DNA of 64,000 nucleotides, taken from an uncultured virus (IMG/VR IMGVR_UViG_3300026154_000024) (lineage: Duplodnaviria > Heunggongvirae > Uroviricota > Caudoviricetes). A model generated the notes under the pieces. The model searched no databases and was not told where the DNA came from. It saw only the letters and a program-made list of their open reading frames with translations. Location: IMG/VR virus record IMGVR_UViG_3300026154_000024, one strand, 5' to 3'. Of the stretch, positions 1 to 64,000 are shown in pieces. Within the stretch, counting starts at the first letter, position 1, and the number at the start of each line of letters is the position of its first letter. The translations under genes and the position numbers were made by a program.

Positions 1-561
1 AAGAAGGTTAAGCGTTTGCAGCGTTCTCTCTCCAAGAAAGCCAAAGGTTCTAAGAACAGGGAACGTGCAAGGCTCAAACTCGCAAGGGCGCATGAAAGAG
101 TTTCCAATCAGAGGAATGATTTTCTCCACAAGGTTACGCATGACTTGGTATCGCAGTATGACACTATCTGTCTTGAAACGCTCACCGCAAGCAACATGGT
201 GAAGAACCATCACCTTGCGCAAGCTCTCGAAGACATTGCCATACACCGTTTCAACACCTTGCTTGAATACAAGGCGAAGGAGAATGGTGTGAACATTCTG
301 CGAATCGGAAGGTTTGAGCCTTCTTCCAAGATGTGTACGTGCGGTTATATCAACCATAATCTAACTCTTTCTATGCGACGCTGGACTTGTCCTGCTTGCG
401 GAGCTACCCATGACAGGGATTTGCTCGCTGCTAACAATATTAAGCGTTTTGCGTTTCACAATATACATACCGCTGGAACGGCGGAAATTAAAGCGTGTGG
501 AGACATGAGCAAGGATGCTTGCGCAGCCCACGAAGCCCATGAGTCTTTAGCTCATGGGTAG
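1..561 (+). mobile_element. tnpB: IS200/IS605-family TnpB RNA-guided nuclease, 3' part (5' end outside window)
   Basis: KGSKNRERARLKLAR..QRNDFLHK, RuvC-II ICLETL, zinc ribbon PSSKMCTCG..WTCPACG, RuvC-III HDRDLLAANNI. Confidence 0.93.
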
Positions 562-566
562 TTCAC
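532..566 (+). mobile_element. IS605-type right end / omegaRNA 3' hairpin ending in TCAC
   Basis: GAAG-CCCATGAG(536-543)-TCTTTAG-CTCATGGG(551-558)-TAGTTCAC overlapping the tnpB stop. Confidence 0.8.
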
Positions 567-666
567 TACCATCAATAAACATCAACATACATTCACATGA
601 AGTTGAATTTGAATGGTTATGCCTTGGTCTATACGCATCAAAGACTAAAAACAAATATGAATAAAT

Positions 667-1416
667 ATGAGACATGAAAAGAAACTCGACATCATCGGCG
701 GCGTAGAGGTTGCCGATGATATTAAGCACCGTGTTCAAACAACAGGTGTACGTGGGCTTGATTTTGAAAAAGCCAAAGAATTAGGCGTATTCCAACGTAT
801 AGCCAACTTGCTTTGTGTTACACATGCAAGCGTTATGGCCGCGTATTTCATTTATGGCGGCGTAGATTACCTTATCGACCAACTAAACGCACGTAAAAAC
901 GAAATTGCGCGTGAAATGAATATGTTTGATAAGGCTTTCGACCGCTTTGTTAAGTTTTGGACGGGCTACTATGCACATGGCACATCAGGACGCGAAGCGA
1001 GTTATGAAGCCGAGCGTCTTTACCACAAAATCATGGAATGGATGCAAATGCCCGAAAATTGGCAATTAGGCGAGGAGCAAAGAACAAAATCATTACGTGA
1101 TGGTTGCATAAGAATCGACCTACCAGATGATAAGGTTTTCACTTTCTATAAAGCGGAACTAAATCACGAACTTGTAGGCGAACCACAGGAAACTTGGGGT
1201 GTCTTTTGCTATGACCCTAAAACTGGCAAACAGACAAGCGTAAACACCGATATGGATAAGGCATCGGCATTGATGGTTGCCAAACGTCTTAGCGACGAAA
1301 ACCCCGACAACATCTATTCCGCGTCTATTATCCGTGACTTGGTGGAAAAGCGAACCGAGGTAATGCCGTTCAAAGCCTTTAAGGGTAATGAAACGGTAGG
1401 TAAAATAACACAATAA
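667..1416 (+). CDS. hypothetical phage protein
   Basis: 249-aa ORF, AT-rich upstream, in operon. Confidence 0.7.
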   Translation: MRHEKKLDIIGGVEVADDIKHRVQTTGVRGLDFEKAKELGVFQRIANLLCVTHASVMAAYFIYGGVDYLIDQLNARKNEIAREMNMFDKAFDRFVKFWTGYYAHGTSGREASYEAERLYHKIMEWMQMPENWQLGEEQRTKSLRDGCIRIDLPDDKVFTFYKAELNHELVGEPQETWGVFCYDPKTGKQTSVNTDMDKASALMVAKRLSDENPDNIYSASIIRDLVEKRTEVMPFKAFKGNETVGKITQ

Positions 1417-1428
1417 ATTCAAAACATC

Positions 1429-2571
1429 ATGGTTAAGATTTTTGCATCTATCATCGAGGACGAGGCCAAAGAACAAATAAATGAAATGGCCAAAGTCTAT
1501 GACGATTCCGAAATCCGCATTATGCCTGACGTTCATGCAGGAAAGGGGTGTACTATCGGTTCTGTAATCAAAGTTACGGATAAGGTAGTGCCGAACACGG
1601 TAGGAGTTGATATTGGGTGTGGTATGCTTGTTGCAGACTTAGGCAAGGTACACATTGACTTGGCCGCTTTGGATTATGTCATCAACAAACATATTCCGAG
1701 TGGTATGACAGTAAACGACAAACCAAAATCAACGTTTGAAAACAACTTTATCGCAAGAATAACTAATTGGGATTATATCCAACGTTCAATTGGTTCTTTT
1801 GGTGGTGGAAACCATTTTATCGAAGTAGATGTAGATGACGAAGGAAATTCATATCTTGTAATCCATTCTGGTAGCCGAAATCTTGGTGTGCTTGTTTGCG
1901 ACTATTGGCAAGACGTTGCAATACGCTCGATGACAAGAACGGATGACGGCGAACTAAAGGCCGCTATCGAAAAGATGAAGGCCGAAGGACGGCAAAAAGA
2001 AATACCGTCCATGATAGCCGAAATGAAAAAGCCAAAGTTTAAGAAAGAACTTGCTTATCTTGTAGGCGACGATATGCGGAACTATCTACATGATATGGAA
2101 CTTGCTCAAATATACGCATCACGTAACCGTTTCAAAATCCTCGAAACCATTTGTGAACACATGGGATTAAAGATTGTTGACACGTTTACGACAATACACA
2201 ACTACATCGACCAAGACGGTATAATCCGCAAGGGTGCAGTTTCCGCACGTAAAGGCGAAAAGTTGCTGATACCAATCAATATGAAAGACGGCTCTTTGAT
2301 TTGCGTTGGTAAGGGCAATCCCGATTGGTTGTGTTCTGCGCCACACGGTGCAGGGCGTATCATGTCACGGGCGCAAGCACGTAAGACGTTGACAATGGAG
2401 GAATTTTCGGAAAAGATGGATGGTATATTTTCCACATCGATATGTCCGCAAACCATTGACGAGGCACCAATGGCATACAAGCCTATCGACGTTATCTTGA
2501 ATGACATCAAGGATACTGTTGATATAGTGAAAGAAATCAAACCTATTTATAATTTTAAAGCAAAGAATTAA
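1429..2571 (+). CDS. rtcB: RtcB-family RNA ligase (tRNA/RNA repair)
   Basis: PDVHAGKG, VGVDIGCG, GGGNHFIE, HSGSR, HNY, RKGA, SAPHGAGR, DEAPMAYK motifs. Confidence 0.95.
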   Translation: MVKIFASIIEDEAKEQINEMAKVYDDSEIRIMPDVHAGKGCTIGSVIKVTDKVVPNTVGVDIGCGMLVADLGKVHIDLAALDYVINKHIPSGMTVNDKPKSTFENNFIARITNWDYIQRSIGSFGGGNHFIEVDVDDEGNSYLVIHSGSRNLGVLVCDYWQDVAIRSMTRTDDGELKAAIEKMKAEGRQKEIPSMIAEMKKPKFKKELAYLVGDDMRNYLHDMELAQIYASRNRFKILETICEHMGLKIVDTFTTIHNYIDQDGIIRKGAVSARKGEKLLIPINMKDGSLICVGKGNPDWLCSAPHGAGRIMSRAQARKTLTMEEFSEKMDGIFSTSICPQTIDEAPMAYKPIDVILNDIKDTVDIVKEIKPIYNFKAKN

Positions 2572-2572
2572 C

Positions 2573-3208
2573 ATGCTTAATATCAGTAATATCAAAGTCT
2601 ATGATTTGAAAGAATCAGTCATAGCAAGCCGCAATGCCATGCGGACGGAAATGCCTGAATACACCGACGAAGAGTTTAATAACTCATTGCCAAGGGCTAT
2701 ATCGCTTGCAAAATGTGGTGGCGGTAGTGGTCATAGTAATTTTAGAAAAGGGATAAGGGTTTCTTTTGACATAAAATACCCGAACTATTTCAGTCCAGAA
2801 CTACAACGTTACCATTTCTTTGATATTGTAACGTCATCAAGTAAGATGCACAAACTTACATCTATGGATATGGATGCTTGCTTTAACGAGTATGTCACAC
2901 AGGAAAGCAAAGACCAAATGAAACGTTTGCTTGATGACTATTCAAAGGCAGAAACAAACGATGACAAGTACACGTGTTTCATGCGGCTTTTGTCTAACTG
3001 TCCGCAAGGTATAGAGTTGTTTATGCGCGTCACAACTAATTACGAACAACTTGCTACCATCTATCGCCAACGTCGCAACCATAAGCTAAAGGAATGGCAT
3101 ATCTTTTGCAAGATGATTGAATCGTTACCTTTCGCACACCAACTTATCATTGGTGACAAGACCACGATTGATAGTGCAGAGTTCAACCGTGAAATGGCAA
3201 AACTATGA
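2573..3208 (+). CDS. divergent ThyX-like (flavin-dependent thymidylate synthase fold) phage protein
   Basis: GHSNF..I.VSFDI..P....ELQRYH..S.SKMH and TNYEQL..IY.QRRNHKL.EW layout; canonical RHR motif replaced by RYH. Confidence 0.6.
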   Translation: MLNISNIKVYDLKESVIASRNAMRTEMPEYTDEEFNNSLPRAISLAKCGGGSGHSNFRKGIRVSFDIKYPNYFSPELQRYHFFDIVTSSSKMHKLTSMDMDACFNEYVTQESKDQMKRLLDDYSKAETNDDKYTCFMRLLSNCPQGIELFMRVTTNYEQLATIYRQRRNHKLKEWHIFCKMIESLPFAHQLIIGDKTTIDSAEFNREMAKL

Positions 3209-3441
3209 ACGAAACTAACTGGGTATCTCAAAGTGCAAGTCCTACGGTTACGGAAAGTGACCGTAGAGGATTGGAAAAAGCGCATCGTTATGAAAACGAG
3301 ATGTTAAAGAATGGCTATCGTTGGCACACCATCAATTCACGTACAAAAATATTGGTAGAGTGCGATAAAGACGGCAATCCCACGCAAAGGGGAAAGCAAC
3401 AAATCAAGAGGGCGCAGGAAAATTGTGGCACGATGAAATAG
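3205..3441 (+). CDS. hypothetical protein
   Basis: 78-aa ORF overlapping previous stop (ATGA). Confidence 0.6.
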   Translation: MNETNWVSQSASPTVTESDRRGLEKAHRYENEMLKNGYRWHTINSRTKILVECDKDGNPTQRGKQQIKRAQENCGTMK

Positions 3442-3484
3442 TTAAATATTTCAAATTGTTTTGCATATTTCAAAAAGTATTTTG

Positions 3485-3492
3485 TATCTTTG
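3485..3492 (+). promoter_or_regulatory. Bacteroidota sigma -7 promoter element TATCTTTG
   Basis: TAnnTTTG with upstream TTTG, intergenic; same motif at 4242, 5336, 7262, 12037, 15879, 34189, 45905, 62292 (+) and 18308, 28296, 34073, 50641, 59297, 61099 (-). Confidence 0.75.
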
Positions 3493-3534
3493 CACCAAGT
3501 TTTTTGAATATTAACATTTTAAACAAGAAAAAAT

Positions 3535-4071
3535 ATGGGAATTAGATTTGAAAAAGAAGTTTGTAATTACTTGAACATACCAAGTATTCCTTTAAAAGAG
3601 TGGAACAAAAAAGATTCATTTAAAGACGGCGTTGCAATAACAAAACTTTTGTTGGGCGATTTGGCTTATGCCGTTTGCACGTTCAATGCCGACACGGACA
3701 AAGAGCCACGTATCAAGAAAGTATTTGCCGAGGAACGTTTCAGTGGTATAGACAAGATTTTTGTTGTGCCGTCGTACATGGACACAAATGACATCGAAAA
3801 TGCCGACCTTGACGAACAATCAAAGGAAGCTGCCGAGCGACTTGCACAAGAAACCGAGGAACTTGCCGAAACGCCCGAAAATGAGGAAAAGGTCGAAATG
3901 CCAGAAAACGAGTATTTCTTTGACCAAATCCACAATGACGACGAGGCAATTGCTTTCATAACTGCCTATAATCGTGACAACAACATTCGTGGTGCTGTTC
4001 CATCAAAGCACGAAACAATTGTTATGCGTTTGGGAGTTATCTATAACGAATTGCAAAAGAAAAATAAGTGA
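3535..4071 (+). CDS. hypothetical acidic protein
   Basis: 178-aa ORF downstream of promoter. Confidence 0.7.
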   Translation: MGIRFEKEVCNYLNIPSIPLKEWNKKDSFKDGVAITKLLLGDLAYAVCTFNADTDKEPRIKKVFAEERFSGIDKIFVVPSYMDTNDIENADLDEQSKEAAERLAQETEELAETPENEEKVEMPENEYFFDQIHNDDEAIAFITAYNRDNNIRGAVPSKHETIVMRLGVIYNELQKKNK

Positions 4072-4202
4072 TGTTTGGTGGTTACGAATACCACAAACTA
4101 AAGGCACAATTGGCAATCTTGGAAGATGTTGCGAAAGAATATCCGACTTCTTCTGTGTCAAATGCCATACAACAAATAAAGTCACGAATTAAACATATAT
4201 AA
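4071..4202 (+). CDS. small hypothetical protein (43 aa, MFGGYEYHKLKAQL...)
   Basis: ATG overlaps previous TGA; read manually. Confidence 0.5.
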   Translation: MFGGYEYHKLKAQLAILEDVAKEYPTSSVSNAIQQIKSRIKHI

Positions 4203-4253
4203 GAAAATTCGTAAAATATTTGGTATTTTTGTTTTTCTTTGTACCTTTGCAAA

Positions 4254-4347
4254 GTGGGATAGAAAGGAGTAATTAACCTTTTGAAAGGGTATGCCGAAAG
4301 CCTTGCCCACCTTTGCAATTTTTCGGCTTATTAAATTTCGGAAAAAA
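4254..4347 (+). ncRNA. structured endonuclease-leader RNA, copy 1
   Basis: GTGGG-ATAG-AAAGG/CCTTT-TGAA-AGGGT(ATGCCGAAA)GCCTT-G-CCCAC; loop GCCGAAA complementary to TTTCGGC 4321-4327 and TTTCGG 4336-4341. Confidence 0.75.
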
Positions 4348-5304
4348 ATGCCCAACAAACTAACAATAGAAGAATTTATATCACGTGCTCGCAAGATACA
4401 CGGGAATAAGTATAATTATTCTAAAGTCAAATACATAAATCGTACCACAAAGGTTTGCATAATTTGCCCCAAGCATGGAGAATTCTATCAAACCCCAAAT
4501 GGGCATTTTTATATGGTTGTCAACAATGTTTTTTTGACAGAAATAGAATCAATAAAATAGCAAAAAAGAAAACATCAAAAGAATTTGTTGATAATGCTAT
4601 TGGTATTCACGGAGATAAATATGACTATTCTAAAACGGAATATATAAATGCAAAAACAAAAGTTTGCATAACGTGTCCAGAACATGGAGACTTTTGGCAA
4701 TTGCCTTATATTCATACAAAAGGCATTGGTTGTCCTACTTGTGGATATGAAAAAGCGTCTAAGAGCAAAACAAAAACAACAGAAGATTTTATTAAAAAAG
4801 CAAAATCTATTCATGGTGATAGGTATGATTATTCTCTTGTTGATTATAAGAGTTGTTTTTCCAAAGTTCAAATTATTTGCCCTATTCATGGAATTTTTTT
4901 TCAAACTCCTGATAGGCATTTAAGTGGCTGTGGATGCCCAGTATGTAACAATTCAAGGGGGGGGAAAAAGAATAAATGATTTTCTTGAAACAAACAGGAT
5001 AAAAAATATAAAACAATACAGCATAATAAATGACATTCTTTTCTGTTCAAATAAAAGGTTTTTGGTCGATTTCTATTTGCCAAGCAATAATATTATTATT
5101 GAATATAATGGCATACAACACTACAAACAAAAAGAATATTTTGGGGGCGACAATGCACTTGAGCAACAACAAGAGCGCGATATGGCTTTGCGTCAATATT
5201 GCAAGGAACACAATATAAAACTTATCGAAATACCATATTGGGATTATGACAATATAGAAACTATACTTAATAAAGAATTAGACATAAATAAAGTTAAAAA
5301 GTAG
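4348..5304 (+). pseudogene. homing-endonuclease-like gene: three HG(D/N)(K/R)Y(D/N)YS..CPxHG zinc repeats + C-terminal PD-(D/E)XK nuclease; split by two compensating 1-nt frameshifts
   Basis: Repeats continue across three ORFs; VDFYLP..IIEYNGIQHY..LIEIPYW at C-term; indels in T-run ~4506-4510 and G8 run 4957-4964. Confidence 0.8.
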
Positions 5305-5370
5305 CGGTGTTTTTTGAATATTGCAAATAAATGACTATCTTTGCACCGTTATAATTTAAAAAATAAATAT

Positions 5371-6069
5371 ATGGAAGTTTCAATGAATAACAGGCAAAGC
5401 AAAAAACCAACAAATGCTCAACTTGAAAAGCGTTTAAAGTGTGCTCTTTTGCACATTGACAAAACAAAGGATACAAAGTCAATCTACTTTGACGATAAAG
5501 GTCTTAGGCTTACAATTAACGAAGATTGGGCAATAATTGCAACTGGTGCTCATCAACATGTGTTTAGAAGTGTAACTGTTGCAGGCATAAGCAGACCGTA
5601 CCTTTACACACAAAAGTTTGTAGAAATTGCGCTTGCTAATGATAGCACGTGGAAAGATGAAAAGGGGCAGGTTAGGCGTTCTTATTCCAAGTTATTTGAA
5701 ATCATTAAAAACAAAGAGGATAAGACCGAGTACAATATGTGCTGGTATGTTGACCTGTGGCTTAACAACATCTTTTCTCCGTTGTATTCTATCGACGAAA
5801 CCGAGATTGCATCGTTCCTTGTCTATGAACAATACTTGCACAACGTTGCGCGTTCACAAGTCATTCTTTCGGAACATACCGAGGATATGACTAACCTGCA
5901 ATTCGTTGATGCACTTATCGACAACGAAAAGAAATACTTGGAGGGCATGAAAGAGGCGGTCATCATTCACAAAAAGACCGACGAGGAAAAGACCCAAGAA
6001 GAGGTTGCGGCCTTACAAGAGGCTATGGTGCAAGAAAACCAAGGGGAGGGCGTAGGCGATGGAAAATAA
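5371..6069 (+). CDS. hypothetical protein
   Basis: Long ORF after promoter 5336; ATG start chosen over TTG. Confidence 0.7.
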   Translation: MEVSMNNRQSKKPTNAQLEKRLKCALLHIDKTKDTKSIYFDDKGLRLTINEDWAIIATGAHQHVFRSVTVAGISRPYLYTQKFVEIALANDSTWKDEKGQVRRSYSKLFEIIKNKEDKTEYNMCWYVDLWLNNIFSPLYSIDETEIASFLVYEQYLHNVARSQVILSEHTEDMTNLQFVDALIDNEKKYLEGMKEAVIIHKKTDEEKTQEEVAALQEAMVQENQGEGVGDGK

Positions 6070-6214
6070 TCAAGAAAAATGGGTTAGTGTTTCTACGCTT
6101 GCAAAAAGACTTGGCTGTACAAAACAAACAATATACAACCACCTGAAGCAAGGAAAGTACGAATACAAAACATTTGAAAGAGGGTCTATGCGAGGTTTGC
6201 TTATTAAAGTATGA
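6059..6214 (+). CDS. small HTH DNA-binding protein (excisionase/AlpA-like)
   Basis: WVSVSTLAKRLGCTKQTIYNHLKQGK; read manually. Confidence 0.7.
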   Translation: MENNQEKWVSVSTLAKRLGCTKQTIYNHLKQGKYEYKTFERGSMRGLLIKV

Positions 6215-6218
6215 TAAA

Positions 6219-6644
6219 ATGGCTTACAAAGTAAACAATGCAGTAAAACGAAACATCAAGAAAAAATTTAAAGATGCCGTTAATGGCTATCTTTTGGAAC
6301 TATGCAATATGTGGGAACTTGACCCCACAAATGGCTGGTTTGTTGGAGACGAAGTCGGTGACGTTTGGTGCTATGGTGACAATATCTTTATTGGTTTCGA
6401 CGATATGCGCTACGTTGTAGAGAATGATGTTTCTTACGAAACCTACCAAGAATGGCAGGAATATTGTGTTTGGGCTAACGAATTTAATCAAGACACACCA
6501 AATCTTAACGCATGGTGCAAGGGTTGTCCGCGTGTTGATAAAGAAACACAAAAGAAACTTTCTGCCATGAAAAGCGATTTGATTAAGGCGTGTTTAGACG
6601 AAAAGGAAAAAATCAAGAACAATGGCAAGGAAAAGCCGTATTAA
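6219..6644 (+). CDS. hypothetical protein
   Basis: ORF in operon, MAYKVNN start. Confidence 0.7.
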   Translation: MAYKVNNAVKRNIKKKFKDAVNGYLLELCNMWELDPTNGWFVGDEVGDVWCYGDNIFIGFDDMRYVVENDVSYETYQEWQEYCVWANEFNQDTPNLNAWCKGCPRVDKETQKKLSAMKSDLIKACLDEKEKIKNNGKEKPY

Positions 6645-6819
6645 AACAAAATCGAGAAAGCGCGTTAAGGGTAAGGTAAAACTTACCCAACGTGCTCGTA
6701 TTGTTGAAAAGAACGATGATACAAGGGTAGCAAGACGTGATACGTTAAAGAAAGCACCTGTAAAAACCGTGTTACCTACGAATGGTATCACGTTTAAGGT
6801 TAAAATTCGCAAGAAATGA
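6622..6819 (+). CDS. small, highly basic protein
   Basis: 65 aa K/R-rich. Confidence 0.55.
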   Translation: MARKSRIKTKSRKRVKGKVKLTQRARIVEKNDDTRVARRDTLKKAPVKTVLPTNGITFKVKIRKK

Positions 6820-7237
6820 ATTTGGTTTATAAATCAAGAATAGGACTGATACGCTTTGCAAAAGTGTTTCCGTTCTTACTTTGCTTTATTGTACTTATTT
6901 CTTTATCAGAAACGCTATTTGCTTTGGTTATAAGCGACTTTGTTGTGTTCGATGGTGGTATTACACTAAACACTCCTTTGCGTGGTTTATAGGCGAAAAA
7001 TACGAAATTGGAATCTATTCGGTATTATTAGCAATATTTTTGTCTATCGCTTTTGAAACTTGCATTTGGAATAAAACAAGTGAAGTTTATTTGCTTGTAT
7101 TACTAAAACAACAAACGTACTTTCCAACAATAGAACTATACATCGAATACATCTATGCAATTTGCATTGCAAACATACTTATTTGTACCTTATTTTGCTA
7201 CAAAGGAATAACTATTTTCTTAAAAAGTGCAAAATAA
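6816..7237 (+). pseudogene. multi-pass membrane protein with a 1-nt frameshift at ~6977
   Basis: MNLVYKSRIGLIRFAKVFPFLLCFIVLISL... joins FAWFIGEKYEIG... if one T is added to the CCTTTG run. Confidence 0.55.
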
Positions 7238-7271
7238 TTTGGTATATCAAAATATTGTGCGTACCTTTGCA

Positions 7272-7710
7272 TCGTTGAAACAAGGTAGCCGACTTGTAGT
7301 AAACGGACTTATTAGATACATTGTTAGGCTATAAGCCGAGCCAATATATATAAAATTTCCAACAGGTGCGGCTACATCGGTTGGAATTTTTGTTTGTACA
7401 TGGTTCGGCTTTTCTTGTTTTCAACAAAAAGACATAGGGTTCAAACAGTGCAGTCCCGTTGAGGTTAGCCGCTCATATATAAAACTGCTTCTTTACACGA
7501 ATATATGTCTGATTAGATAGGTTGGTAGAGGTAAAATCCCGCAATGTCCGAAACCTGACAACGGGTGCTTATGCCGAAAGGTTAAACCAATATCAATGAA
7601 ACACAACACGGAAAGCATACGTGTCTATGAAAGGCAGTAACCCGACTACAAAGGCTGTAAACGTAGAAACAATCGGGTGAAACACGCTTATTTTATACAT
7701 AAGCATAAAG
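7272..7710 (+). ncRNA. candidate large structured non-coding RNA / leader
   Basis: ORF-free, starts right after promoter 7262-7269; nested long-range helices and complementary loops (see findings). Confidence 0.55.
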
Positions 7711-7774
7711 GTTTTAGTGAAAGTAATAATTGAAATATTTAAATCACAAATAACAAGAAATAACAAGAAAGGTT

Positions 7775-10700
7775 ATGACAGAACAAGAAGTTAAAGATTA
7801 CAATGCGTTTTTGGAACAAAAAAAACAAACTCGCATCGAAAGCGGATTTCAAGTCGAAGAAAGCGAACTTAATCCGATGTTGTTTGATTTTCAAAAGTAT
7901 TGCGTCCGACGTGCATTGCAATCTGGAAAGTTTGCTATGTTCGAGGACTGCGGTTTAGGTAAAGAACAGCCTTATAGCGAGCCAGTTTTAACGCCTAATG
8001 GGTACGCTCTTATGGGCGACTTAAAAGTTGGTGACTTTGTTGTTGCAAGGAATGGTAAACCGACACGAATTCTTAACATCTACGAACAAGGAGAAAAAAA
8101 CGTTTACCGTGTAACGTTTAGTGACGGAACATCTACAAGATGCGGGCTTGAACACTTATGGAACGTCAAGACGCTTAACGACGTAAGCCGTAAGCGTGGT
8201 TACAGAACTTTGCCGCTTAAAGACATTATGAAGAATTACGTCACGGAAAGAATTGATAATAGATACCCCGACAAAAAGAGAAAGGCGTACAACTATTCTG
8301 TTCCTGTTTGTGACGCAGTTGTGTTTGCTAATAACGGCGGCGTAACAATTAATCCGTATATCCTTGGCGTTATAATTGGTGATGGGTGTATATCACAACA
8401 CTCCGTAAGTATTAGCAAGCCGAATCGAGAATTAAGACAAAAGGTTCAGTCACTTGTTCAGAATGGCGATATTGTTACAGACTTTGCAAGCGATGGCATG
8501 ACTTTCAGAATCTCAAATAAAGTAAGCAATCAGCCGTCGTGGACTAAATGTGAGTTAGAAAAGTTGGGTTTGATGGGAAAACTCTCAAAGGAAAAGTTTA
8601 TTCCAAATCCGTACCTTTACGCTTCCGTACAAGACAGAAAAGACTTGCTGCAAGGACTTGTTGACACTGACGGGCATATAGTTTCCGACGGGTTGATTGA
8701 GTATTCAACGGCATCATCGCAACTTTGCAACGATGTTTCTTTCTTAGCCCGTTCGCTTGGTTACATTGTGCATGTCGTTGCACGCAAGTCGTATTATAAA
8801 AAGGGCGGCGAAATGTTTGACAACTACCGTATCTATATGTACAACGACAAAGCAAGAAAACTCAAAAGCATTACAAACATTGAGTTGGTCGGCAAAGAAA
8901 AGTGCCGTTGCATCTATGTTGATGACACAGAGCATTTGTATATTACAAACGACTTTGTTGTGACGCATAACACAGTTCAGCAGTTGGAATGGGCTAACAA
9001 AGTGGTTAATCACATCAATAAGCCCGTGTTAATACTCGCTCCTTTGGCGGTTGTTTCACAAACCATCAAAGAAGGCGAAAAGTTTGGTTATAATGTAAAC
9101 GAAGTTATAGACCGCGATGATGTGTTTACGCCAAATGAAAACTGTATTTACATAACCAACTACGACAACATGGAACACGTGGATGCAAAAGCATTTGGTG
9201 GTATTGTGCTTGATGAAAGTTCTATCCTAAAGAATTTTCAAGGAAAGACAAGAACAAAACTTATCGAGGATTTTAGAAACACACCTTATAAATTGGCTTG
9301 TACTGCAACACCCAGCCCAAATGATACAACGGAAATTTGCAACCACGCAGAGTTTCTTGATGTTATGTCACGAAACGAAATGCTTGCGATGTATTTTGTG
9401 CATGATGGTGGTAGTACAAGCGAATGGCGGTTAAAAGGTCACGCAATACAAGCGTTTTGGGATTTTGTATCAACGTGGGCTGTAATGCTTAACAAACCGT
9501 CTGATATTGGATATAATGATAGCGGATATTCTTTGCCACCGTTGAATGTGGTGCAAGAAATTGTTGAAACTCCCAAACGTGACAATGGGATGCTATTTAA
9601 CACTATGGCCGTAAACGCTACCGATTTTCACAAGGAATTGCGCGAAACATACGAAATACGTCTAAATCGTGTTGTAGAGATTGTGAACGCACACCCACAA
9701 GAAAACTTTATCATTTGGATTGGTCAAGACAACGAGGGTAAATATCTGCGTGACCGTTTGCCAGATGCGATAGAGGTAAAAGGTAGTGATAGTAAGGCAT
9801 ACAAAAAAGAAAAGTTACTTGGTTTTGGTCGTGGTGAATTTCGCTTGCTTATTACCAAACTAAAGATTGCTCAATTTGGATTGAACTATCAAAATTGCCA
9901 TAACCAAATATATGCGTCTTTGGACTTTTCATTTGAGGCAACATATCAAGGCATACGCCGCTCGTATCGCTTTGGGCAGACCAAGAAAGTGAACATTTAT
10001 CTTATCACTACAGATACAATGCAAAACGTAAAAGATAGTTTTGATAAGAAACAAAAGGCTTTTGTTAGTATGCAAACATCAATGACGGAGGCGACAAATC
10101 GTAACATAAAAAACATATTATCATTAAAGAAAATGGAAACAACAAAACAATACACGTCCGACGTGTGCGATATTCGCCTTGGCGATTGTGTTCAACTTAT
10201 CCAAACAATACCAGACGAAAGCGTTGGGTTCTCGATTTTCTCACCTCCTTTTGCGGAACTTTATACCTATTCCGACAAATTAGAGGATATGGGAAATTCA
10301 AAGGATTACAATGAGTTTTTTGCGGCTTTCAAGTATCTTGTTAAGGAATTATACCGCGTGATGTGGTCAGGTAGAAACGTTGTGGTGCATTGCATGGATT
10401 TGCCTATTCAAAAAGGCAAGGAGGGTTACATCGGATTGCGAGATTTTAGTGGCATGATTTTGAAAGCATTTGAAGATGTGGGATTTGTTTATCACAGCCG
10501 TGTAACGATATGGAAAAACCCTGTTACTGAAATGCAACGTACAAAAGCACTTGGACTGTTGCACAAACAGGTAAAAAAGGATGCAAGCATGAGCCGCGTT
10601 GGCATCCCCGATTATCTTATGGTTTTCCGCAAAGATGGTGAACATCTACACCCAGTGCAATGCAACATTTCTGTAGATACGTGGCAAAAATACGCAAGCC

Positions 10701-11980
10701 CAGTTTGGATGGATATTGACTATGGTAACACGCTTAACGCACAAAGCGGTCGTGACGAAAATGACGAAAAACATATATGCCTTGCACAAGGAACACTTAT
10801 CCTTACGAAGCGTGGATACGTTCCTATAGAAAATGTTGAGATTGGCGACGAAACAATTACACACATGGGACGATGGCGCAAGATTGTGGCTAAGGCTAAG
10901 ACTAAAGAAAATGCACAAGTGGTCAAAGTGAATGCTGTCGGTGTTCCCAACTTGATATGTACTCCAAATCACAAACTATGGGCAAGAGAAGGAATTTTCG
11001 TAGGACGTGACAAACATTTTTCAACAAGCCCCAATTGGGTTGAGTCAAAGGATACAAAGGGAATGTACATTAACCAAAAACTACCAGATATTGTAGATAG
11101 TCCTATTACTGAGGATGAATGGTGGGTTATTGGTCGTTGGGTTGCCGATGGTCATATAGATGCTCGTGGGCATCAATTCTTTGTCTCAATTGGCGATAGC
11201 AAATTTGTCGAATTTAATAATCATGCAAGCAAGTTCATAGGTCATATATCTCATAACGACAAATGTAATTGCACGCAAATCGGGTTGGTAAATCTATCGG
11301 ATGATGCAAGAAACATTCTTTATAAATGTGGAAAAGGTGCAGAAAACAAGGTGATTCCATTTGAAATTATATCACTAAATCAACAACTTGCAAAGTCGTT
11401 TTTGGATGGATATTTATCTGGTGACGGTTGCAACATTGATGGTAAGATATACTTTTCATCTGCATCACGTTCGTTACTGCTTGGAATTTCTTTGATTGTT
11501 CACCGTGTTTACAACAAGCAAATGGCTATTTATGCGGGACGTGGCGAACGTGTCAAGGAAATACAAGGTCGATTGGTGAATTGCAAGCAAGAGTGGGTTG
11601 GTGTTCTTTCTCAAAACTACGGTTTTTCCAAATTTGATGAACAAGGTTGTTGGAAACCCATAAAAAGCATTGATGAACATGAAAATGTCGATGTTTGGAA
11701 TATAGAAGTAGAAGAAGACCATTCATACACCGCAGAAGGTTGTATTGTTAAGAACTGTCCGTTGCAACTCGAAACGATTGAACGGTCTATTACCCTTTGG
11801 TCAAATGAGGGTGATACGGTTCTTACGCCTTTTATGGGTATTGGCAGCGAAGTGTACGAAGCTGTAAAACTAAAGCGTTTCGGCATCGGATTTGAATTGA
11901 AAGATAGTTACTTTGCTGAGGCTGTTAAAAACGTCAAGTCAATGGAAATGCAAGTAAAACAAAAAGGGCTTTTTGTTTGA
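7775..11980 (+). CDS. SNF2/SF2 helicase fused to beta-class N4C/N6A DNA methyltransferase, containing two inteins
   Basis: Walker A GLGK|T, LDESS, TATPSPN, QGIRRSYRFGQ; MTase IFSPPF and VLTPFMGIGSE. Confidence 0.9.
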   Translation: MTEQEVKDYNAFLEQKKQTRIESGFQVEESELNPMLFDFQKYCVRRALQSGKFAMFEDCGLGKEQPYSEPVLTPNGYALMGDLKVGDFVVARNGKPTRILNIYEQGEKNVYRVTFSDGTSTRCGLEHLWNVKTLNDVSRKRGYRTLPLKDIMKNYVTERIDNRYPDKKRKAYNYSVPVCDAVVFANNGGVTINPYILGVIIGDGCISQHSVSISKPNRELRQKVQSLVQNGDIVTDFASDGMTFRISNKVSNQPSWTKCELEKLGLMGKLSKEKFIPNPYLYASVQDRKDLLQGLVDTDGHIVSDGLIEYSTASSQLCNDVSFLARSLGYIVHVVARKSYYKKGGEMFDNYRIYMYNDKARKLKSITNIELVGKEKCRCIYVDDTEHLYITNDFVVTHNTVQQLEWANKVVNHINKPVLILAPLAVVSQTIKEGEKFGYNVNEVIDRDDVFTPNENCIYITNYDNMEHVDAKAFGGIVLDESSILKNFQGKTRTKLIEDFRNTPYKLACTATPSPNDTTEICNHAEFLDVMSRNEMLAMYFVHDGGSTSEWRLKGHAIQAFWDFVSTWAVMLNKPSDIGYNDSGYSLPPLNVVQEIVETPKRDNGMLFNTMAVNATDFHKELRETYEIRLNRVVEIVNAHPQENFIIWIGQDNEGKYLRDRLPDAIEVKGSDSKAYKKEKLLGFGRGEFRLLITKLKIAQFGLNYQNCHNQIYASLDFSFEATYQGIRRSYRFGQTKKVNIYLITTDTMQNVKDSFDKKQKAFVSMQTSMTEATNRNIKNILSLKKMETTKQYTSDVCDIRLGDCVQLIQTIPDESVGFSIFSPPFAELYTYSDKLEDMGNSKDYNEFFAAFKYLVKELYRVMWSGRNVVVHCMDLPIQKGKEGYIGLRDFSGMILKAFEDVGFVYHSRVTIWKNPVTEMQRTKALGLLHKQVKKDASMSRVGIPDYLMVFRKDGEHLHPVQCNISVDTWQKYASPVWMDIDYGNTLNAQSGRDENDEKHICLAQGTLILTKRGYVPIENVEIGDETITHMGRWRKIVAKAKTKENAQVVKVNAVGVPNLICTPNHKLWAREGIFVGRDKHFSTSPNWVESKDTKGMYINQKLPDIVDSPITEDEWWVIGRWVADGHIDARGHQFFVSIGDSKFVEFNNHASKFIGHISHNDKCNCTQIGLVNLSDDARNILYKCGKGAENKVIPFEIISLNQQLAKSFLDGYLSGDGCNIDGKIYFSSASRSLLLGISLIVHRVYNKQMAIYAGRGERVKEIQGRLVNCKQEWVGVLSQNYGFSKFDEQGCWKPIKSIDEHENVDVWNIEVEEDHSYTAEGCIVKNCPLQLETIERSITLWSNEGDTVLTPFMGIGSEVYEAVKLKRFGIGFELKDSYFAEAVKNVKSMEMQVKQKGLFV
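7964..8971 (+). mobile_element. intein 1 (class 3-like, LAGLIDADG) in helicase Walker A
   Basis: GLGK|EQPYSEPVLTP...CGLEHLW...CRCIYV...FVVTHN|T; ILGVIIGDG and LQGLVDTDG. Confidence 0.88.
10778..11755 (+). mobile_element. intein 2 (class 1, LAGLIDADG) in methyltransferase KHI|CPLQ motif
   Basis: CLAQGTLILT...CTPNHKLW...VWNIEVEEDHSYTAEGCIVKN|C; IGRWVADG and FLDGYLSGDG. Confidence 0.9.
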
Positions 11981-12133
11981 TTTGTTAATTTAGTGTTAAA
12001 TATGTGTTTTTGTTTGGTGTATTCAAAATAAAGATGTACCTTTGCGCTTGATAAATTCTTTTGGATGAATACCTATAAATTAAACATTAAACATGAAAGG
12101 CCAAACCGTTGCGAAACGTAGTAGGCTAAACAT

Positions 12134-12204
12134 CGCGGCGGCAGTGTGATAGTCGCATGTTGGGTTCATAACCCAAAGGTGGGAGGCAGGTTCCACCGCC
12201 GCAA
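12134..12204 (+). tRNA. tRNA-Met(CAT)-like, initiator-type features but non-canonical D and T arms
   Basis: Acceptor CGCGGCG/CGCCGCA (C1:A72 mismatch), anticodon arm TTGGG-TTCATAA-CCCAA; no TTC loop. Confidence 0.55.
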
Positions 12205-12291
12205 CAACGGCATTTCAGTAACTTTTAGATTCATACTTGATAATAAATGAAGTTGTTTAGTGAAACGTTGTGAAACGGAGTAGCTTTTCTC

Positions 12292-12383
12292 GGAGGTGTA
12301 AACCTAATTGCTAAGGTAGCGGTCTTGAAAACCGCCAGTAGTCGTGTAACAGCGGCGTGTGAGTTGGAATCTCACCACCTCCT
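12292..12383 (+). tRNA. tRNA-Ser(TGA)
   Basis: GGAGGTG/CACCTCC acceptor, GCGGT-CTTGAAA-ACCGC, long variable arm, T arm GTGAG-TTGGAAT-CTCAC. Confidence 0.8.
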
Positions 12384-12390
12384 CAAAAAT

Positions 12391-12477
12391 GGAGAGTAAT
12401 GCTTGATGGTGATAGCGTCTACCTGCTAAGTAGTTCGTTCGTGGATAACGGATATGGTTCGATTCCATTGCTCTCCG
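12391..12477 (+). tRNA. tRNA-Ser(GCT)
   Basis: GGAGAGT/GCTCTCC acceptor, CTAC-CTGCTAA-GTAG, long variable arm, GGTTCGATTCC. Confidence 0.85.
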
Positions 12478-12488
12478 CAAAAAAGATT

Positions 12489-12559
12489 GGGAATCTGGTG
12501 TAACGGTTGCACGTTTGAATTTGGCTCAAAAGGAGGGGTTTCGACTACCTCGTTTCCTA
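12489..12559 (+). tRNA. tRNA-Gln(TTG)
   Basis: GTGT/GCAC D stem, TTTGA-ATTTGGC-TCAAA, GGGGT-TTCGACT-ACCTC. Confidence 0.75.
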
Positions 12560-12598
12560 CAAAAAAACGTTTTATTTTTTTTAATTCATAAAGAAAGT

Positions 12599-13762
12599 AT
12601 GAAGATTATCAAATTTCAAACCGAGGATTTTTTGCCCTCACTTGCAATGGTCAACACCGTTGTATTAACAAAAAATTCATTGCCAATTTTGTCAGATGTA
12701 CGTATCGAAACAAAGGCCGACGGAAACGGTGGCACGTATGCCGAATTGATGACAAGTGATTCGGAAACGTGGTTGCAAATGAAAGCACCTTTGACAGAGG
12801 CCGAGGTAGGTATAGTTATTTGTATCGAGGCCAAAGGATTGCTACAAGCCTTGCGTAATCTTGGTGGTAAGCCCGTGACAATGGAAATTGACGATTCAAA
12901 GCACATCGTAAAATGTGACTACGGAAACGGTCATTTCTTGTTGCCTTACGAAGACGCGCAGGATTTCCCGTTGCCTATGGCAGCACCCGATGGCGCAAAG
13001 ACAAAGTTGATGGATGCAAAGAAAATGCTTACGGCCATTGAAAAGGCTGGCTTTGCTACCGCCAACGATGAACTACGACCTGTGATGAATGGTGTACGTT
13101 TTGAGTTCTTTGCCGATGGCATGGTAGCCGTTGCATCCGATGGTCATAAACTTGCTAAACACAAGGATTTGACCATTACGTACGATAATAGCGAAGACCA
13201 AACGGTTTACGGATTTACGATGCCTAAAAAGCCGTGTTCTACGTTGCTTAACGTGTTGGGTAGTACAGTTGCAGGTGATATTAAGGTTATGTTCAATGAC
13301 AGTTATTTTACCGTCAATAACACCCAATTCAAGATGTCGGCGCGTCTTATCGAAGGCCGCTATCCGAACTATGATAGCGTAATTCCAAAGGACAATAACC
13401 GCATCGTTACCATCGCAAAGAATGATTTTGTAGCCGCTTTGAAACGTGTGTTGCCTATGGGTAATGCAAATAGCGAATTGGTTGCATTGTCATTTAGCAT
13501 GGGTATGATGACGATTTCTGCCGAGGATTTCGACTTTAGCAAGTCCGCATCGGAAAACGTAGGTTGCGACTATGCACAAGAGGAATTTACCATCGGTTTC
13601 AAGGGTAGCACATTGTTGCAGTTACTCCAAAACATCGACACCGATAACGTAAAGGTCATGTTGAAAGACCCAAGCCGTGCAGGTGTGCTTTGCGAGGATA
13701 AGCCAAACGGTGTGTATGAATACACGTCGCTTATCATGCCGATGCTAATCCAAAACGATTAA
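12599..13762 (+). CDS. dnaN: DNA polymerase III beta sliding clamp
   Basis: NSLPILS, DELRPVMNGV, VASDGHKLA, RLIEGRYPNY..VIP, IGFK..LL..L, LIMPM; true ATG lies after tRNA-Gln. Confidence 0.95.
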   Translation: MKIIKFQTEDFLPSLAMVNTVVLTKNSLPILSDVRIETKADGNGGTYAELMTSDSETWLQMKAPLTEAEVGIVICIEAKGLLQALRNLGGKPVTMEIDDSKHIVKCDYGNGHFLLPYEDAQDFPLPMAAPDGAKTKLMDAKKMLTAIEKAGFATANDELRPVMNGVRFEFFADGMVAVASDGHKLAKHKDLTITYDNSEDQTVYGFTMPKKPCSTLLNVLGSTVAGDIKVMFNDSYFTVNNTQFKMSARLIEGRYPNYDSVIPKDNNRIVTIAKNDFVAALKRVLPMGNANSELVALSFSMGMMTISAEDFDFSKSASENVGCDYAQEEFTIGFKGSTLLQLLQNIDTDNVKVMLKDPSRAGVLCEDKPNGVYEYTSLIMPMLIQND

Positions 13763-13767
13763 GCAAT

Positions 13768-14109
13768 ATGAGTAGTAACACACCAACACTTATGCAAAGT
13801 GAAGAAGAACGTGCTCCTTGGAATGATAATATTGACGTTATCGAAATGGATAAGGAAATAGATGTCGAATACATCTTGCAAAAACATAACGTTAATGTTG
13901 TTACAACAGGCGATGACGACGATTTGGAAGAATGCTACAACGAAAAGCATTATACCGTACTTGAATTGTTAGGCGAACTTGAATCGTATATCAAGCAAGA
14001 TTTGGAACGGTATAAAGGAAGTGCAACCAAGGAACGCCAACTAAAGGAAATGTTAGAGGATTGCCAAGGTTGGGAAATGTACGACAAATCTTATAGCGAA
14101 TCGGAATGA
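13768..14109 (+). CDS. hypothetical acidic protein
   Basis: 113-aa ORF in operon. Confidence 0.65.
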   Translation: MSSNTPTLMQSEEERAPWNDNIDVIEMDKEIDVEYILQKHNVNVVTTGDDDDLEECYNEKHYTVLELLGELESYIKQDLERYKGSATKERQLKEMLEDCQGWEMYDKSYSESE

Positions 14110-14534
14110 CTAACGGCGAATACATAAACGGTTACGTCGAAAGGAAGGCGGGAGGCGAATACACGGGGATTGTCAAAATCGAGGGTATTGACCTTTCGCC
14201 GATTATAGCACAATATTTCAAGCAAGATGGCGAAAACTATCTTTGGTTACGCCGTAAGCCGCTACTTGAATATGACATGCAAGCACAAAAGTACAACAAA
14301 AGGGAACGCGAGCCACGATTTGAGGTGTATATGAAAAAGCAAGTCGATGGCGGCACGTTTGCATACGTTGGAGAATTTTTGTTCATGCGGTTAAAATTTA
14401 AGATAGTTGGCATTTGGGATAATGTGCTTGGGCGAGACACGAAACGCCTAAACCTTTTCATTGACCGTTTACCAATGTCAGAACAAACTATTATCAATGG
14501 CATAAAAGAAAGAAAAAGGAATGAAAAGCGATAA
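14106..14534 (+). CDS. hypothetical protein
   Basis: ATGA overlap, 142 aa. Confidence 0.65.
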   Translation: MTNGEYINGYVERKAGGEYTGIVKIEGIDLSPIIAQYFKQDGENYLWLRRKPLLEYDMQAQKYNKREREPRFEVYMKKQVDGGTFAYVGEFLFMRLKFKIVGIWDNVLGRDTKRLNLFIDRLPMSEQTIINGIKERKRNEKR

Positions 14535-15009
14535 TGAAATAGCACAAGACTTGAAAGATATTGACCAACAAACGGTTGACGTTGTATGTGACCTTTTGCG
14601 GCAATACAGCACAAAGACAAGCATGTATCTTGCAAACATGGTTGCATCCGTGTGTGATGTCGATGTTGACGAAATGCTCGCGGACACCAAGCACATACAA
14701 AATTCTCATGCCCGTTGGTTCTTTTGGTTCGCATACCGCTATATGACAAACGAAAACTACGATAGCATTGCGCGTAAGACTGGAACAAAACGAAAGTTCA
14801 CGGTTGGAAGCATCGGATATTGTATTAGTAAGATGTCGATGATGGTAGATTCGGAGCCTATATGGGTCAAGCGTTGGACTATCATTAAGCGCGTCATCAA
14901 GGCCATTCTTGATAATGGTAGCCTTACGACGGATAAACTACCTACGACAATAACGTTAAAGGTAATACCGCCAAGTGGTGTAGATGTAAAGTTACAACTT
15001 ATTCAATAA
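14521..15009 (+). CDS. hypothetical protein, possible DnaA-C-terminal-like HTH
   Basis: SHARWFFWFAYRY...YDSIARK pattern. Confidence 0.5.
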   Translation: MKSDNEIAQDLKDIDQQTVDVVCDLLRQYSTKTSMYLANMVASVCDVDVDEMLADTKHIQNSHARWFFWFAYRYMTNENYDSIARKTGTKRKFTVGSIGYCISKMSMMVDSEPIWVKRWTIIKRVIKAILDNGSLTTDKLPTTITLKVIPPSGVDVKLQLIQ

Positions 15010-15028
15010 ACCCCAAAAACAAATAATT

Positions 15029-15442
15029 ATGATTCACGAAAGCAAAATTGCGTTTACGCGAGTAGATGACAACGGTAACGACAAAGCGATTAAGGAACGT
15101 TACCTTATTGCCGAGGCCGAAAGTTTCGGTGATGCAGAAGAACAAACATACGATTTCTGCGATGGCGAAACAGGTCTTGATGTCATTGATGTCAAGCGGT
15201 CAAAGTTGAAGGAAATTCTTAACAAAAGGAATAGCGATGATGATGCGATATGGATTGCTGAACTGCAAGATGTGTTTACAAATGATGACGGAGATGAAAA
15301 ATATATCGTGTACAAAGTTGCGTTCTTTGCCAAAACATTTGACTCAGCTATGGCATATATCACTGAATATATGAAACAAGGGTACAATCTTGAACTTGTG
15401 TCTATTAAGAAATCAAAGATAGCAGATGTAATTGTTGTATGA
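15029..15442 (+). CDS. DUF4494-like Bacteroidota protein
   Basis: K.IKERYLIAEAESFGDAE..., SIKKSKIADV. Confidence 0.7.
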   Translation: MIHESKIAFTRVDDNGNDKAIKERYLIAEAESFGDAEEQTYDFCDGETGLDVIDVKRSKLKEILNKRNSDDDAIWIAELQDVFTNDDGDEKYIVYKVAFFAKTFDSAMAYITEYMKQGYNLELVSIKKSKIADVIVV

Positions 15443-15843
15443 AGCACGAACAAATAATATACGGGAACGCTCCGTCAAAGGCTAATCAATATAAGATTAT
15501 TACTTTGGGTGGTCATGGTAGCCTTGCAAAGACACAAGCATTAAAGGAATATGAACAAAAGTTCTATTTGCAATGCGGTGCTTATAGAAACAAGAATATA
15601 CAAGGATTTTTTGAATTGTACGTTGACGTGTATTTTTCAAGCAACCGACCTGATTTGGATAACGCATTGAAATCAACGCTTGATTGCCTGCAAATGTGTA
15701 AGGCTATCACAAATGATAGAAATTGCGTGAAAATCGTTGCCAACAAATTCATTGACCGTATAAGACCAAGACTTGAATTTACAATTGTTGAGGTTAAAGG
15801 AATACAAGAAAAAGATAGTAAACCTCCAGAATTGTTTGAATAA
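15439..15843 (+). CDS. rusA: RusA-family Holliday junction resolvase
   Basis: PSKAN, RPDLDNALKSTLDCL, ITNDRNCV, PRLEF. Confidence 0.85.
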   Translation: MKHEQIIYGNAPSKANQYKIITLGGHGSLAKTQALKEYEQKFYLQCGAYRNKNIQGFFELYVDVYFSSNRPDLDNALKSTLDCLQMCKAITNDRNCVKIVANKFIDRIRPRLEFTIVEVKGIQEKDSKPPELFE

Positions 15844-15890
15844 AATATGCAATTTTTGTTTGTTTACCAAAAAACATGTATCTTTGCAAC

Positions 15891-15984
15891 GTGGATAGTT
15901 GGGGGTCATGTCCCAATGACAAGAGTGTTCCGATGGCTCTTCCACGTTTTTCAATTCCATCGGAGTTTTAAACATTGGGAAAGT
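15891..15984 (+). ncRNA. structured endonuclease-leader RNA, copy 2
   Basis: GTGGA-TAG-TTGGG/CCCAA-TGAC-AAGAGT(GTTCCGATG)GCTCTT-CCAC; loop pairs with CATCGGAG 15958-15965 and CATTGGGA 15973-15980. Confidence 0.8.
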
Positions 15985-16788
15985 ATGGCAAGTACAAAAA
16001 AAAAGACTCTTGAAGAGTTTATTGCAGATGCAAGAAAAGTTCACGGTGATAAGTACAATTATTCGCTTATTACAGAATACGTAAACAACAAAACAAAAGT
16101 ACCAATCAAATGTAATCGTTGTGGTGAAGTGTTTTGGTGTAAACCTAACGTCCATCTAAACGGGTGCAATTGCCCTAATTGTTGGGCGAAGGAAAAGCCC
16201 CAGTTTGGCAAAAGAAAACTTGTTTACAAGGTCGCTACTTTAGATATAGATTTTGCAAGCAATGCGGATGATATAACACACAAAGCGTATGGTGTTTGGT
16301 ATAATATGTTACAGCGTTGTTATTATAAAAAATACCAAGAATCACACCCAACATACATAGGCTGTACAGTATGTGATGAATGGCTATATTTTTCAAACTT
16401 TCTAAATTGGTTTAAGAAAAACTACATAGATGGATATGTGGCTGATAAAGACTTACTTGTTTCTGGAAATAAAATATATTCCCCAAGCACCTGTTGTATG
16501 ATACCAAGCGAAATTAACGCAATGATTGTAACACGTCGTAGGAAAAGTAGTCGTTTTGGAAAAGGCGTATCAATAACACGAAAAGGTAGATTCGCAGCGT
16601 TTTTGGTAAAGCATAACAAAACTTATAATTTAGGACACTTTGACACAATAGAAGAATCGTTTGAAGCATATAAGCAAGGCAAAGTTGCTTATGTCAGAAA
16701 AGTAGCTGATGCCTATTTTAAGGACGAAAAAATAACAAAAGAAGTGTACGATGCACTTTATAGATATGAACCAAAGTTTAAAGATTAA
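15985..16788 (+). CDS. homing-endonuclease-like protein (HGDKYNYS zinc repeat + HNH-like core + AP2-like C-term)
   Basis: WYNMLQRCY, TYIGCTVCDEWLYFSNF, DKDLL..GNKIYSPSTCCMIP.EIN, LGHFDT.EE.F.AYK. Confidence 0.8.
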   Translation: MASTKKKTLEEFIADARKVHGDKYNYSLITEYVNNKTKVPIKCNRCGEVFWCKPNVHLNGCNCPNCWAKEKPQFGKRKLVYKVATLDIDFASNADDITHKAYGVWYNMLQRCYYKKYQESHPTYIGCTVCDEWLYFSNFLNWFKKNYIDGYVADKDLLVSGNKIYSPSTCCMIPSEINAMIVTRRRKSSRFGKGVSITRKGRFAAFLVKHNKTYNLGHFDTIEESFEAYKQGKVAYVRKVADAYFKDEKITKEVYDALYRYEPKFKD

Positions 16789-16793
16789 GGATT

Positions 16794-17414
16794 ATGTTTG
16801 ATTTTAGAGATTGTTTTGACCGCCTCCATGTTAGAGGTGTAAGATTTGACGAAAAGGAATATATGTTTGTTGCGATGGTATGCGCAGGCGAAGACGCTTC
16901 CGTTTCGTATGGTCTTGTTTATGACATTGAAAACTTTAAACGCAACATACCAAGCGAACACGAAGAGGAATATCTGCGAGAATTACAGCCAAAAGCGGAC
17001 GTGCTTTTGCAACAGCAAGAATGCGTCCAGTTAAGGGAACTTATAGAAGAGTCCATTCGCGCAGAGATTCAGACAAAGGCCACAGATATTAAGACCTACA
17101 AGTTTTCTTCACAAGAGATTGTTAATATGCTTTCTGCACTTCTTGCAGACCGAAGTAGTGAAATTTCAGAGGCAAGTGTCAGAGATATTGTAAGCCTAAT
17201 TCGAGAACTCGCGAGCTTAGGTGGATTGAGTGGCTCGGACGGCTTTGGTATGCACTTTATTCAATGCCACGACCCGTTTAATTCTTTATGCATCAAATGC
17301 GGTCACGAATTTGATTCATACGCTGGTATGGACTGTGTGTGTCCGTTTTGCCACCAAGTTTACAAGTGGTCAGAAGAGGAACGCCGATTCTACCCACAAC
17401 CAAATAAACTCTAA
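16794..17414 (+). CDS. hypothetical protein with C-terminal zinc ribbon (possible small terminase)
   Basis: CIKC..CPFC; helical middle; TerS is a guess. Confidence 0.5.
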   Translation: MFDFRDCFDRLHVRGVRFDEKEYMFVAMVCAGEDASVSYGLVYDIENFKRNIPSEHEEEYLRELQPKADVLLQQQECVQLRELIEESIRAEIQTKATDIKTYKFSSQEIVNMLSALLADRSSEISEASVRDIVSLIRELASLGGLSGSDGFGMHFIQCHDPFNSLCIKCGHEFDSYAGMDCVCPFCHQVYKWSEEERRFYPQPNKL

Positions 17415-17440
17415 AAATATGTTACACCCCTTTTGGGTTA

Positions 17441-17493
17441 TTCCCTATCCCTAAACCTCGATTAACTGATAATCTCGATAAAGGGATAAGGAA
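17441..17493. terminator. inverted repeat between convergent genes (terminator and/or DGR cis hairpin)
   Basis: TTCCCTATCCCT ... AGGGATAAGGAA. Confidence 0.6.
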
Positions 17494-17509
17494 CTAAAGG
17501 GATAAATCG

Positions 17510-18241
17510 TTAATAAAGTGCTGAGACAGGGCGAACACTGTACTCACCCGTCTTGTAGTTGCCGGCGAAAACTCCACCGTAGAAATTCAGATACCAAGCA
17601 TTCGTAGCAGAGAGCTCGGTACTCGACCAATACGTTTGACTATGGTCCAATGCCGTACCTCCGATTTGAGCGAGAATGCGGTTGACCTCGAGCAAGTGCG
17701 ACCAAATCATCCACAACTCACCTGCGCTTGGTAGCCACCAACGACCTGCACCGACGAAAGCGTTAGCCGCATTGACGTTTGACGGGTAGTATTCTTTACA
17801 ATACTTAGCCGCAGGTGCATTCTCGCCAAGGGTGGTGATGATTGTTGACGTGTTAGCGCGACCGCCCATGTCGGCAATTGCGGCCTCGCGTCCTTTTGCG
17901 GTAGTACCGCCAGTGACTTGTGACGTTGCCCACTGGGTAGATGCTTGTAGGTCTTTGGCTACGATGATAAGTTTGCCGCATTCTTGTATCCACACGCCAA
18001 CTGCGACTGATGCCTTAGACAAGGCATCGTCTGGTTGACGGAAACGAAGATAATCCGATTCATAGACGGCCACACCAACATTAGCGGTGAACAAAGGCTG
18101 CTTCTTGAAAAGGTTATCTGGCGTATCAGAACCGATGGGGTTACCTGATGCGTCAAGGAGTGGAATACGTGACGTTTCGGCAGCTGCCGTTGTGCCTTGT
18201 GTGTAGAACCACTTTTTCAATGAATCTTTAAATGTTCCCAT
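17510..18241 (-). CDS. C-type-lectin-fold (DUF1566-like) protein, DGR-target type receptor-binding protein
   Basis: WWLPSAGEL...YWSSTE.SATNAWYLNF..G......K......VRPVSA. Confidence 0.85.
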   Translation of the reverse strand: MGTFKDSLKKWFYTQGTTAAAETSRIPLLDASGNPIGSDTPDNLFKKQPLFTANVGVAVYESDYLRFRQPDDALSKASVAVGVWIQECGKLIIVAKDLQASTQWATSQVTGGTTAKGREAAIADMGGRANTSTIITTLGENAPAAKYCKEYYPSNVNAANAFVGAGRWWLPSAGELWMIWSHLLEVNRILAQIGGTALDHSQTYWSSTELSATNAWYLNFYGGVFAGNYKTGEYSVRPVSALY

Positions 18242-18378
18242 AATTTTTATTTTTAATTTTAAATTTTTAATAAGTGTATAAAAACGTTTTTATTGATTTT
18301 GCGTGTGCAAAGATACGAAGTATTTTGCATTATGCCAAACCTTTTAACTATGTTTTGTAATATTGTCAACGAATTTGT

Positions 18379-18804
18379 TTATTTGCGATGATACGTTTTT
18401 CGGAAAAGATACTTCCACGATGCAAACAAATGACGGTTTTTTATGTACGTCAAATCGTTTTCGTTCAAGTATGCCTCCTGTTCAAAACTTATATTCCGAT
18501 ATGCCTCGCGTGTATCAAATCCGTAGCAAATCCACCTCACAATGTATTCAAGGCCGTATAGCGCGAAATACACCAAGGGGCTTGCAAGTACCCACCACCA
18601 AGAAAAAAGACCGACAGCGGCCAAAAGAACGGTCAATATCAATGCCACGATATGCGTTTCTATTTGTTGCACACCATGTATCTTTTCATGGTTAATGTCC
18701 TTTACGGTAAGGTTACGTGCATCTTTCCGCACAAATATGAACGGAAAGACACACATTGCTAAGTAACCTTTGAACGGTATGATGTAGTTATATACTATTT
18801 TCAT
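18379..18804 (-). CDS. membrane protein with HExxH motif
   Basis: INHEKIHGVQQ, TM segments, AYRNISFEQEAY. Confidence 0.7.
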   Translation of the reverse strand: MKIVYNYIIPFKGYLAMCVFPFIFVRKDARNLTVKDINHEKIHGVQQIETHIVALILTVLLAAVGLFSWWWVLASPLVYFALYGLEYIVRWICYGFDTREAYRNISFEQEAYLNENDLTYIKNRHLFASWKYLFRKTYHRK

Positions 18805-18825
18805 AATTTTATAAGTTGTTTTTGT

Positions 18826-21504
18826 TTATTCTGCCTTTAAACACCACCATGTCGTACCGTCGCAATAAACCAACATGTATTCAAGCTGCAAACTATAAGA
18901 AGTTCTGTAACTAAGACCAGAGCCATAAGCGGCCTGTAAAGATGATGTACTATTTGCTCCAACCCATGTTATTTCCCACGATGTAGAATGATTGTATATT
19001 TCTATTCTACGACCTTTGCTTGTTGAAGGAGACGGTAATTTTACGATTGTTGATTCAGCTCCTGTTCCAAGATTTATTATTGACTCTTCGTTTACAGTTA
19101 TTGTGTCTCCATTGCTATTACCGTATATCATGTTATAAACAAAGCTGTCAGCATGAAGTTCTCCTCTTGCTCTGATATTGTTTGCAACAAGTTTGCCTGA
19201 TTTCATGTCTATGCAAAGTGTTGGAACAAATTGGGCATAACGCATAACTATATCATGCACAAGACCAAAAGCATCACGCGAATCGTTCTTTACATACATG
19301 TAACAAGTAGAAAGATTTGCGGTCGCCTTAAATGTAAGGTAAGACTCGTAAAGGCCATCGCTTCTTTTGAAATTGTAACCTTTTACTGAAATTTCAGATG
19401 CCGTTATAATGTTTGACGATGATGTTCCTATTGCAACAGTTAATGTATGTGTATTGTTATCTCCATCACAATACCCAGTAAGCCACATTGTGTACCAACG
19501 GTCTTTTTTTATCTCGAAAGCACTAATGGACTCTATTTTTGAATAAGAATCGTTGTTTGTTATTTCAATGTTTAAATATTTATTTACTATTATGTTTTCG
19601 TCTGTCAAATCCCATTCAGCCTCACCAAACATATCGTCTGGGTCAGCATATATATATTGTGTGCTGTCGGTAATAGATGTTTTAGTGTTTCCAAATCCTC
19701 GCATATATCCGTATTGTGAAAGCAGATAGTCGGCGTTTATAATGGAAGAACCAAAATGCGCATAGTTACCAAATATCGCTTCAGTTATGATGTATTTGAA
19801 ATCAGATGTCATCAATTCCCAAGGCTTGTTATTCCATTGAATTTGACCATCAACTGTAGTTTCTGTAGCCATCTGTGCCATACTCATCACACCTCCAAAT
19901 GGTGTTTCTTCTATATTAAACACATAATATGAATCTCCACTGCTTCCAGCCTTACTAAAATAAGGGACTTGGGCATCGTTTATAACAAACGTGTCAGTAT
20001 TGTTACTTTCGTCCCATTCACCAGCGTAATAAAAGAAACGGCCAATCTTGCCACGAAGACCTGTGTCTCCTTGTACTCCTTGTTCTCCTTGCTCCCCTTG
20101 TGTTGAACCAATCAATGCAACGGTTACGGTAGCGGAATACGTTTTACCACCGTAAGTGCCAGCAACTGCAAATGTTACACCTTCCGAAAGTCCACTTGCA
20201 GTCGCCGACGTTCCAACTGTTATAGTTACAGCATTGTTGGCTTGACCTTGCACGGTTACGCCAGTCGGTTTTCTTCCGTCGGCACAACTTGTTACGGTTG
20301 CTGTGTTTGTACCTACCTTTAAGAAGAAAATAACACTTGTAACATTTTGCGCTTTGACATTACCATTTGAATAACATGGAATTGATATTTGGGCAGGGGT
20401 TGCAAACGCGACAGGTGCGGAATCACCAGTATCACCTTTGTTGCCATCCGAAACAAGAGGTATAGTTTCTAAGTCCACAACTACACCACCTACTGTAAGC
20501 CTAAACTTCAAGTCACTTGTTATAGAACTTGCATCCGTTTCAGAATATGTAGTATATGAACCGCCATTGACTGATTTTTCCAACGTGTATTCACTTGATG
20601 ACGGAGTAGATGTAGAACCATTCTCGGTTTTTTCAACAGAACACGTAACATTTCCGCTTGGAACATAAGTACCGTCTTTCTTTTTTACGATTTGAGAATG
20701 ACTTGGTATTAAGCGATAAATGGCATTTGCGCGTACACCGTTTATCGTAAAGTGCAATTCACGTGTAACAGTGTTATCATTATAAGAGTGAATCGTTATC
20801 TTGAAATCGTCAATGTCGGCAATAGAAGCACTTGTGGTAAATTCAAGTGATACTGTACTACCGTTTACACGCGGCCACACACCATTATTATTATCATCCC
20901 ACGTTAATTTTGTTCCATTACGGTAGATGTTATCAATCACAAACGCCTCTACGGAAGAACCTTTCCACATCGAAATAACGGTAGATACGGTTTGGTCTGT
21001 GATAACGCTACCATCATGCTTACATTGGATAGCATCCATTTCGTTATTCAAGTCGGCAAAATACGGGGAAGTTCCAGGCTCGCCTGTGATACGGGCATAA
21101 CGCGCCGTACCGCTATCATAACTTTGGGTAGATTCATTCCAAGTCTTTTTGACTATCTTCATCCATAGATAAGGATAGGTAGATGTAGGTGCGACAGGCG
21201 CATCTTGCCACGAACTATAATAACAATTCGCAGGTTCAGTAGTTGCACTTGAAGATGTCAACGAATTGGAGATATTAAACGTATAGTCCGTTTCGTCGCC
21301 GCTTTCGCCCACTATCTTATGCCAACTTGACCAAGCGGCATCATCGCTCTCGCGAGTGCGCATATACAAGTCGCCTGCCTGCCAAACGGTGTGAATTTGG
21401 TCAGACGTGGGATTGGCGTTAGGCGCGTATTGCGCCTGAATGCTTACCCCATCTTCAATAGTGCTAACGGTGAAACTTTTTGCTATTGTTTTCTTTGTTG
21501 ACAT
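18826..21504 (-). CDS. tail fibre / tail-associated protein with short collagen-like repeats
   Basis: S/T-rich beta domains; GEQGEQGVQGDTGLRGKIG; start MSTKK. Confidence 0.75.
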   Translation of the reverse strand: MSTKKTIAKSFTVSTIEDGVSIQAQYAPNANPTSDQIHTVWQAGDLYMRTRESDDAAWSSWHKIVGESGDETDYTFNISNSLTSSSATTEPANCYYSSWQDAPVAPTSTYPYLWMKIVKKTWNESTQSYDSGTARYARITGEPGTSPYFADLNNEMDAIQCKHDGSVITDQTVSTVISMWKGSSVEAFVIDNIYRNGTKLTWDDNNNGVWPRVNGSTVSLEFTTSASIADIDDFKITIHSYNDNTVTRELHFTINGVRANAIYRLIPSHSQIVKKKDGTYVPSGNVTCSVEKTENGSTSTPSSSEYTLEKSVNGGSYTTYSETDASSITSDLKFRLTVGGVVVDLETIPLVSDGNKGDTGDSAPVAFATPAQISIPCYSNGNVKAQNVTSVIFFLKVGTNTATVTSCADGRKPTGVTVQGQANNAVTITVGTSATASGLSEGVTFAVAGTYGGKTYSATVTVALIGSTQGEQGEQGVQGDTGLRGKIGRFFYYAGEWDESNNTDTFVINDAQVPYFSKAGSSGDSYYVFNIEETPFGGVMSMAQMATETTVDGQIQWNNKPWELMTSDFKYIITEAIFGNYAHFGSSIINADYLLSQYGYMRGFGNTKTSITDSTQYIYADPDDMFGEAEWDLTDENIIVNKYLNIEITNNDSYSKIESISAFEIKKDRWYTMWLTGYCDGDNNTHTLTVAIGTSSSNIITASEISVKGYNFKRSDGLYESYLTFKATANLSTCYMYVKNDSRDAFGLVHDIVMRYAQFVPTLCIDMKSGKLVANNIRARGELHADSFVYNMIYGNSNGDTITVNEESIINLGTGAESTIVKLPSPSTSKGRRIEIYNHSTSWEITWVGANSTSSLQAAYGSGLSYRTSYSLQLEYMLVYCDGTTWWCLKAE

Positions 21505-21524
21505 ATTGATTTCGTTTTTGTTGT

Positions 21525-22682
21525 TTACTTTTCCGCTAACACGATACCCGTAAGATACTTCTTGAACGTCGAACTGTCGTGTACGATGTCGTATGTAATC
21601 GTAATGTGTGCAGCTGAACCATCCCAAGTTAAAGGACGCCAGCCATAGTGTGCATCGGACGAATCGGTAATCTCGGACGGTATGCCAATGATGTTGTTAT
21701 GCACAATTGAACCATCGGCATTAAGCAACTTGACGTAGAACTGCGTCCAAGATGTGTCTACCGTTGGGTCATCTTGTGCGCCCATCCAAATATCCCACGT
21801 GATAGAACCGCCACGTTTCAAAGTCGCAGACGTGTCATTACCACCGTTATATTGGATATACATTTGTTCAAGGTCGGTTTGGTCATCAACGTTCTCAAAT
21901 GTCGTGTACGTCAAAGTCGTGCTTGTGCCGTCGATTGACGTAATGTAAGAGAAATTACATTCGACAATGCTATTGTTGGTAATTTGCGATTCGCTCACCT
22001 GTTTAGCATTATGATACGTTTGGCCGTTTACCGTCACGTCACCACCAGCGCCGATGCTTGCATTGTTCATCTTCCATGCCGTAGAGAACGGGCTACCGCT
22101 TGCCGTTGCCGTAATCTCGTTGCCGTCAGCACCGAAAAGTCGCGCATACATAGTAACAACTTGATTCTTTTCGGTCACGATGTTACTGCCGACAAATTCA
22201 ATGAAACCAAAGATACCTGCCGACGAAACGCCAGTAATCCTAATGAACGTGGAAACGCTAAAGCCAATTGGCGAACCGCCCAATGTATAGAAACCTGTAT
22301 AGGTCAACGAGTCGGTGTTTACGTTGGAATTTGAAGCAAGGTTGCCAATAATCTTGATAGCCGCAGTAGGATTGGCCGACGTTGGATAGTTGTTTACCTT
22401 TTGGAAACGGCCATCGGTACTAACGGCGGTTGCGCTTGCGTCAGCCCATTCAATTTCAACGTTATTGTAGTACCAATTACCGCCTGCGTCTGGTGTCACT
22501 TTTGACGTGCCACTCATCAAGTCCACATAAACGGTAGGTTGATTGCCAGCAACCGTCCAATTCGGAACAGCCGCGCTACCAGTCCACGCTTGCGTTAATG
22601 CCTTGGTGGAAAGGATTTGACCATGAAGGGTAGAACCGTCATCAATGGCCTCTACATAGAATCTATTTGATACACTACTCAT
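21525..22682 (-). CDS. tail structural protein
   Basis: 385 aa beta-rich, in tail operon. Confidence 0.6.
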   Translation of the reverse strand: MSSVSNRFYVEAIDDGSTLHGQILSTKALTQAWTGSAAVPNWTVAGNQPTVYVDLMSGTSKVTPDAGGNWYYNNVEIEWADASATAVSTDGRFQKVNNYPTSANPTAAIKIIGNLASNSNVNTDSLTYTGFYTLGGSPIGFSVSTFIRITGVSSAGIFGFIEFVGSNIVTEKNQVVTMYARLFGADGNEITATASGSPFSTAWKMNNASIGAGGDVTVNGQTYHNAKQVSESQITNNSIVECNFSYITSIDGTSTTLTYTTFENVDDQTDLEQMYIQYNGGNDTSATLKRGGSITWDIWMGAQDDPTVDTSWTQFYVKLLNADGSIVHNNIIGIPSEITDSSDAHYGWRPLTWDGSAAHITITYDIVHDSSTFKKYLTGIVLAEK

Positions 22683-22685
22683 TGT

Positions 22686-23153
22686 TTATTTCTCCTCTTG
22701 GTTTTGTTGTTCGGTTTCAGTATTTTCTTCTTGTTGTGTACCGCCGCCAAGAATATCCTCTACATCACCCACTTCGCTTTCGTTGATAGTTTCCGTTTCG
22801 GTATTTTCTTGTTGCTCAAAGTTTTCGTTTTCTTTGATTGGCGTTTCGTCGCCTCGGTTGGCATTTTCAGCGTCATCAACAATTGCCGTTTCTTGTTGTT
22901 CTTCTACGACAGGCTCTACGATTTCCAAACCAATAGCGAAATTGTTTTGGCGAATCAATGTCTTTGCGCGTTCAGGAGTGACTTTTTCCACGCCTTCCAA
23001 ACCGTTGATGTATTCATCTGGCTCTAAACGCACACGCGAAAGGTCACGATTGTTAAGAACAAATCGGCCATCGGCAATACGGTAACGGCTATCTACAAGG
23101 CCGCTACGGATTGCGATTTCTTTCGTTACAAGATAAGTTGTAGTTTCTAACAT
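22686..23153 (-). CDS. hypothetical protein with acidic tail
   Basis: ORF in tail operon. Confidence 0.6.
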   Translation of the reverse strand: MLETTTYLVTKEIAIRSGLVDSRYRIADGRFVLNNRDLSRVRLEPDEYINGLEGVEKVTPERAKTLIRQNNFAIGLEIVEPVVEEQQETAIVDDAENANRGDETPIKENENFEQQENTETETINESEVGDVEDILGGGTQQEENTETEQQNQEEK

Positions 23154-23181
23154 AATTGTATCTCCTTGTATTTTTATTTGT

Positions 23182-24456
23182 TTATAATCTATCAAACACT
23201 ACGTCGCCGTCATCGGTAACTACCGCGTAAGTTCCAGAACCGTTGAATGTGTCATCGTCTTGGCTTGCGGAATATGCTCCAAGCATATAAACTTCGGCAT
23301 GGACAGGTGTAGAATAAGATGTCGTTTGGCATAACGTACTGCTATCTACCGTGATTTCGTCACCCCAGCCCATATCCGTGTAAGACGAACTTGTGGAAAT
23401 ACGGCGTTTGTAGTTGAAAAGGAAATTGGCAATACGTTGCTCGTCGCTTATCACACCACCGCGATAGTTGATGATATTCGTAAATGTCATTTCGCGGTTA
23501 TTAGCATTTACTACACGTCCATTCTTGCAAACGGTGTTCGGGTCAATTTGAGGAAATTCCCACACCAAAGAGCAATGCGCTACCGACGGTAACAATGCAG
23601 ACGACGATGTTTTACGCAAACGGCAAACGATGTCGAGGTGTTCAACGAACATTGCATCAATCGTAATGGTGTCCTTTCCTTGACCTTTATCAGTTACTTG
23701 TGTTGCTTGTGAATAGCAATACAAAGTGTTGATAAGGTGCTCGGTTCTTTCGTTGTCAACCTTGCCGTACCATTCGATGTAATAGTCATTTGTTACGTCA
23801 TTGTTGTTATCGTCGAGAACTTGTGCAACAAAGTTGTAAACAGAACTTCCGCCAGACAACACATTAAAAATGGTCTTTGTAGGTGCAAGTAAATTGATTT
23901 TCAAAGAGGCACTTGTGGCATCCTTGTTTGTAGCAAGCAATACGGTTTCTTTAACCTCAATCGTAACGCCGCTATCTCGTGGGTCGATATACGTTGCAAC
24001 ACAACAAAGGTTTTGTCCTGCATTGGAATCGCCTACGGTCGGAGGTGTAACGTTCTTTTGAACGTACAACTTAAAGTCAGGATTTCCAGTTGTGGGGCAA
24101 TAATAGTCATTAAGAACACCGCCCGTTTCTGCCTCGACAGCCGTAATTCGTACCCAATGAAGACCAGGCCAAAAATCATCGGTAGCCGAATAGTCGGTAT
24201 TATTGGACGGGTCAAAGTAGTACCACACCACACTTGCAAACGAAGGATGGTAAATCGTTTCGGTGCTTGTATCTACCGCTACGATTGTAGGCTTCAATTG
24301 CAAGGGAGTAGATTGACGGTCTGGGCTATACGCTCCCGTGTTCACGTAATACCATTGCTCTAAGGTGTCACTTGGCTGAATCGCAAACGAATCAGACAAT
24401 GGCGTTAGCATTGTTTGGATTACGGTAGGTCTTGAGGTATTTAATCTTCTTCCCAT
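23182..24456 (-). CDS. tail structural protein
   Basis: 424 aa beta-rich, in tail operon. Confidence 0.6.
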   Translation of the reverse strand: MGRRLNTSRPTVIQTMLTPLSDSFAIQPSDTLEQWYYVNTGAYSPDRQSTPLQLKPTIVAVDTSTETIYHPSFASVVWYYFDPSNNTDYSATDDFWPGLHWVRITAVEAETGGVLNDYYCPTTGNPDFKLYVQKNVTPPTVGDSNAGQNLCCVATYIDPRDSGVTIEVKETVLLATNKDATSASLKINLLAPTKTIFNVLSGGSSVYNFVAQVLDDNNNDVTNDYYIEWYGKVDNERTEHLINTLYCYSQATQVTDKGQGKDTITIDAMFVEHLDIVCRLRKTSSSALLPSVAHCSLVWEFPQIDPNTVCKNGRVVNANNREMTFTNIINYRGGVISDEQRIANFLFNYKRRISTSSSYTDMGWGDEITVDSSTLCQTTSYSTPVHAEVYMLGAYSASQDDDTFNGSGTYAVVTDDGDVVFDRL

Positions 24457-24463
24457 AATTTGT

Positions 24464-27400
24464 TTAACTTATAATTTGATTATCTACTATTCTTGTAGTC
24501 TTGCCATCGTTTACGGAAACGGTGCAAGTGAATATTGCCTTGTTAGCGGATGACCACGTTTGAGGCATGTCATTGTTCGTCAGATGCAAATTTTTTATGC
24601 CTGTGACCAATCCCGCATGTTGCGCATCCCAAGATTCATCAGCAACGGTTTTTCCGCTTTCGCTTTCACGTGTCCAGTTCCAATATTCTGCGGCCACATC
24701 GTTTGTTATATCGACGTTGCCATAGAATAAGTGTGGTGTTATCACCGTGTCAACGTTTCCACGTCTGAACGAATATCCTTTGCTTGAAACAAATTCTATC
24801 GTAAGGTTATCGTTACCGTCAACCAAACGCCAATAAGGACTGTTCCATTTTGGCTCGTAATATGTAGCCACACCACCCGAAACGACAGGTTGGTGTTGTA
24901 AGCATTGCCAACGGCCACCATTATGACGTACCTCGTGAATTTCGTATTGTTGAGTATCCTCGTTGTATTCGTTATAGAAATAGATACCTTGGCCTGGAGA
25001 CGGATTGGCTACTTGGCTACCATCTACCCATTCTCCGCAAAATACGGTTACTGGAACTGGCAAGCCTTCGCGGTCAACCTTGATATAATTGCCTACGACG
25101 ATACCTTGCGCATAAAGCCAATCGGTATGTTCGCCTACTTGGTCTAAGATAGCCCTTACATCGGGATAGTTCTTTACAAATTTGGGCAATTCACCAATGG
25201 TAACGCCATAGTTTCCATTCTTTAGGATAGGACTATCAACGCCTGTGTATTTGACTACGCGGCCATCGGTAGTGCTTATCATAAACATACGCTGACGGCG
25301 AATAATCGAAGCCTTAATAGTTTCGTAATCTGGGTCTTCGGGGTCGGAATAGTCAACGCATCCCCAACGGGCAATAGTCATCAATTCGCATGGTGCAAAG
25401 TTTCGTCCTGCTGGAACATAATTATCACCATAAAGCACAACTTGGATTTGGTTTACTCCAAGGTTTACGTTGGTGTTGTGTGTGCCTATTACACGCATCC
25501 ATGACGTGTAGTATTTGTTTTCACCATCAACCTCAACACTTGTGCTTTCGTAGTCGCTTACACCTGCTTGTTTGGCCGCTAACGTGTTGATGATACCTTT
25601 TACGACGTTGCCGTACATTTGTCCTGTCACATATCCTTGATACTTTTCTTTCAAAGTAAGGATATACGAAATACTGTGGTCGGTTTCGTCCTCGATAACA
25701 TCAACCTTTTCTATTTGGTCATTATCGGTAAACAACGTATCACCCTCTTGTGCTTGCAAGCGGTTTACTATCAATTCGACAATTTCCAAGAAAGAACGTA
25801 CACGTGCCGATTCAAATTCAGCGTTACCAAGGTTGTCAATACGCCACCCACGACCAGTATAAAGTCCTTCCTCGAATTGCGGACTTTGTATCTTATCATG
25901 GAAAATAACGCTACCTAATGCGTCTAAGCCTTGTTGGAAAGTAATACGCCCTTGGCAAACATCGTCAACAACCTTGCTTAACTTGCTGTTTATTTCTTGT
26001 GTCAAGTTTTCGGAATAGTATTTTTGCAATTCCGACACTTGCACACGCATACGGCTTACGTCATCGGTTACTTGGCCTATTTGGTTAAGCACAATTTCTA
26101 CGTCATCGGTAAGCGTGATGTCATATTGCGGCAAAGGCTTGTCACCGTATTTGATAGTGATTTGCTTGATATACAACGCCATTTGTACGTCTGCATATTG
26201 GAAACGTACAATATTGTTGTTTTGTATTTGTTCGAATATTCCTGTGTTTGTTGCAAAGAAATGCTCGTCGAATTTCAGCGGATAGTCATAGTAATGTACG
26301 TTATTCTCCAACATATATTCTTTCATCGTCTCATCAAGGCTTTGTTCTGCCGTTGTGATGTACGATGTAGGCAAAGAAATACCAAGGATAACGAATTTGT
26401 CACCATTAACGGGATAACGGTATTGATTCGGCATAAGAGTACCGAATGTGTCATTATCCTTTTGAACGATGATATCTATTGACCCAAGATTTGATTTCGG
26501 GAACTTTTCAAGGTCACGTTGTTCTCCGTCTGGCGCAAAATTGCCATCGGAATCATAGAAGTTGGCCTTGTATAATTCCCAATCCACTTGGACGGGGAAA
26601 GTACAACCCATACATGAACCGCTGCGCATATTGATGTTCATTTCTTGCGTAACGGCAGCACATGCGTAAAGGTCGAATGTCAATTGCGGTAGTTTAATCT
26701 TGAAATAAGATTGAATATGCTTGCCATCGTCATTCATCGTATCGTCCCATTCTGGTGTTGGGTCGGCATGTATTTGTAATATCTTGTGCGTTTCGTTGTA
26801 CCACGATGACACAAGTGTAACATACACGAAATTACCCTTTATAACGCTATCCAACGTCGCCGATGCTTGACCTGTGCGCCATTCCCAATGCCCTGCAAGT
26901 ATAGATGCCGACGGCAAAGATTCTGCGGTTTCTGGCGTATAGAGGCACGTGTTATCGCGCATACTAACGATAAGTTGCATTTGCCAACCGTCAATGCCTT
27001 GGCCGCGCATCGTTGCAATACGATTTTGCAAATAGTTATACCATTGCGTGTATGTGTAATATTTGCCGTCCTCGTCGTATGGTGTTGCACTAATGATAGC
27101 AGCCTCGCCAAATTGTGGATATTCTTTCTCAAATTGGTGTACCTCTACAGACGGTGCAAGTACGTTGATATTGTTAGGGTAAGCGTGTGTAGCATCGTCT
27201 ATCGCATCATAATAGTCCTTTATCTCAATGTCTGGGTCATAGCCCGTCGCATTTGGATTGACTTTCTTGTTTACTGTTTCCGAATAGATAGACGGCATAA
27301 GTGTTGCGCGCGTAAACGGATGCTTGATAAGGCGCACACGTTGGCCAGCTGCTATACCATCATAGATAGGGTAGGAATTGGCCGCATTTGGATTATTGTC

Positions 27401-28276
27401 AATAGTGTAATCCCAAGACTGATTACCAGTCCAAAGTATTTGTGGATAGCCATAAGGAATGTTTCTATCGCTACCATAACCAACGATACGTGTAACGATT
27501 TTGTTGTTTCGTGGTGTGCGCGAATTATTCTTCAATCCAACACCCTTACCGAATTGGAAAATGAACGGCGTAGATGTCTTATGGCCTTGTGCGTCAATGG
27601 TGTATATTTCTTGGGTAGGGAGGCCGAATGTGATAAGGAAACGCTTTCCTTGCGCGTAACCAGTCTCGCCTTCCTTTATTGATGTAATAACGAATGGAAC
27701 CTCCCACGTATCATAACCCGTTTTCAAGGCATTGCTTATGAATTGCTTATCAAAAGACAAAACCTCCTCGGGTGTTTCGTTTTGCTTTTCTTGCGTGACC
27801 GTTGATGACATGATAACAAGCCATTCGGTGCTTGCAAGGTTGGCGTTTAGTTTGGCAATATATTCCGAAAACGTACCAATCCAAGAAAACGTCTTGTTTT
27901 GCGAAAGATACTTTGCTTGTGATTGCGTAACGGCAATATCGGTAAACGGAATATTGCCAAGCATATACATGGGATGATAGAACGTAAACGAGTATTTGGT
28001 CATGCCCTTTAATTGGGTATTATCCGCAACCATACCCTCGCGTACAATTGTCGGTGGCGACACAAGTGTATATTTTACACCGTTCAAAACGATGTATTCT
28101 TGCATCGTCACCGCCAAAGTGTTGTCGATGTAATAAACGTCACCCGTCACCTTGTCACCAAGAGACATAACAACGCTATCCGACGTGGATTTCTTTAATT
28201 CCAAGCCGTGAAAAGCCGTACCGTCGGCGTTATATATGGGAAACGTTAAGTTACGTCCTAATGTATTTTGAGCCAT
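24464..28276 (-). CDS. tail tip / baseplate hub-spike protein
   Basis: FGKGVGLK..SR....IVTRIVGYGSDRNIPY motif; GRGWRID..GNAEFES.RVR; start MAQNT. Confidence 0.75.
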   Translation of the reverse strand: MAQNTLGRNLTFPIYNADGTAFHGLELKKSTSDSVVMSLGDKVTGDVYYIDNTLAVTMQEYIVLNGVKYTLVSPPTIVREGMVADNTQLKGMTKYSFTFYHPMYMLGNIPFTDIAVTQSQAKYLSQNKTFSWIGTFSEYIAKLNANLASTEWLVIMSSTVTQEKQNETPEEVLSFDKQFISNALKTGYDTWEVPFVITSIKEGETGYAQGKRFLITFGLPTQEIYTIDAQGHKTSTPFIFQFGKGVGLKNNSRTPRNNKIVTRIVGYGSDRNIPYGYPQILWTGNQSWDYTIDNNPNAANSYPIYDGIAAGQRVRLIKHPFTRATLMPSIYSETVNKKVNPNATGYDPDIEIKDYYDAIDDATHAYPNNINVLAPSVEVHQFEKEYPQFGEAAIISATPYDEDGKYYTYTQWYNYLQNRIATMRGQGIDGWQMQLIVSMRDNTCLYTPETAESLPSASILAGHWEWRTGQASATLDSVIKGNFVYVTLVSSWYNETHKILQIHADPTPEWDDTMNDDGKHIQSYFKIKLPQLTFDLYACAAVTQEMNINMRSGSCMGCTFPVQVDWELYKANFYDSDGNFAPDGEQRDLEKFPKSNLGSIDIIVQKDNDTFGTLMPNQYRYPVNGDKFVILGISLPTSYITTAEQSLDETMKEYMLENNVHYYDYPLKFDEHFFATNTGIFEQIQNNNIVRFQYADVQMALYIKQITIKYGDKPLPQYDITLTDDVEIVLNQIGQVTDDVSRMRVQVSELQKYYSENLTQEINSKLSKVVDDVCQGRITFQQGLDALGSVIFHDKIQSPQFEEGLYTGRGWRIDNLGNAEFESARVRSFLEIVELIVNRLQAQEGDTLFTDNDQIEKVDVIEDETDHSISYILTLKEKYQGYVTGQMYGNVVKGIINTLAAKQAGVSDYESTSVEVDGENKYYTSWMRVIGTHNTNVNLGVNQIQVVLYGDNYVPAGRNFAPCELMTIARWGCVDYSDPEDPDYETIKASIIRRQRMFMISTTDGRVVKYTGVDSPILKNGNYGVTIGELPKFVKNYPDVRAILDQVGEHTDWLYAQGIVVGNYIKVDREGLPVPVTVFCGEWVDGSQVANPSPGQGIYFYNEYNEDTQQYEIHEVRHNGGRWQCLQHQPVVSGGVATYYEPKWNSPYWRLVDGNDNLTIEFVSSKGYSFRRGNVDTVITPHLFYGNVDITNDVAAEYWNWTRESESGKTVADESWDAQHAGLVTGIKNLHLTNNDMPQTWSSANKAIFTCTVSVNDGKTTRIVDNQIIS

Positions 28277-28872
28277 CTTGCCAATTTTACAAATGCAAAG
28301 ATACAACAAAGAATTGAGAAAATCAAAGAAATCTTAAAAATTTTAGGAATTTTTGTTTTTTCAACGACCTTAACCTCTTGGTGGTTTATCATTTCGGTCA
28401 AAGAATCGCACTTTGCTATGTATTGTCTCGTCGAGTCACGTGCAAGGCGAAAATGTGCGATTGAATCAAGCAATTGTTTTTCATATTCGCGGTTACGTGA
28501 CACGGTTTCCTTTTCTTTGTGCCACGTTTCTTGCTTGATTACATTACCTTGAGAATCAACCGTCATAACGGTGGAATCGGACTTTTCGACCTTGGTATTT
28601 GTTTCTACTTTTTCCGTTTCCTTTACGTCCGTATTGTGGGTCACATCAGTAGAGTCTTGCTTGACAATTTCGGTCTTTGCGGAATCAACCTTTACCTCGG
28701 TCTTTTCCTTTTCGTCTTTGATGACCTCTTTCTTTGTCGCACATGACATAAGGCACATAATGAACACGGCCAATAGCAAATAAACCATTTGTGTGCCACA
28801 ACCATTATTCATCAGTTGTTGTTGCCGCCACATTTCGGCATAGCGGAGTTTTTCGTCAGTTGTTTGTTCCAT
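28258..28872 (-). CDS. lipoprotein with C-terminal TM helix, putative unimolecular spanin
   Basis: hydrophobic stretch + LMSC lipobox; C-terminal ISLIFSILCCIFAFV; near endolysin. Confidence 0.6.
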   Translation of the reverse strand: MEQTTDEKLRYAEMWRQQQLMNNGCGTQMVYLLLAVFIMCLMSCATKKEVIKDEKEKTEVKVDSAKTEIVKQDSTDVTHNTDVKETEKVETNTKVEKSDSTVMTVDSQGNVIKQETWHKEKETVSRNREYEKQLLDSIAHFRLARDSTRQYIAKCDSLTEMINHQEVKVVEKTKIPKIFKISLIFSILCCIFAFVKLARWLKIH

Positions 28873-28906
28873 AATCTTTCTTATTACTTAATGACGTTGT
28901 AATGAC

Positions 28907-29590
28907 TTAGCCTTTTGTCAAATCAAGTGACGCATCAATCATTACAAGGTTGAATTGTGTGCCATCGTATGCAAACACGGCAGTATCGCCACCTTTGATG
29001 ACATTTGCTGCAATGTTAGCACCTTTGTACTTTATTGCCACAGCGCCTTTGCTTGAAATGTTTAAAGTTGCATCTGCTGGAACATCATTAGTGAACTTGA
29101 TAGTCACAATATCACCAGTAGCAGCTGTGTAATCCGCAATAGTTACCGCTTTTTCTGCCGTAGCCGCTGCGGTTGAACACACACCGTAATATGTGTGACG
29201 AGCATCAATAATAGACTTGGTAGCACCACTATTGATAGCCCCCCATTGTGATTGATTGAATTGCGTATTACTTAACGAAAATTCGTATTCCCACTCTTCT
29301 CCGTTAAACTTGTAACGCTTATAGAACATGTTGCCGTACTCGTCGGTATCTTCAACATATCCATAATCGTTATCGTCGGCATCGGTGACCTCCTGCAATT
29401 CCGCAAGTGTGGCATACGTTCCTCGGAAAGTGGCGGTACTTGTTGCAATAGCGGTGGTCACAAAACTCATATTCACCAAAGGGTTAAGAATCGTTGTTCC
29501 CTCGGGTATCAGTGCCTTTATGATGTCTTGCTCAAAAGCAGCAACACCGCAAGGGCGCATTTCATTGTCAAATAGTTTTACGTAAATCAT
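28907..29590 (-). CDS. virion structural protein
   Basis: AIATSTATFRGT..RYKFNG..W.YEF; YGVCSTAAATAEKAV fibre-like domain. Confidence 0.55.
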   Translation of the reverse strand: MIYVKLFDNEMRPCGVAAFEQDIIKALIPEGTTILNPLVNMSFVTTAIATSTATFRGTYATLAELQEVTDADDNDYGYVEDTDEYGNMFYKRYKFNGEEWEYEFSLSNTQFNQSQWGAINSGATKSIIDARHTYYGVCSTAAATAEKAVTIADYTAATGDIVTIKFTNDVPADATLNISSKGAVAIKYKGANIAANVIKGGDTAVFAYDGTQFNLVMIDASLDLTKG

Positions 29591-29615
29591 ATCGGATAAG
29601 TTTTAAAAATTTGTA

Positions 29616-30233
29616 TTATATGTTTTTATATTCGTTAGTTGCATCGAATGACGGGCAAGCCTTGTTAGCAAAGTCACGATGACCATGTATCTTTGCAAAG
29701 GGGTATTTCTTGCGCAAATCCTTTAACAAAGAAAGCAAAGCAGCCTTTTGTGCGTCGGTTCTCGTGTCCTTTGGCGACGTGCCATCAGTCTTACACCCAC
29801 CGATATAGCACACGCCAATGGAATGTGCGTTATGGTTCGTGCAATGTGCGCCCACCAAATTAACGTCACGGCCATTATGTAGGCTACCGTCACGATAAAT
29901 CACATAGTGATAGCCAATATCATTAAAGCCACGTTGTTTGTGCCATTTTGTGATGTCGGCCACCGTATAGTCACGGCCTTCGCGTGTTGCACTACAATGT
30001 ACGATGATTTCATTGATGCGGCGCGAGGACGTTTTAAGTTTGTCAATATTACCAAGCAACTTAGCCCAAGTAGCATCGCCGACGATACCGTCTGCCTTTA
30101 AGCCGTTCTCACGTTGGAAATCACGTACTGCTTCCTCCGTAATGCGACCAAAGATGCCATCTTGTGCAAGATGCAATGCGGCTTGCAATTGTTTTACTGT
30201 CGCACCTTGACTACCATTCTTGATTGTTTCCAT
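29616..30233 (-). CDS. endolysin: peptidoglycan-binding domain + T7-type N-acetylmuramoyl-L-alanine amidase
   Basis: DGIFG/DGIVG..TW; IIVHCSAT, WH..RGF.DIGYHYVI, HGHRDFANKACPSF. Confidence 0.93.
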   Translation of the reverse strand: METIKNGSQGATVKQLQAALHLAQDGIFGRITEEAVRDFQRENGLKADGIVGDATWAKLLGNIDKLKTSSRRINEIIVHCSATREGRDYTVADITKWHKQRGFNDIGYHYVIYRDGSLHNGRDVNLVGAHCTNHNAHSIGVCYIGGCKTDGTSPKDTRTDAQKAALLSLLKDLRKKYPFAKIHGHRDFANKACPSFDATNEYKNI

Positions 30234-30270
30234 CTTTTTCTATATTTTGTGGTTCGTTATCGTCTTGTGT

Positions 30271-30717
30271 CTAAGAAGAGCTGTTGTCGTCGATGTTCTC
30301 CATTAAGCTAACTTTTTTTCGGTGTAGACAGCCCGCTACACCGCATAGGAAAGGGGAAAGGACATCAATACGACGGCCTAAACGTGATATGTCACGCTTA
30401 TAGTTCAAATCCATCTTTGTCATCTTTTCCTCTAGTTCTATGTATTTCGTGCGCATTTCGTGATTTCCCTTACGCAAATCATCTCTTTCGTCTTTGTATT
30501 GGTCACGTTCTGCGCGTACCTCATTCAGCGTCCGATTAACGTCCGCTAACGTGGTGTTGTAGTATTCTTGTGCCTCCTTGTTTGCTTGTGCCTCGGTTTG
30601 CTTTGCTTCACCGTTAGCCTTGCGTCGGCTTGCCCTCCAATGCAAGAACCATCCCCCACCAAGAAAGACGGTTACAAGCGTATTGATAGTATTGTAAATT
30701 TCCATATCCATAATCAC
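30271..30717 (-). CDS. TM + coiled-coil lysis-cassette protein (holin-like)
   Basis: N-terminal TM, coiled coil, directly upstream of endolysin. Confidence 0.5.
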   Translation of the reverse strand: MIMDMEIYNTINTLVTVFLGGGWFLHWRASRRKANGEAKQTEAQANKEAQEYYNTTLADVNRTLNEVRAERDQYKDERDDLRKGNHEMRTKYIELEEKMTKMDLNYKRDISRLGRRIDVLSPFLCGVAGCLHRKKVSLMENIDDNSSS

Positions 30718-30729
30718 CTCGCTTTCTTG

Positions 30730-32244
30730 TTAAGATAATCCAGTTTTAGCCTTGTTATCTACGATTTCGTCGCTACGGTTTACGCTAATGTTTTTTGCTT
30801 TATCCGCATTTTGTTGCATACCGTCCAAAGGAATAAGCGCACCACGTTCCTCGATGATACGCTCAACCTCATCTGGTGCTGCATCGGGCGACTTTTCGAT
30901 GACCGTTTTCATAGACAGCCATTGAGACTCCATAGACAAGTTCGTAATCTTGGTATTGTTGGTTTCCAATGACCAAGGCACGATTTCGGTTGCAATGTGA
31001 AGTTTTGAATATTTGTCAACACCATTGTTTTCGAGGTCAAGCCCTTCTTGGTGCAAATACACCATGTCATTGACAAACTTTTTCCAATCCTTTGCATTTT
31101 GGGTTGCCAAGGCATAGTCATTCGACATAGCAAGGGCAATACCATTACCGCCACTATTGGTAGCAGAGATGTCCTTTGGCGTGATGAAAGATGTGGACGA
31201 GAACAATGAAATCTTTTCCTCCAAAGTCTTTAGATAATCATTCATCGTTGTAGGCTCTGGCATCTTCAATACCTCGGCAGATTGCTTACCCCCCGTTGTA
31301 TCGCTTGAAAGGTTGATAATCAACGTAGAACTATCGCGCTTGAATGAATCGGCATCCATTTCACCTGTAAACACAAGAGCAAACGTACCAAAGCGTTTCA
31401 AGGCAATATTGTTGATATTCGCCATAAGTTCCCACATTTCGCATGAACTTTGTGCGTATTCCCAAGCAACCGTTTCGCGTCGGTGCAAAAGCGGACAACG
31501 TGAAAAGCCGTGTACTTCGCTTTGAATATTCCACGTCTTGCCGTCATCGGATGGTGTGCAACGGTAATGGTTTTTGTTATCGTATGTATCAATAATCGTC
31601 TTGCCGTCAAGTTGATACACCAAAGAACGTGCAACTTCAAAACCGTATTCGTCATAGTTAGGTACGATTTGATAGCCGTCACGATAACTATACGTTGTTA
31701 CGACCGTCTTTTCCGTTTCCTTGTCAAAACTAAACAAAAGGCCACAGTTACCAAGTTTCTTACAAATGCTGATAGCACGGGCGAGATGCCAATCAAGATT
31801 GCGTTGTTCCCATTCGTCTTTAACGGTTTCAAACGGGTCTATACCGCCATTCTTGGCATCGTTCTTACCAAGGGTAAACAACAACGGATTGGACGTAAGA
31901 GAACGGACATGAGCGGCGTGAATCAACTTTTGGAACGAGCACGTTTGGGTCATATCCATCATGCCAAAGTTCAACGGAGTACCGTCGATTTTAACTTTGA
32001 TGTGAGGGATTGACTCATTCAACAAAATGTGATGCAAGTCTGGCTTGTATTCCGTAATGTAGCGGTCTTGCGAAATAGGCGTAAGTTCAAGGTTTGCAAA
32101 GCCAGTATCAAGGATTGTGTTATTCAAGATAGGCTCGCCCTCGTAACCATGAGGCACCATTTTGCCGCCACGTGTAAAAGGCTTCATTTTCACAAGCCGA
32201 TTAGGGTCTTGAAGAAACCATTTTATGTCATGTAGTCTAATCAT
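30730..32244 (-). CDS. portal protein
   Basis: 504 aa, immediately after terminase; SGGNGIALA segment. Confidence 0.75.
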   Translation of the reverse strand: MIRLHDIKWFLQDPNRLVKMKPFTRGGKMVPHGYEGEPILNNTILDTGFANLELTPISQDRYITEYKPDLHHILLNESIPHIKVKIDGTPLNFGMMDMTQTCSFQKLIHAAHVRSLTSNPLLFTLGKNDAKNGGIDPFETVKDEWEQRNLDWHLARAISICKKLGNCGLLFSFDKETEKTVVTTYSYRDGYQIVPNYDEYGFEVARSLVYQLDGKTIIDTYDNKNHYRCTPSDDGKTWNIQSEVHGFSRCPLLHRRETVAWEYAQSSCEMWELMANINNIALKRFGTFALVFTGEMDADSFKRDSSTLIINLSSDTTGGKQSAEVLKMPEPTTMNDYLKTLEEKISLFSSTSFITPKDISATNSGGNGIALAMSNDYALATQNAKDWKKFVNDMVYLHQEGLDLENNGVDKYSKLHIATEIVPWSLETNNTKITNLSMESQWLSMKTVIEKSPDAAPDEVERIIEERGALIPLDGMQQNADKAKNISVNRSDEIVDNKAKTGLS

Positions 32245-32246
32245 CG

Positions 32247-34019
32247 TTATATCGTACTTAAAACATTTAATATTTCACTTGCGTTACGTATCTTCTTACG
32301 GTGTATTCGTGGGTCAACGTAGTTTTCATTCGTCACGTTAAGCATCGCCAACATATCCTCTGCTTGTAATTGCTTGCGGATTATTCCTGCGTCCTCTTTA
32401 AGCATTTTATGGCAATCGTAGATACTACCACCACAAAGCAATATGACGTTATCGAAAAGGTCGGGTGACATACCCTTTAGCAACGAGTGCATATCCTCTT
32501 TGTTCATCATCATTATGCGGCCATTGGGCGTTTTCTTGAATTGGAATATACGGCTTTCAAACACCATGTGCTTTAAGTAAGTCGTACCGCCCTCGCGTTT
32601 CATATTCTTATGATTGTAACGCGCATTGGCCAATTGCGTCTCGTAGTGAATCAAGCCCGATTGTATCATTTCCATTGCCACGTGTCCTGCCTCGTCTTTC
32701 AGCGTCCTAAATTGCGTCTTTCCGCGATTAGACGACGTTCCTGCGCCACTAAACAATATGGCACGTGGGAAACATTCTTTTAAGAAACCAAAACCTTGCA
32801 CGTCGATAATCATTTCCTTTTCTTGTAGGTTGTGTTTATCGCGGAAATTCATTGCCATCATAACGGCCTCGCGGTTGTTGTTCTCCATCGAGTAGCGAAT
32901 ATCACGGCAAATCCACCCGTAATGTGACCACAATTCCCAATATTTGAAAGTAAGATTATCGAAACCAGTAGTGGCCATATCCATTGTCATGCGGCGTTTC
33001 AAAAGTTCGCTATCACGCGGAATGTCTTTAGGTCTAAACATTCTTTCAACGTCCATTTTTGAAAGTTCCACGTTCACAAGGTCATCAATATTTTCTTCCT
33101 CGTCGTTAATCGAATAATTCCAATTGACTTGATAGGCAGATGCTGCGGTGGCACTATTAGCGGCCAAACCACGATAACCTTTATTCTTGGATAGCATTTT
33201 CTTGTTATCGCGCACATCAAATGTAAAGAAAGCCATTGAAAGGATGAAATCCTCGTATGTCATATCGGGGTCAACGGCCAAAAGCGAATCTATATGGTCT
33301 TTGCACTTTTCGTACACCTCGCGTTTTGTCCTACCCCAAACACATTTGTCAAGGTCGCCATTCGGCATACAAAAGAACATAACAACACCGTCCATCGACT
33401 TGTCAACAGTACCGTCATCGTTAATCCAACCGCCACCGTGCTCGCCTTTTCCACACATCTTACGCATGAAACATTCGCGCTCGGGGTTTTGTGCCAAATA
33501 TATTTGTGCCTTGCCGCTTGAATCACTACGCAAACGTGGGAAAAAAGCGGATATTGTGCGCCAAAGGAACTTATTGCACTCGTCAAAGATTAGTTTCTTT
33601 GCTTGCAAACCTTTGGCAATCTTATCAATAACAATAGGGTTCTCGTTGTCTAATTGTTGGAACTTTATCTCGCTACCGTTGTAAAGTTTCATACCCATAT
33701 CCGTTTGGTTACGGATTATTTCGCCTATCGGGTCATGTGGTTGTTTCTTTACGGAACGGTCAATAAGTGGGTACATTTTCTTTAGTGTGTCATTCACCTT
33801 ACCTGCGCCCCAAAAGTCCGATACGTTACGCATAAAGCAAACTATCTTGGCGTTATCGTTCATAGCAAGGTGTTCTATTGGCGCGTAATACAAAGCAACG
33901 GACTTACCGCCACCCGTACCGCCAGTAAAACATACAATGTCGGCATTAGAACGGATTGCAAGTCTTTGATTGCCGTCCTCTAATGGAGCCAGTACTATGT
34001 CATTACGCTTTCTCGCCAT
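32247..34019 (-). CDS. terL: terminase large subunit
   Basis: Walker A TGGTGGGKS, Walker B LIFDE, AQNP, nuclease MDMATTGFD and SPDLFD. Confidence 0.9.
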   Translation of the reverse strand: MARKRNDIVLAPLEDGNQRLAIRSNADIVCFTGGTGGGKSVALYYAPIEHLAMNDNAKIVCFMRNVSDFWGAGKVNDTLKKMYPLIDRSVKKQPHDPIGEIIRNQTDMGMKLYNGSEIKFQQLDNENPIVIDKIAKGLQAKKLIFDECNKFLWRTISAFFPRLRSDSSGKAQIYLAQNPERECFMRKMCGKGEHGGGWINDDGTVDKSMDGVVMFFCMPNGDLDKCVWGRTKREVYEKCKDHIDSLLAVDPDMTYEDFILSMAFFTFDVRDNKKMLSKNKGYRGLAANSATAASAYQVNWNYSINDEEENIDDLVNVELSKMDVERMFRPKDIPRDSELLKRRMTMDMATTGFDNLTFKYWELWSHYGWICRDIRYSMENNNREAVMMAMNFRDKHNLQEKEMIIDVQGFGFLKECFPRAILFSGAGTSSNRGKTQFRTLKDEAGHVAMEMIQSGLIHYETQLANARYNHKNMKREGGTTYLKHMVFESRIFQFKKTPNGRIMMMNKEDMHSLLKGMSPDLFDNVILLCGGSIYDCHKMLKEDAGIIRKQLQAEDMLAMLNVTNENYVDPRIHRKKIRNASEILNVLSTI

Positions 34020-34072
34020 ACGCGAACCTGTTTATATTATATACAACTTAAACTAAAAGAAATTTCTTGTTG

Positions 34073-34196
34073 CAAAGGTACACATTGTTTCAATGTGTTT
34101 TTGACCACGTATTTGAAAAGTATTTGAAGAATGAGGATTTTCAAAGAGAAAACATAAATACAAGTTTTTTGAATATTATAAATTATAGTATCTTTG
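34073..34196. promoter_or_regulatory. divergent promoter pair driving the two morphogenesis operons
   Basis: TACCTTTG on minus (34073-34080) and TATCTTTG on plus (34189-34196). Confidence 0.75.
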
Positions 34197-34240
34197 CACC
34201 AAACATTTTTGTTTATTTAAATTTTAAATAGTAGAAAACT

Positions 34241-34876
34241 ATGACAAAAGAAGAGGCTTTACAGAAAGTAAACGACTATTGTAACGAGAAAAGTTACACC
34301 AACGCGACACTCACCGATGGTTTTAAAGACAAGTTTGCTGAACATCTCGCAAAGCGTTATCCCGACGCAGCAGCAGACGATGAAACGGCACTTGGTGACA
34401 TGAAATTTGCGCTTAATTCCGCTTTTAGCGGTGCAAGCCTCATTATCACGGATAAGACCAAGGAATTTGAGACGAAAGAAAACGGCTACAAATCCCAAAT
34501 CGATGAGCTGGAAAAGAAAGTGCCAAAACCTAATCAAAAGCCCAACGAGGTTGTACTTCCTAAAGAGGTTCAAGACAAGTTGGATGCTTATGACAAGTTC
34601 ATGGACAATGAAAAGAAAACCACCAAGTTCAAGAACATCATGGAATTGGCCAAGAAAGGCATCCGACAAAATCTGCATGCGTCGTTTGAGAAATTTGCGA
34701 CGGATTATGATGTTAAGTTGGATAAGGAAGACAAGGAGCAAGCCGACGCACTTGTGACGCGCTTTAAGGAAATCTTTAAAGATTCCATTGGCGACATTGC
34801 ACCGTTGGCACCTCAACAAACGCAAAAGCGCGACGAGGACTTCATTGCTTCGCTAAAGAAAGTGAAAGTTCAATAA
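34241..34876 (+). CDS. capsid scaffolding protein (putative)
   Basis: charged helical protein first in head operon. Confidence 0.6.
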   Translation: MTKEEALQKVNDYCNEKSYTNATLTDGFKDKFAEHLAKRYPDAAADDETALGDMKFALNSAFSGASLIITDKTKEFETKENGYKSQIDELEKKVPKPNQKPNEVVLPKEVQDKLDAYDKFMDNEKKTTKFKNIMELAKKGIRQNLHASFEKFATDYDVKLDKEDKEQADALVTRFKEIFKDSIGDIAPLAPQQTQKRDEDFIASLKKVKVQ

Positions 34877-34897
34877 CATCTTAAATAACAAAAAATT

Positions 34898-35641
34898 ATG
34901 GTTACGAATCTCCAATACTTTTTCGAGACCGCTAAGAAACTTCGCGGCGGTCATTGGGTGTGGGTTAAGGACAGCAACGGCGAAAAACGTAACAATATCC
35001 TCCTTGGCGGTACTATCGCTAACCCCAACAAGGGATTTGGCCATCTTTGGGCTGCGCAACTTATGCAGTACACACCTGGCCAACCTATGTTGATTTTCCG
35101 CTCGTTTAAGTTGAAGGCCGATGCAGCAGCCAACGCTACCACTATCTACATTGATGGTGATGGTTATTCGGACGCACCCGAGGTAGGTCAATACCTTATG
35201 GTTGCCCCCGATGCTACCGAGGTTGTATCTATGGAGGCCGACACCACGACAGGCGCTGTTACCGTCACTAAGACCACTTACACTGGTACTTACGCAAAGG
35301 TTACGGGCGTTACTTACGACGAAACAAACCAAAAGTTCGAGGTCACTCTTGAAAACAAACTTTCGACCGCTAAGATTGATGCAGGTACTATTCTTGTTGA
35401 GGCTGACAAGGCCAAAGACACCGAAAGCACTGGTTCTGCACCCGTTCTTTGCCCGAAGCCTAACGTATTCAATGAGGCCGACCGTGATATGCTTCCCACC
35501 GAGGGTTATGGTTTCCAAAATGCTAATTATAGCGTTTCGGGTGTCTATAACAAGCAGGCGTGGATTGCTAAGATGCAACCGTTACCCAAGTACGTGCTTG
35601 CACTTAACAAGTCGCTTATTGACGGTATCTTCTGGATTTAA
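34898..35641 (+). CDS. head decoration / minor capsid protein (putative)
   Basis: T/A-rich, between scaffold and capsid, biased codon use. Confidence 0.55.
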   Translation: MVTNLQYFFETAKKLRGGHWVWVKDSNGEKRNNILLGGTIANPNKGFGHLWAAQLMQYTPGQPMLIFRSFKLKADAAANATTIYIDGDGYSDAPEVGQYLMVAPDATEVVSMEADTTTGAVTVTKTTYTGTYAKVTGVTYDETNQKFEVTLENKLSTAKIDAGTILVEADKAKDTESTGSAPVLCPKPNVFNEADRDMLPTEGYGFQNANYSVSGVYNKQAWIAKMQPLPKYVLALNKSLIDGIFWI

Positions 35642-35687
35642 TCATCGTCGCTATTATTAACACGTAATTAAAGAAAGGAAACAAGAT

Positions 35688-36968
35688 ATGGCAAATGCAC
35701 TTAAATTCCACTTTACCCCTGATGAGGCCATCGAAAAACTTTATCAAAGGGGCTTTATGGATGGGGCTAATGTAGGCTTCCTCCAAACACTGATTGACTC
35801 TACTATCGAAATCGAGGAAAATGCGTTCTTCTGGCAAGAGCACTTCCGTGTCGAAGGTAACGAGTATGACATCGACCGTAACGACCTCAAAAAGAACCCT
35901 GCTTGGACGGTTAAGCAAGGCATCAAGCGTACCGTGCCTATGGCCGACGCTATGGCTCCGCTGTCCGAAACCATGCAACTTGAGGCCGAGGGTATGGAGG
36001 AAAAGACTGGCTCTATCTACCAATATGGTAAGGGCTTGTTTGAAACCTCTATGTCTAAGTTGGAACTTCAAGCACGTCTTCGCGAGCTGGGTGCTGACGA
36101 AAACCTCGTTGTCGGTTTTGTTCGTGGTGTCGCCGACCTTGTAAAGACGCACAACCTGCGCGTTTCACACATGGCCGCTATGACACTTTCTCGCGGTGGT
36201 CAATACGGTAACACTATCAACGTTACCAACGTTGCTGGTGGCACTACTACCACACAAGGCTTTAGCGGTGTTGTCGCTAACCAAAGCGCATACATTCCCC
36301 TTGCCAACTACAAGAAGGCTGGTACTAAGGTATGGACTGCGGCTGATTGCGACATTCCCGAACAAATGCGTAAGATTGAGGCCGATTTCAAGGAGGCTAA
36401 CTACATTCCCGACGGCACACCGTTCGAGTGGGATATTCCTTGGAACATCGTAGTGAACGTTCTCTTGAAGAACGCCGCTTTCATCAAGGAAGTAAACCGC
36501 TACATTGCCCTCTACGCGCCCGATAAGGTTATTGTTGTCACCAACGGCAGCTCGACTACCAACGTTGACACCATCACATACGAGCAACTGGTGCTTTATT
36601 CCCGTTCACCAATCAGCAAGATTTCGCCTATCCGTATCGTGCGCGAGCAACAAGTGGTGCAAGGTATCACTACCTACACTACCGTTAAGGGTTGGGCTTC
36701 AGGTGTGGCTGTTCTCCGTCCTCTTGGCTATGCAGGTGTCTTGGTACACGCAAAGGTCGCCGACGTTGAACTGATGAAGAGCGGTGAGGTCAACAAGGGT
36801 ATCGACTTCTCTTTGGCAAAGGTGCAAGGTTTCTTGAACGTTATCAACAAGGTTACGCCTAATGGTATGTTGAAGTCCTACCACACCGATGTCATCGGAC
36901 GTTACGCTACCGTGCTTGACGAAAGCCCGTATCACGTAGTCGTTGACACCACAACTGCGGACAACTAA
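35688..36968 (+). CDS. major capsid protein
   Basis: 426 aa, position and strongly biased codon use. Confidence 0.75.
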   Translation: MANALKFHFTPDEAIEKLYQRGFMDGANVGFLQTLIDSTIEIEENAFFWQEHFRVEGNEYDIDRNDLKKNPAWTVKQGIKRTVPMADAMAPLSETMQLEAEGMEEKTGSIYQYGKGLFETSMSKLELQARLRELGADENLVVGFVRGVADLVKTHNLRVSHMAAMTLSRGGQYGNTINVTNVAGGTTTTQGFSGVVANQSAYIPLANYKKAGTKVWTAADCDIPEQMRKIEADFKEANYIPDGTPFEWDIPWNIVVNVLLKNAAFIKEVNRYIALYAPDKVIVVTNGSSTTNVDTITYEQLVLYSRSPISKISPIRIVREQQVVQGITTYTTVKGWASGVAVLRPLGYAGVLVHAKVADVELMKSGEVNKGIDFSLAKVQGFLNVINKVTPNGMLKSYHTDVIGRYATVLDESPYHVVVDTTTADN

Positions 36969-37019
36969 ACCTTTAGAATTGGGAAAAGATTTTGCTCATT
37001 ATAAAAGATTGATACGACG

Positions 37020-37400
37020 ATGACGGTACTTGAATGGTTGAAAAAGAAAACACGTTACAGTTTCGAGGAAGGTAACTTTGAGGTTATTGCCCTTGACCGT
37101 GGCGTTCAGCCCGACGATGACGTGTATGGTGCTAACGTTACCAAGCGTCTTAGGGATTTGATGGAGGCTGATATTATTTTCACCGCCGTTCTCCTTTCAC
37201 CTTCAAATACCGCATCGTTGTCGCAATCTCACAACGGCTATCAAAAGTCCATTGGCCAAGAGCAGGATTTCTACCAAGACGAAAAGATTAAGTACGCAAT
37301 CCGTATCTATACGATGTACGGTGACGAACGTGCAGGTATCTTAGAAAGCGCACGACGTAAGATTAAGTTTATATCCATTGAGGACGTTGACAAATTATAA
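37020..37400 (+). CDS. head-tail adaptor (putative)
   Basis: size and synteny. Confidence 0.55.
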   Translation: MTVLEWLKKKTRYSFEEGNFEVIALDRGVQPDDDVYGANVTKRLRDLMEADIIFTAVLLSPSNTASLSQSHNGYQKSIGQEQDFYQDEKIKYAIRIYTMYGDERAGILESARRKIKFISIEDVDKL

Positions 37401-37405
37401 TCACT

Positions 37406-37744
37406 ATGGCATTACGCAACGAAATATCCGAATATCCTTATACGGGCGTTGTAAGACGCAAGGTAGAGGGTCAAGGTGACGAAGATGATGTTGATGTAGT
37501 CATCTACGAGGGCGTTATGGATGAACACATGACTACGGATAACGAGGGTAACACCTTACAAACAGCGTCCTATGTTATTTCCATGCCGTTGACGAAAGAT
37601 GATAAAGGCAACTACATCGTTCCTCGCAAAGGTGATGAAATTTCGTTAGTCCGATTTGGTGAAACATTGGAATTTGTTGTAGATAACGCCGAACCGTCGC
37701 AATTGGGTGGTGTAAGTGTATATTCTACACGCAAGGCTTGGTAA
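37406..37744 (+). CDS. head closure protein (putative)
   Basis: size and synteny. Confidence 0.5.
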   Translation: MALRNEISEYPYTGVVRRKVEGQGDEDDVDVVIYEGVMDEHMTTDNEGNTLQTASYVISMPLTKDDKGNYIVPRKGDEISLVRFGETLEFVVDNAEPSQLGGVSVYSTRKAW

Positions 37745-37746
37745 CT

Positions 37747-38268
37747 ATGGCAACGAAAACAAGGGTTAAATTCAACAAAAAAACATTGGCAAGGCAAATG
37801 TATAACAACATAGCCGATAAGCAAACAGAACGTCTTATAGCCTTTGCAGAAAGCGAGATTATTCGTTTAGTTGAAACCCGTGCTTTCACAAACCAAACCA
37901 TCAACTTGCAAGATTCCTATGTGTGGGCGGTCTATTACAATGGAAAGAAGGCTAAACATGGCTACTACGGCAATAAGATGGCAAAGGGTAAGTCCATTTT
38001 GCACGAATACAGCCCGTCGATTAGCGTAGATGTAAACGGACGTGCATTAGCGCGTAAATTCGTTCAAATCTACAAGCCCGACGAAACACAAGGATGGGAA
38101 ATCGTCTTTGCAGCCTGCGCCCCCTACGGTGCTTATCTTGAAGGCGGATTTATGTTTCATGGCAAACGCTACCAATTCGATGTTATGTCGCAACGGTACG
38201 ACCATATCAAGCAAGCATTATCTCCACTTTGCCGTGTACGATTTGAGGTAAACCAACCAAAGTATTAA
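37747..38268 (+). CDS. neck protein (HK97 gp10-like)
   Basis: FTNQT.NLQDSY.WAVY..G; A.APYGAYLE. Confidence 0.6.
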   Translation: MATKTRVKFNKKTLARQMYNNIADKQTERLIAFAESEIIRLVETRAFTNQTINLQDSYVWAVYYNGKKAKHGYYGNKMAKGKSILHEYSPSISVDVNGRALARKFVQIYKPDETQGWEIVFAACAPYGAYLEGGFMFHGKRYQFDVMSQRYDHIKQALSPLCRVRFEVNQPKY

Positions 38269-38287
38269 AACAAGAAAACAAAGGATT

Positions 38288-38731
38288 ATGTTCAACGATT
38301 CACGAATAGACGTTTACGACTATCTTTATAACCTCGTTTATGACGTTGTTACGAAGAACGTTTACCGTATGGGCGAACCGACCGAAACGACGGAAAGCGA
38401 TTCTAAAGATGGTTTTGTAGTGTTGAAAGTGGGTAACATGAATGACGATTCTGAATTTGATTGTGATGCCTACGGTTGGGTGCGTTGTACGATTACGGCC
38501 TACGTTCCAAAGAAATCGCGAGGACGCTTAGATAAGACGTTATACAAGGCATTTGAAACATCTATCAATCAAGTTGTCAAAGATGTCATTGCAAACGGTG
38601 ATGACCAAGAATATTACATACTTGGTGATAGTGTCCTTTCAATGGACGTTGACGAAACGACGCAAAAGGGAAACCAATATCATGTGTACGTAAAATCATT
38701 CGTTGTCGTTTTAGACGGTATCGAAGAATAA
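38288..38731 (+). CDS. tail terminator protein (putative)
   Basis: synteny before tail tube. Confidence 0.55.
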   Translation: MFNDSRIDVYDYLYNLVYDVVTKNVYRMGEPTETTESDSKDGFVVLKVGNMNDDSEFDCDAYGWVRCTITAYVPKKSRGRLDKTLYKAFETSINQVVKDVIANGDDQEYYILGDSVLSMDVDETTQKGNQYHVYVKSFVVVLDGIEE

Positions 38732-38770
38732 ATATTATTTATCAAATTAAAATATAGAAAGGAAAAAATT

Positions 38771-39280
38771 ATGGGAAAAACAACTGTAAAAGCCGTTAGC
38801 CTTGCATACGGTACAACTGGCGGTTCTGCAACTACCAAGTTGATGGGTGTCTTGAAAGGTCTTTCTATCGGACAGGACGCTCCTGAAAGCACGGAAATCG
38901 AGGCCGAGTTCTACGACAGCCCGTTTGACATCTTCTATGATGGCAACCCCGTTACTATGACGTTCGAGCTGGCCAACTACGAACTTTCCGAGTTGCCTGC
39001 CCTGTTCGGTGGTACTTGCACCGCAGCTTCTGGCGACAACCCCGCGGAGTACGAGGGCTCGGCCAACGCTTACACAAGCGAGCACTCTTGGCAACTTGAT
39101 TTCGGTCGTGGCCATGCAGCCCTCTACATCTACAAGGGCTTGACGATTGGTACTATCAAGAAGGATGCCGACGGCGCATTGAACTATTCCGTTACCATTA
39201 CCGCTTTGGTTCACACCACTGGAACTGGTGCGGAGACAGTTGACCACATGTATAAGCTCGTAGGACGTACTTCGGCTTAA
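38771..39280 (+). CDS. major tail tube protein
   Basis: 169 aa T/G-rich, followed by hairpin and chaperone. Confidence 0.7.
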   Translation: MGKTTVKAVSLAYGTTGGSATTKLMGVLKGLSIGQDAPESTEIEAEFYDSPFDIFYDGNPVTMTFELANYELSELPALFGGTCTAASGDNPAEYEGSANAYTSEHSWQLDFGRGHAALYIYKGLTIGTIKKDADGALNYSVTITALVHTTGTGAETVDHMYKLVGRTSA

Positions 39281-39318
39281 ATTGTGCTCGATTAGTCTAA
39301 GGCTAAACACGGAAACGT

Positions 39319-39363
39319 AAGGGGTGCGTTTATTGGGGTGTCACCCAGTGGCGCATCCCTTTT
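39319..39363 (+). terminator. intrinsic terminator-like hairpin after tail tube gene
   Basis: AAGGGGTGCG..TATTGGG/CCCAGTG..CGCATCCCTT followed by T's. Confidence 0.6.
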
Positions 39364-39391
39364 GAATTTTACGAAATCCAAATAGGGAAAG

Positions 39392-39970
39392 ATGAAACAA
39401 GAAGAAATCAAAGAAAGAGTTTTACCCGAATTTCCAATAGACGTACAACGTGACATATTGGATATAATCAATGATACGCCATCCTTGGTTAAACTTGGTG
39501 ATAAGGAATACCGTGTTAAGGATATGCGTTATTATTCGTTATATCGCATTTGTAGGCTTGTCATGGATATGCGCAATGCAGATGAAACGCTTGATACCGA
39601 CCAAAAGGTTATAACGGCCTTATGCACCGATTTGGATGCTATGTCGGAAATCATGTCCATTGTGCTTTGCAACCATTTGTTTACGCCAGATAAGATTAAG
39701 ACTTATGATGACGTTGACGAAACGATGTCACGCAATGACAAGTTGATACAAGTGATGAAAGCAAAGGTCATGCTTAGCACATTTGACACAAACCAATGGG
39801 CGGCTATCGTGTTAGGTGCTATCAAGTCAATAGACTTGTCTGGTTTTTTTTTAATCAAAAAATCGGTGAGTACGCTTTCGGCTTCACTTCTGACAAGGAA
39901 GCGGAAATCGGAGGAGACAGCATCACTATTTATGGAAGCACAATCATTGCGGACGCCGCAGACTTCCTAA
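39392..39970 (+). CDS. tail assembly chaperone (gpG-like)
   Basis: between tail tube and tape measure; contains slippery T9. Confidence 0.75.
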   Translation: MKQEEIKERVLPEFPIDVQRDILDIINDTPSLVKLGDKEYRVKDMRYYSLYRICRLVMDMRNADETLDTDQKVITALCTDLDAMSEIMSIVLCNHLFTPDKIKTYDDVDETMSRNDKLIQVMKAKVMLSTFDTNQWAAIVLGAIKSIDLSGFFLIKKSVSTLSASLLTRKRKSEETASLFMEAQSLRTPQTS

Positions 39971-40236
39971 AAGTGTTCACGCAATATCGCCTTGATGATT
40001 ACCTATATCGTCTTAGCATTGCGCAAATACAATTCATGGCGGTGGATAACACCCATACAAAGTACCTTAAAGGTTCTGACAAAAAAGCGTGGAACGACTT
40101 CAAAGCCGCTTACGATGCACAACAAAAGTTGGAAAACTTTATGTCTGGCTTGGGCGTTCACAATGACCTTAAAGAAGGCGAGGAGATTGAAATCCCCGTG
40201 CGTCGTAAGGGAACGGAAAAGAAAGAAAAGAAGTAG
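39844..40236 (+). CDS. -1 frameshift extension of tail chaperone (gpGT-like)
   Basis: GGT TTT TTT TTA at 39842-39853; open -1 frame to 40236. Confidence 0.7.
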   Translation, partial: FFFNQKIGEYAFGFTSDKEAEIGGDSITIYGSTIIADAADFLKVFTQYRLDDYLYRLSIAQIQFMAVDNTHTKYLKGSDKKAWNDFKAAYDAQQKLENFMSGLGVHNDLKEGEEIEIPVRRKGTEKKEKK

Positions 40237-40268
40237 TTTATTACGGACAATATATATACACCTGAGAT

Positions 40269-43200
40269 ATGCTAAATACAAGTAATAACGATGTAATCAT
40301 TGTTGGCTCGCTTTCCGATAAGGAATTACGCGATTCAATAGACAAGTTAGTAGATTACGTAGGCGATAAGACCACCATAATGGCTGGCAAATTCGACGTG
40401 GCTATGGAAAAGATGAAATCGGCCATGAAAGATTTTGCCATAACTCAAAAGGTTAGCGTTGATTTGATGCAAGACGCATGGAAACAAATGTCTGCATCTT
40501 TCGATGCTATGCTAAAGGCTCAACAAAACGCCACAAGTAGCGGAAATAATAGCGGTACTAGTGGCGGTAATTCACAATATGCCGACAATACCGTAGGCCA
40601 CTTGCAAGAAATCATTGCCTTAGAGGAAAAACGCCGTAAGGAAATGACACTTGGTAGTGATGCCTTGCGTGACCAAAACAAACTTATCGAGGAACAAAAG
40701 GCCAAGTTAAAGGGTGAAACCACAAGCGACCAAGTAAAGGCCGCACAAGCAGCTAAAAAGGAATTGCAAGAGGCTTTCACCATGCCAGCACGTGGATTGG
40801 CCGATGCCGAAAAGAAATTGCAACAATTACAAAGTCTTTCGGCAAAGTTCCAAGGCAAGGGTATTCTCGACCAAACGCAATGGAATCGCCTTAACGCACA
40901 AATCCAAGCCGCACAAGAAAAAATAGACAAATTGCGCCAAAAGAAGCCTACGTCTATTCAAGATGTGTTGGGTATGGACGAGTCGAGTGTTGATGCTATT
41001 GCAAAGAAAATGGCCGCTTTAAAGAAAGTGACCGTTGACCCTCAAAATACTGCACAAGTCAAGCAATTAGGCAATGAATACCAACGTCTTTCCAAGTTAC
41101 AAACATCGTTGCTTGGTAAGAATGCTCAAGTAATTCGTTCAAACAATTACCTTGCACAATCTTTTGGCTACATACGAAATCGAATAGTTTACGCGCTTAC
41201 GTTGGGCGCGATTACATCGTTCACAAAGCAAGTGTACGAAATTCGCGGTCAATACGAATTATTGGAAAGAAGTCTTGGCGTTTTAGTTGGCTCTTTTGAG
41301 CGCGGTTCCGAGATATTCAAGGAATTAAACGAAATGGCAATAAAGTCTCCGTTTACACTTATCGAACTTGGTACTACTGCAAAACAACTTACAGCTTACA
41401 ACTTTGCTGCAGAAGAGGTTGTAGACACTACACGCCGTCTTGCGGACATTTCTGCGGCCTTGGGCATACCGATGGAACGTCTTACATACAACTTGGGGCA
41501 GATTAAGGCACAAGGTGTATTAAATGCGCGTGATGCGCGTGACTTTGCAAACGCTGGTTTGGCTATCGTGCCAATGCTTGCACAAATGTATACGGAACAA
41601 AAACGTTTTGGAGACGAAATGGTAACGACGGCACAAGTTTATGATATGATGTCAAATAAACTTGTATCTTATTCCGACGTTCTACAAGTTTTATACAAGA
41701 TAACCGACGAAGGAGGAAAGTTCTTTGATTTTCAAGCCAAACAAGCAGAAACCCTTAAAGTGCAAATGAATAACCTTACGCTTGCAATGAACAATATGTA
41801 TAATGAAATTGGCGCAAGCAATCAAGGTCTGTTGGTCGGTTCGGTTCAAACTTTAAAAAAGATATTTGAGAATTGGCGTGAAATAGCAAGAACAATAGAA
41901 ACCGTTATCTTTGCACTTGGTACATATAAGGCCATTTCTTTTATAGCCACAAGCGTAGCACCTTGGCTTTCTCTTGCTGGCAGCATACGTTCGGCAAAAG
42001 ATGCTATGGCGTTGTTTAATCTTACTATAAAAGCAAACCCGTTAGGATTAATAGCATCTTTACTTGCATCGGTTATAGGGTACTTTGTTTTGTTTAAAAA
42101 TACAGTTAACGATGCTTCGCATGAAGTTGAATTGTTTGGAGAAAACGGCACGAAAACATTAAAAAAGATTGACACTTTCAAAAAGATACTTGAAGGTACA
42201 AGCGAAACAAGCTCTACTTACAAGAAAACACTTTCGGAATTGTCAAGCATTACGGACGAATATGGTGTTCAACTTGATAAAGAGAATGCAAAACGAAGCG
42301 ACGTTAATAGTGCTATTGAACAAACAATAGAACTTATTAAAACGGAAAGCGCGGAAAGACAACGTGCGAACCAACTTGCAAAGGCACAAGAAACATACGA
42401 TACGCAATCCGAAGACGCAAGAAAAGAATTGCAAGAACGCCTAAAATCCGCAATGACTGGTACTAACTTGGGACTTTTTACTTGGAAGTCAAATAGTAAG
42501 GAACTACAAGAAAACGCGGATGCTATTGCAGATATTGTTGGTAGTATTGTAGAATCAAACATTACGCTCATTGCAGGAAAGACTGGTGAAGAATACGAAA
42601 AAGGCCTGGATAAAATCTTTTCTCTTATTCAAGATAGGATGAAGGCAATAGGCATAAGCGAATCTACGGTATCAAAACAATGGCTTTCTTCTGCTTTGTT
42701 TAGCGAGACGAATATTATTAACGAATATATCGACAAAATAAATAGTGCTAAAAACGCACAAGACACATACATAAAGAAAATAGAACAAAATTACCAAATT
42801 GCAAAAAAAGCAACGAATGCCACAATGTCATTTACCGAAAAGGTAGATGCCAACGCCCGTGCCTTACGCAACAACGCCAACGATGCCGTTTCTTTGTATA
42901 ACCGTGTCTACGAAATAGTAAAACTTGCACAACAAAACCATGTTATCAACTTTGACCTAAAATTAACTGCGCAAAAGCCTCCGCAATGGATGCTAAATAT
43001 GAATTTGCCAGAATTACAAAGGCTTGCTGCGCGTTTTACAGCTATTGCGCAAAGTGGAGGGCATGCTAGAGGATATACACAAGAAACAACATACGAACGT
43101 GGTTTAATGTACGCTTCCGCTGCTCGGCAAAAACAATACGAAGAGGAAAGAAAGGCACTTGAAGATAGAAATAAAAAAAATAATCGTAATCGTAGCGGCG

Positions 43201-45866
43201 GTAGTAAAGGAAGAAAAAATGACAATATTCTTGATGCTCTTAAAGAAGAAATAAGCTTTGTAAAAAAACTGCAATCGGAATACGACAAACTTACAAAGTC
43301 TGGCGTTAATAGTGCCGATGCTATTGCCGCAATGCAAGACGCATACGGTAGCACTTTACGTTTACTAAACAAAGACTTGCAAAAGTTTGGTTTGCCGAGT
43401 ATTGAACTTTCAAATATCTTAGGCAAGAACCCACACGAAATACTTGCAGTTTTCACCGAATTGCGCAATATCCTTGAAAGCAAAGGTTTGAGCAATTTGG
43501 AACGTATGAAGGCTGTGGATGGTGTTATCGAGGAATTGAAAGTGTCTGCAAAGACCTACGACATGAAAAAAGTCACTGACGGTTTGAATAGTGAACTTGG
43601 AAAGATAAAGGACGAGTACGAGTTGGCTATCGAATTGGACGCAAATCCCGAATTGGGCGACATGTTTGCAGATATGTTTGACATTGACACCGATAGTTTG
43701 CCGCACACGTTCGGCGAGGCTTACGACCGCGCAGTTACTATTGCAAGGAGTAAACTCAATGAATTAAGAAAGTCCATGAACGGGACTTTTGACATTGATG
43801 GCTTTGACCTTATGAAAACGAACATTAAAGGAGACGAAAACGGGTTATGGAATGGCATAGACATCAAAAGCAAACCGTTGAAAGAACTTATCAAGTGGCA
43901 AGATACTTGGTGTAAGATGTTCAAGCAAAACATGGTGGAAACCGAAAAGATGCTTGACGATTACGTTAAGAAGTACGGCAATTATTCGGATAAGGTTGCC
44001 GAAATCGAGGCGGACAGACTTGAAAAGATAAAGAAACTTAACGAGGCTTATTACACCGATGCGATGCGCAATAGTCCCGAATACAATCGCAAGCGACAAG
44101 CAATTGATACTGCAGCTGCCAAAGAAAAGTCGCAAGCGAAATGGGATAACTTCACCAACACAAGACTGTATGTGGAAATGTTTGAAAACTTGGAACTTGC
44201 ATCGACTGGCGCGTTAATGGCAATGAAAGAAAAGTTGAACGAGGTTAAGGGTTCTATGAACAATCTTAAACCCGAACAACTAAAGCAAATAACTGCGCAA
44301 TATACCAAACTTGAAAAGGAATTGATGTCACGTAATCCTTTCAAGGGCGCAATCAAACACGCCAAAGACTATATGAAAGCCGTTGGTAAGACGGGCAAAA
44401 AAGCGCAAAAAGACTTTATTACGGCTCAGCGTAACTACGATGCGCAAGAAAAGGTTGTTGCTGCACTTAAAGAACAATACGAACAAAAGAAAGCACAGAT
44501 ACCGACCAACAAAAAGGCTATCGAATCACTTGCACAACAATTAGGGTTAGAGGAAGATAAACTTGCAAAGTTAAAGGAAATACTTAACGCTGCCGACCAA
44601 GAAGCGCAAAAGTATAACATGATGACTAAATTGTTCAAGGAACAAGCAAACGAAATCGCCACATTGTTGCAAACAATCGGACAAAACTTGCAATCGTTGG
44701 CCGACCTACGCGATAACCTACAAAGCACATTCGGCTTTGAATTTAGCGATTCTATTAACGGTGCTATTGATGGGCTTGCACGCATGGGCAAAGGCATTAG
44801 TGGCGCGGTATCAAGCGCACAAAGCGGCGACGTGTTCGGCATCGTGAATGGCGTGGTTGATGTGTTCGCTGGCATCGGTGATGGCATTGCAAGTTTGTTT
44901 GGTGACGGTAGCGCACGAACAAAGCGTATCAACAAAGAAATAGCAAAAACCGTTGAAACCGTTAGGCAATTAAACATGGCTTACAAGGAATTGGATGCTG
45001 TGGTTAATAACGCTATGGGCGCACAAGAATTGCAAGCAAGGCGAGAACAAATCCAAAACAAGCAAAGGCAAGTTGAGGAACTGCAACGCCAAATGCAACT
45101 TGAACAAAGCAAACGTTCAAAAGACCGCGACGATGATAAAATCAAGGAATATCAAGAATCAATACAAGACTTGGAACTTGAAATTGCAGAGTTGAAAAAA
45201 GATGTTGTTGCGAATTTGTTGGGTAGCGATATTAAGGACGCGGCAGAACAATTCGTTTCCACATGGGTCGATGCATGGAGACAAGGTGGTGACACGATGG
45301 AGGCATTAAATGAAAAGTTTGATGATATGATTGACAACATGATAGCAAAAAGTGTTGCATCTTATCTTGTTTCCAAACGCTTACAAAAGATTTTTGACGA
45401 GGTTGACAAACTGACGGACGAAACGTCCGAAGGAGGTCCAGAAATCACAATGAACGAATTAAAACGATTGAAAAACTTGATAGGCGACAAGTCTATTGCC
45501 GAGCAAATTAACGACGACCTTGCCAATTTGTACGGAGCATTGGGAATAGCATTTGGTGTTAATTCTGAACAAGAAAAGAACTTGTCGGCATTACAGCAAG
45601 GTATTGCTGGTGTAAGCGAGGAAACGGCATCTGCGGTCGAAGCGTACCTCAATGGTATGTCACAACAAGCATATCTTAGAAACGACCTGTTGGTACAAAT
45701 TCGTGACACAATAATGTCGTTCGATATGGATGTTCAACTTGGGGTATTCTCGCAAATGCTATTGCAGTTACAAAACAACTACATCGTTATGCAATCAATG
45801 CAATCAATGATGGAAGGATGGACTACACCAAGCGGACAAGGTATTAGGGTGGAACTTATTAGTTGA
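40269..45866 (+). CDS. tape measure protein
   Basis: 1865 aa helical; A.KSPF...L...AKQL.AY..LGQIKA.G.L tape-measure domain; ANPLGLI. Confidence 0.93.
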   Translation: MLNTSNNDVIIVGSLSDKELRDSIDKLVDYVGDKTTIMAGKFDVAMEKMKSAMKDFAITQKVSVDLMQDAWKQMSASFDAMLKAQQNATSSGNNSGTSGGNSQYADNTVGHLQEIIALEEKRRKEMTLGSDALRDQNKLIEEQKAKLKGETTSDQVKAAQAAKKELQEAFTMPARGLADAEKKLQQLQSLSAKFQGKGILDQTQWNRLNAQIQAAQEKIDKLRQKKPTSIQDVLGMDESSVDAIAKKMAALKKVTVDPQNTAQVKQLGNEYQRLSKLQTSLLGKNAQVIRSNNYLAQSFGYIRNRIVYALTLGAITSFTKQVYEIRGQYELLERSLGVLVGSFERGSEIFKELNEMAIKSPFTLIELGTTAKQLTAYNFAAEEVVDTTRRLADISAALGIPMERLTYNLGQIKAQGVLNARDARDFANAGLAIVPMLAQMYTEQKRFGDEMVTTAQVYDMMSNKLVSYSDVLQVLYKITDEGGKFFDFQAKQAETLKVQMNNLTLAMNNMYNEIGASNQGLLVGSVQTLKKIFENWREIARTIETVIFALGTYKAISFIATSVAPWLSLAGSIRSAKDAMALFNLTIKANPLGLIASLLASVIGYFVLFKNTVNDASHEVELFGENGTKTLKKIDTFKKILEGTSETSSTYKKTLSELSSITDEYGVQLDKENAKRSDVNSAIEQTIELIKTESAERQRANQLAKAQETYDTQSEDARKELQERLKSAMTGTNLGLFTWKSNSKELQENADAIADIVGSIVESNITLIAGKTGEEYEKGLDKIFSLIQDRMKAIGISESTVSKQWLSSALFSETNIINEYIDKINSAKNAQDTYIKKIEQNYQIAKKATNATMSFTEKVDANARALRNNANDAVSLYNRVYEIVKLAQQNHVINFDLKLTAQKPPQWMLNMNLPELQRLAARFTAIAQSGGHARGYTQETTYERGLMYASAARQKQYEEERKALEDRNKKNNRNRSGGSKGRKNDNILDALKEEISFVKKLQSEYDKLTKSGVNSADAIAAMQDAYGSTLRLLNKDLQKFGLPSIELSNILGKNPHEILAVFTELRNILESKGLSNLERMKAVDGVIEELKVSAKTYDMKKVTDGLNSELGKIKDEYELAIELDANPELGDMFADMFDIDTDSLPHTFGEAYDRAVTIARSKLNELRKSMNGTFDIDGFDLMKTNIKGDENGLWNGIDIKSKPLKELIKWQDTWCKMFKQNMVETEKMLDDYVKKYGNYSDKVAEIEADRLEKIKKLNEAYYTDAMRNSPEYNRKRQAIDTAAAKEKSQAKWDNFTNTRLYVEMFENLELASTGALMAMKEKLNEVKGSMNNLKPEQLKQITAQYTKLEKELMSRNPFKGAIKHAKDYMKAVGKTGKKAQKDFITAQRNYDAQEKVVAALKEQYEQKKAQIPTNKKAIESLAQQLGLEEDKLAKLKEILNAADQEAQKYNMMTKLFKEQANEIATLLQTIGQNLQSLADLRDNLQSTFGFEFSDSINGAIDGLARMGKGISGAVSSAQSGDVFGIVNGVVDVFAGIGDGIASLFGDGSARTKRINKEIAKTVETVRQLNMAYKELDAVVNNAMGAQELQARREQIQNKQRQVEELQRQMQLEQSKRSKDRDDDKIKEYQESIQDLELEIAELKKDVVANLLGSDIKDAAEQFVSTWVDAWRQGGDTMEALNEKFDDMIDNMIAKSVASYLVSKRLQKIFDEVDKLTDETSEGGPEITMNELKRLKNLIGDKSIAEQINDDLANLYGALGIAFGVNSEQEKNLSALQQGIAGVSEETASAVEAYLNGMSQQAYLRNDLLVQIRDTIMSFDMDVQLGVFSQMLLQLQNNYIVMQSMQSMMEGWTTPSGQGIRVELIS

Positions 45867-45916
45867 ATTACTTAAAAGGTTTTGGGTATGTTTAGAATAT
45901 TATGTATCTTTGCAAT

Positions 45917-46010
45917 GTGGATAGGGTGGTTTGGCCACCATCTGATAAGGGGCAAGTCTGTCGCCCCTTCCACAATTTCAATGACAGACACGATTAAAAG
46001 AACAGACAAT
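45917..46010 (+). ncRNA. structured endonuclease-leader RNA, copy 3
   Basis: GTGGA-TAG-GGTGG/CCATC-TGAT-AAGGGGC(AAGTCTGTC)GCCCCTT-CCAC; loop pairs with GACAGAC 45983-45989 and ACAGAC 46002-46007. Confidence 0.8.
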
Positions 46011-46841
46011 ATGACAAAAATGAAACCTTTGGCACAAGTGCTCAAAGAATTTAGAGGCGTTCACGGTGATAGGTATAACTACAAGGAAGTCTACGAATCC
46101 AATTATCACGGCAATAAAACTGTTATTTCTGTAATATGCAGAGCACATGGGGCGTTTCCTATAAGTGTTGGGAATCATCTAATTGGTCAAGGATGTCCTG
46201 AATGTGCTAAGATAAAACGCAGAATAAGCAACACTGGCAATGTGCGCAAAAGAACCAAACTTGTGTACGGTGTTGGCGTAAACGATTATAAAGAAAACAC
46301 AAAATACAACCATGTACATATACCATCTTATCACACATGGGGGCAAATGCTAAAAAGGTGTTATTCAAAAGAATTTTTAGATAAACAAACGACTTATCGT
46401 GGATGTTCTGTTTGCGAGGAATGGTGGTCGTTCTCAAACTTTAAGAAGTGGTTTGACGAGAACTATATCGAAGGGTACAGTTTGGATAAGGATATTTTAT
46501 TTAAGGGGAATAAAATTTATTCACCAGAAACTTGATGTTTCGTACCTAACGAGATAAATGTTCTATTGTGTAAGAATGATTCAAAAAGAGGCAAAATGCC
46601 AATTGGTGTTTGCGAAAGGAAAATGGTTAATGGATATAAATACGTTGCATACGTCAACAATAGTACCAAAAAACATTTCCATCTTGGGACTTTTGACACT
46701 CCAGAAGAATCATTTTACGCCTACAAGGTTGAAAAAGAAGCGTACATTAAAGAGGTTGCGCAATCTTATTACAACAAAGGGCTTGTAACCGAAAGAGTTT
46801 ATAATGCGCTAATGAATTACAATGTTGAAATAACGGACTAA
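46011..46841 (+). pseudogene. homing-endonuclease-like gene, paralogue of 15985-16788, with in-frame TGA at 46533-46535
   Basis: YSPET*CFVPNEIN aligns to YSPSTCCMIPSEIN; frame continues to 46841. Confidence 0.8.
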
Positions 46842-46845
46842 CTAT

Positions 46846-47436
46846 ATGGACGCACTACAAAACTATTATAAAAATTCGCTATTGAACAACCTTTGTAAAG
46901 AATACAAAGGTGAATGGCAATCATGCCACAACGATAAGAGCAAACTAATGGAATTGGTCTTACGTAGGCAAAGTTTACCACACTTTATGACTTATGCGCA
47001 TAATGGGTGTGGAATTACGAAAGAGTACGCTAAAACGCATTTCAAAGACTATCTTAATGGTAATAAGGTATTCATTGATGTTGATGGTGTAAAAGGTGAC
47101 TATACGTCGGGAATGTATATTGACTACGATAGCGACGAAGTTGTGGAAATCAACCTTAATACGTGCGCTATCCTTTGGTGTAAGGACATGAATATAAGCG
47201 TTCCAACAACTATGTGTCCTTTCTTTTATATATCTAACGATAGCGACGTAAATATATCTTTAGATGGTTTCAACTACGTTTCTATCTACCTTTTCGACAA
47301 TAGCAAGGTGACGATTGACGATACCGACGAGGATAGCAATGTAGTAATATACAAATATTCGGATAAGGCGCAAGTTGAACTTGGAAAGTATTGTCTTGCC
47401 GATGTAAAAGTGTTCGATAAACAATTAAAACTATAA
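46846..47436 (+). CDS. hypothetical protein (tail region)
   Basis: 196-aa ORF. Confidence 0.6.
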   Translation: MDALQNYYKNSLLNNLCKEYKGEWQSCHNDKSKLMELVLRRQSLPHFMTYAHNGCGITKEYAKTHFKDYLNGNKVFIDVDGVKGDYTSGMYIDYDSDEVVEINLNTCAILWCKDMNISVPTTMCPFFYISNDSDVNISLDGFNYVSIYLFDNSKVTIDDTDEDSNVVIYKYSDKAQVELGKYCLADVKVFDKQLKL

Positions 47437-47442
47437 TAGGCT

Positions 47443-47928
47443 ATGGCAAATAAATCAAGTGGGCGTTATTACGCTAAAAATACGGAAAGCGGTACTTTCG
47501 CGGATATTACCACGTTGTTTGACGGCGTGGCCGTGTTGAAAGTCGATGGTTTCAATGCGAAGGGAAAGCCAGTGAACGTCTATACGGCGCAATGGGTGAA
47601 CAGCCAAGCGGAGGACTTTTTGATTACGACTTTAGACGGTAGCAATAACCCCGTCGTTATCCGCGAGAACACTGATATTGAAATAACGTTCATCGTAAAG
47701 CAAAAATACGCTTCATCTACGATTAACGTATTGACGCAACATGACGGCTTTGTAAACTACATGACCAATTCGGACGTGTGGATAAAATCCGCTTACATGG
47801 GTAACAAGTATGTGCATTGTGTTTGCTTGAAAGAATACAAGCCCACGACGCAAAAACTTGGTAGGGGTAGCGATTCATACATGATGGGTACTATTACCTT
47901 GCATTGTCTTGACGCACCAACAACATAA
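47443..47928 (+). CDS. distal tail protein (Dit-like, putative)
   Basis: GKPVNVYTAQW..SQAED; downstream of tape measure. Confidence 0.55.
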   Translation: MANKSSGRYYAKNTESGTFADITTLFDGVAVLKVDGFNAKGKPVNVYTAQWVNSQAEDFLITTLDGSNNPVVIRENTDIEITFIVKQKYASSTINVLTQHDGFVNYMTNSDVWIKSAYMGNKYVHCVCLKEYKPTTQKLGRGSDSYMMGTITLHCLDAPTT

Positions 47929-47991
47929 GATTTCTCGGTTTAACATCTTTCTAAATTTCTTTTTGCGTAAAATTCAGATTCCAAACAAACA

Positions 47992-48038
47992 AAAGCGAAA
48001 AGAAAAGTGGCCACCGTCCGCGAGGATAGTGACCACTT
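47992..48038 (-). terminator. intrinsic terminator between convergent operons
   Basis: AAGTGGTCACTATCC-TCGC-GGACGGTGGCCACTT then TTCTTTT on minus strand. Confidence 0.7.
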
Positions 48039-48069
48039 AACATTTATGGCAATTTTAACAACAAAGATT

Positions 48070-48528
48070 TTACTTGCCTTTGAAGAACATTCTTTGATAC
48101 CAAGGCAACCCGCAAACATAGTCATAGTTTGCGATGGCAACGTCACGCTCGCCAGTAAGGTCTTGAATGTTCTTTTTGTTGTTGGCGATGCGCTTGTTAA
48201 GTTCGGCGATTTGCGATTGAAGGCCAGCAATCACGCGGTCTTTTTCCTCAACGGTAGCGTTAAGGCTTGCGATTTGTCCGGCTTTCTTTTCGTTCAATTC
48301 GTCGGCCTCTTTTGCATAAGCCTTGATGCGGCCAATCTCTTCCTGTGCTTCTTTCTTGCACATTTCGATGTCATTCTGCAAAGATTTGATGTAAATGGCA
48401 TCGTTCTTGGCTTGTTTCTTGTAACGGTCATTTGATGTCTTAAATCCACCGATTTGACGTTTCAACGAGGCGTTTTCCTTCATCAACTCTTGGTTGTCGC
48501 CCTTGAGGGCTTGAATGGTTTGCTCCAT
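48070..48528 (-). CDS. coiled-coil hypothetical protein
   Basis: heptad-rich; LPWYQRMF end. Confidence 0.65.
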   Translation of the reverse strand: MEQTIQALKGDNQELMKENASLKRQIGGFKTSNDRYKKQAKNDAIYIKSLQNDIEMCKKEAQEEIGRIKAYAKEADELNEKKAGQIASLNATVEEKDRVIAGLQSQIAELNKRIANNKKNIQDLTGERDVAIANYDYVCGLPWYQRMFFKGK

Positions 48529-48606
48529 GTTTGTTTTTGAACTCGTAATTACGTAATTTTTTAAGTTAAATATTTGGGTTATATAACACATCTACAATAG
48601 TAGAAA

Positions 48607-49008
48607 TTAAAAATCTGGTTTGTTGTAGTCATCAAGATTGGGGAACGCGGTATCGTGCATTTGGCTTTCCTTAATCATCTTGTTTTCTTGTTTCACGCTT
48701 GCGCGTGGGAAAGATGCAAGATTGATTGTTTGGCCTAACACGGAATACCCGTCAACGATGTTTTGGTTTTGGATTGCGTAAGGCAATATTTCGCCTTTGA
48801 CTTGCACCAACATACCATTGGCAAAATGTTCGTTGATGTATTTCTTGAAATACGGCTTAAACACGCATTTCCATGAAAGGTACTTATCATCGACCGTTTC
48901 GCCATTTGGTTTTTTATAGCCGCGTTTAAATTCGTCTATGAACACCAAGGCCGCACCGGGTAGGTACTTGACCGTGTTTATAAACCCTGTGACCGTAAAA
49001 TCTGCCAT
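48607..49008 (-). CDS. SSB-like OB-fold protein
   Basis: FTVTGFI..., GMLVQVKGEI, acidic PDF end. Confidence 0.5.
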   Translation of the reverse strand: MADFTVTGFINTVKYLPGAALVFIDEFKRGYKKPNGETVDDKYLSWKCVFKPYFKKYINEHFANGMLVQVKGEILPYAIQNQNIVDGYSVLGQTINLASFPRASVKQENKMIKESQMHDTAFPNLDDYNKPDF

Positions 49009-49013
49009 AATCT

Positions 49014-49250
49014 TTATTTTGTTTCCTCCGCGTAAGCATAGCAAACCGTGTCCGTAACCTTGATAGTCACAAAACCGCTATTGCTACGTTTCGATGGTTG
49101 CAATTCACAACATTGCACAACCTTTGTCGAATATTCGTTCAACGCATAACGTTTTCTATGTACGCAAGTCCTACAACACTTTAGTTTATTTGCATCCCAA
49201 TCGGCCATTTCCTTAAATAGTTCGTTCATGTATTTTGCATTACAATCCAT
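49014..49250 (-). CDS. small Cys-rich protein
   Basis: CCRTCVH..CCELQ..VC. Confidence 0.6.
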   Translation of the reverse strand: MDCNAKYMNELFKEMADWDANKLKCCRTCVHRKRYALNEYSTKVVQCCELQPSKRSNSGFVTIKVTDTVCYAYAEETK

Positions 49251-49347
49251 ACCTTTTGATTTAAGCCGTTTTTTATTCGTTCTAAACGCACAAAACGCAA
49301 AAGACGATAAGTTATACCTTTTTGCAATTTCATGCGCTTAGAACGCT

Positions 49348-49626
49348 TTATTTTTGATTATCCAATTCCATGATAGTTAGAATACAATAAACACTTGTAT
49401 CAAGAATTGTATCACGTAGGCTTTCGTTTTTGATATTCATTTTTTGCCCTTTGACTATATTCTTCATACGCTTAACCTTGTCGTTTATGCGTGCAACTGC
49501 TGGTATAAACCCAAACTCCTGTATTGTTTCAGCAAAACTATTTCCATAGTCGCTATTTTTCTTTTCATACGTTTCGCGCATTTCCAAAAGGATTTCGCTA
49601 AACTTATCAACATTACTACTTTCCAT
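49348..49626 (-). CDS. DUF1599 / nucleotide-modification-associated domain 1 protein
   Basis: YEKKNSDYGNSF, RINDKVKR, ESLRDTILD. Confidence 0.8.
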   Translation of the reverse strand: MESSNVDKFSEILLEMRETYEKKNSDYGNSFAETIQEFGFIPAVARINDKVKRMKNIVKGQKMNIKNESLRDTILDTSVYCILTIMELDNQK

Positions 49627-50032
49627 TTTTTTCTTTTTCGTATTCCATCAATATCCCTACAATAGCACAGCAAAAGTCGTATTGCGACGTGTTCTTTGGC
49701 AACTTATCCCAATTATGGCAAAGCCAGTCGGCAAGTTTATCCATGCCTCCAAGTTTTGATAATGGTGTTTCTTGGATGTCGCTGGCCTTTTGGCACATGA
49801 AACAGTCACGGAGATAACGTCCAGTAGAATAGTTCTTGCCATATAGATGCTTAGTGATTACCCAAACGCCTTCATCCAAGTCTTTTTCAATTGACATGGA
49901 AACGGGCTTGTAATACACCTTTTTCCCATAGACATATTTACGGTATAAAGCGTTATCGAAAGGAGGCTCTGGTTCGCGCCACCTTTCGTAACGGCCATTT
50001 TCTTTTTTAATGTATAGCTTCGGCCTATCCAT
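49616..50032 (-). CDS. hypothetical protein
   Basis: 138-aa ORF in operon. Confidence 0.6.
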   Translation of the reverse strand: MDRPKLYIKKENGRYERWREPEPPFDNALYRKYVYGKKVYYKPVSMSIEKDLDEGVWVITKHLYGKNYSTGRYLRDCFMCQKASDIQETPLSKLGGMDKLADWLCHNWDKLPKNTSQYDFCCAIVGILMEYEKEKNGK

Positions 50033-50041
50033 GTCAAAGAC

Positions 50042-50587
50042 TTACTTTTCGTCATTCTTGTTGGCCTTATTGGTCTTACGCGCCTTGCCCTTGCCGTTGG
50101 TTGGAATGGTAATCATATCGATACCGCGCTTTACGGCTTGGTGAATAAGTGCTCGCATAAGACAATCGGCAAAGTCCTCACACTCTTGGCAATCCTTTGA
50201 CTTGGGGTCGAAATCGTCGGGAGGTGCAGGAATTGACTCGTCGGCACGTTTCTTGATTTTCTTGGCCGCAGTATCAATGGCATCTTTCAAAAGTTCTGCG
50301 AACTGCAATGAGATAGCGTCTTTCGGTGTGAGCACGGTGACGATAGCGTTCAACAATGCGTTTGCAATTGCCATGCTACCCTTATCGGCATCCTCGGCCA
50401 AAGACTTGCGAATGATTTGCACCATTCCGTTGGCAATCATCTCGGGGTCGCCCGTGAAAATCAGTTGGCCACCTTTCTTGCTTTCCGATGCGCCCTTGAC
50501 ACCATAAATGGCGAAAAGCGTATCACCCATGTTTGAACAGTCGTTAAGCACGTTTTTAAGTGCCTTAAAATTCTTTGTTGCTTTCAT
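50042..50587 (-). CDS. hypothetical protein
   Basis: 181 aa after promoter 50641-50648. Confidence 0.65.
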   Translation of the reverse strand: MKATKNFKALKNVLNDCSNMGDTLFAIYGVKGASESKKGGQLIFTGDPEMIANGMVQIIRKSLAEDADKGSMAIANALLNAIVTVLTPKDAISLQFAELLKDAIDTAAKKIKKRADESIPAPPDDFDPKSKDCQECEDFADCLMRALIHQAVKRGIDMITIPTNGKGKARKTNKANKNDEK

Positions 50588-50709
50588 AAATGTTTTGTTT
50601 TTAATAAGTGAACAAAATAATTATTATTTAAAATTCGGTGCAAAGATAGTGCTAATTTTTGAATATTCCGAATTTCACACTATCTTTTAAGTTTTATTAT
50701 GTTAATATA

Positions 50710-52836
50710 TCAAAACGGGGCTGCATCGTCCGACGGCGCACCAAACGGCATATCGTTGTTTGCATCGTCGTTACGGTAGTTCCAATCGGCATTATATGGC
50801 GGCTTTGGCGGTTCATCAAACGTCATGGTGCTTTGCGTAGGTTCTATTTCCCATCCATATTGCACGTTTTCGTTTACATCGTTCTTAAAACGGCGGCTTT
50901 CGATTTCATATTGCATACCTACCATCAAATCGACGATACCATACATGCGGTTCTTTGCCACCTCGATGACATTGCCGAAACCTTGGAAACGTTGTATTTC
51001 GCCTTTACCGAAAAATTCCGCACCAGCCCTAAAGAAGTCATTATTGACACGGTGGCAAATGAATATGTTATCCACAGCGTTCATCAAGTCACCACTACCG
51101 CTAATATCGTTCTTTCTAAGGAATGACATTGTTTTTCTTGGATGGGCAACCAATATGATATGCGCTTGGTTTTTCTTTGCAAAGTCTTTTATCTGCAAAA
51201 TCAACTCTTTTTGCTTGTTGTTTTTATCTCCCTCTAACAAGTCAATGTTAAGCGAGAAAAGATTATCCAACATGAAGATGCGACAACCAACTTTTAATAG
51301 TTCGTTCATGTCATGGAATATTTCTTGCCATGTATTGCCGTATTCATTATTGAACAAAAAGAATTTTCCGTCAATCCATTTGTCAATACGTTCTGCCGTT
51401 GCGTTGGGAACATAATATTTTCCGTCACCATAGTTTGATTGACGCAAATTATCCTTTCCTGCCGCAACCATTTGCACCCATGCTTTTAATATGTCAGGGC
51501 GCAATTCGCCAGACCACAAAGCGCATTTCCACCCTTGTTGAATAATGTTAAGCAATAGTGTATTTAGCCAAGACGATTTACCAGAACTGTTAGAACCACT
51601 AAGCAACGTCACCTCCGACATATTAAGGCCGATAATGCTTCTATCTAATTCGACAAATCCAGTCTTAACACATTCTATTTGCGACAAATCAATCTTTTGT
51701 ATATCGGACATACACAACCATTTCTTACCCAACTCTGGCAATTCCTCTTTTATGTTATATTTCGTTTGTGGTTGATATTGTCTTTGTTGATACGGTTGCA
51801 TATATTGTGGCGCATATTGCTGCCTTGGGGCATTTTCGTTATCGTATGCGTGTGGGTCGAAATGCAAGCGGAAAGCCCGCCAATCATATTGACTACAACT
51901 ATTATGATAGCACTTAAAAGCGATAGCACCATTAGGTAATTCAAACAAAGCAGAATCGGGGGCTTTATGTCCTTCATCAAACGGGCATTGCGCGAGAACA
52001 AACTTTTTACCACCACCACTTATAGGAACTTCTTTTGCGACTTGTATTCCGTACTTTTGAATAAACTCTCGCAAATTAAATTCCTCGTGATTTCCGTTGT
52101 TATTAAAGCGTCTTATTGGTTGTTCAACCTTAATTTTGTACTTTTCGTTGAAAGCCAAAATTTGTTCGATTTCCATTCGCGCAATTTCCTTCGGAACGGA
52201 TAGAATCTTTGCTAAACGGTGTGGGCGTTCATCGGTTGAGCGTCCTTTGCGTCCAAACGTGCCTGAAAGTCTTAGTATTCGGTTTGCGTCATGTAATACG
52301 GTATCAATCTTTACGCTCTCATCCGTAAAGTTGTTAGCAAGAATTTCAAGAAAAGTCTTTATGCAATCTTCGCTTTCTTGCGTATTATCCATATCAATAG
52401 GGTAAAGCAAATGATAGCCACTTGACGAATCGCATACGATTGGCGTGCTAAATCCATTGTCGCGCAAGAACATGAAAACGTCTTGTGCTTTCTTGTGCGC
52501 ATTTTCCTTTTCAGTATTGGTAGAACTTACACCACTTGGGCGTTCACAATCCACGTCAATAGGTAGCCACCAACGATGTTCAATATCTTGCTTGCTTGTG
52601 GCAGTACCTTTCACTTGCTTAAAGCAATTGAATTGTTCTCGGCTTGCACACGCTTTCTTTACTTCATTGATAGAGTAGTATATATTGGCATTATCGAACG
52701 GTTCAAGTGCCTTTATTGCGGTTTCTACGTCATAGAAATAACCGCTCCAAGTTCTATCACCCAATATGCGTATTTCAAACAATTCATCCTTACGTTTGAA
52801 AGTGTTATGCCATTTTCTTATTTCGTTAGCGTCCAT
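50710..52836 (-). CDS. primase-helicase (AEP-like primase + zinc finger + SF4 helicase)
   Basis: IDVD, SSSGYHL, RILRLSGT; CPF..H..C.H.SC; SGSNSSGKS, MLDNL, LVAHPRK, ISGSGD. Confidence 0.88.
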   Translation of the reverse strand: MDANEIRKWHNTFKRKDELFEIRILGDRTWSGYFYDVETAIKALEPFDNANIYYSINEVKKACASREQFNCFKQVKGTATSKQDIEHRWWLPIDVDCERPSGVSSTNTEKENAHKKAQDVFMFLRDNGFSTPIVCDSSSGYHLLYPIDMDNTQESEDCIKTFLEILANNFTDESVKIDTVLHDANRILRLSGTFGRKGRSTDERPHRLAKILSVPKEIARMEIEQILAFNEKYKIKVEQPIRRFNNNGNHEEFNLREFIQKYGIQVAKEVPISGGGKKFVLAQCPFDEGHKAPDSALFELPNGAIAFKCYHNSCSQYDWRAFRLHFDPHAYDNENAPRQQYAPQYMQPYQQRQYQPQTKYNIKEELPELGKKWLCMSDIQKIDLSQIECVKTGFVELDRSIIGLNMSEVTLLSGSNSSGKSSWLNTLLLNIIQQGWKCALWSGELRPDILKAWVQMVAAGKDNLRQSNYGDGKYYVPNATAERIDKWIDGKFFLFNNEYGNTWQEIFHDMNELLKVGCRIFMLDNLFSLNIDLLEGDKNNKQKELILQIKDFAKKNQAHIILVAHPRKTMSFLRKNDISGSGDLMNAVDNIFICHRVNNDFFRAGAEFFGKGEIQRFQGFGNVIEVAKNRMYGIVDLMVGMQYEIESRRFKNDVNENVQYGWEIEPTQSTMTFDEPPKPPYNADWNYRNDDANNDMPFGAPSDDAAPF

Positions 52837-52843
52837 AAATAAA

Positions 52844-53452
52844 TTATCTTATATATTCAAACGTAAATCCATCTTTATTCGTCACTTTTCCTTTTAAGTA
52901 TTTATTGACTACGCCTTGAGTGTAACCAAGGTATCGTTCAGCATCCCGTTGGCTTGAAAATTTCTTAAAAAATATTCCGTTTTTATAAACGTTTATTGGT
53001 GTTGCATTTATTTTTTTAATGTTATCTATTTTCAATTGCATTAAAACAGGGTTGGTTCTTAAAGACATTTGTATTCCTTTACTTATATTTTTTCGTGCAA
53101 GTGGAAAGTTTGAATTTTCCTTGTTAGTACACCATCTTAGATTTTCAACACGATTGTCCGCACGCACACCGTTAATGTGGTCAATTGCATTTTTGCCATT
53201 TACCCTTTCTATAAAAGTTTCGGCTACGATTCGATGTACTAATACTGTCGCACCTTTGCCTTCCTTTTTGTTACAAAAATGCGTTGTTAAATATCCGTCT
53301 TTATTTTGATGTAACCTTTTAATATTCCCTCTTACAATTCGCAACGCACCTCTATTTGTGCGAACATATCTATCAATAGAACGAACATTACCAAGGTTGC
53401 TTACTTGATAGCAACCCTCCCAACCTTTTGCGTCTTTCCAAATTTCATTCAT
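52844..53452 (-). CDS. NUMOD4-HNH homing endonuclease (no RNA leader)
   Basis: EIWKD..GWEGCYQVSNLGNVRS; VHRIVAETF; IDHING.RADNRVENLRW. Confidence 0.9.
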   Translation of the reverse strand: MNEIWKDAKGWEGCYQVSNLGNVRSIDRYVRTNRGALRIVRGNIKRLHQNKDGYLTTHFCNKKEGKGATVLVHRIVAETFIERVNGKNAIDHINGVRADNRVENLRWCTNKENSNFPLARKNISKGIQMSLRTNPVLMQLKIDNIKKINATPINVYKNGIFFKKFSSQRDAERYLGYTQGVVNKYLKGKVTNKDGFTFEYIR

Positions 53453-54080
53453 TTGTTTTCCTCCATTCTTTTGTTTCTGCATCCCACGATATAACACCCC
53501 TACCATTGTTAAGCGTTACACTTGCACCGTCGGGGCGCGTGTCATCGTCGTAGCCGTCGGGAATGTGCTTGCCATCCCAATAGCCGACATACATATAGCA
53601 ATTATAGTATTCGTTCCAAGAAAGCGCACCATCACACATAGGTATGTAAACATTACTTTGTACCTCGCCGCGCCCAAGTTTCGACGGGTCATAAACGACA
53701 TTGTTGTTTCCGAATACGACGGTCATAAATATCTTATCGCGCAAATAACGTTCAAAGTCCTTTTGATATAGCAATTCACGGGTAGATACATACGCCTTGA
53801 TATGCGGCATCACATTTTGTTTCTCGACATCTGTAAGTTTCTTCCAATATTCCAAGGATTTCTTCTTGCTACCCTTGCGATTGTATGCTACCCAACATTC
53901 CTCGAACAGTTCCTTTCGCGGAGCGTCGGTACGAAGGAAATCCACTATTTCTACCATGACATCATACGGCACTGGGTCTGTGAAACAAATATCTTTTTCA
54001 CCAACCTCAACAAAACGAATATCATGCTTTTTGAGCAACTTTTCGATTTGTTCCCTTTGTTCAATAACTTTCAATTGCAT
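53445..54080 (-). CDS. replication-initiator C-terminal-like protein
   Basis: FEECWVAYNRKGSKKKS...WKKL..YQKDFERYL; upstream of primase-helicase. Confidence 0.55.
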   Translation of the reverse strand: MQLKVIEQREQIEKLLKKHDIRFVEVGEKDICFTDPVPYDVMVEIVDFLRTDAPRKELFEECWVAYNRKGSKKKSLEYWKKLTDVEKQNVMPHIKAYVSTRELLYQKDFERYLRDKIFMTVVFGNNNVVYDPSKLGRGEVQSNVYIPMCDGALSWNEYYNCYMYVGYWDGKHIPDGYDDDTRPDGASVTLNNGRGVISWDAETKEWRKTNE

Positions 54081-54100
54081 AATCTTTGTTGTTTAATATG

Positions 54101-55015
54101 TTAGAACAAACTTAATTGTATTGGTTCTTTCTTTTCTTTTAACTGCTCATTATCTGGCTTACGCCAATCTTCACGAATAATCTTAGGTACTGCATTTTCC
54201 CAAGAAACGCTGTGGTGCATACGCTTATGAAACTGCCCCATTTCACCTACCTTAACGCAAGACGGATTTGTAAGTACACTAAAGAACGATTTTACGTATG
54301 TACCATTTTCTTGATACATTTCAGTAAGTCCTCCTCCAGCCTTTTGTGTTACAGTTTGACGTAACGAACAGTCTGCCACGGTCATAAACAATGTTCCACG
54401 ACTCCCTTCTAATAAGTACGTATTTACATCATCGTTCATTCGGCCTATAAAGTGAAATGGTCTGTCAGTCTTGCAAAAAAACGCATTCATTATCTTCCTA
54501 TGCACACGCTCGCGATACATCGTACTTCCAAGACCTCCAATAAAGTCTCCATTTTGAGCAAATGCAACACATGTCGCACCTGATGTTTCCAAGAACTCCA
54601 ACATTTCATTTATTATTGCGTTCATCTTCTTTACATACACTTGCGACAAAGTACCATTCTTTTCAATTCGTGAAGAAAAAGCATCATAGTCATCATCAAG
54701 TTCAAGAAAATAGGTAAGGCCAAGTTCTTTTGCTATTTCAAAACAAGATTCACGTGCATATAAAACTGCATTTCTTTTACGTGGTATATCGCACGTTTCG
54801 CATTCCAAAGACTTCTTCAACTTGTCAAACACAACAATATGTTCTTCACCAAACACAGTCTTGTATTCCTCTTGTTGGTCATCTTCGTTGTCAATAATGA
54901 TATAATACTTTCCAGTATAACCACAATCCAAAAGTTCTTTCACAGTCTTTACCCCATGAGCCCTACCATGAGACAAAATAAGACAAGCAAAGTCATCTCT
55001 TATTTCGTTATTCAT
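54101..55015 (-). CDS. TET-associated (TAGT)/GREB1-like GT-A glycosyltransferase
   Basis: ILSHGRA, YFLELDDDY, GRMNDDVNTY, Q..GGGLTEMY, R.HH...W. Confidence 0.8.
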   Translation of the reverse strand: MNNEIRDDFACLILSHGRAHGVKTVKELLDCGYTGKYYIIIDNEDDQQEEYKTVFGEEHIVVFDKLKKSLECETCDIPRKRNAVLYARESCFEIAKELGLTYFLELDDDYDAFSSRIEKNGTLSQVYVKKMNAIINEMLEFLETSGATCVAFAQNGDFIGGLGSTMYRERVHRKIMNAFFCKTDRPFHFIGRMNDDVNTYLLEGSRGTLFMTVADCSLRQTVTQKAGGGLTEMYQENGTYVKSFFSVLTNPSCVKVGEMGQFHKRMHHSVSWENAVPKIIREDWRKPDNEQLKEKKEPIQLSLF

Positions 55016-55707
55016 AATCTTATGTTTTTTAATTCTTCTTTTGTGTTAAATGACTTTATAGCAATATCTTCAAATGGTAAAAGTGCAACTTCAATATTAG
55101 TTTCGTTCACCACATCAAGGAATTGCATTTCATTGTTATGCTTGTGAGTATATTCGTAAGTATTTGTGTCGAATGTCTTTGTGTGAAATTCGTTCAAATA
55201 ATAACGAATATATCTTAAATACCCAAAGAAAACACCAAAGTCGTGAAATCCATCTCCTTTAACCTCTCCATACTTTTTGAACTCAACTTTTACGCTGTTG
55301 TCGTTTTTAACGAGCCTTACGTATGGGTCGTGCTCAAAAGCACATGGTATTACAAGATATCTGCAATGTTCAAACTTGCTTTTTGTTTCTTTCAAAACTT
55401 CATCACAAAGCACACAATCGCCCCAAGCAATAAATACGTGGTCTGAATAGTTTGACGGTATTTGACTTAATGCTTGTAATACGGCATTGCCACAACCATA
55501 CCCACTTTTTATTGTAATGGTTTCGTAGTGTTCAAACCAATCCTTGTTTTGCTGAGAACAAACTACATAAACCTCATCACAATACATTGATAGGCATGCG
55601 ATGTTGTAATCAAGCAAACATACATCTCCAATCATCGACAATGCTTTGGGTCTTTCATCGTCAAAGCGTGTTTCTTTTCCTGCGCTAAAAATCAAGCCTG
55701 TTGTCAT
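55012..55707 (-). CDS. NTP-transferase (sugar/alcohol-phosphate nucleotidyltransferase)
   Basis: LIFSAGKETRF...PKAL, IAWGDC, SFNTKEEL. Confidence 0.85.
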   Translation of the reverse strand: MTTGLIFSAGKETRFDDERPKALSMIGDVCLLDYNIACLSMYCDEVYVVCSQQNKDWFEHYETITIKSGYGCGNAVLQALSQIPSNYSDHVFIAWGDCVLCDEVLKETKSKFEHCRYLVIPCAFEHDPYVRLVKNDNSVKVEFKKYGEVKGDGFHDFGVFFGYLRYIRYYLNEFHTKTFDTNTYEYTHKHNNEMQFLDVVNETNIEVALLPFEDIAIKSFNTKEELKNIRL

Positions 55708-55708
55708 G

Positions 55709-57382
55709 TTACAATACTTTTAGAATTATATTCGTTTCAATAACGTTTGCTACACGTATGTATTTGGCACAAGCATGGGCAATTTCGTAATCATTGCCAT
55801 AATCTTCTGTTTCGTCACCTATATAAAGGCAATCTTTTGGGTTTATATGATAAGCCTTAAAAATGTTTGCCTTGCTATTATTGCTTGCTACAATGTCAAT
55901 CGTTGTACGGCCAGCAGAAATGGCTTTCAATCCTTTTATTCCATAAGCCTTAAACATATATACATTAAGATATTGTAGCAACATACGACGTTCCAAAGCG
56001 GTAAATGGTTTCATTTTGTAACAAGACATAAAATCTTCGTTATTAGGTTTGCCATCAATGCCAAAACTATTATATAGACTTTTTTCGACAAATGATATTG
56101 CTTTCTTGTTTATCAAGTGTTTGCGAATAACAAATTTCTTATTCCCATCAACATATAACACAGAAGACGCATCTGCCCAAACATTGTTATGTATATTATA
56201 ACAACTATCCAATATTGGCTTGATTGCTGTTTTATAGTCATTGCCAGAAACAATTTGTATGTTCGGCCTTTGTGATATTGCTCTTATATTTTCATAAGAT
56301 ATTCTCACATTGTCTTTTGAATATATAGTGTTATCAAAATCCATCAACACGTGCTTATATGGCATTGTCCTCAAATGAAAGAACTCTTTGAATATTGCTT
56401 TAGCCAACAATAGAGGTTCGTGTTTCCCCTTGTTGTTTCCCATTGGATAATATGCCACGTCATATTTTGTGGACTGTTGGCATAGAATTGGGTCTGCATC
56501 CACGTTTTCTAAAACCACGAACTTTGACATATCAAGACCAAGATTAGACACGATGCTTATAAAATGATTGCTACCTATCCCTCTTGCATCTTTATCTTGT
56601 GTGCTATTCATTACCCAAATCTTAAAGGCTTTTGATTTGTTGATTGCGCGATAAAGACCACCGTATTCCAAAGTTGGATATATTGAACTCCAAAACGTAC
56701 CACAAGATATTATTATCATGTCAGCATCTTGCAATTCTTCAACTACAATAGGATTTATTGTGATAGGAGCATCCGAGTTATACAACAAACTTTCAATCCT
56801 ATCTTCATCGTTATCAAAACCGACAATGCTTGATTCGTCAACGAGAATAGAATTGTGGGTTTTTGCGCTCAGTTTTACGTTTTCAAACGAATTAAGGAGC
56901 ACGTTGTTCGGAATATCGAACTTTGTGCATATTATTTCATTGGTTGCCTCGTACCCCAACTCTTTATACATGGAAGAATACACAATATTAGCAATGGGAA
57001 AATCTTCAAATACTTTTTCTTTTGCACTTGGTGTTTCAAAGAAAGTCTTTGCCCATATATCAAAACACGACAATCCCCATTCATGCAATTTAGATACAAC
57101 AAACTCGTATTCCTCGCCTTTTGGTAAGTCAAAACGTTCATCAAAAAACGAAACGATATTGCCATTCAAACTTGCATTGTGAAATATCTTGTAGATGCGA
57201 GCATGATTTTTGCGTATATCGCTTACTCCTAATGTGTTGGTCAACGTGCGACAAAGACCTGTTGATTTTCCATCATCATAAGCATTAACGACAACCTTCA
57301 AGTCGATAGTTGGATAAAGGCCATATATACCCTTCAATAAGGCGTCATTGCCAGACCCTCCACTTAATATGATTGCTTTCAT
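55709..57382 (-). CDS. CofD/YvcK-like transferase fused to Cof-type HAD phosphatase/phosphomutase
   Basis: ILSGGSG, VVNAYDDGKSTG, GVSDIRK, ADMIIISCGTFWSSIYP; HAD VLMDFDNT, IVSG, GRTTIDI...SK, YIGDE...GNDYEI. Confidence 0.85.
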   Translation of the reverse strand: MKAIILSGGSGNDALLKGIYGLYPTIDLKVVVNAYDDGKSTGLCRTLTNTLGVSDIRKNHARIYKIFHNASLNGNIVSFFDERFDLPKGEEYEFVVSKLHEWGLSCFDIWAKTFFETPSAKEKVFEDFPIANIVYSSMYKELGYEATNEIICTKFDIPNNVLLNSFENVKLSAKTHNSILVDESSIVGFDNDEDRIESLLYNSDAPITINPIVVEELQDADMIIISCGTFWSSIYPTLEYGGLYRAINKSKAFKIWVMNSTQDKDARGIGSNHFISIVSNLGLDMSKFVVLENVDADPILCQQSTKYDVAYYPMGNNKGKHEPLLLAKAIFKEFFHLRTMPYKHVLMDFDNTIYSKDNVRISYENIRAISQRPNIQIVSGNDYKTAIKPILDSCYNIHNNVWADASSVLYVDGNKKFVIRKHLINKKAISFVEKSLYNSFGIDGKPNNEDFMSCYKMKPFTALERRMLLQYLNVYMFKAYGIKGLKAISAGRTTIDIVASNNSKANIFKAYHINPKDCLYIGDETEDYGNDYEIAHACAKYIRVANVIETNIILKVL

Positions 57383-57384
57383 AA

Positions 57385-57843
57385 TTACTCCTCCTGCTTG
57401 TTTTCGTTATTCTTTGTATTGCGCCATTGATTTGAGTATTCGTCAGACGCCCAACGGCCTGTTGTACGTTGTATTTGTTCAATGTTTTGCGACAACTTAA
57501 CGTAACCATACTCAATAGCCTTATTGAAATCTATAATCACAAGAGCACTTTTTTCCATAAGACGTTGCATTTCCTTGCTTGCATGGGCATAGTAATCTGC
57601 AATTTTGGAATATCTAAAAACAATATGACGTGATGCCGCAAGTTTCAAAAAGTTCTTTTCTTGCTCGCTTACATCAGATGCTTCAATTTGTCTCATCAAA
57701 GCATTATACTTTGTCTTGTCATAAAGTTCACCAACGAAAGGACACTTTTCGCTTGGGGTGTATATTGGAGCACCCACCTTGTCTGTATAACGTTCATCTT
57801 TTTCTATTTGAACGTCATCAAAAACAAATAAATCTTGTTGCAT
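57385..57843 (-). CDS. conserved phage protein of the type usually adjacent to TAGT glycosyltransferases
   Basis: YT.K...PIY.P, FLKLAASRHIVF.YSKIADYYAHA, SALVIIDFNKAIE.GYV. Confidence 0.65.
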   Translation of the reverse strand: MQQDLFVFDDVQIEKDERYTDKVGAPIYTPSEKCPFVGELYDKTKYNALMRQIEASDVSEQEKNFLKLAASRHIVFRYSKIADYYAHASKEMQRLMEKSALVIIDFNKAIEYGYVKLSQNIEQIQRTTGRWASDEYSNQWRNTKNNENKQEE

Positions 57844-57848
57844 ATAAA

Positions 57849-58187
57849 TTACTTTATTTTTCTTTCCTGTTTATCTTTCAAAAGCAACGCATCAAGTTTG
57901 AGATAAGTACCAAGACGGGGCAAGTGGCGTATTCGGGAAAAGTCATCGTCATCGACACTTTGCCGATACGACTTGCCCAACATCTTCGGTATATCGGTTC
58001 TCGTGACACGTTCATCATTACAAAGCCTTGACAACATTTCAACCTCCTTTTCGTTGCCTCGCACTCGTGCCGACGGTTAGCCTTAATGGTTTCATCCACC
58101 CAAGGCAAAAGGCCGTGCTTTTTCTGCCATGTAGCGCAAGCGTGAAAGATATTCACGGCAAAGGGATTGTAATACGTCTTTAGCCAT
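57849..58187 (-). pseudogene. hypothetical protein split by two compensating 1-nt indels
   Basis: MAKDVLQSLCREYLSRLRYMAEK / HGLLPWVDETIKANRRHECEA / EKEVEMLSRL... Confidence 0.5.
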
Positions 58188-58196
58188 AGTAACACG

Positions 58197-58577
58197 TTAG
58201 AATGGTAGATTATCAGACCCGTCGCCGTCACCGCCGTTATTTTCGGGCAAAGGGTTTTGAGCGGTCTGTGTAGCGGCTTGTTGCGTTTGTTCTTGCGTAC
58301 CATCCAACCGTTGCGTTCTCCACGCTTGACATTCCGTGAACCATTTGCCTTGCCATTCGCGGCTTTCCACGTCAAATGAAACGTTGTAAGTACCGCCCAT
58401 GACGATGCCCATCTGCTTGAACTTATCCTCGCCCATTACTTTCATGGCCACTTTCTTAGGATATTGACCTTGAGTCTCGATGACAAACACTGTAGTCACA
58501 TATTCGTTTCCGTTCTTTTGAGAAACAAATCTTTGTGGCTCTAAAATTGCAATTACTTTACCTGTAATATCACTCAT
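58197..58577 (-). CDS. DUF3127 SSB-like protein
   Basis: ITGKVIAIL, QYPKKVA, VSFDVESREWQGKWFT..AWR, DNLPF. Confidence 0.85.
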   Translation of the reverse strand: MSDITGKVIAILEPQRFVSQKNGNEYVTTVFVIETQGQYPKKVAMKVMGEDKFKQMGIVMGGTYNVSFDVESREWQGKWFTECQAWRTQRLDGTQEQTQQAATQTAQNPLPENNGGDGDGSDNLPF

Positions 58578-58581
58578 AATT

Positions 58582-59196
58582 TTAATTATTTTGTTTATTA
58601 AACATAAATTCTTCTTTATAAAACCCACAAAAACCGTAACTTTTCCACTTTTTACCTCTTTCTTTGTTTTTTCGCATTATTGAACGGATTGTTTCTGGAC
58701 GAACACCAATAGCCCTTGCGCCATCTGCAATAGATTTGTATTCAGCAACAATGTTCATTTTTTCATCGAGACATAAAACTTCTTTTTCTGCACAAAAACG
58801 TCCTCTTTTTTTCATTGTTCTCAAGAACCTTTCGGTTGAATGGTTTTGTTTACAAGTTTTACGATAACGCTCAAGTCTTGTTCCATAATTTGTATTATAA
58901 CTATACGTACACCATTCCAAATTGTTTACACAATTATTTAATGGGTTTTCGTCCTTGTGATTAATTATCGGTAAATTTTTAGTGTTTGACACAAATGCCT
59001 CTGCAACCAGACGGTGTATTTGAAAGGATTTTTGCTTTCCATTCTTGACCAAATTAATGTGTAAGTAACCTTTTCCAAATTTTGTTGGTTTAAGTTGTTT
59101 AAATGAGCCGTCCGACCTTTTTATTCGCACATCGCCATAATTGCTTATTTGATAATTTTTATCAAACCCATCTATGTCTTTCCAAATTTCTTCCAT
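58582..59196 (-). CDS. NUMOD4-HNH homing endonuclease with NUMOD1-like C-term
   Basis: EIWKDI.GF..NYQISNYG; IHRLVAEAF; INHKDENPLNN.VNNLEW. Confidence 0.9.
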   Translation of the reverse strand: MEEIWKDIDGFDKNYQISNYGDVRIKRSDGSFKQLKPTKFGKGYLHINLVKNGKQKSFQIHRLVAEAFVSNTKNLPIINHKDENPLNNCVNNLEWCTYSYNTNYGTRLERYRKTCKQNHSTERFLRTMKKRGRFCAEKEVLCLDEKMNIVAEYKSIADGARAIGVRPETIRSIMRKNKERGKKWKSYGFCGFYKEEFMFNKQNN

Positions 59197-59292
59197 TTTC
59201 TTTCCAACTATTAAACGACTCCAACAAATTACAAAGTAGGAAGGGCTGTTGGATTGCCCTTGTCAATGGCTCATGACTTCCATCTATCCTAC
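59197..59292 (-). ncRNA. structured endonuclease-leader RNA, copy 4
   Basis: minus strand GTAGGA-TAG-ATGG/CCAT-TGAC-AAGGGC(AATCCAACA)GCCCTT-CCTAC; loop pairs with TGTTGGA (59220-59226) and GTTGGA (59203-59208). Confidence 0.8.
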
Positions 59293-59643
59293 GATGCAAA
59301 GTTACTTATTCTTTTTCATATTTCAAAATATTTGTTGTTATATATTGTTAAAACGGTAATCTACCGAAACTTACCAACGGCCAACGGAAATGTTTGTTGA
59401 TGTGTACCCATAGACACCCGAAAAGTAGATATGTGTACCACGATTGGCCGTTAAATCCGCCAAAACCGCATTTTCTTAGCACCTTTGCCATACATTTCAA
59501 GTTTTTTCTTGTTACGCTTTTGATTTGCCTTGTAACGCCGTGTTTGTTCACATGGCTTGGAAGGCCAAAGACATGTGCAATATCCGTTTGCATCGGGCTT
59601 GCGCCGCCAAAACTTACAATCCGAACATGGCATAGTGCCATAA

Positions 59644-59826
59644 TTATAATATTGCCATCCAAGCATTATATACGTTCTCAAACTCGCTTTCATTCACCGA
59701 CCAAACGGCATTCTCGAAATAAACGAGAAATTTTCCGCTTTTAGGGCGCGATACCGCAACGACGCGACGCAAATCAACCGTCGTTTTGATACCCATGTAA
59801 TCAAATTCAATCTTATACTTTTTCAT
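59644..59826 (-). CDS. small hypothetical protein
   Basis: 60-aa ORF; further small Cys-rich ORFs follow to 59348. Confidence 0.55.
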   Translation of the reverse strand: MKKYKIEFDYMGIKTTVDLRRVVAVSRPKSGKFLVYFENAVWSVNESEFENVYNAWMAIL

Positions 59827-59941
59827 GTCTATATAGTTTTATTTGTTCTGGCGCTTTCTGAACCGCCTACAAGCCCAATCCGTAGCAAAGTAGTATAATG
59901 ACACCACAGGAATATAGAAAGCGGCCAGACGTGTCTTAAAA

Positions 59942-60532
59942 TTAGTATTTCTTGCCATGTTTCTTTGGTCTTGTTTCGTTATATTCCATTTTTAGTTCGA
60001 TATGGCGTATAAAGTCCACATTCATGTCCTCGGCCATAGCAAAAAGAAATAACAGTGCCGCACCGATAATATCGGGTAGGCTTTTGCCGCTACCGTCATC
60101 CGTCACGCTTGCGCCGTCGGCATGGCAAAGGATAGCGGAAAGGACGAATGCACGTTCACAAAAAGAGTGCCGTTGATAGTTCTTTCGGAAATCCTTAAAG
60201 AGTTCGCGGCACGATTCGAAGCGGTCGGTAGGTGTGATGTTCAATGTTCCGCAAAGGTCGAAAAGGCGAATGGCTACGTCGGCCATTTCATCCTCAACGC
60301 TATCCTTCACATAGTTCTTGAAACGGTCATTGTACGTCAAGCCCTTGCAAATTTCAAAACCGTGCAAATAGGCATGTAGGTTACGACGGTCGGCCTCGAC
60401 GGCCTCGCCTATCTCCGACAGCACCAGCATCATCATGTGCTCGACGGTCAACATCTTTTCGTGAAATCCGTGCTTAACGGCAATATCGTATGCACGGGCA
60501 ATGAAATCCTTTGTTTGTTCCTTTGTAATCAT
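59942..60532 (-). CDS. MazG-like all-alpha NTP pyrophosphohydrolase
   Basis: LVLSEIGEAVEADR, VEDEMADVAIRLFD, KMEYNETRP..HGKKY. Confidence 0.8.
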   Translation of the reverse strand: MITKEQTKDFIARAYDIAVKHGFHEKMLTVEHMMMLVLSEIGEAVEADRRNLHAYLHGFEICKGLTYNDRFKNYVKDSVEDEMADVAIRLFDLCGTLNITPTDRFESCRELFKDFRKNYQRHSFCERAFVLSAILCHADGASVTDDGSGKSLPDIIGAALLFLFAMAEDMNVDFIRHIELKMEYNETRPKKHGKKY

Positions 60533-60545
60533 AAAATATAAAATA

Positions 60546-61013
60546 TTAGTTTTGTGAATTTATAGTAACTACGGTTTCGGTTTTCGGATGGTGTTGCACC
60601 CAATAGACACCGTGCTTCTTTTTCAACGATTTTTTGAGTTTACGCGGTATGCGACGAGTAACACGCAAGCGTTCCGAAATTTTTGCATTGGGGATTATAA
60701 GTTCATTTCCGCGTCTATCTTGCACCTTAACGTCAAAAACTGGGCTTGCATCAAACAAATCGGTCAAGAAACCGTCATCTTTCGTCTTTTCGATGTCAAT
60801 ATCAATGGAAACATTAACGTCCCAATGGCGCGTGAAACGTGGCAATTCGTTTTTGTGGCCGTAAATTCTCGAAATCCGCAACCTCGAACTGCAAGTCAGG
60901 CACATTGCCATCCGAGATTGATGTCTTTGCTTGCAAAAACGACGCACCAAAGAAAATAACTGGCTTTTATCCCACTTGATTTCATCCACTAACTTAGAAA
61001 CCACATTTGCCAT
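60546..61013 (-). CDS. hypothetical basic protein
   Basis: ORF after promoter 61099-61106; RRIPRKLKK. Confidence 0.6.
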   Translation of the reverse strand: MANVVSKLVDEIKWDKSQLFSLVRRFCKQRHQSRMAMCLTCSSRLRISRIYGHKNELPRFTRHWDVNVSIDIDIEKTKDDGFLTDLFDASPVFDVKVQDRRGNELIIPNAKISERLRVTRRIPRKLKKSLKKKHGVYWVQHHPKTETVVTINSQN

Positions 61014-61860
61014 AAATAACTTTCTTTTATTTATATAAGTAACTATTTTAATTGGTATTCCATGTATATAGATAACCATAATAACACGAAACACGGCGCA
61101 AAGATAAATATATTATTTTGAATAATTGCAAAACAAATCCATATTTAACACTACTTTAACATAATAAGGGTAACTTATTAAAAATAGTAAATACTATATA
61201 TAAAGATTACTATATATAATATAAGTAACTATATATATAAAGTAAACTATATGTAATATCGCTTACCATATTTTCGTATAATGGTAAACTATATATTATC
61301 CAACACACACAAAACATACTTTTTTAAAGACCTTTGGCAACCAAATACTAAATAATTTGATTTAAGCCGCTTTTTAAGCCCTACAAGGCACTTTTATACC
61401 ATAAGTGGACTAATTACCCACCGACATAAAAACAACGCCTTAAAACGGCCTTAAAATCGTTTTTTTCAAAATTTTCGAATTTTTCTTTTTTAAAAAATTT
61501 TTTTCAGAAATAAGGTGTTTGCACCACACAATACTTTGGCCGTTTTACCCCCCCCTCCCCCTATAAAATTGCGTAAATCGTTGAAAATCAAGCCGTTATG
61601 ATTTTGAAACGTTCATTTTATTACCATACGATGTATAAATTCTATCTTTTCCCGCTGTAACACATTGAATGAGATTACAATACACAAAATACTCGAATGA
61701 AATTTTTGGCACAAAACAAAGTATATTTTTATATATATTTTGCGTTCTATATAATCATACCGTGAAAGCAAAAGAAAAGGTCTATAAAAGAAAATATAAT
61801 ATAAATATAAATATAATATATATATATATAATATAAGAAAAAGAAAAAAGAAAAAGAAAA

Positions 61861-61876
61861 TGTTTCACGTGGAACA
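61861..61876. promoter_or_regulatory. parS site
   Basis: TGTTTCACGTGGAACA = reverse complement TGTTCCACGTGAAACA, the canonical chromosomal parS. Confidence 0.8.
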
Positions 61877-61924
61877 TATATTAAGTGTATTATTTACATT
61901 TAATGTTTCACGCTTATTTAGAAT

Positions 61925-62236
61925 TGTGTGCGTACACAAATCGTTTTGTTTTTCCTTTTGTATAATTACGCCAAACAACTTGGGAAAGCACGGCAGCGGG
62001 CTTGTAAGTAGCGTTCTCGGCAATATTTTATTTTGTCTATAATTACGCTCGTATCATATATTATATAAAAAAGACCATGTTAAAATGTTTAAGTTAAAAA
62101 GTATTTAGAAATTACAATGTTTTTGTATTGTGTGCGTACACATGTAAAAAAGTATTTCATTTTGGGCTTTCAAGTGTAAACAAATCTTTAATCATCATGT
62201 TAATAAACATTTATTTTGTTATTGTGTTCGCACACA
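61925..62236. repeat. three copies of a 14-bp near-palindrome TGTGTGCGTACACA (operator-like)
   Basis: 61925-61938, 62129-62142, inverted 1-mismatch copy 62223-62236. Confidence 0.7.
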
Positions 62237-62302
62237 AAGTTAAAAGTGTTTCATTTCGTTAAAAACATTTTTTTATATCAATTTTTCGACGTATCTTTGC
62301 AT

Positions 62303-62595
62303 CGTGTTAAGATAGAACGGCATCGAACATAGCGCAGAAACTTAACACCGAGCGCGGAGGCAGCACCTCGTTAGGGAGGGAGCGATAAGCGATGCCGAAG
62401 CCAACGTCAGCAGGTTTACTTGTTTTTCCTGCAAAACGACTCGGGCAACAGCGAAGTGGGATAGATAGCTGACCAAACAGAAAACATTGATTCGTTTTTT
62501 TGTTTTGTATAGTATATAAACGGACACAATGAAAGTGATAGGGCAGACCTTCATTCGTTCAGGCTGGTGAGTTTTGCGACGTTCTATCCAGCACT
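62303..62595 (+). ncRNA. candidate structured leader / ncRNA
   Basis: starts after promoter 62292-62299; several long-range complementary segments. Confidence 0.5.
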
Positions 62596-62634
62596 ATTCA
62601 TTCATGTTTAATTTAATTAATAGGAGATTTTACT

Positions 62635-63978
62635 ATGATTACTGTTAAGAATTTAACAACTGGCGAGACGATTCAAGTGCGCGACGTAAAGTTGGAAAAC
62701 GGCAAAATTATTGCCACATGGCAGCGCCCCGAGCCTGGTCAGCGCTTTATGGCTGCAAATGTGGCCGTAGTTAAAACTGAAGAGACCGTACATGATGACG
62801 AGCACAATGTTGAGCGCCGCGTTTTGGCACTGGCCGACGGTTATGAGATTATTGAAAAGGCTGAGCGCCAGCCGAAGGCAAAGAAGGACGAGCCGAAGGC
62901 CGAGTCACAGCCGACAACGGACGAACAGCCCGCAGCGGTTGAGGTAGTAACTAAGAACGAGCCACAGCCACAAGCAACAAAGGCGAAGTCGGTTGAAGAA
63001 TACGAGGCAGAAATCGCTGACACTTATGGGAGCATGGGTGTCGGCATCTTCAAAAGGGCTGTCGAATACGTTCAGGCAAACTACACCGCCGCCCTGGACG
63101 AAACGGCAGTACGCCGCATCGCGTCGGCTATATTTGCGGAATACGCCGAGGCACAGCCTGAGAAAATGAAGGCGGCCAAAAAGGCTGCAAAGAAGACGCG
63201 GAAGGGCGACAAGAAGAATGAAGTCTATTGTGCTAAATTCCAGCGCATCGTGGCAAAGGTCAGTCGTGGTAATAACGTGTATCTTTATGGCCCAGCGGGT
63301 AGTGGAAAATCACACACTGCCGAGCAGGTGGCCGAGGCTCTTGGCATTGATTTTTACGGCCAAACTACAATACAATTCGCGCATGATGTGCGAGGTTACG
63401 GCGATGCAGGCGGTAACTTCCAAGATACACCCTTCTTTAAGGCGTTCGCCTTCGGTGGTCTATATTTCCAAGATGAATATGACCGCTCGAACGCCGAGGC
63501 TGCTATCGTGCTAAATAGCGCACTTGCAAATGGCTGGTATGATTTTCCTATTGTTGGCCGTGTTGAGGCTCATCCTGATTTTCGCTTTATGGCAGCGGGT
63601 AATACGCTGATGACGGGCGCAGACGAGGAGTATGTGACAGGCCAGGAAATAGATGCAAGTAGCCGAGACCGCTTCGCTTATTTCTTCGAGATAGACTACA
63701 GTCACGAGGTAGAGATGCGTATTGCACACGGGAACGATAATATTGTTTCTTTCGTCGAGGACGTGCGACAGGCTATCAAACAAACTGGTATCAAGCACGT
63801 TGTCAGTTACCGTGCTACAGCCGCAATGATAGACGAAGTGGAGAATGAAAACGACCTCGTCGCTTGTTGTGATGAATCAATATTCAAAGCTCTTGACGTT
63901 GACGCTCGTCGCGAAATATACGAACGGCTGAATGACAAATCAAGCGTCTGGGCAAAGGCATTGAAGAAGCTCCTTTAA
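62635..63978 (+). CDS. MoxR/CbbQ-type AAA+ ATPase
   Basis: YGPAGSGKS, FQDEYDR, AHPDFRFMAAGNT, DASSRDRF. Confidence 0.88.
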   Translation: MITVKNLTTGETIQVRDVKLENGKIIATWQRPEPGQRFMAANVAVVKTEETVHDDEHNVERRVLALADGYEIIEKAERQPKAKKDEPKAESQPTTDEQPAAVEVVTKNEPQPQATKAKSVEEYEAEIADTYGSMGVGIFKRAVEYVQANYTAALDETAVRRIASAIFAEYAEAQPEKMKAAKKAAKKTRKGDKKNEVYCAKFQRIVAKVSRGNNVYLYGPAGSGKSHTAEQVAEALGIDFYGQTTIQFAHDVRGYGDAGGNFQDTPFFKAFAFGGLYFQDEYDRSNAEAAIVLNSALANGWYDFPIVGRVEAHPDFRFMAAGNTLMTGADEEYVTGQEIDASSRDRFAYFFEIDYSHEVEMRIAHGNDNIVSFVEDVRQAIKQTGIKHVVSYRATAAMIDEVENENDLVACCDESIFKALDVDARREIYERLNDKSSVWAKALKKLL

Positions 63979-64000
63979 CACAATACAACGGATGGCTCGT

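Follow-up and report, generated by a model that had tools for sequence, protein, structure and literature searches.

In the 64,000-nucleotide stretch of uncultured virus DNA analysed here (the window), four nuclease cassettes are each a self-contained module, in which a Bacteroidota-type promoter is followed by a leader RNA about 95 nt long and then by a gene for a homing endonuclease. This leader forms a three-way junction, and the loop of its third hairpin (P3) is complementary to two sites farther downstream, T1 and T2, the second of which lies at the ribosome-binding region. Judged from these sequences, the leader is probably a translational throttle that acts on the ribosome-binding region and lowers nuclease output. 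The complete reading, in which pairing of the P3 loop with T2 would be the throttle, T1 would be a decoy or an anchor, and the leader would be a relative of the catalogued int-alpA motif, is given a probability of roughly 0.55.

When a covariance model of the leader (R1) was run over the 64 kb with filters off, exactly four nuclease leaders were found, scoring 79.4 bits (copy 3), 48.6 bits (copy 2), 34.8 bits (copy 4) and 25.3 bits (copy 1, E 5.6e-5), the next best candidate scoring 10. These are the leaders placed by the first-pass annotation, and a -7 box TAnnTTTGC together with a three-way junction is present at each position; the fifth HNH gene (52844-53506, minus strand) does lack the RNA, as the first-pass annotation had stated. 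The -7 boxes, as read from the sequence, are TACCTTTG(C) at 4242..4249 for copy 1, TATCTTTG(C) at 15879..15886 for copy 2 and again at 45905..45912 for copy 3, and TAACTTTG(C) at 59297..59304 for copy 4; here and below, the features of copies 1 to 3 are on the plus strand and those of copy 4 on the minus strand. The promoter consensus, TANNTTTGY, was taken from the available text of PMC12632263, and the window contains GTANNTTTGCA 14 times where 1.4 occurrences would be expected. The junction cores occupy 4254..4310 (copy 1, P1-GAUAG-P2-UGAAAG-P3-P1′), 15891..15945 (copy 2), 45917..45973 (copy 3) and 59236..59292 (copy 4, with P1 GTAGGA/TCCTAC). The core of copy 1 is slightly degenerate, a bulged G preceding P1′, and P1 of copy 2 is extended by the pair C15890/G15946.

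Support for the leader structure is comparative; the single-sequence folding energies of the leaders are ordinary (z of -0.5 to -1.1). Across 49 aligned related copies (alignment A4, whose fitting to the model biases it towards the model's structure), 98.3% of the cells in stems P1 to P3 are paired and 13 of the 16 stem pairs have changed on both sides, a covariation matched by none of 500 shuffles, and slid controls are only 46-61% paired. The covarying junction of the first-pass annotation is thus upheld. Its P1 stem of the GTGGA/TCCAC type is likewise present, but its extent needs qualification: it is at least 5 bp, with covariation between the nucleotide just 5′ of GTGG and that just 3′ of CCAC. 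The junction strands in the window family read ..GGA UAG (P2) UGAyAAG (P3) CUU CC.., where conservation of some letters is by construction, because the patterns by which copies were collected fixed GGATAG, TGAnAAG and P1.

Complementarity between the P3 loop and its two targets is maintained through matching changes. Two sites, one of at least 7 nt and one of at least 6 nt (Watson-Crick and G.U pairing), are present in the own leader of 28 of the 37 distinct P3 loops; when loops are matched with foreign leaders, only 51 of 1256 pairs reach this level. The other nine loops fall short of this 7+6 threshold. The earlier proposal that each loop matches two places in the leader that carries it, of which the second is at the ribosome-binding region, therefore holds, and the loop and target strings quoted for the four leaders are correct on re-reading. 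In copy 1 the loop ATGCCGAAA (4291..4299) faces T1 TTTCGGC (4321..4327) and T2 TTTCGG (4336..4341), 6 nt upstream of the ATG at 4348. The loop of copy 2, GTTCCGATG (15927..15935), has the targets CCATCGGAG (15957..15965) and CATTGGGA (15973..15980), the latter with two G.U wobbles and ending 4 nt before the ATG at 15985. Those of copy 3, whose loop is AAGTCTGTC (45954..45962), are TGACAGAC (45982..45989) and ACAGAC (46002..46007), 3 nt upstream of the ATG at 46011, and those of copy 4, with loop AATCCAACA (59247..59255), are TGTTGGA (59220..59226) and GTTGGA (59203..59208), 6 nt upstream of the ATG at 59196. Among the related leaders, the median distance from the end of T2 to the ATG is 5 nt (range -1 to 18), T1 follows P1′ by 7-10 nt in 24 of 33 cases, and the two targets are a median of 17 nt apart. 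An addition to the earlier reading is that T1 is usually the stronger partner of the loop: of 44 leaders, 29 have a T1 longer than T2 and six a shorter one, and in nine the two targets are of equal length.

Among transition-type departures from perfect loop/target complementarity, G.U exceeds A.C by 55 to 8, a count mildly favoured by a seed search that permitted G.U, and this excess points to pairing at the level of RNA. It speaks against a DNA-level operator, in which the two direct repeats, together with their inverted copy in the loop of P3, would be binding sites through which the nuclease represses its own transcription. Such an arrangement would have a precedent in the autorepression of I-TevI, which appears among the references of PMC3014915, and the repeats do adjoin the promoter. 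However, the third repeat copy always lies within a hairpin loop of the covarying RNA fold, and one and the same repeat sequence can accompany nucleases of unrelated architecture (three loop barcodes are each found in such company), which argues against a protein operator, so this explanation is very improbable.

According to the preferred model, the throttle, the leader would begin at the transcription start and fold into a three-way junction with the conserved strands UAG, GAyAAG and CUU. The 9-nt P3 loop would then pair with either of two near-identical downstream sites, T1, which is about 8 nt past the junction and usually stronger, or T2, which ends some 5 nt short of the start codon. If the loop pairs with T2, the ribosome landing region would be occluded and nuclease translation kept low, and T1 may serve as a decoy that competes with T2 and sets the fraction of open message, or as an anchor for a second RNA. 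A point against the model is that T1 lies closer to the loop than T2 does and pairs with it more strongly, so that a purely intramolecular equilibrium would leave the ribosome-binding site mostly free, and the effect may be one of repression or of timing. Silencing of translation, as first proposed, remains the best reading. Selected orthogonality of the loop barcodes is not supported. In lineages that use Shine-Dalgarno (SD) sequences (L036, L090, L093 and the int-alpA copies) T2 contains GGAG, and because the loop is a fixed anti-SD in such hosts, the variety of loops may simply reflect freedom in the SD-less Bacteroidota.

The loop of P2 is self-complementary. A Watson-Crick palindrome of at least 6 nt is present in 24 of 37 distinct P2 hairpins (mean 5.9 and maximum 14 in 2000 shuffles) and one of at least 4 nt in all 37, and none of at least 6 nt occurs in 40 P3 segments. 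In 34 of the 37 hairpins the palindrome is centred 0.5-1 nt 3′ of the hairpin axis, so that it is not an extension of the stem. Perfect hexamers are of at least seven kinds (TAATTA, TCATGA, TAGCTA, TGGCCA, TTGCAA, TCGCGA and TGTACA); the window has TAATTA in copy 1 (4270..4275), the palindromic core CATG (15907..15910) in loop GGTCATGT of copy 2, TGGCCA (45932..45937) in loop TTTGGCCA of copy 3, and its sole TCATGA in copy 4 (59271..59276). This covarying palindrome, also an addition to the earlier reading, suggests kissing-loop dimers. Its setting, 6 nt within a 9-10-nt hairpin loop with flanking purines, is like that of kissing-loop dimerisation signals of the HIV-1 DIS type, a likeness that is an analogy of sequence design alone, the leader dimer being putative.

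The palindrome also raises the possibility, which we regard as doubtful, of a dimeric c4-like regulator acting in trans. Paired P2 palindromes would make a homodimer of leaders, or of short RNAs ending after P1′, whose two P3 loops would clamp T1 as an anchor and T2 at the ribosome-binding site, and repression would be dose-dependent and cassette-specific. The frequency of the palindromes in P2 and not in P3, their displaced axis and the diversity of their hexamers would be expected of such an RNA, and two identical targets, the stronger one upstream, suit an anchor and an effector site. Copies sharing a genome also carry different palindromes, but this difference is not significant (12 pairs). 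Furthermore, a simple terminator scan calls no terminator at the leaders, the separate short RNA is putative, the tight spacing of P1′ and T1 points to an intramolecular pseudoknot, and in about half of the canonical int-alpA copies the P2 loop is short and not palindromic. It is unlikely that the leaders are natural programmable, mutually orthogonal riboregulators, each pairing solely with its own kind through the P2 palindrome, so that the two identical P3 loops of a homodimer clamp the anchor site and ribosome-binding region of their own cassette's message; if they were, each selfish nuclease would be held down according to the dose of its own gene, whatever other cassettes the genome carried.

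The genes behind the leaders are of several architectures. The copy 1 gene (4348..5304) encodes, by its translations, a zinc-repeat endonuclease that is broken into three frames (4348-4560, 4455-4979 and 4924-5304) and matches phrog_681, phrog_559 and phrog_9084; the zinc repeats had been paired with a PD-(D/E)XK domain, which is only putative, the PHROGs matched being those of HNH and homing endonucleases. The intact copy 2 gene (15985..16788, 267 aa) combines a zinc repeat, an HNH-family core (phrog_953 HNH endonuclease, E 9e-65) and a weak AP2 match (E 0.005). Copy 3 precedes a gene of the same family (46011..46841) that is interrupted by an in-frame TGA (46533-46535) that aligns with a Cys of copy 2, and copy 4 precedes an intact NUMOD4 and HNH_3 homing endonuclease of 204 aa (58582..59196). 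Tabulation of downstream genes, which had been suggested as a check for nuclease enrichment, gives HNH or homing-endonuclease families for 32 of 43 distinct proteins, and the claim that the leader is not bound to a single nuclease architecture is strengthened by the barcodes common to different nuclease types. The cassettes appear to be mobile: contigs from two runs have 422 different letters in place of the whole of cassette 4 (58564-59347), and related complete phages have two to three leader copies at other places. Their own promoter, the HNH/NUMOD4 and PHROG matches and the variable presence among relatives are those of free-standing homing-endonuclease cassettes.

The adjacency of leader and nuclease gene could also indicate an RNA cofactor or guide for the nuclease. 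This is the least probable of the explanations considered, because the leader is common to three or more unrelated nuclease architectures, the loop-complementary sequences are inside the cassette's own leader and not in a target allele, and distant copies lie ahead of a replication initiator and unknown genes. With such non-nuclease genes downstream, neither the cofactor nor the antitoxin-like role entertained in the first-pass annotation was sustained.

Among known systems, the loops of the c4 and CI RNAs match duplicated targets, one of them at a ribosome-binding site. The c4 RNA of P1 and P7 (RF01695) and the CI RNA of P4 are RNase P substrates with an entry in Rfam (available text of PMC5499578 and PMC2864571) and, like the window leaders, are small structured RNAs from the leader of the transcript that they control. 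The RF01695 model gives no match in the window, in copy 2 alone or in 20 diverse loci of the family. In contrast to c4 and CI, both targets of the window leaders are downstream and one loop is used, not two; RNase P processing is a feature of c4 and CI, and these control antirepressor or immunity genes rather than nucleases.

In T-even phages, RNA structures that sequester the ribosome-binding site limit translation of I-TevI, mobE and segB (available text of PMC3014915). The window leaders resemble these genes (I-TevI, I-TevII/III, mobE of Aeh1 and segB) in that translation of a selfish nuclease would be limited by a hidden ribosome-binding region, but the T-even structures are local hairpins of a simple kind that often contain a late promoter, whereas the window leaders have a conserved three-way junction, a loop directed to two duplicated sites and a self-complementary second loop. 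Comparable in genomic setting, as judged by description only, are three uncharacterised candidates in a catalogue of structured RNAs from IMG/VR, DNAVirus_8377, DNAVirus_8080 and DNAVirus_6591, which lie at most 25 nt upstream of mixed HNH_3, NUMOD4, AP2 and GIY-YIG genes; DNAVirus_8377 is 105 nt long, with 88 sequences, mostly from freshwater and with Bacteroidetes hosts (available text of PMC10690425). The main text of PMC10690425 mentions neither HNH nor a three-way junction.

The int-alpA motif (RF02996) is typed in Rfam as an sRNA of 71 positions. Weinberg et al. 2017 reportedly included it among their 224 candidates; the main text of that paper does not mention int-alpA. The RF02996 model (gathering score 35.8 bits) gives no match at E up to 10 in the window, copy 2 alone, 20 diverse family loci or the five related phage records G001-G005. 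The model itself works, as a search of 151 Gammaproteobacteria genomes gives 19 matches spread over 12 of them, 18 of these matches being above the cut-off. One of the 19 (L260) is recognised at the same place by RF02996 (33.6 bits) and by a second leader model, R2 (21 bits, E 0.0013); none of the remaining 18 true int-alpA copies is picked up by the leader models, R1 finding none of the 19. The opinion that the leader belongs to no named family is therefore correct in that Rfam searches give no match, but its junction strands and layout are shared with int-alpA.

The order of parts is the same, namely P1, J1/2 ending in UAG, P2, J2/3 GAAAA or GAnAA, P3, J3/1 CU and P1′, and true int-alpA copies read ..CC UAG (P2) CGAAAA (P3) CU GG... 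That the junction strands are conserved between prophage copies in Gammaproteobacteria and phages of Bacteroidota, whereas every stem varies, might be taken as the mark of a sensor, in the manner of a riboswitch or protein-responsive switch, in which the invariant UAG, GAnAAG and CU would bind a host factor or small molecule and shift the P3 loop between T1 and T2. This is improbable, as such conservation can be purely architectural and the ligand is hypothetical.

Returning to the int-alpA comparison, its P3 loop of 8-9 nt (9 nt in the window leaders) likewise has two complementary sites, one some 8 nt downstream and the other at the ribosome-binding site; read by eye, these are TGAAGG or TAAGGG and then GAAGGGG or AAGGGG ahead of the ATG. 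Its P2 loop is palindromic in some copies (TAGCT, TGATCA, AGCGCA), whereas about half of the canonical copies have a short loop such as GACG. The window family differs in having a short P1 (5-7 bp) of higher AT content, a longer P2 whose palindromic loop measures 8-10 nt, and a P3 loop that varies greatly where that of int-alpA is a fixed anti-SD; its hosts have Bacteroidota-type promoters. The leader RNA is accordingly placed, as a provisional filing, with the int-alpA-type leaders, of which it would be a divergent Bacteroidota-phage variant in a family that is catalogued but unexplained.

At the four places where the first-pass annotation described a leader RNA ahead of a free-standing nuclease gene (start codons at 4348+, 15985+, 46011+ and 59196-, copies 1 to 4), the described parts are all present in the window sequence. 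Each leader follows a -7 box, TAnnTTTGC, and after 4 bases consists of P1, GAUAG, the P2 hairpin, UGAyAAG, the P3 hairpin with its 9-nt loop, and P1', P1 to P3 being the stems of a three-way junction; in copy 1 the second junction strand is UGAAAG. Downstream of P1' in each of the four copies are a short U-rich spacer, T1, an A/U-rich spacer and T2, the two T sites being complementary to the P3 loop, and the start codon lies 3-6 nt beyond T2. The -7 box matches the Bacteroidota consensus TANNTTTGY (PMC12632263). The word GTANNTTTGCA, found at 14 places in the window where 1.4 would be expected, 4 of them being the cassettes, is the general Bacteroidota-type promoter word of this phage. The 10 sites away from the cassettes are mostly located where gene blocks begin, and 3484, 7261, 18316, 34081, 34188 and 62291 are among the 14.

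The leader RNA is real and widespread, and the original observation was correct. When the covariance model R1, built from an alignment of ten equal-length copies (A3), was run on the window with filters off, exactly four copies were recovered (79.4, 48.6, 34.8 and 25.3 bits; next best 10). In IMG/VR, 34 loci were collected with a pattern comprising the promoter and two junction words, and 84 with a second pattern lacking the promoter; because these patterns demand GGATAG, TGAnAAG and the P1 core, the conservation of these elements in the set is by construction. In the alignment A4 of 49 model-aligned copies, which is fitted to the model and thus biased towards its structure, standard pairs occupy 98.3% of the cells and both partners have changed in 13 of 16 pairs. 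Not one of the five measures was attained in 500 shuffles of A4, and pairing fell to 46-61% when the 3' partner was slid as a control. The single-sequence folding energies of the leaders are not significant (z -0.5 to -1.1); the case for the structure is a comparative one. Because minimum-free-energy folding often misfolds single cores, the covariance model was used instead, together with a rule-based parser. Extension of P1 by more than one pair is ambiguous owing to the A-rich and T-rich flanks. A pattern scan of genome contigs gave 120 loci; apart from L174, L192 (with two copies) and L220, which are credible, these are chance matches. Two loci of the related phage record G004 are variants with different junction letters (GGUAG and GACAG): L243 (3497-3552), which also has an extra 7-bp helix outside P1 extending back towards the promoter, and L248 (38690-38749).

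The parser resolved 90 instances, 50 of them distinct, from the collected loci and the window. Among 37 distinct P3 loops, 28 find two non-overlapping sites in their own leader, one of 7 nt or more and the other of 6 nt or more when both Watson-Crick and G.U pairs are counted, whereas only 51 of 1256 comparisons reach the same thresholds in leaders of copies whose loops share no 6-mer. The loop and target sequences are of more than 25 kinds, and single loop changes between close relatives are mirrored at both sites (AAGCCTATC with GATAGGCTT and ATAGGT; AATCCTATC with GATAGGATT and ATAGGA). A loop and its repeated sites could also be read as a protein operator on the DNA. Within the paired registers, however, G.U accounts for 55 transition-type departures and A.C for 8, with a mild bias because the seeds permitted G.U, and three barcodes each precede different nuclease architectures; both findings favour RNA-RNA pairing and disfavour an operator. 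T1 begins 7-10 nt after P1' in 24 of 33 leaders, T1 and T2 are separated, start to start, by a median of 17 nt (range 10-32), and T2 ends a median of 5 nt before the ATG (range -1 to 18). T1 exceeds T2 in length in 29 of the 44 leaders, has the same length in 9 and is shorter in 6, and the median duplex energy is -11.2 kcal/mol for T1 versus -9.9 kcal/mol for T2.

The 8-10 nt loop of P2 is palindromic, a feature absent from the first-pass annotation. Watson-Crick palindromes of at least 6 nt occur in 24 of 37 distinct P2 hairpins, whereas in 2000 rounds of loop shuffling the number averaged 5.9 and never exceeded 14; those of at least 4 nt occur in all 37. None of 40 P3 segments, taken as the comparison set, contains one of at least 6 nt. 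The hexamers vary by copy (TAATTA, TCATGA, TAGCTA, TGGCCA, TTGCAA, TCGCGA and TGTACA, and TAATTG with G.U), and in 34 of 37 hairpins the axis of the palindrome lies 0.5-1 nt 3' of the hairpin axis, which means that the palindrome is no continuation of the P2 stem. A kissing-loop homodimer would, we infer, require just such a loop, self-complementary and covarying. Across the 64 kb, two of these hexamers are scarce: TCATGA occurs once against approximately 20 expected from base composition, at 59271-59276, where it forms the palindrome in the P2 loop of copy 4, and TAGCTA is absent from the window against approximately 20 expected. Such scarcity resembles avoidance of restriction sites, the RNA loop of copy 4 being the sole exception.

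The genes that follow the leaders are predominantly nucleases. In the window, the copy 4 gene (NUMOD4-HNH_3) and the copy 2 gene (zinc-repeat, HNH-family and weak AP2 matches; phrog_953, 9e-65) are intact. The copy 3 gene (46011-46841) belongs to the copy 2 family and has an in-frame TGA at 46533-46535 where copy 2 encodes Cys, and the copy 1 gene (4348-5304), a multi-zinc-repeat endonuclease, is split across three frames. These two damaged genes of the four still have their leaders, and that of copy 1 is the most degenerate. The 43 distinct proteins found 3' of distinct copies, many of which are clipped by the end of the locus, include 32 with an HNH or homing-endonuclease family match in Pfam or PHROGs, 5 whose match is confined to the zinc-repeat module of this kind of nuclease (on the Pfam side, outside the PHROG scan) and 1 near-copy of window copy 2 (also outside that scan). 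The proposed link with nucleases thus holds for most copies but is not exclusive, as the remaining 5 comprise a replication initiator, a weak DnaB-like match (L010) and three unknowns. The replication initiator (phrog_2509, 2.4e-57) is encoded on L192, a contig of a Saccharibacteria-labelled MAG, where two leaders lie in tandem 460 nt apart (860-1480, minus strand); the first, with loop CTCCCA and twin TGGGAG sites, precedes a 14-codon ORF, and the second precedes the initiator gene.

Complete related phages of 82-85 kb carry two or three leader copies each. Assembled contigs from two public runs carry 422 other letters in place of the entire cassette 4 (58564-59347), 58563 and 59348 being the flanking positions of the exchange; matches to public runs were to such contigs, with shares of at most 0.32, and RNA-labelled runs gave small shares that are partly DNA. 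The unit exchanged at cassette 4 in relatives is the promoter, RNA and nuclease together, and whole-cassette replacement is as expected for a mobile module. The collection of cultured phages gave no match, either in blastn with two leaders or in megablast with 15 kb.

The window has several other features. A transposase fragment lies at its edge (16-561, phrog_506), an RtcB-type RNA ligase is encoded at 1429-2571 (phrog_1075), and a 1401-aa protein at 7775-11980 matches helicase, methyltransferase and terminase-like PHROGs. Three tRNA genes are clustered at 12292-12560; the first (12292-12383), with a long variable arm and, by eye, UGA in the anticodon loop, was called by Rfam and missed by ARAGORN.

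The best-supported reading of the leader, judged from its sequence, is a translational throttle, in which pairing of the P3 loop with T2 would hide the ribosome landing region. Simpler hairpins hide this region in I-TevI, mobE and segB (PMC3014915). The near-constant spacing between P1' and T1 suggests that the loop and T1 form an intramolecular pseudoknot, and because T1 is nearer and stronger than T2, it may serve as a decoy that sets the share of open messages. Alternatively, T1 may anchor the second RNA of a P2-mediated dimer, the other loop covering T2. A simple terminator scan found no site at the leaders, although a short terminated RNA may still be made. If the throttle reading holds, the cassettes show how a free-standing homing endonuclease can spread as one module together with its promoter and RNA, and the variable loops, targets and palindromes could be used as they are to control translation in Bacteroides.

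The leader is probably a variant of a family that is catalogued yet unexplained in function; the analysis adds a testable mechanism and the covarying palindromic P2 loop. An IMG/VR catalogue (PMC10690425) places the uncharacterised candidate RNAs DNAVirus_8377, DNAVirus_8080 and DNAVirus_6591 upstream of mixed HNH, NUMOD4, AP2 and GIY-YIG genes; these may overlap with the leader family, to which they are likened by description. RNIE terminators are flagged there in DNAVirus_8377 and DNAVirus_6591, both of them candidate members of the leader family. The literature search, which did not extend to the Weinberg 2017 supplement or the PMC10690425 alignments, found no paper with the leader or the loop/two-site design.

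No Rfam family matched the leaders, including when the E limit was raised to 10 for copy 2 alone and for 20 diverse members, and the searches otherwise returned tRNAs and chance matches; the leaders are accordingly not assigned to c4 antisense RNA (RF01695). The cores of the hammerhead, twister and pistol ribozymes, covered by the Rfam search, are presumably a poor fit to the junction strands. The statement that the RNA is not a named family therefore stands as regards Rfam matches, but its part order, three junction strands and loop/two-site layout are shared with int-alpA (RF02996). Copies of int-alpA consist of P1 (8 bp), CUAG, a short P2, CGAAAA, P3 with loop ACACCCUU or AAACCUUCA, CU and P1', followed by approximately 8 nt, TGAAGG or TAAGGG, and a GAAGGGG-type Shine-Dalgarno (SD) sequence ahead of the ATG. 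RF02996 matched 19 sites, spread over 12 of the 151 Gammaproteobacteria genomes searched, and none in the window, 20 loci, five related phage records or five proteobacterial genomes, and R1 matched none of the 19 int-alpA loci. The broader model R2, built from A4, recovered L260 (21 bits, E 0.0013) and none of the remaining 18; L260 is a sub-threshold RF02996 match (33.6 bits) with the letters GGGAUAG...CGACAAG...CUUCCC, as in the window family. From these sequence likenesses we conclude that the window RNA is probably a divergent relative of int-alpA, beyond the reach of the Rfam model and outside its membership, and that it probably acts as int-alpA does.

The two differ in that the int-alpA loop is a fixed anti-SD, whereas the loops of the window family vary. 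Bacteroidota are not known to rely on the SD, and loop and targets would therefore be free to drift together, while hosts that use an SD hold the loop to the anti-SD sequence; the variety of barcodes thus need not reflect selected orthogonality. If correct, this reading supplies a concrete and testable mechanism for an orphan Rfam family and for those relatives that had escaped detection: a loop that toggles between the ribosome-binding region and a second site serving as decoy or anchor. Most informative would be the branch found in Bacteroidota phages, since its loops and targets, without the SD constraint, have co-drifted into more than 25 sequences and provide natural compensatory-mutation evidence unobtainable from the anti-SD versions.

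Follow-up and report, generated by a model that had tools for sequence, protein, structure and literature searches.

The window, by which we mean the whole 64,000-nt stretch of phage DNA analysed, represents about 80% of a phage genome; the remaining ~16 kb lies outside it. Four minus-strand ORFs in the window, g1 to g4, fill positions 54101..57843 exactly (Table 1). The genes are tightly coupled: g1 and g2 are separated by 2 nt, g2 and g3 by 1 nt, and g3 and g4 overlap by 4 nt (ATGA). No terminator-like site occurs in 53300-58800, as against 3.7 in shuffled sequences. A preliminary description, made from the sequence, had reported this coupling, which is confirmed, and had identified the genes as a conserved small protein, a CofD/YvcK-HAD fusion, a nucleotidyltransferase and a TAGT glycosyltransferase. 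The three domain calls are correct (Pfam, PHROGs), and the small protein is indeed conserved, with 1218 cluster representatives matching g1 at E <= 0.001. The middle genes had also seemed AT-rich. The cassette bears this out: its GC content is 0.359, compared with 0.407 for the window and 0.428 for the structural block (18826-34019), a low value that fits recent acquisition.

Comparison with sister phages places the cassette in an inserted block whose only cargo, by blastn synteny, is g1-g4. The block is absent from all 13 related phage records (the lineage). At the same site in the nine lineage members compared, the cassette is present in two (the window and L154), a DNA methyltransferase takes its place in five (L153, L157, L158, L159 and L160), and the site is empty in two (L155 and L156). 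In one sister phage, the gene at this site is a ParB-methyltransferase of phrog_498.

Table 1. Positions of the cassette genes, their domains and the neighbouring features in the window
Feature	Position	Strand	Description	Source
g1	57385-57843	-	152 aa	
g2	55709-57382	-	557 aa	
g2 N-terminal domain	56378..57382	-	~residues 1-335; CofD superfamily, YvcK/UPF0052-like fold	
g2 C-terminal HAD domain	55709..56377	-	~residues 336-557 and stop codon; phosphomannomutase/alpha-phosphoglucomutase type	
g3	55012-55707	-	231 aa	
g4	54101-55015	-	304 aa	
Inserted block	53915..57844		g1-g4 and divergent 5' part of replication-initiator gene; absent from sister phage G006	blastn synteny, tblastn, GC
Replication-initiator-like gene	53445-54080	-	backbone flank; residues 58-208 conserved in sister phages	PHROGs, tblastn
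Primase/helicase	50710-52836		flank	Pfam/PHROGs
71-aa ORF and DUF3127 SSB-like gene	57849..58628	-	backbone flank	Pfam, PHROGs, tblastn
DUF3127 SSB	58197-58628	-		Pfam/PHROGs
DnaN-like sliding clamp	12515..13762	+	phage clamp	Pfam and PHROGs

The core pair, g1 and g4

The last gene of the cassette, g4, encodes a TAGT glycosyltransferase. It scores 120.7 bits against PF20691, well above the gathering cut-off of 27.5, over profile positions 4-205 of 205, and matches phrog_842 with an E-value of 4.9e-67. Its DxD motif, which in GT-A enzymes serves for metal and nucleotide-sugar binding, is DDD (D107-D108-D109), invariant in the seven TAGTs aligned (7/7). In tblastn searches g4 matched 36 phage records, none from a T-even phage (0/36). 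A T2/T6 member of the family glucosylates glucosyl-hmC carried on DNA, and a GT-A fold is reported for the T6 TAGT (PMC13216743). GREB1, an animal protein with a TAGT domain, is described as O-GlcNAcylating protein (PMC7968844).

The first gene, g1, is a stand-alone copy of a conserved C-terminal domain found in ParB-like phage proteins. It matches the 'ParB-like' phrog_620 with an E-value of 9.8e-8, in the C-terminal third only (positions 148-216 of 217), and finds no Pfam family even at E <= 1. It is not a full ParB: the nucleotide-binding domain of the N-terminus, ParB_N, is absent from g1, whereas full-length relatives at L006 and L038 do carry it.

The preliminary description had proposed surveying other genomes for the same quartet. 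What emerges is a near-universal pair and a rare quartet. TAGT is found in 79 of the 80 best viral loci with a g1 domain, directly downstream and less than 300 bp away in 70 of them, and the donor pair g2+g3 stands between the two in only three. We conclude that solitary TAGT genes have g1 as their obligate partner upstream, a point that goes beyond the preliminary description. Clustering of the genes around these best 80 loci revealed no common third gene. The next commonest neighbours are DNA polymerase (23/80), a DnaN-like clamp (18/80; TAGT is immediately followed by a DnaN-like gene in 18/80) and helicase (14/80), and in GenBank phages the gene order is ParB-like, TAGT, terminase. The DnaN-like clamp encoded elsewhere in the window may be a docking site for g1. 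The N-terminus of g1 reads MQQDLF; a clamp motif occurs in 9 of 28 stand-alone g1 forms, a small count for a short motif.

The putative donor pair, g2 and g3

Between the two members of the core pair lie g2 and g3. The N-terminal domain of g2 belongs to the CofD superfamily (Pfam CofD, E 1.7e-22, residues 4-294; the Pfam match to HAD is weak), and 22/22 sequences show no variation in its GGG and DDG..R motifs. Fold searches, suggested in the preliminary description, were run for g2 and g3. With a structure model of g2 (pLDDT 91.3), the five best Foldseek matches of the N-terminal domain are all YvcK/UPF0052 proteins (TMt 0.66-0.79), and FbiA ranks 42nd. E-values for 2hzb, 2o2z, 2ppv and 2q7x range from 5e-14 to 1e-10 (2hzb, TMt 0.79, E 5e-14). 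The domain is not a CofD, the 2-phospho-L-lactate transferase, scoring 21.9 bits against an equivalog cut-off of 257.45 (TIGR01819). It also falls below the cut-off for the YvcK/GlmR subfamily (TIGR01826, 62.1 bits versus 196), although the fold does match.

In its C-terminal part g2 has a HAD domain of the phosphomannomutase/alpha-phosphoglucomutase (PMM/alpha-PGM) type, for which mutase activity is predicted from sequence and model. The aspartates of its DxD motif, D348 and D350, are invariant, and it carries GDxTxxxGNDxE, a motif common to PMM and alpha-PGM. Profile searches match it to 7myv (2.9e-8) and 4bnd (1e-7), Foldseek agrees, and it aligns residue by residue to 4bnd and PMM2.

By sequence and model, g3 is a predicted sugar-1-phosphate nucleotidylyltransferase of the GlmU N-domain (uridyltransferase) type. 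It matches Pfam NTP_transf_3 (E 8.8e-10), and G10, R14 and K21 of its GxGxR...K signature are invariant in 19/19 sequences. Its model (pLDDT 93.7) is closest to GlmU, RmlA, IPCT and LicC, with a TMq of 0.79 and an E-value of 1.3e-13 to 7kr9; CofC and FbiD are absent among the structure matches listed.

The two genes travel together. A relative of g3 adjoins a relative of g2 in 16 of 19 phage loci and in all 34 full-length loci on bacterial contigs; at one locus, L010, the nucleotidyltransferase, and not the CofD-like domain, is the fusion partner of the HAD domain. Of 20 phage loci with the pair, 15 also have a DNA-type glycosyltransferase (five a TAGT, 10 a T4 beta-GT-like one), and seven of the 10 beta-GT-like loci also have a thymidylate-synthase homologue. 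On bacterial contigs the pair is found in loci of the envelope-glycan or teichoic-acid-like kind, next to membrane-type GT2 genes (L027, L032, L034), a GT8-ABC transporter (L022), and TagF-like, flippase and LicD genes (L042, L048). The preliminary description had not mentioned this use of the donor pair in bacteria. The cassette is two-layered: a core pair, g1 and TAGT, and a rare add-on consisting of g2 (YvcK/CofD-like plus HAD) and g3 (GlmU-like).

Donor, acceptor and target

From the gene content, folds, motifs, insertion and gene associations observed directly, we infer every catalytic step of the scheme that follows, DNA as its target and a tethering role for g1. On balance, we think it probable that the phage synthesizes an NDP-hexose itself and glycosylates its own DNA as an anti-restriction mark, using a cassette acquired horizontally as two units. 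In the first unit, the widespread phage pair, the DxD glycosyltransferase g4 would transfer a sugar from an NDP-sugar to phage DNA. Its dedicated partner, g1, probably recruits the enzyme to DNA; the recruitment would run via the replisome clamp, as it does with the ParB N-domain in fused relatives. The second unit, inserted between g1 and g4, would supply the donor. The HAD domain of g2 would convert hexose-6-phosphate to hexose-1-phosphate, which g3 would combine with an NTP to give an NDP-hexose or NDP-hexosamine. This nucleotide sugar may be bound by the YvcK-like domain of g2, or processed with its help. The finished mark would shield the phage's DNA against restriction by the host, like the DNA methyltransferases of sister phages at the same site.

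Two facts of context argue for a role in DNA modification: the cargo site holds DNA methyltransferases in sister phages, and g2+g3 relatives stand beside DNA-type glycosyltransferases in most of the phage loci. They support the earlier proposal that the cassette modifies DNA and brings a donor pathway of its own. The part of that proposal that called for an NDP-alcohol and a phosphodiester, in the style of CofC/CofD, is not favoured; a YvcK-like fold, a PMM-type HAD and a GlmU-like g3, taken together, point to an ordinary NDP-hexose.

What, then, would receive the sugar? We know of no obvious hydroxyl acceptor in canonical DNA. Among the 64 window ORFs there is no match to the Tet_JBP, C5-methyltransferase or thymidylate-synthase families (E <= 0.001-0.01), as the preliminary description had stated for TET/JBP, C5-MTase and hydroxymethylase. 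In all frames of the window, six phage thymidylate-synthase homologues used as tblastn queries gave no match (best E 0.06), and no beta-GT-like sequence is present in any frame. A thymidylate-synthase homologue is likewise missing from the 13 lineage records (0/13), eight of them at least 97% complete, and none scores above the cut-off in the 37 records with g1-TAGT (0/37). The TET/JBP dioxygenase link, to which the TAGT family owes its name although it is no defining feature, was not found either: in searches run without a positive control, Tet_JBP (PF12851) gave 0/13 in the lineage and 0/37 in these module carriers, among which 14 have a completeness of at least 90%. Nor do Pfam and PHROGs find a dioxygenase or hydroxymethylase gene in the sister-phage equivalent of the ~16 kb outside the window. 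The earlier suggestion that the acceptor chemistry may be new is strengthened by these results, with the same reservation about the Tet_JBP control. One tentative but possible reading takes the suggestion further. The g1-domain/TAGT pair might be a self-sufficient system for DNA glycosylation, tethered to the replisome or to packaging, that uses no hydroxymethyl-pyrimidine precursor and places the sugar directly on a canonical base or another DNA position. In this case, g1 would be a DNA- or clamp-targeting subunit or one that presents the acceptor, and the YvcK-like/PMM fusion and the GlmU-like enzyme would form a previously undescribed phage route to an NDP-sugar. If direct glycosylation of this kind is true, the acceptor chemistry is new.

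The acceptor could instead be ordinary 5hmU or 5hmC, with a divergent dioxygenase or hydroxymethylase, encoded in the ~16 kb outside the window or missed by Pfam, as its source; this would then be a standard hydroxymethyl-pyrimidine glycosylation system. Phage thymine dioxygenases are reported to be post-replicative and in some cases to depend on ParB-like activators, and glycosyltransferases, ParBs and terminases are often encoded in their neighbourhood; moreover, 5-17% of the contigs that phage dioxygenase profiles retrieve are not annotated with PF12851 (2026, PMC13229309). The missing positive control is a further point for this reading. We nevertheless regard it as very improbable, given the empty Tet_JBP searches, the sister-phage counterpart of the ~16 kb, the lack of a third conserved gene among the best 80 g1 loci clustered and an inserted block made up of g1-g4 only.

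Might the target not be DNA at all? With the phage-made NDP-sugar, the cassette could glycosylate a protein of virion or host, or else a polymer of the host envelope, perhaps as a block to superinfection. Bacterial g2+g3 pairs adjoin envelope-glycan genes, the TAGT domain of GREB1 has a protein target (PMC7968844), and neither lineage nor module carriers revealed a source of hydroxylated bases; all three observations count against DNA glycosylation. The cassette nevertheless shares its site with DNA methyltransferases, relatives of g1 are fused to ParB N-domains, and the core pair has polymerase, clamp and helicase genes around it or terminase right after it. In other phages, the donor pair adjoins T4 beta-GT-like genes and thymidylate-synthase homologues. 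No sign of a membrane or secretion feature came to notice in g1-g4. A target other than DNA seems unlikely. More doubtful still is a true CofC/CofD chemistry, in which g3 would activate a phospho-compound, the CofD-like domain of g2 would transfer it through a phosphodiester to DNA or a DNA-borne sugar, and TAGT would add or receive a sugar. Such chemistry would give the CofD-like domain something to do; its invariant motifs suggest an active site, and it always has a MobA-like nucleotidyltransferase as its partner, as in CofC/CofD. The fold ranking and equivalog score of g2, the GlmU- and RmlA-type relatives of g3 and the mutase-type HAD domain all speak against it.

Comparison with known systems

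The founding phage TAGT, the T2/T6 beta-glucosyl-HMC-alpha-glucosyltransferase, has PF20691, phrog_842 and the DxD motif in common with g4 and works on phage DNA after replication (PMC13216743). The T-even enzyme extends glucose on 5hmC and needs dCMP hydroxymethylase and an alpha-GT, neither of which is present here. We reject g4 as its orthologue, for which the genome should also encode a route to 5hmC and a primary alpha- or beta-GT: no thymidylate-synthase-like or beta-GT-like sequence occurs in any frame of the window, the lineage gave 0/13, and T-even phages are missing from the 36 tblastn matches. A further difference is the obligate g1-domain partner of g4. Solitary TAGT genes are reported in 288 of 753 phage genomes, with a function described there as 'yet to be defined' (PMC13216743), and g4, a TAGT without alpha-GT or beta-GT, fits this class. 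The closest cultured representatives have the order ParB-like, TAGT, terminase; here the ParB N-domain is absent and a donor pair is inserted.

The donor pair has its own parallels. YvcK/GlmR, GlmM and GlmU provide the bacterial supply of UDP-GlcNAc, and g2 and g3 present a parallel set of domains: YvcK-like, hexose-phosphate mutase and GlmU-like uridyltransferase. However, g2 scores below the YvcK cut-off, its mutase is of the HAD/PMM type and not GlmM, and g3 lacks the acetyltransferase half of GlmU. CofC/CofD of F420 biosynthesis share with the cassette the superfamily of the g2 N-terminal domain and its pairing with a MobA-like nucleotidyltransferase, but g2 fails the CofD equivalog and the nearest folds are YvcK and GlmU. 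The arabinose pathway of RB69, DLP3 and HY126 follows the same logic of donor supply: a sugar phosphate is diverted, a HAD enzyme and a nucleotidyltransferase convert it to an NDP-sugar, and DNA glycosyltransferases use the product (PMC13326640). That pathway employs an arabinose-5-phosphate isomerase, a kinase-nucleotidyltransferase fusion and a HAD phosphatase, and its acceptor is 5-hydroxycytosine, made by a thymidylate-synthase homologue (PMC13326640). The cassette has a YvcK-like/PMM-type fusion and no isomerase, kinase domain or thymidylate-synthase homologue. An Afh-type arabinose donor pathway is therefore rejected, the isomerase and the kinase-nucleotidyltransferase fusion being absent from the window ORFs.

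ParB-dependent phage thymine dioxygenases and ParB-methyltransferase fusions, like the cassette, attach a ParB-type partner to a post-replicative DNA-modifying enzyme near terminase (PMC13229309). The cassette differs from these in having a glycosyltransferase as its enzyme and a g1 that consists of the C-terminal domain alone; the searches turned up no dioxygenase.

The cassette and its insertion site

Four open reading frames on the minus strand (see table) lie exactly where the preliminary description had placed a hypermodification cassette. They are co-directional and tightly packed: 2 nt separate g1 from g2, 1 nt separates g2 from g3, and g3 and g4 overlap by 4 nt. A DUF3127 SSB gene flanks them on one side, and a replication initiator and primase/helicase on the other. 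The AT-richness noted at first sight is real: the GC content of the cassette is 0.359, against 0.428 in the structural block and 0.407 in the whole window. The initial domain calls were likewise borne out, with Pfam matches to CofD (E 1.7e-22) and, weakly, HAD in g2, to NTP_transf_3 in g3 and to TAGT in g4. A promoter scan gave 19 candidates, which is chance level (19.0 ± 4.1 in shuffled sequence), and at the DNA level the cassette gave only one match, of 59 nt, among 50,697 phage records.

Positions of the cassette genes and other features in the window
Feature	Position	Strand	Length
g1, small protein with ParB-like C-terminal domain	57385-57843	minus	152 aa
g2, CofD-superfamily (YvcK-like) and HAD fusion	55709-57382	minus	557 aa
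g3, nucleotidyltransferase	55012-55707	minus	231 aa
g4, TAGT glycosyltransferase	54101-55015	minus	304 aa
TnpB/Cas12f-like transposase fragment	16-561	plus	
RtcB RNA ligase	1429-2571	plus	
Helicase-like and N6/N4 DNA-methylase ORF	7775-11980	plus	1401 aa
HNH/NUMOD homing-endonuclease genes	4455-5304, 15847-16788, 45882-46841, 52844-53506, 58582-59196		
DUF1599 gene	49348-49626	minus	
MazG-like gene	59942-60532		
AT-rich stretch	61001-62000		

Is the cassette a fixed part of its phage lineage? A terminase scan identified the lineage, and we searched 13 of its records, eight of them at least 97% complete (77-88 kb) and three with terminal repeats. Neither TAGT nor CofD occurs in any of the 13. 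The closest record, the sister phage G006, has a terminase 97% identical to that of the window and is collinear with it. Window positions 53915-57844 have no counterpart in G006, which carries at the cassette site an uncharacterised 334-aa gene and a ParB-associated N6/N4 DNA methyltransferase. The counterpart of G006 2158-18167 is missing from the window; this segment holds recombination and other genes, and neither a polymerase nor nucleotide-metabolism genes were found in it. In nine lineage members the site is occupied by the cassette (two), by DNA methyltransferases (five) or by nothing (two). The cassette was inserted at a cargo site for DNA modification, and trading places with DNA methyltransferases is the behaviour expected of an anti-restriction mark. 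In two members, the gene for a conserved 257-aa protein (L158 8802-9575 and L159 6841-7614) stands ahead of two DNA methyltransferases at the cargo site; among the relatives of this protein only a cyanophage 'pyridoxal-phosphate dependent enzyme' (27% identity) is annotated.

The rest of the genome has its own peculiarities. Among the genes of the phage (window and G006 1-20000) are a clamp (window 12515-13762), a primase/helicase, SSBs and RecE/RecT-like genes; neither the window nor the additional 16 kb of the sister phage yielded a match to any DNA polymerase family. We considered the MazG-like gene as a cassette-linked dNTP cleaner and rejected it: it is a backbone gene present in sister phages, with no informative PDB relative. 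The DUF1599 gene ('nucleotide modification associated domain 1') is also backbone and is found in cassette-free sister phages. Intein-like elements (LAGLIDADG, Hint and Intein_splicing matches) break up the 1401-aa ORF, and HNH/NUMOD genes are unusually many, several falling in stretches unmatched in G006. The window opens with the transposase fragment, followed by the RNA ligase gene, and positions 1426-2570 have no blastn match in G006. The AT-rich stretch has a GC content of only 0.269; both ends of the G006 record map around it (60971-61271 and 62052-62311), and it may mark the end of the genome, or a site of replication or packaging.

The putative donor pair (g2 and g3) in phages and bacteria

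A profile scan of viral contigs and GenBank phages yielded 19 loci with a g2 relative. A g3 relative adjoins it in 16, and two of the three misses stop at a contig or record end. In one locus (L010 3924-6288) the nucleotidyltransferase has the HAD domain as its fusion partner and the CofD-like domain is a separate protein, a swap that links all three domains to a single pathway. Directly upstream lie a kinase/thymidylate-synthase fusion and a T4 beta-GT-like gene.

With L038, a phage contig that had been binned into a MAG, the phage set grew to 20 loci. A neighbourhood survey places a DNA-type glycosyltransferase beside the donor pair in most of them: a T4 beta-GT-like gene in 10 of the 20, seven of these also with a thymidylate-synthase homologue, and a TAGT in five. 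One locus has no recognised glycosyltransferase. In the four large-phage loci L005 (6100-12411), L008, L012 and L016, the pair follows a YhhQ-like transporter, a DpdA/TGT-like gene (phrog_887), an SDR and a conserved 297-aa protein, a gene order that hints at a link to 7-deazaguanine-type DNA modification. The 297-aa protein of L005, L008 and L012 was rejected as a hidden TAGT, with a profile-profile probability of 0.5% and no matching PDB sequence. In the locus L015 (8874-17265) a GT1 gene broken by an intein-like element, and then a GT2 gene, come after a beta-GT-like gene and the donor pair; it may be a multi-sugar DNA modification cluster.

The pair also occurs outside phages. On bacterial and MAG contigs, the nucleotidyltransferase adjoins the g2-type fusion in all 34 loci where the fusion is full-length. 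Nine of these are annotated; eight are bacterial, all in glycan or natural-product surroundings. The contexts comprise a membrane GT2 gene, a GT8-ABC transporter, TagF-like, flippase and LicD genes, GT4 genes, and a PKS cluster with a GT28-type enzyme. Because of these contexts, we take the donor pair to be a generic module for supplying activated sugar, which phages have borrowed. On the Anaerocolumna chromosome (L082 7998-11604), a stand-alone CofD-like gene, a HAD_2 gene and a GT28/UDPGT-type glycosyltransferase gene sit within a polyketide synthase cluster, where natural-product glycosylation seems to use the same donor logic.

The glycosyltransferase and its small partner

The g4 protein scores 120.7 bits against TAGT (cut-off 27.5), also matches phrog_842, and has a DDD motif that is invariant in its alignment. 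In tblastn it matched 36 phage records, with no T-even phage among them. Of the 30 matches listed, 13 have a ParB-like gene overlapping their start, and the order ParB-like, TAGT, terminase recurs in the three regions inspected.

What is the ParB-like gene doing there? The g1 protein belongs to no Pfam family and has no usable match in the ESM Atlas; it matches the 'ParB-like' phrog_620 over the C-terminal third only. The domain has 1218 cluster representatives, mostly at the C-terminal end of 240-300-aa proteins, and its relatives in loci L006 and L038 carry ParB_N. A scan for it found more than 550 viral loci, and we counted neighbours in the 80 most similar. TAGT is present in 79 of these 80, the single miss stopping at a contig end, and lies at most 300 bp downstream of the g1 domain in 70. 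Only three of the best 80 have the donor pair, and clustering of all their ORFs revealed no third gene in common. The next commonest neighbours were DNA polymerase (23/80), an immediately downstream DnaN-like clamp (18/80) and replicative helicase (14/80). The idea that g1 is a generic ParB leftover from the phage backbone was rejected, because it has no homologue in the sister phage and its occurrence is tied to that of TAGT. Solitary TAGTs of this kind come with an obligate small partner domain, within replication or packaging gene blocks.

The g1 protein of the window starts MQQDLF, and stand-alone forms often start Q(x1-3)[LMI]F; this pattern is present in 9 of 28 anchored short forms and in none of 84 ParB-fused forms. 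Its similarity to the bacterial clamp-binding motif weakly suggests that g1 might tether TAGT to the replisome.

Donor chemistry, acceptor and function

The g2 model (pLDDT 91.3, built from a 22-sequence alignment) superposes its N-terminal domain best on UPF0052/YvcK structures (2hzb, E 5e-14, TMt 0.79), with FbiA/CofD far lower. The domain scores 62 against the curated YvcK cut-off of 196 and 22 against the CofD cut-off of 257; being under both, it forms a separate clade within the superfamily. The C-terminal domain is a phosphomannomutase/alpha-phosphoglucomutase-type HAD (profile matches to 7myv, 2.9e-8, and 4bnd, 1e-7; Foldseek agrees), with a DxD nucleophile and the GDxTxxxGNDxE motif in common with PMM2 and alpha-PGM. 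The g3 model (pLDDT 93.7) is nearest to the GlmU uridyltransferase domain (TMq 0.79), then to other sugar-1-phosphate nucleotidyltransferases, and the GxGxR...K signature is invariant in its alignment. The simplest joint reading of g2-g4, judged from family membership, would run from hexose-6-P through hexose-1-P to NDP-hexose, followed by glycosyl transfer. The preliminary description had proposed DNA hypermodification with a phage-made donor, possibly attached by CofD-style phospho-transfer. We favour its first part: the most likely function, and a somewhat probable one, is that the phage protects its DNA from restriction by glycosylating it with an NDP-hexose of its own making. Phospho-transfer, for which the pairing of a CofD-superfamily domain with a nucleotidyltransferase speaks and against which the YvcK-like fold stands, we regard as quite unlikely. 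A full-text literature search found no paper tying CofD or YvcK to phage DNA modification.

What, then, is glycosylated? As first described, no TET/JBP or C5-methyltransferase gene is found among the window ORFs, nor a member of the thymidylate-synthase families, and tblastn with phage thymidylate-synthase, beta-GT and DpdA-like queries gave no match in any window frame. The wider search agrees: thymidylate synthase and Tet_JBP were each found in none of the 13 lineage records, and thymidylate synthase above cut-off and Tet_JBP in none of 37 records with the g1-TAGT pair (14 at least 90% complete), the Tet_JBP searches being ones without a positive control. A hidden conventional hydroxymethylase is very unlikely on these counts, and to be set beside them are two statements in PMC13229309: 5-17% of contigs caught by phage dioxygenase profiles lack a PF12851 annotation, and ParB-like activators can be required by phage thymine dioxygenases. 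A target other than DNA, which the bacterial contexts of the donor pair would suit, is unlikely for a cassette lodged at a DNA-modification cargo site.

We took the pneumococcal Gtp1-3 CDP-2-glycerol pathway to be a possible analogue and later set it aside. The accessible part of PMC1391919 does not give the family of Gtp3. Solitary TAGT genes, of undefined function, occur in 288 of 753 phage genomes according to PMC13216743. In bioRxiv 2023.12.21.572611, 5hmC is described as receiving hexose, HexNAc or heptose from phage glycosyltransferases. Should the acceptor here not be 5hmC, 5hmU or 5hoC, this would be a new kind of DNA modification, of relevance to phage therapy, to the evasion of restriction and to the enzymatic labelling of DNA; the question can be tested directly in E. 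coli phages that have the same ParB-like/TAGT pair. The locus also brings to light a recurrent donor-supply module of three domains (YvcK-like, PMM-type HAD, GlmU-like), which in phages lies next to one or the other of two unrelated families of DNA glycosyltransferase and in bacteria serves envelope glycans.
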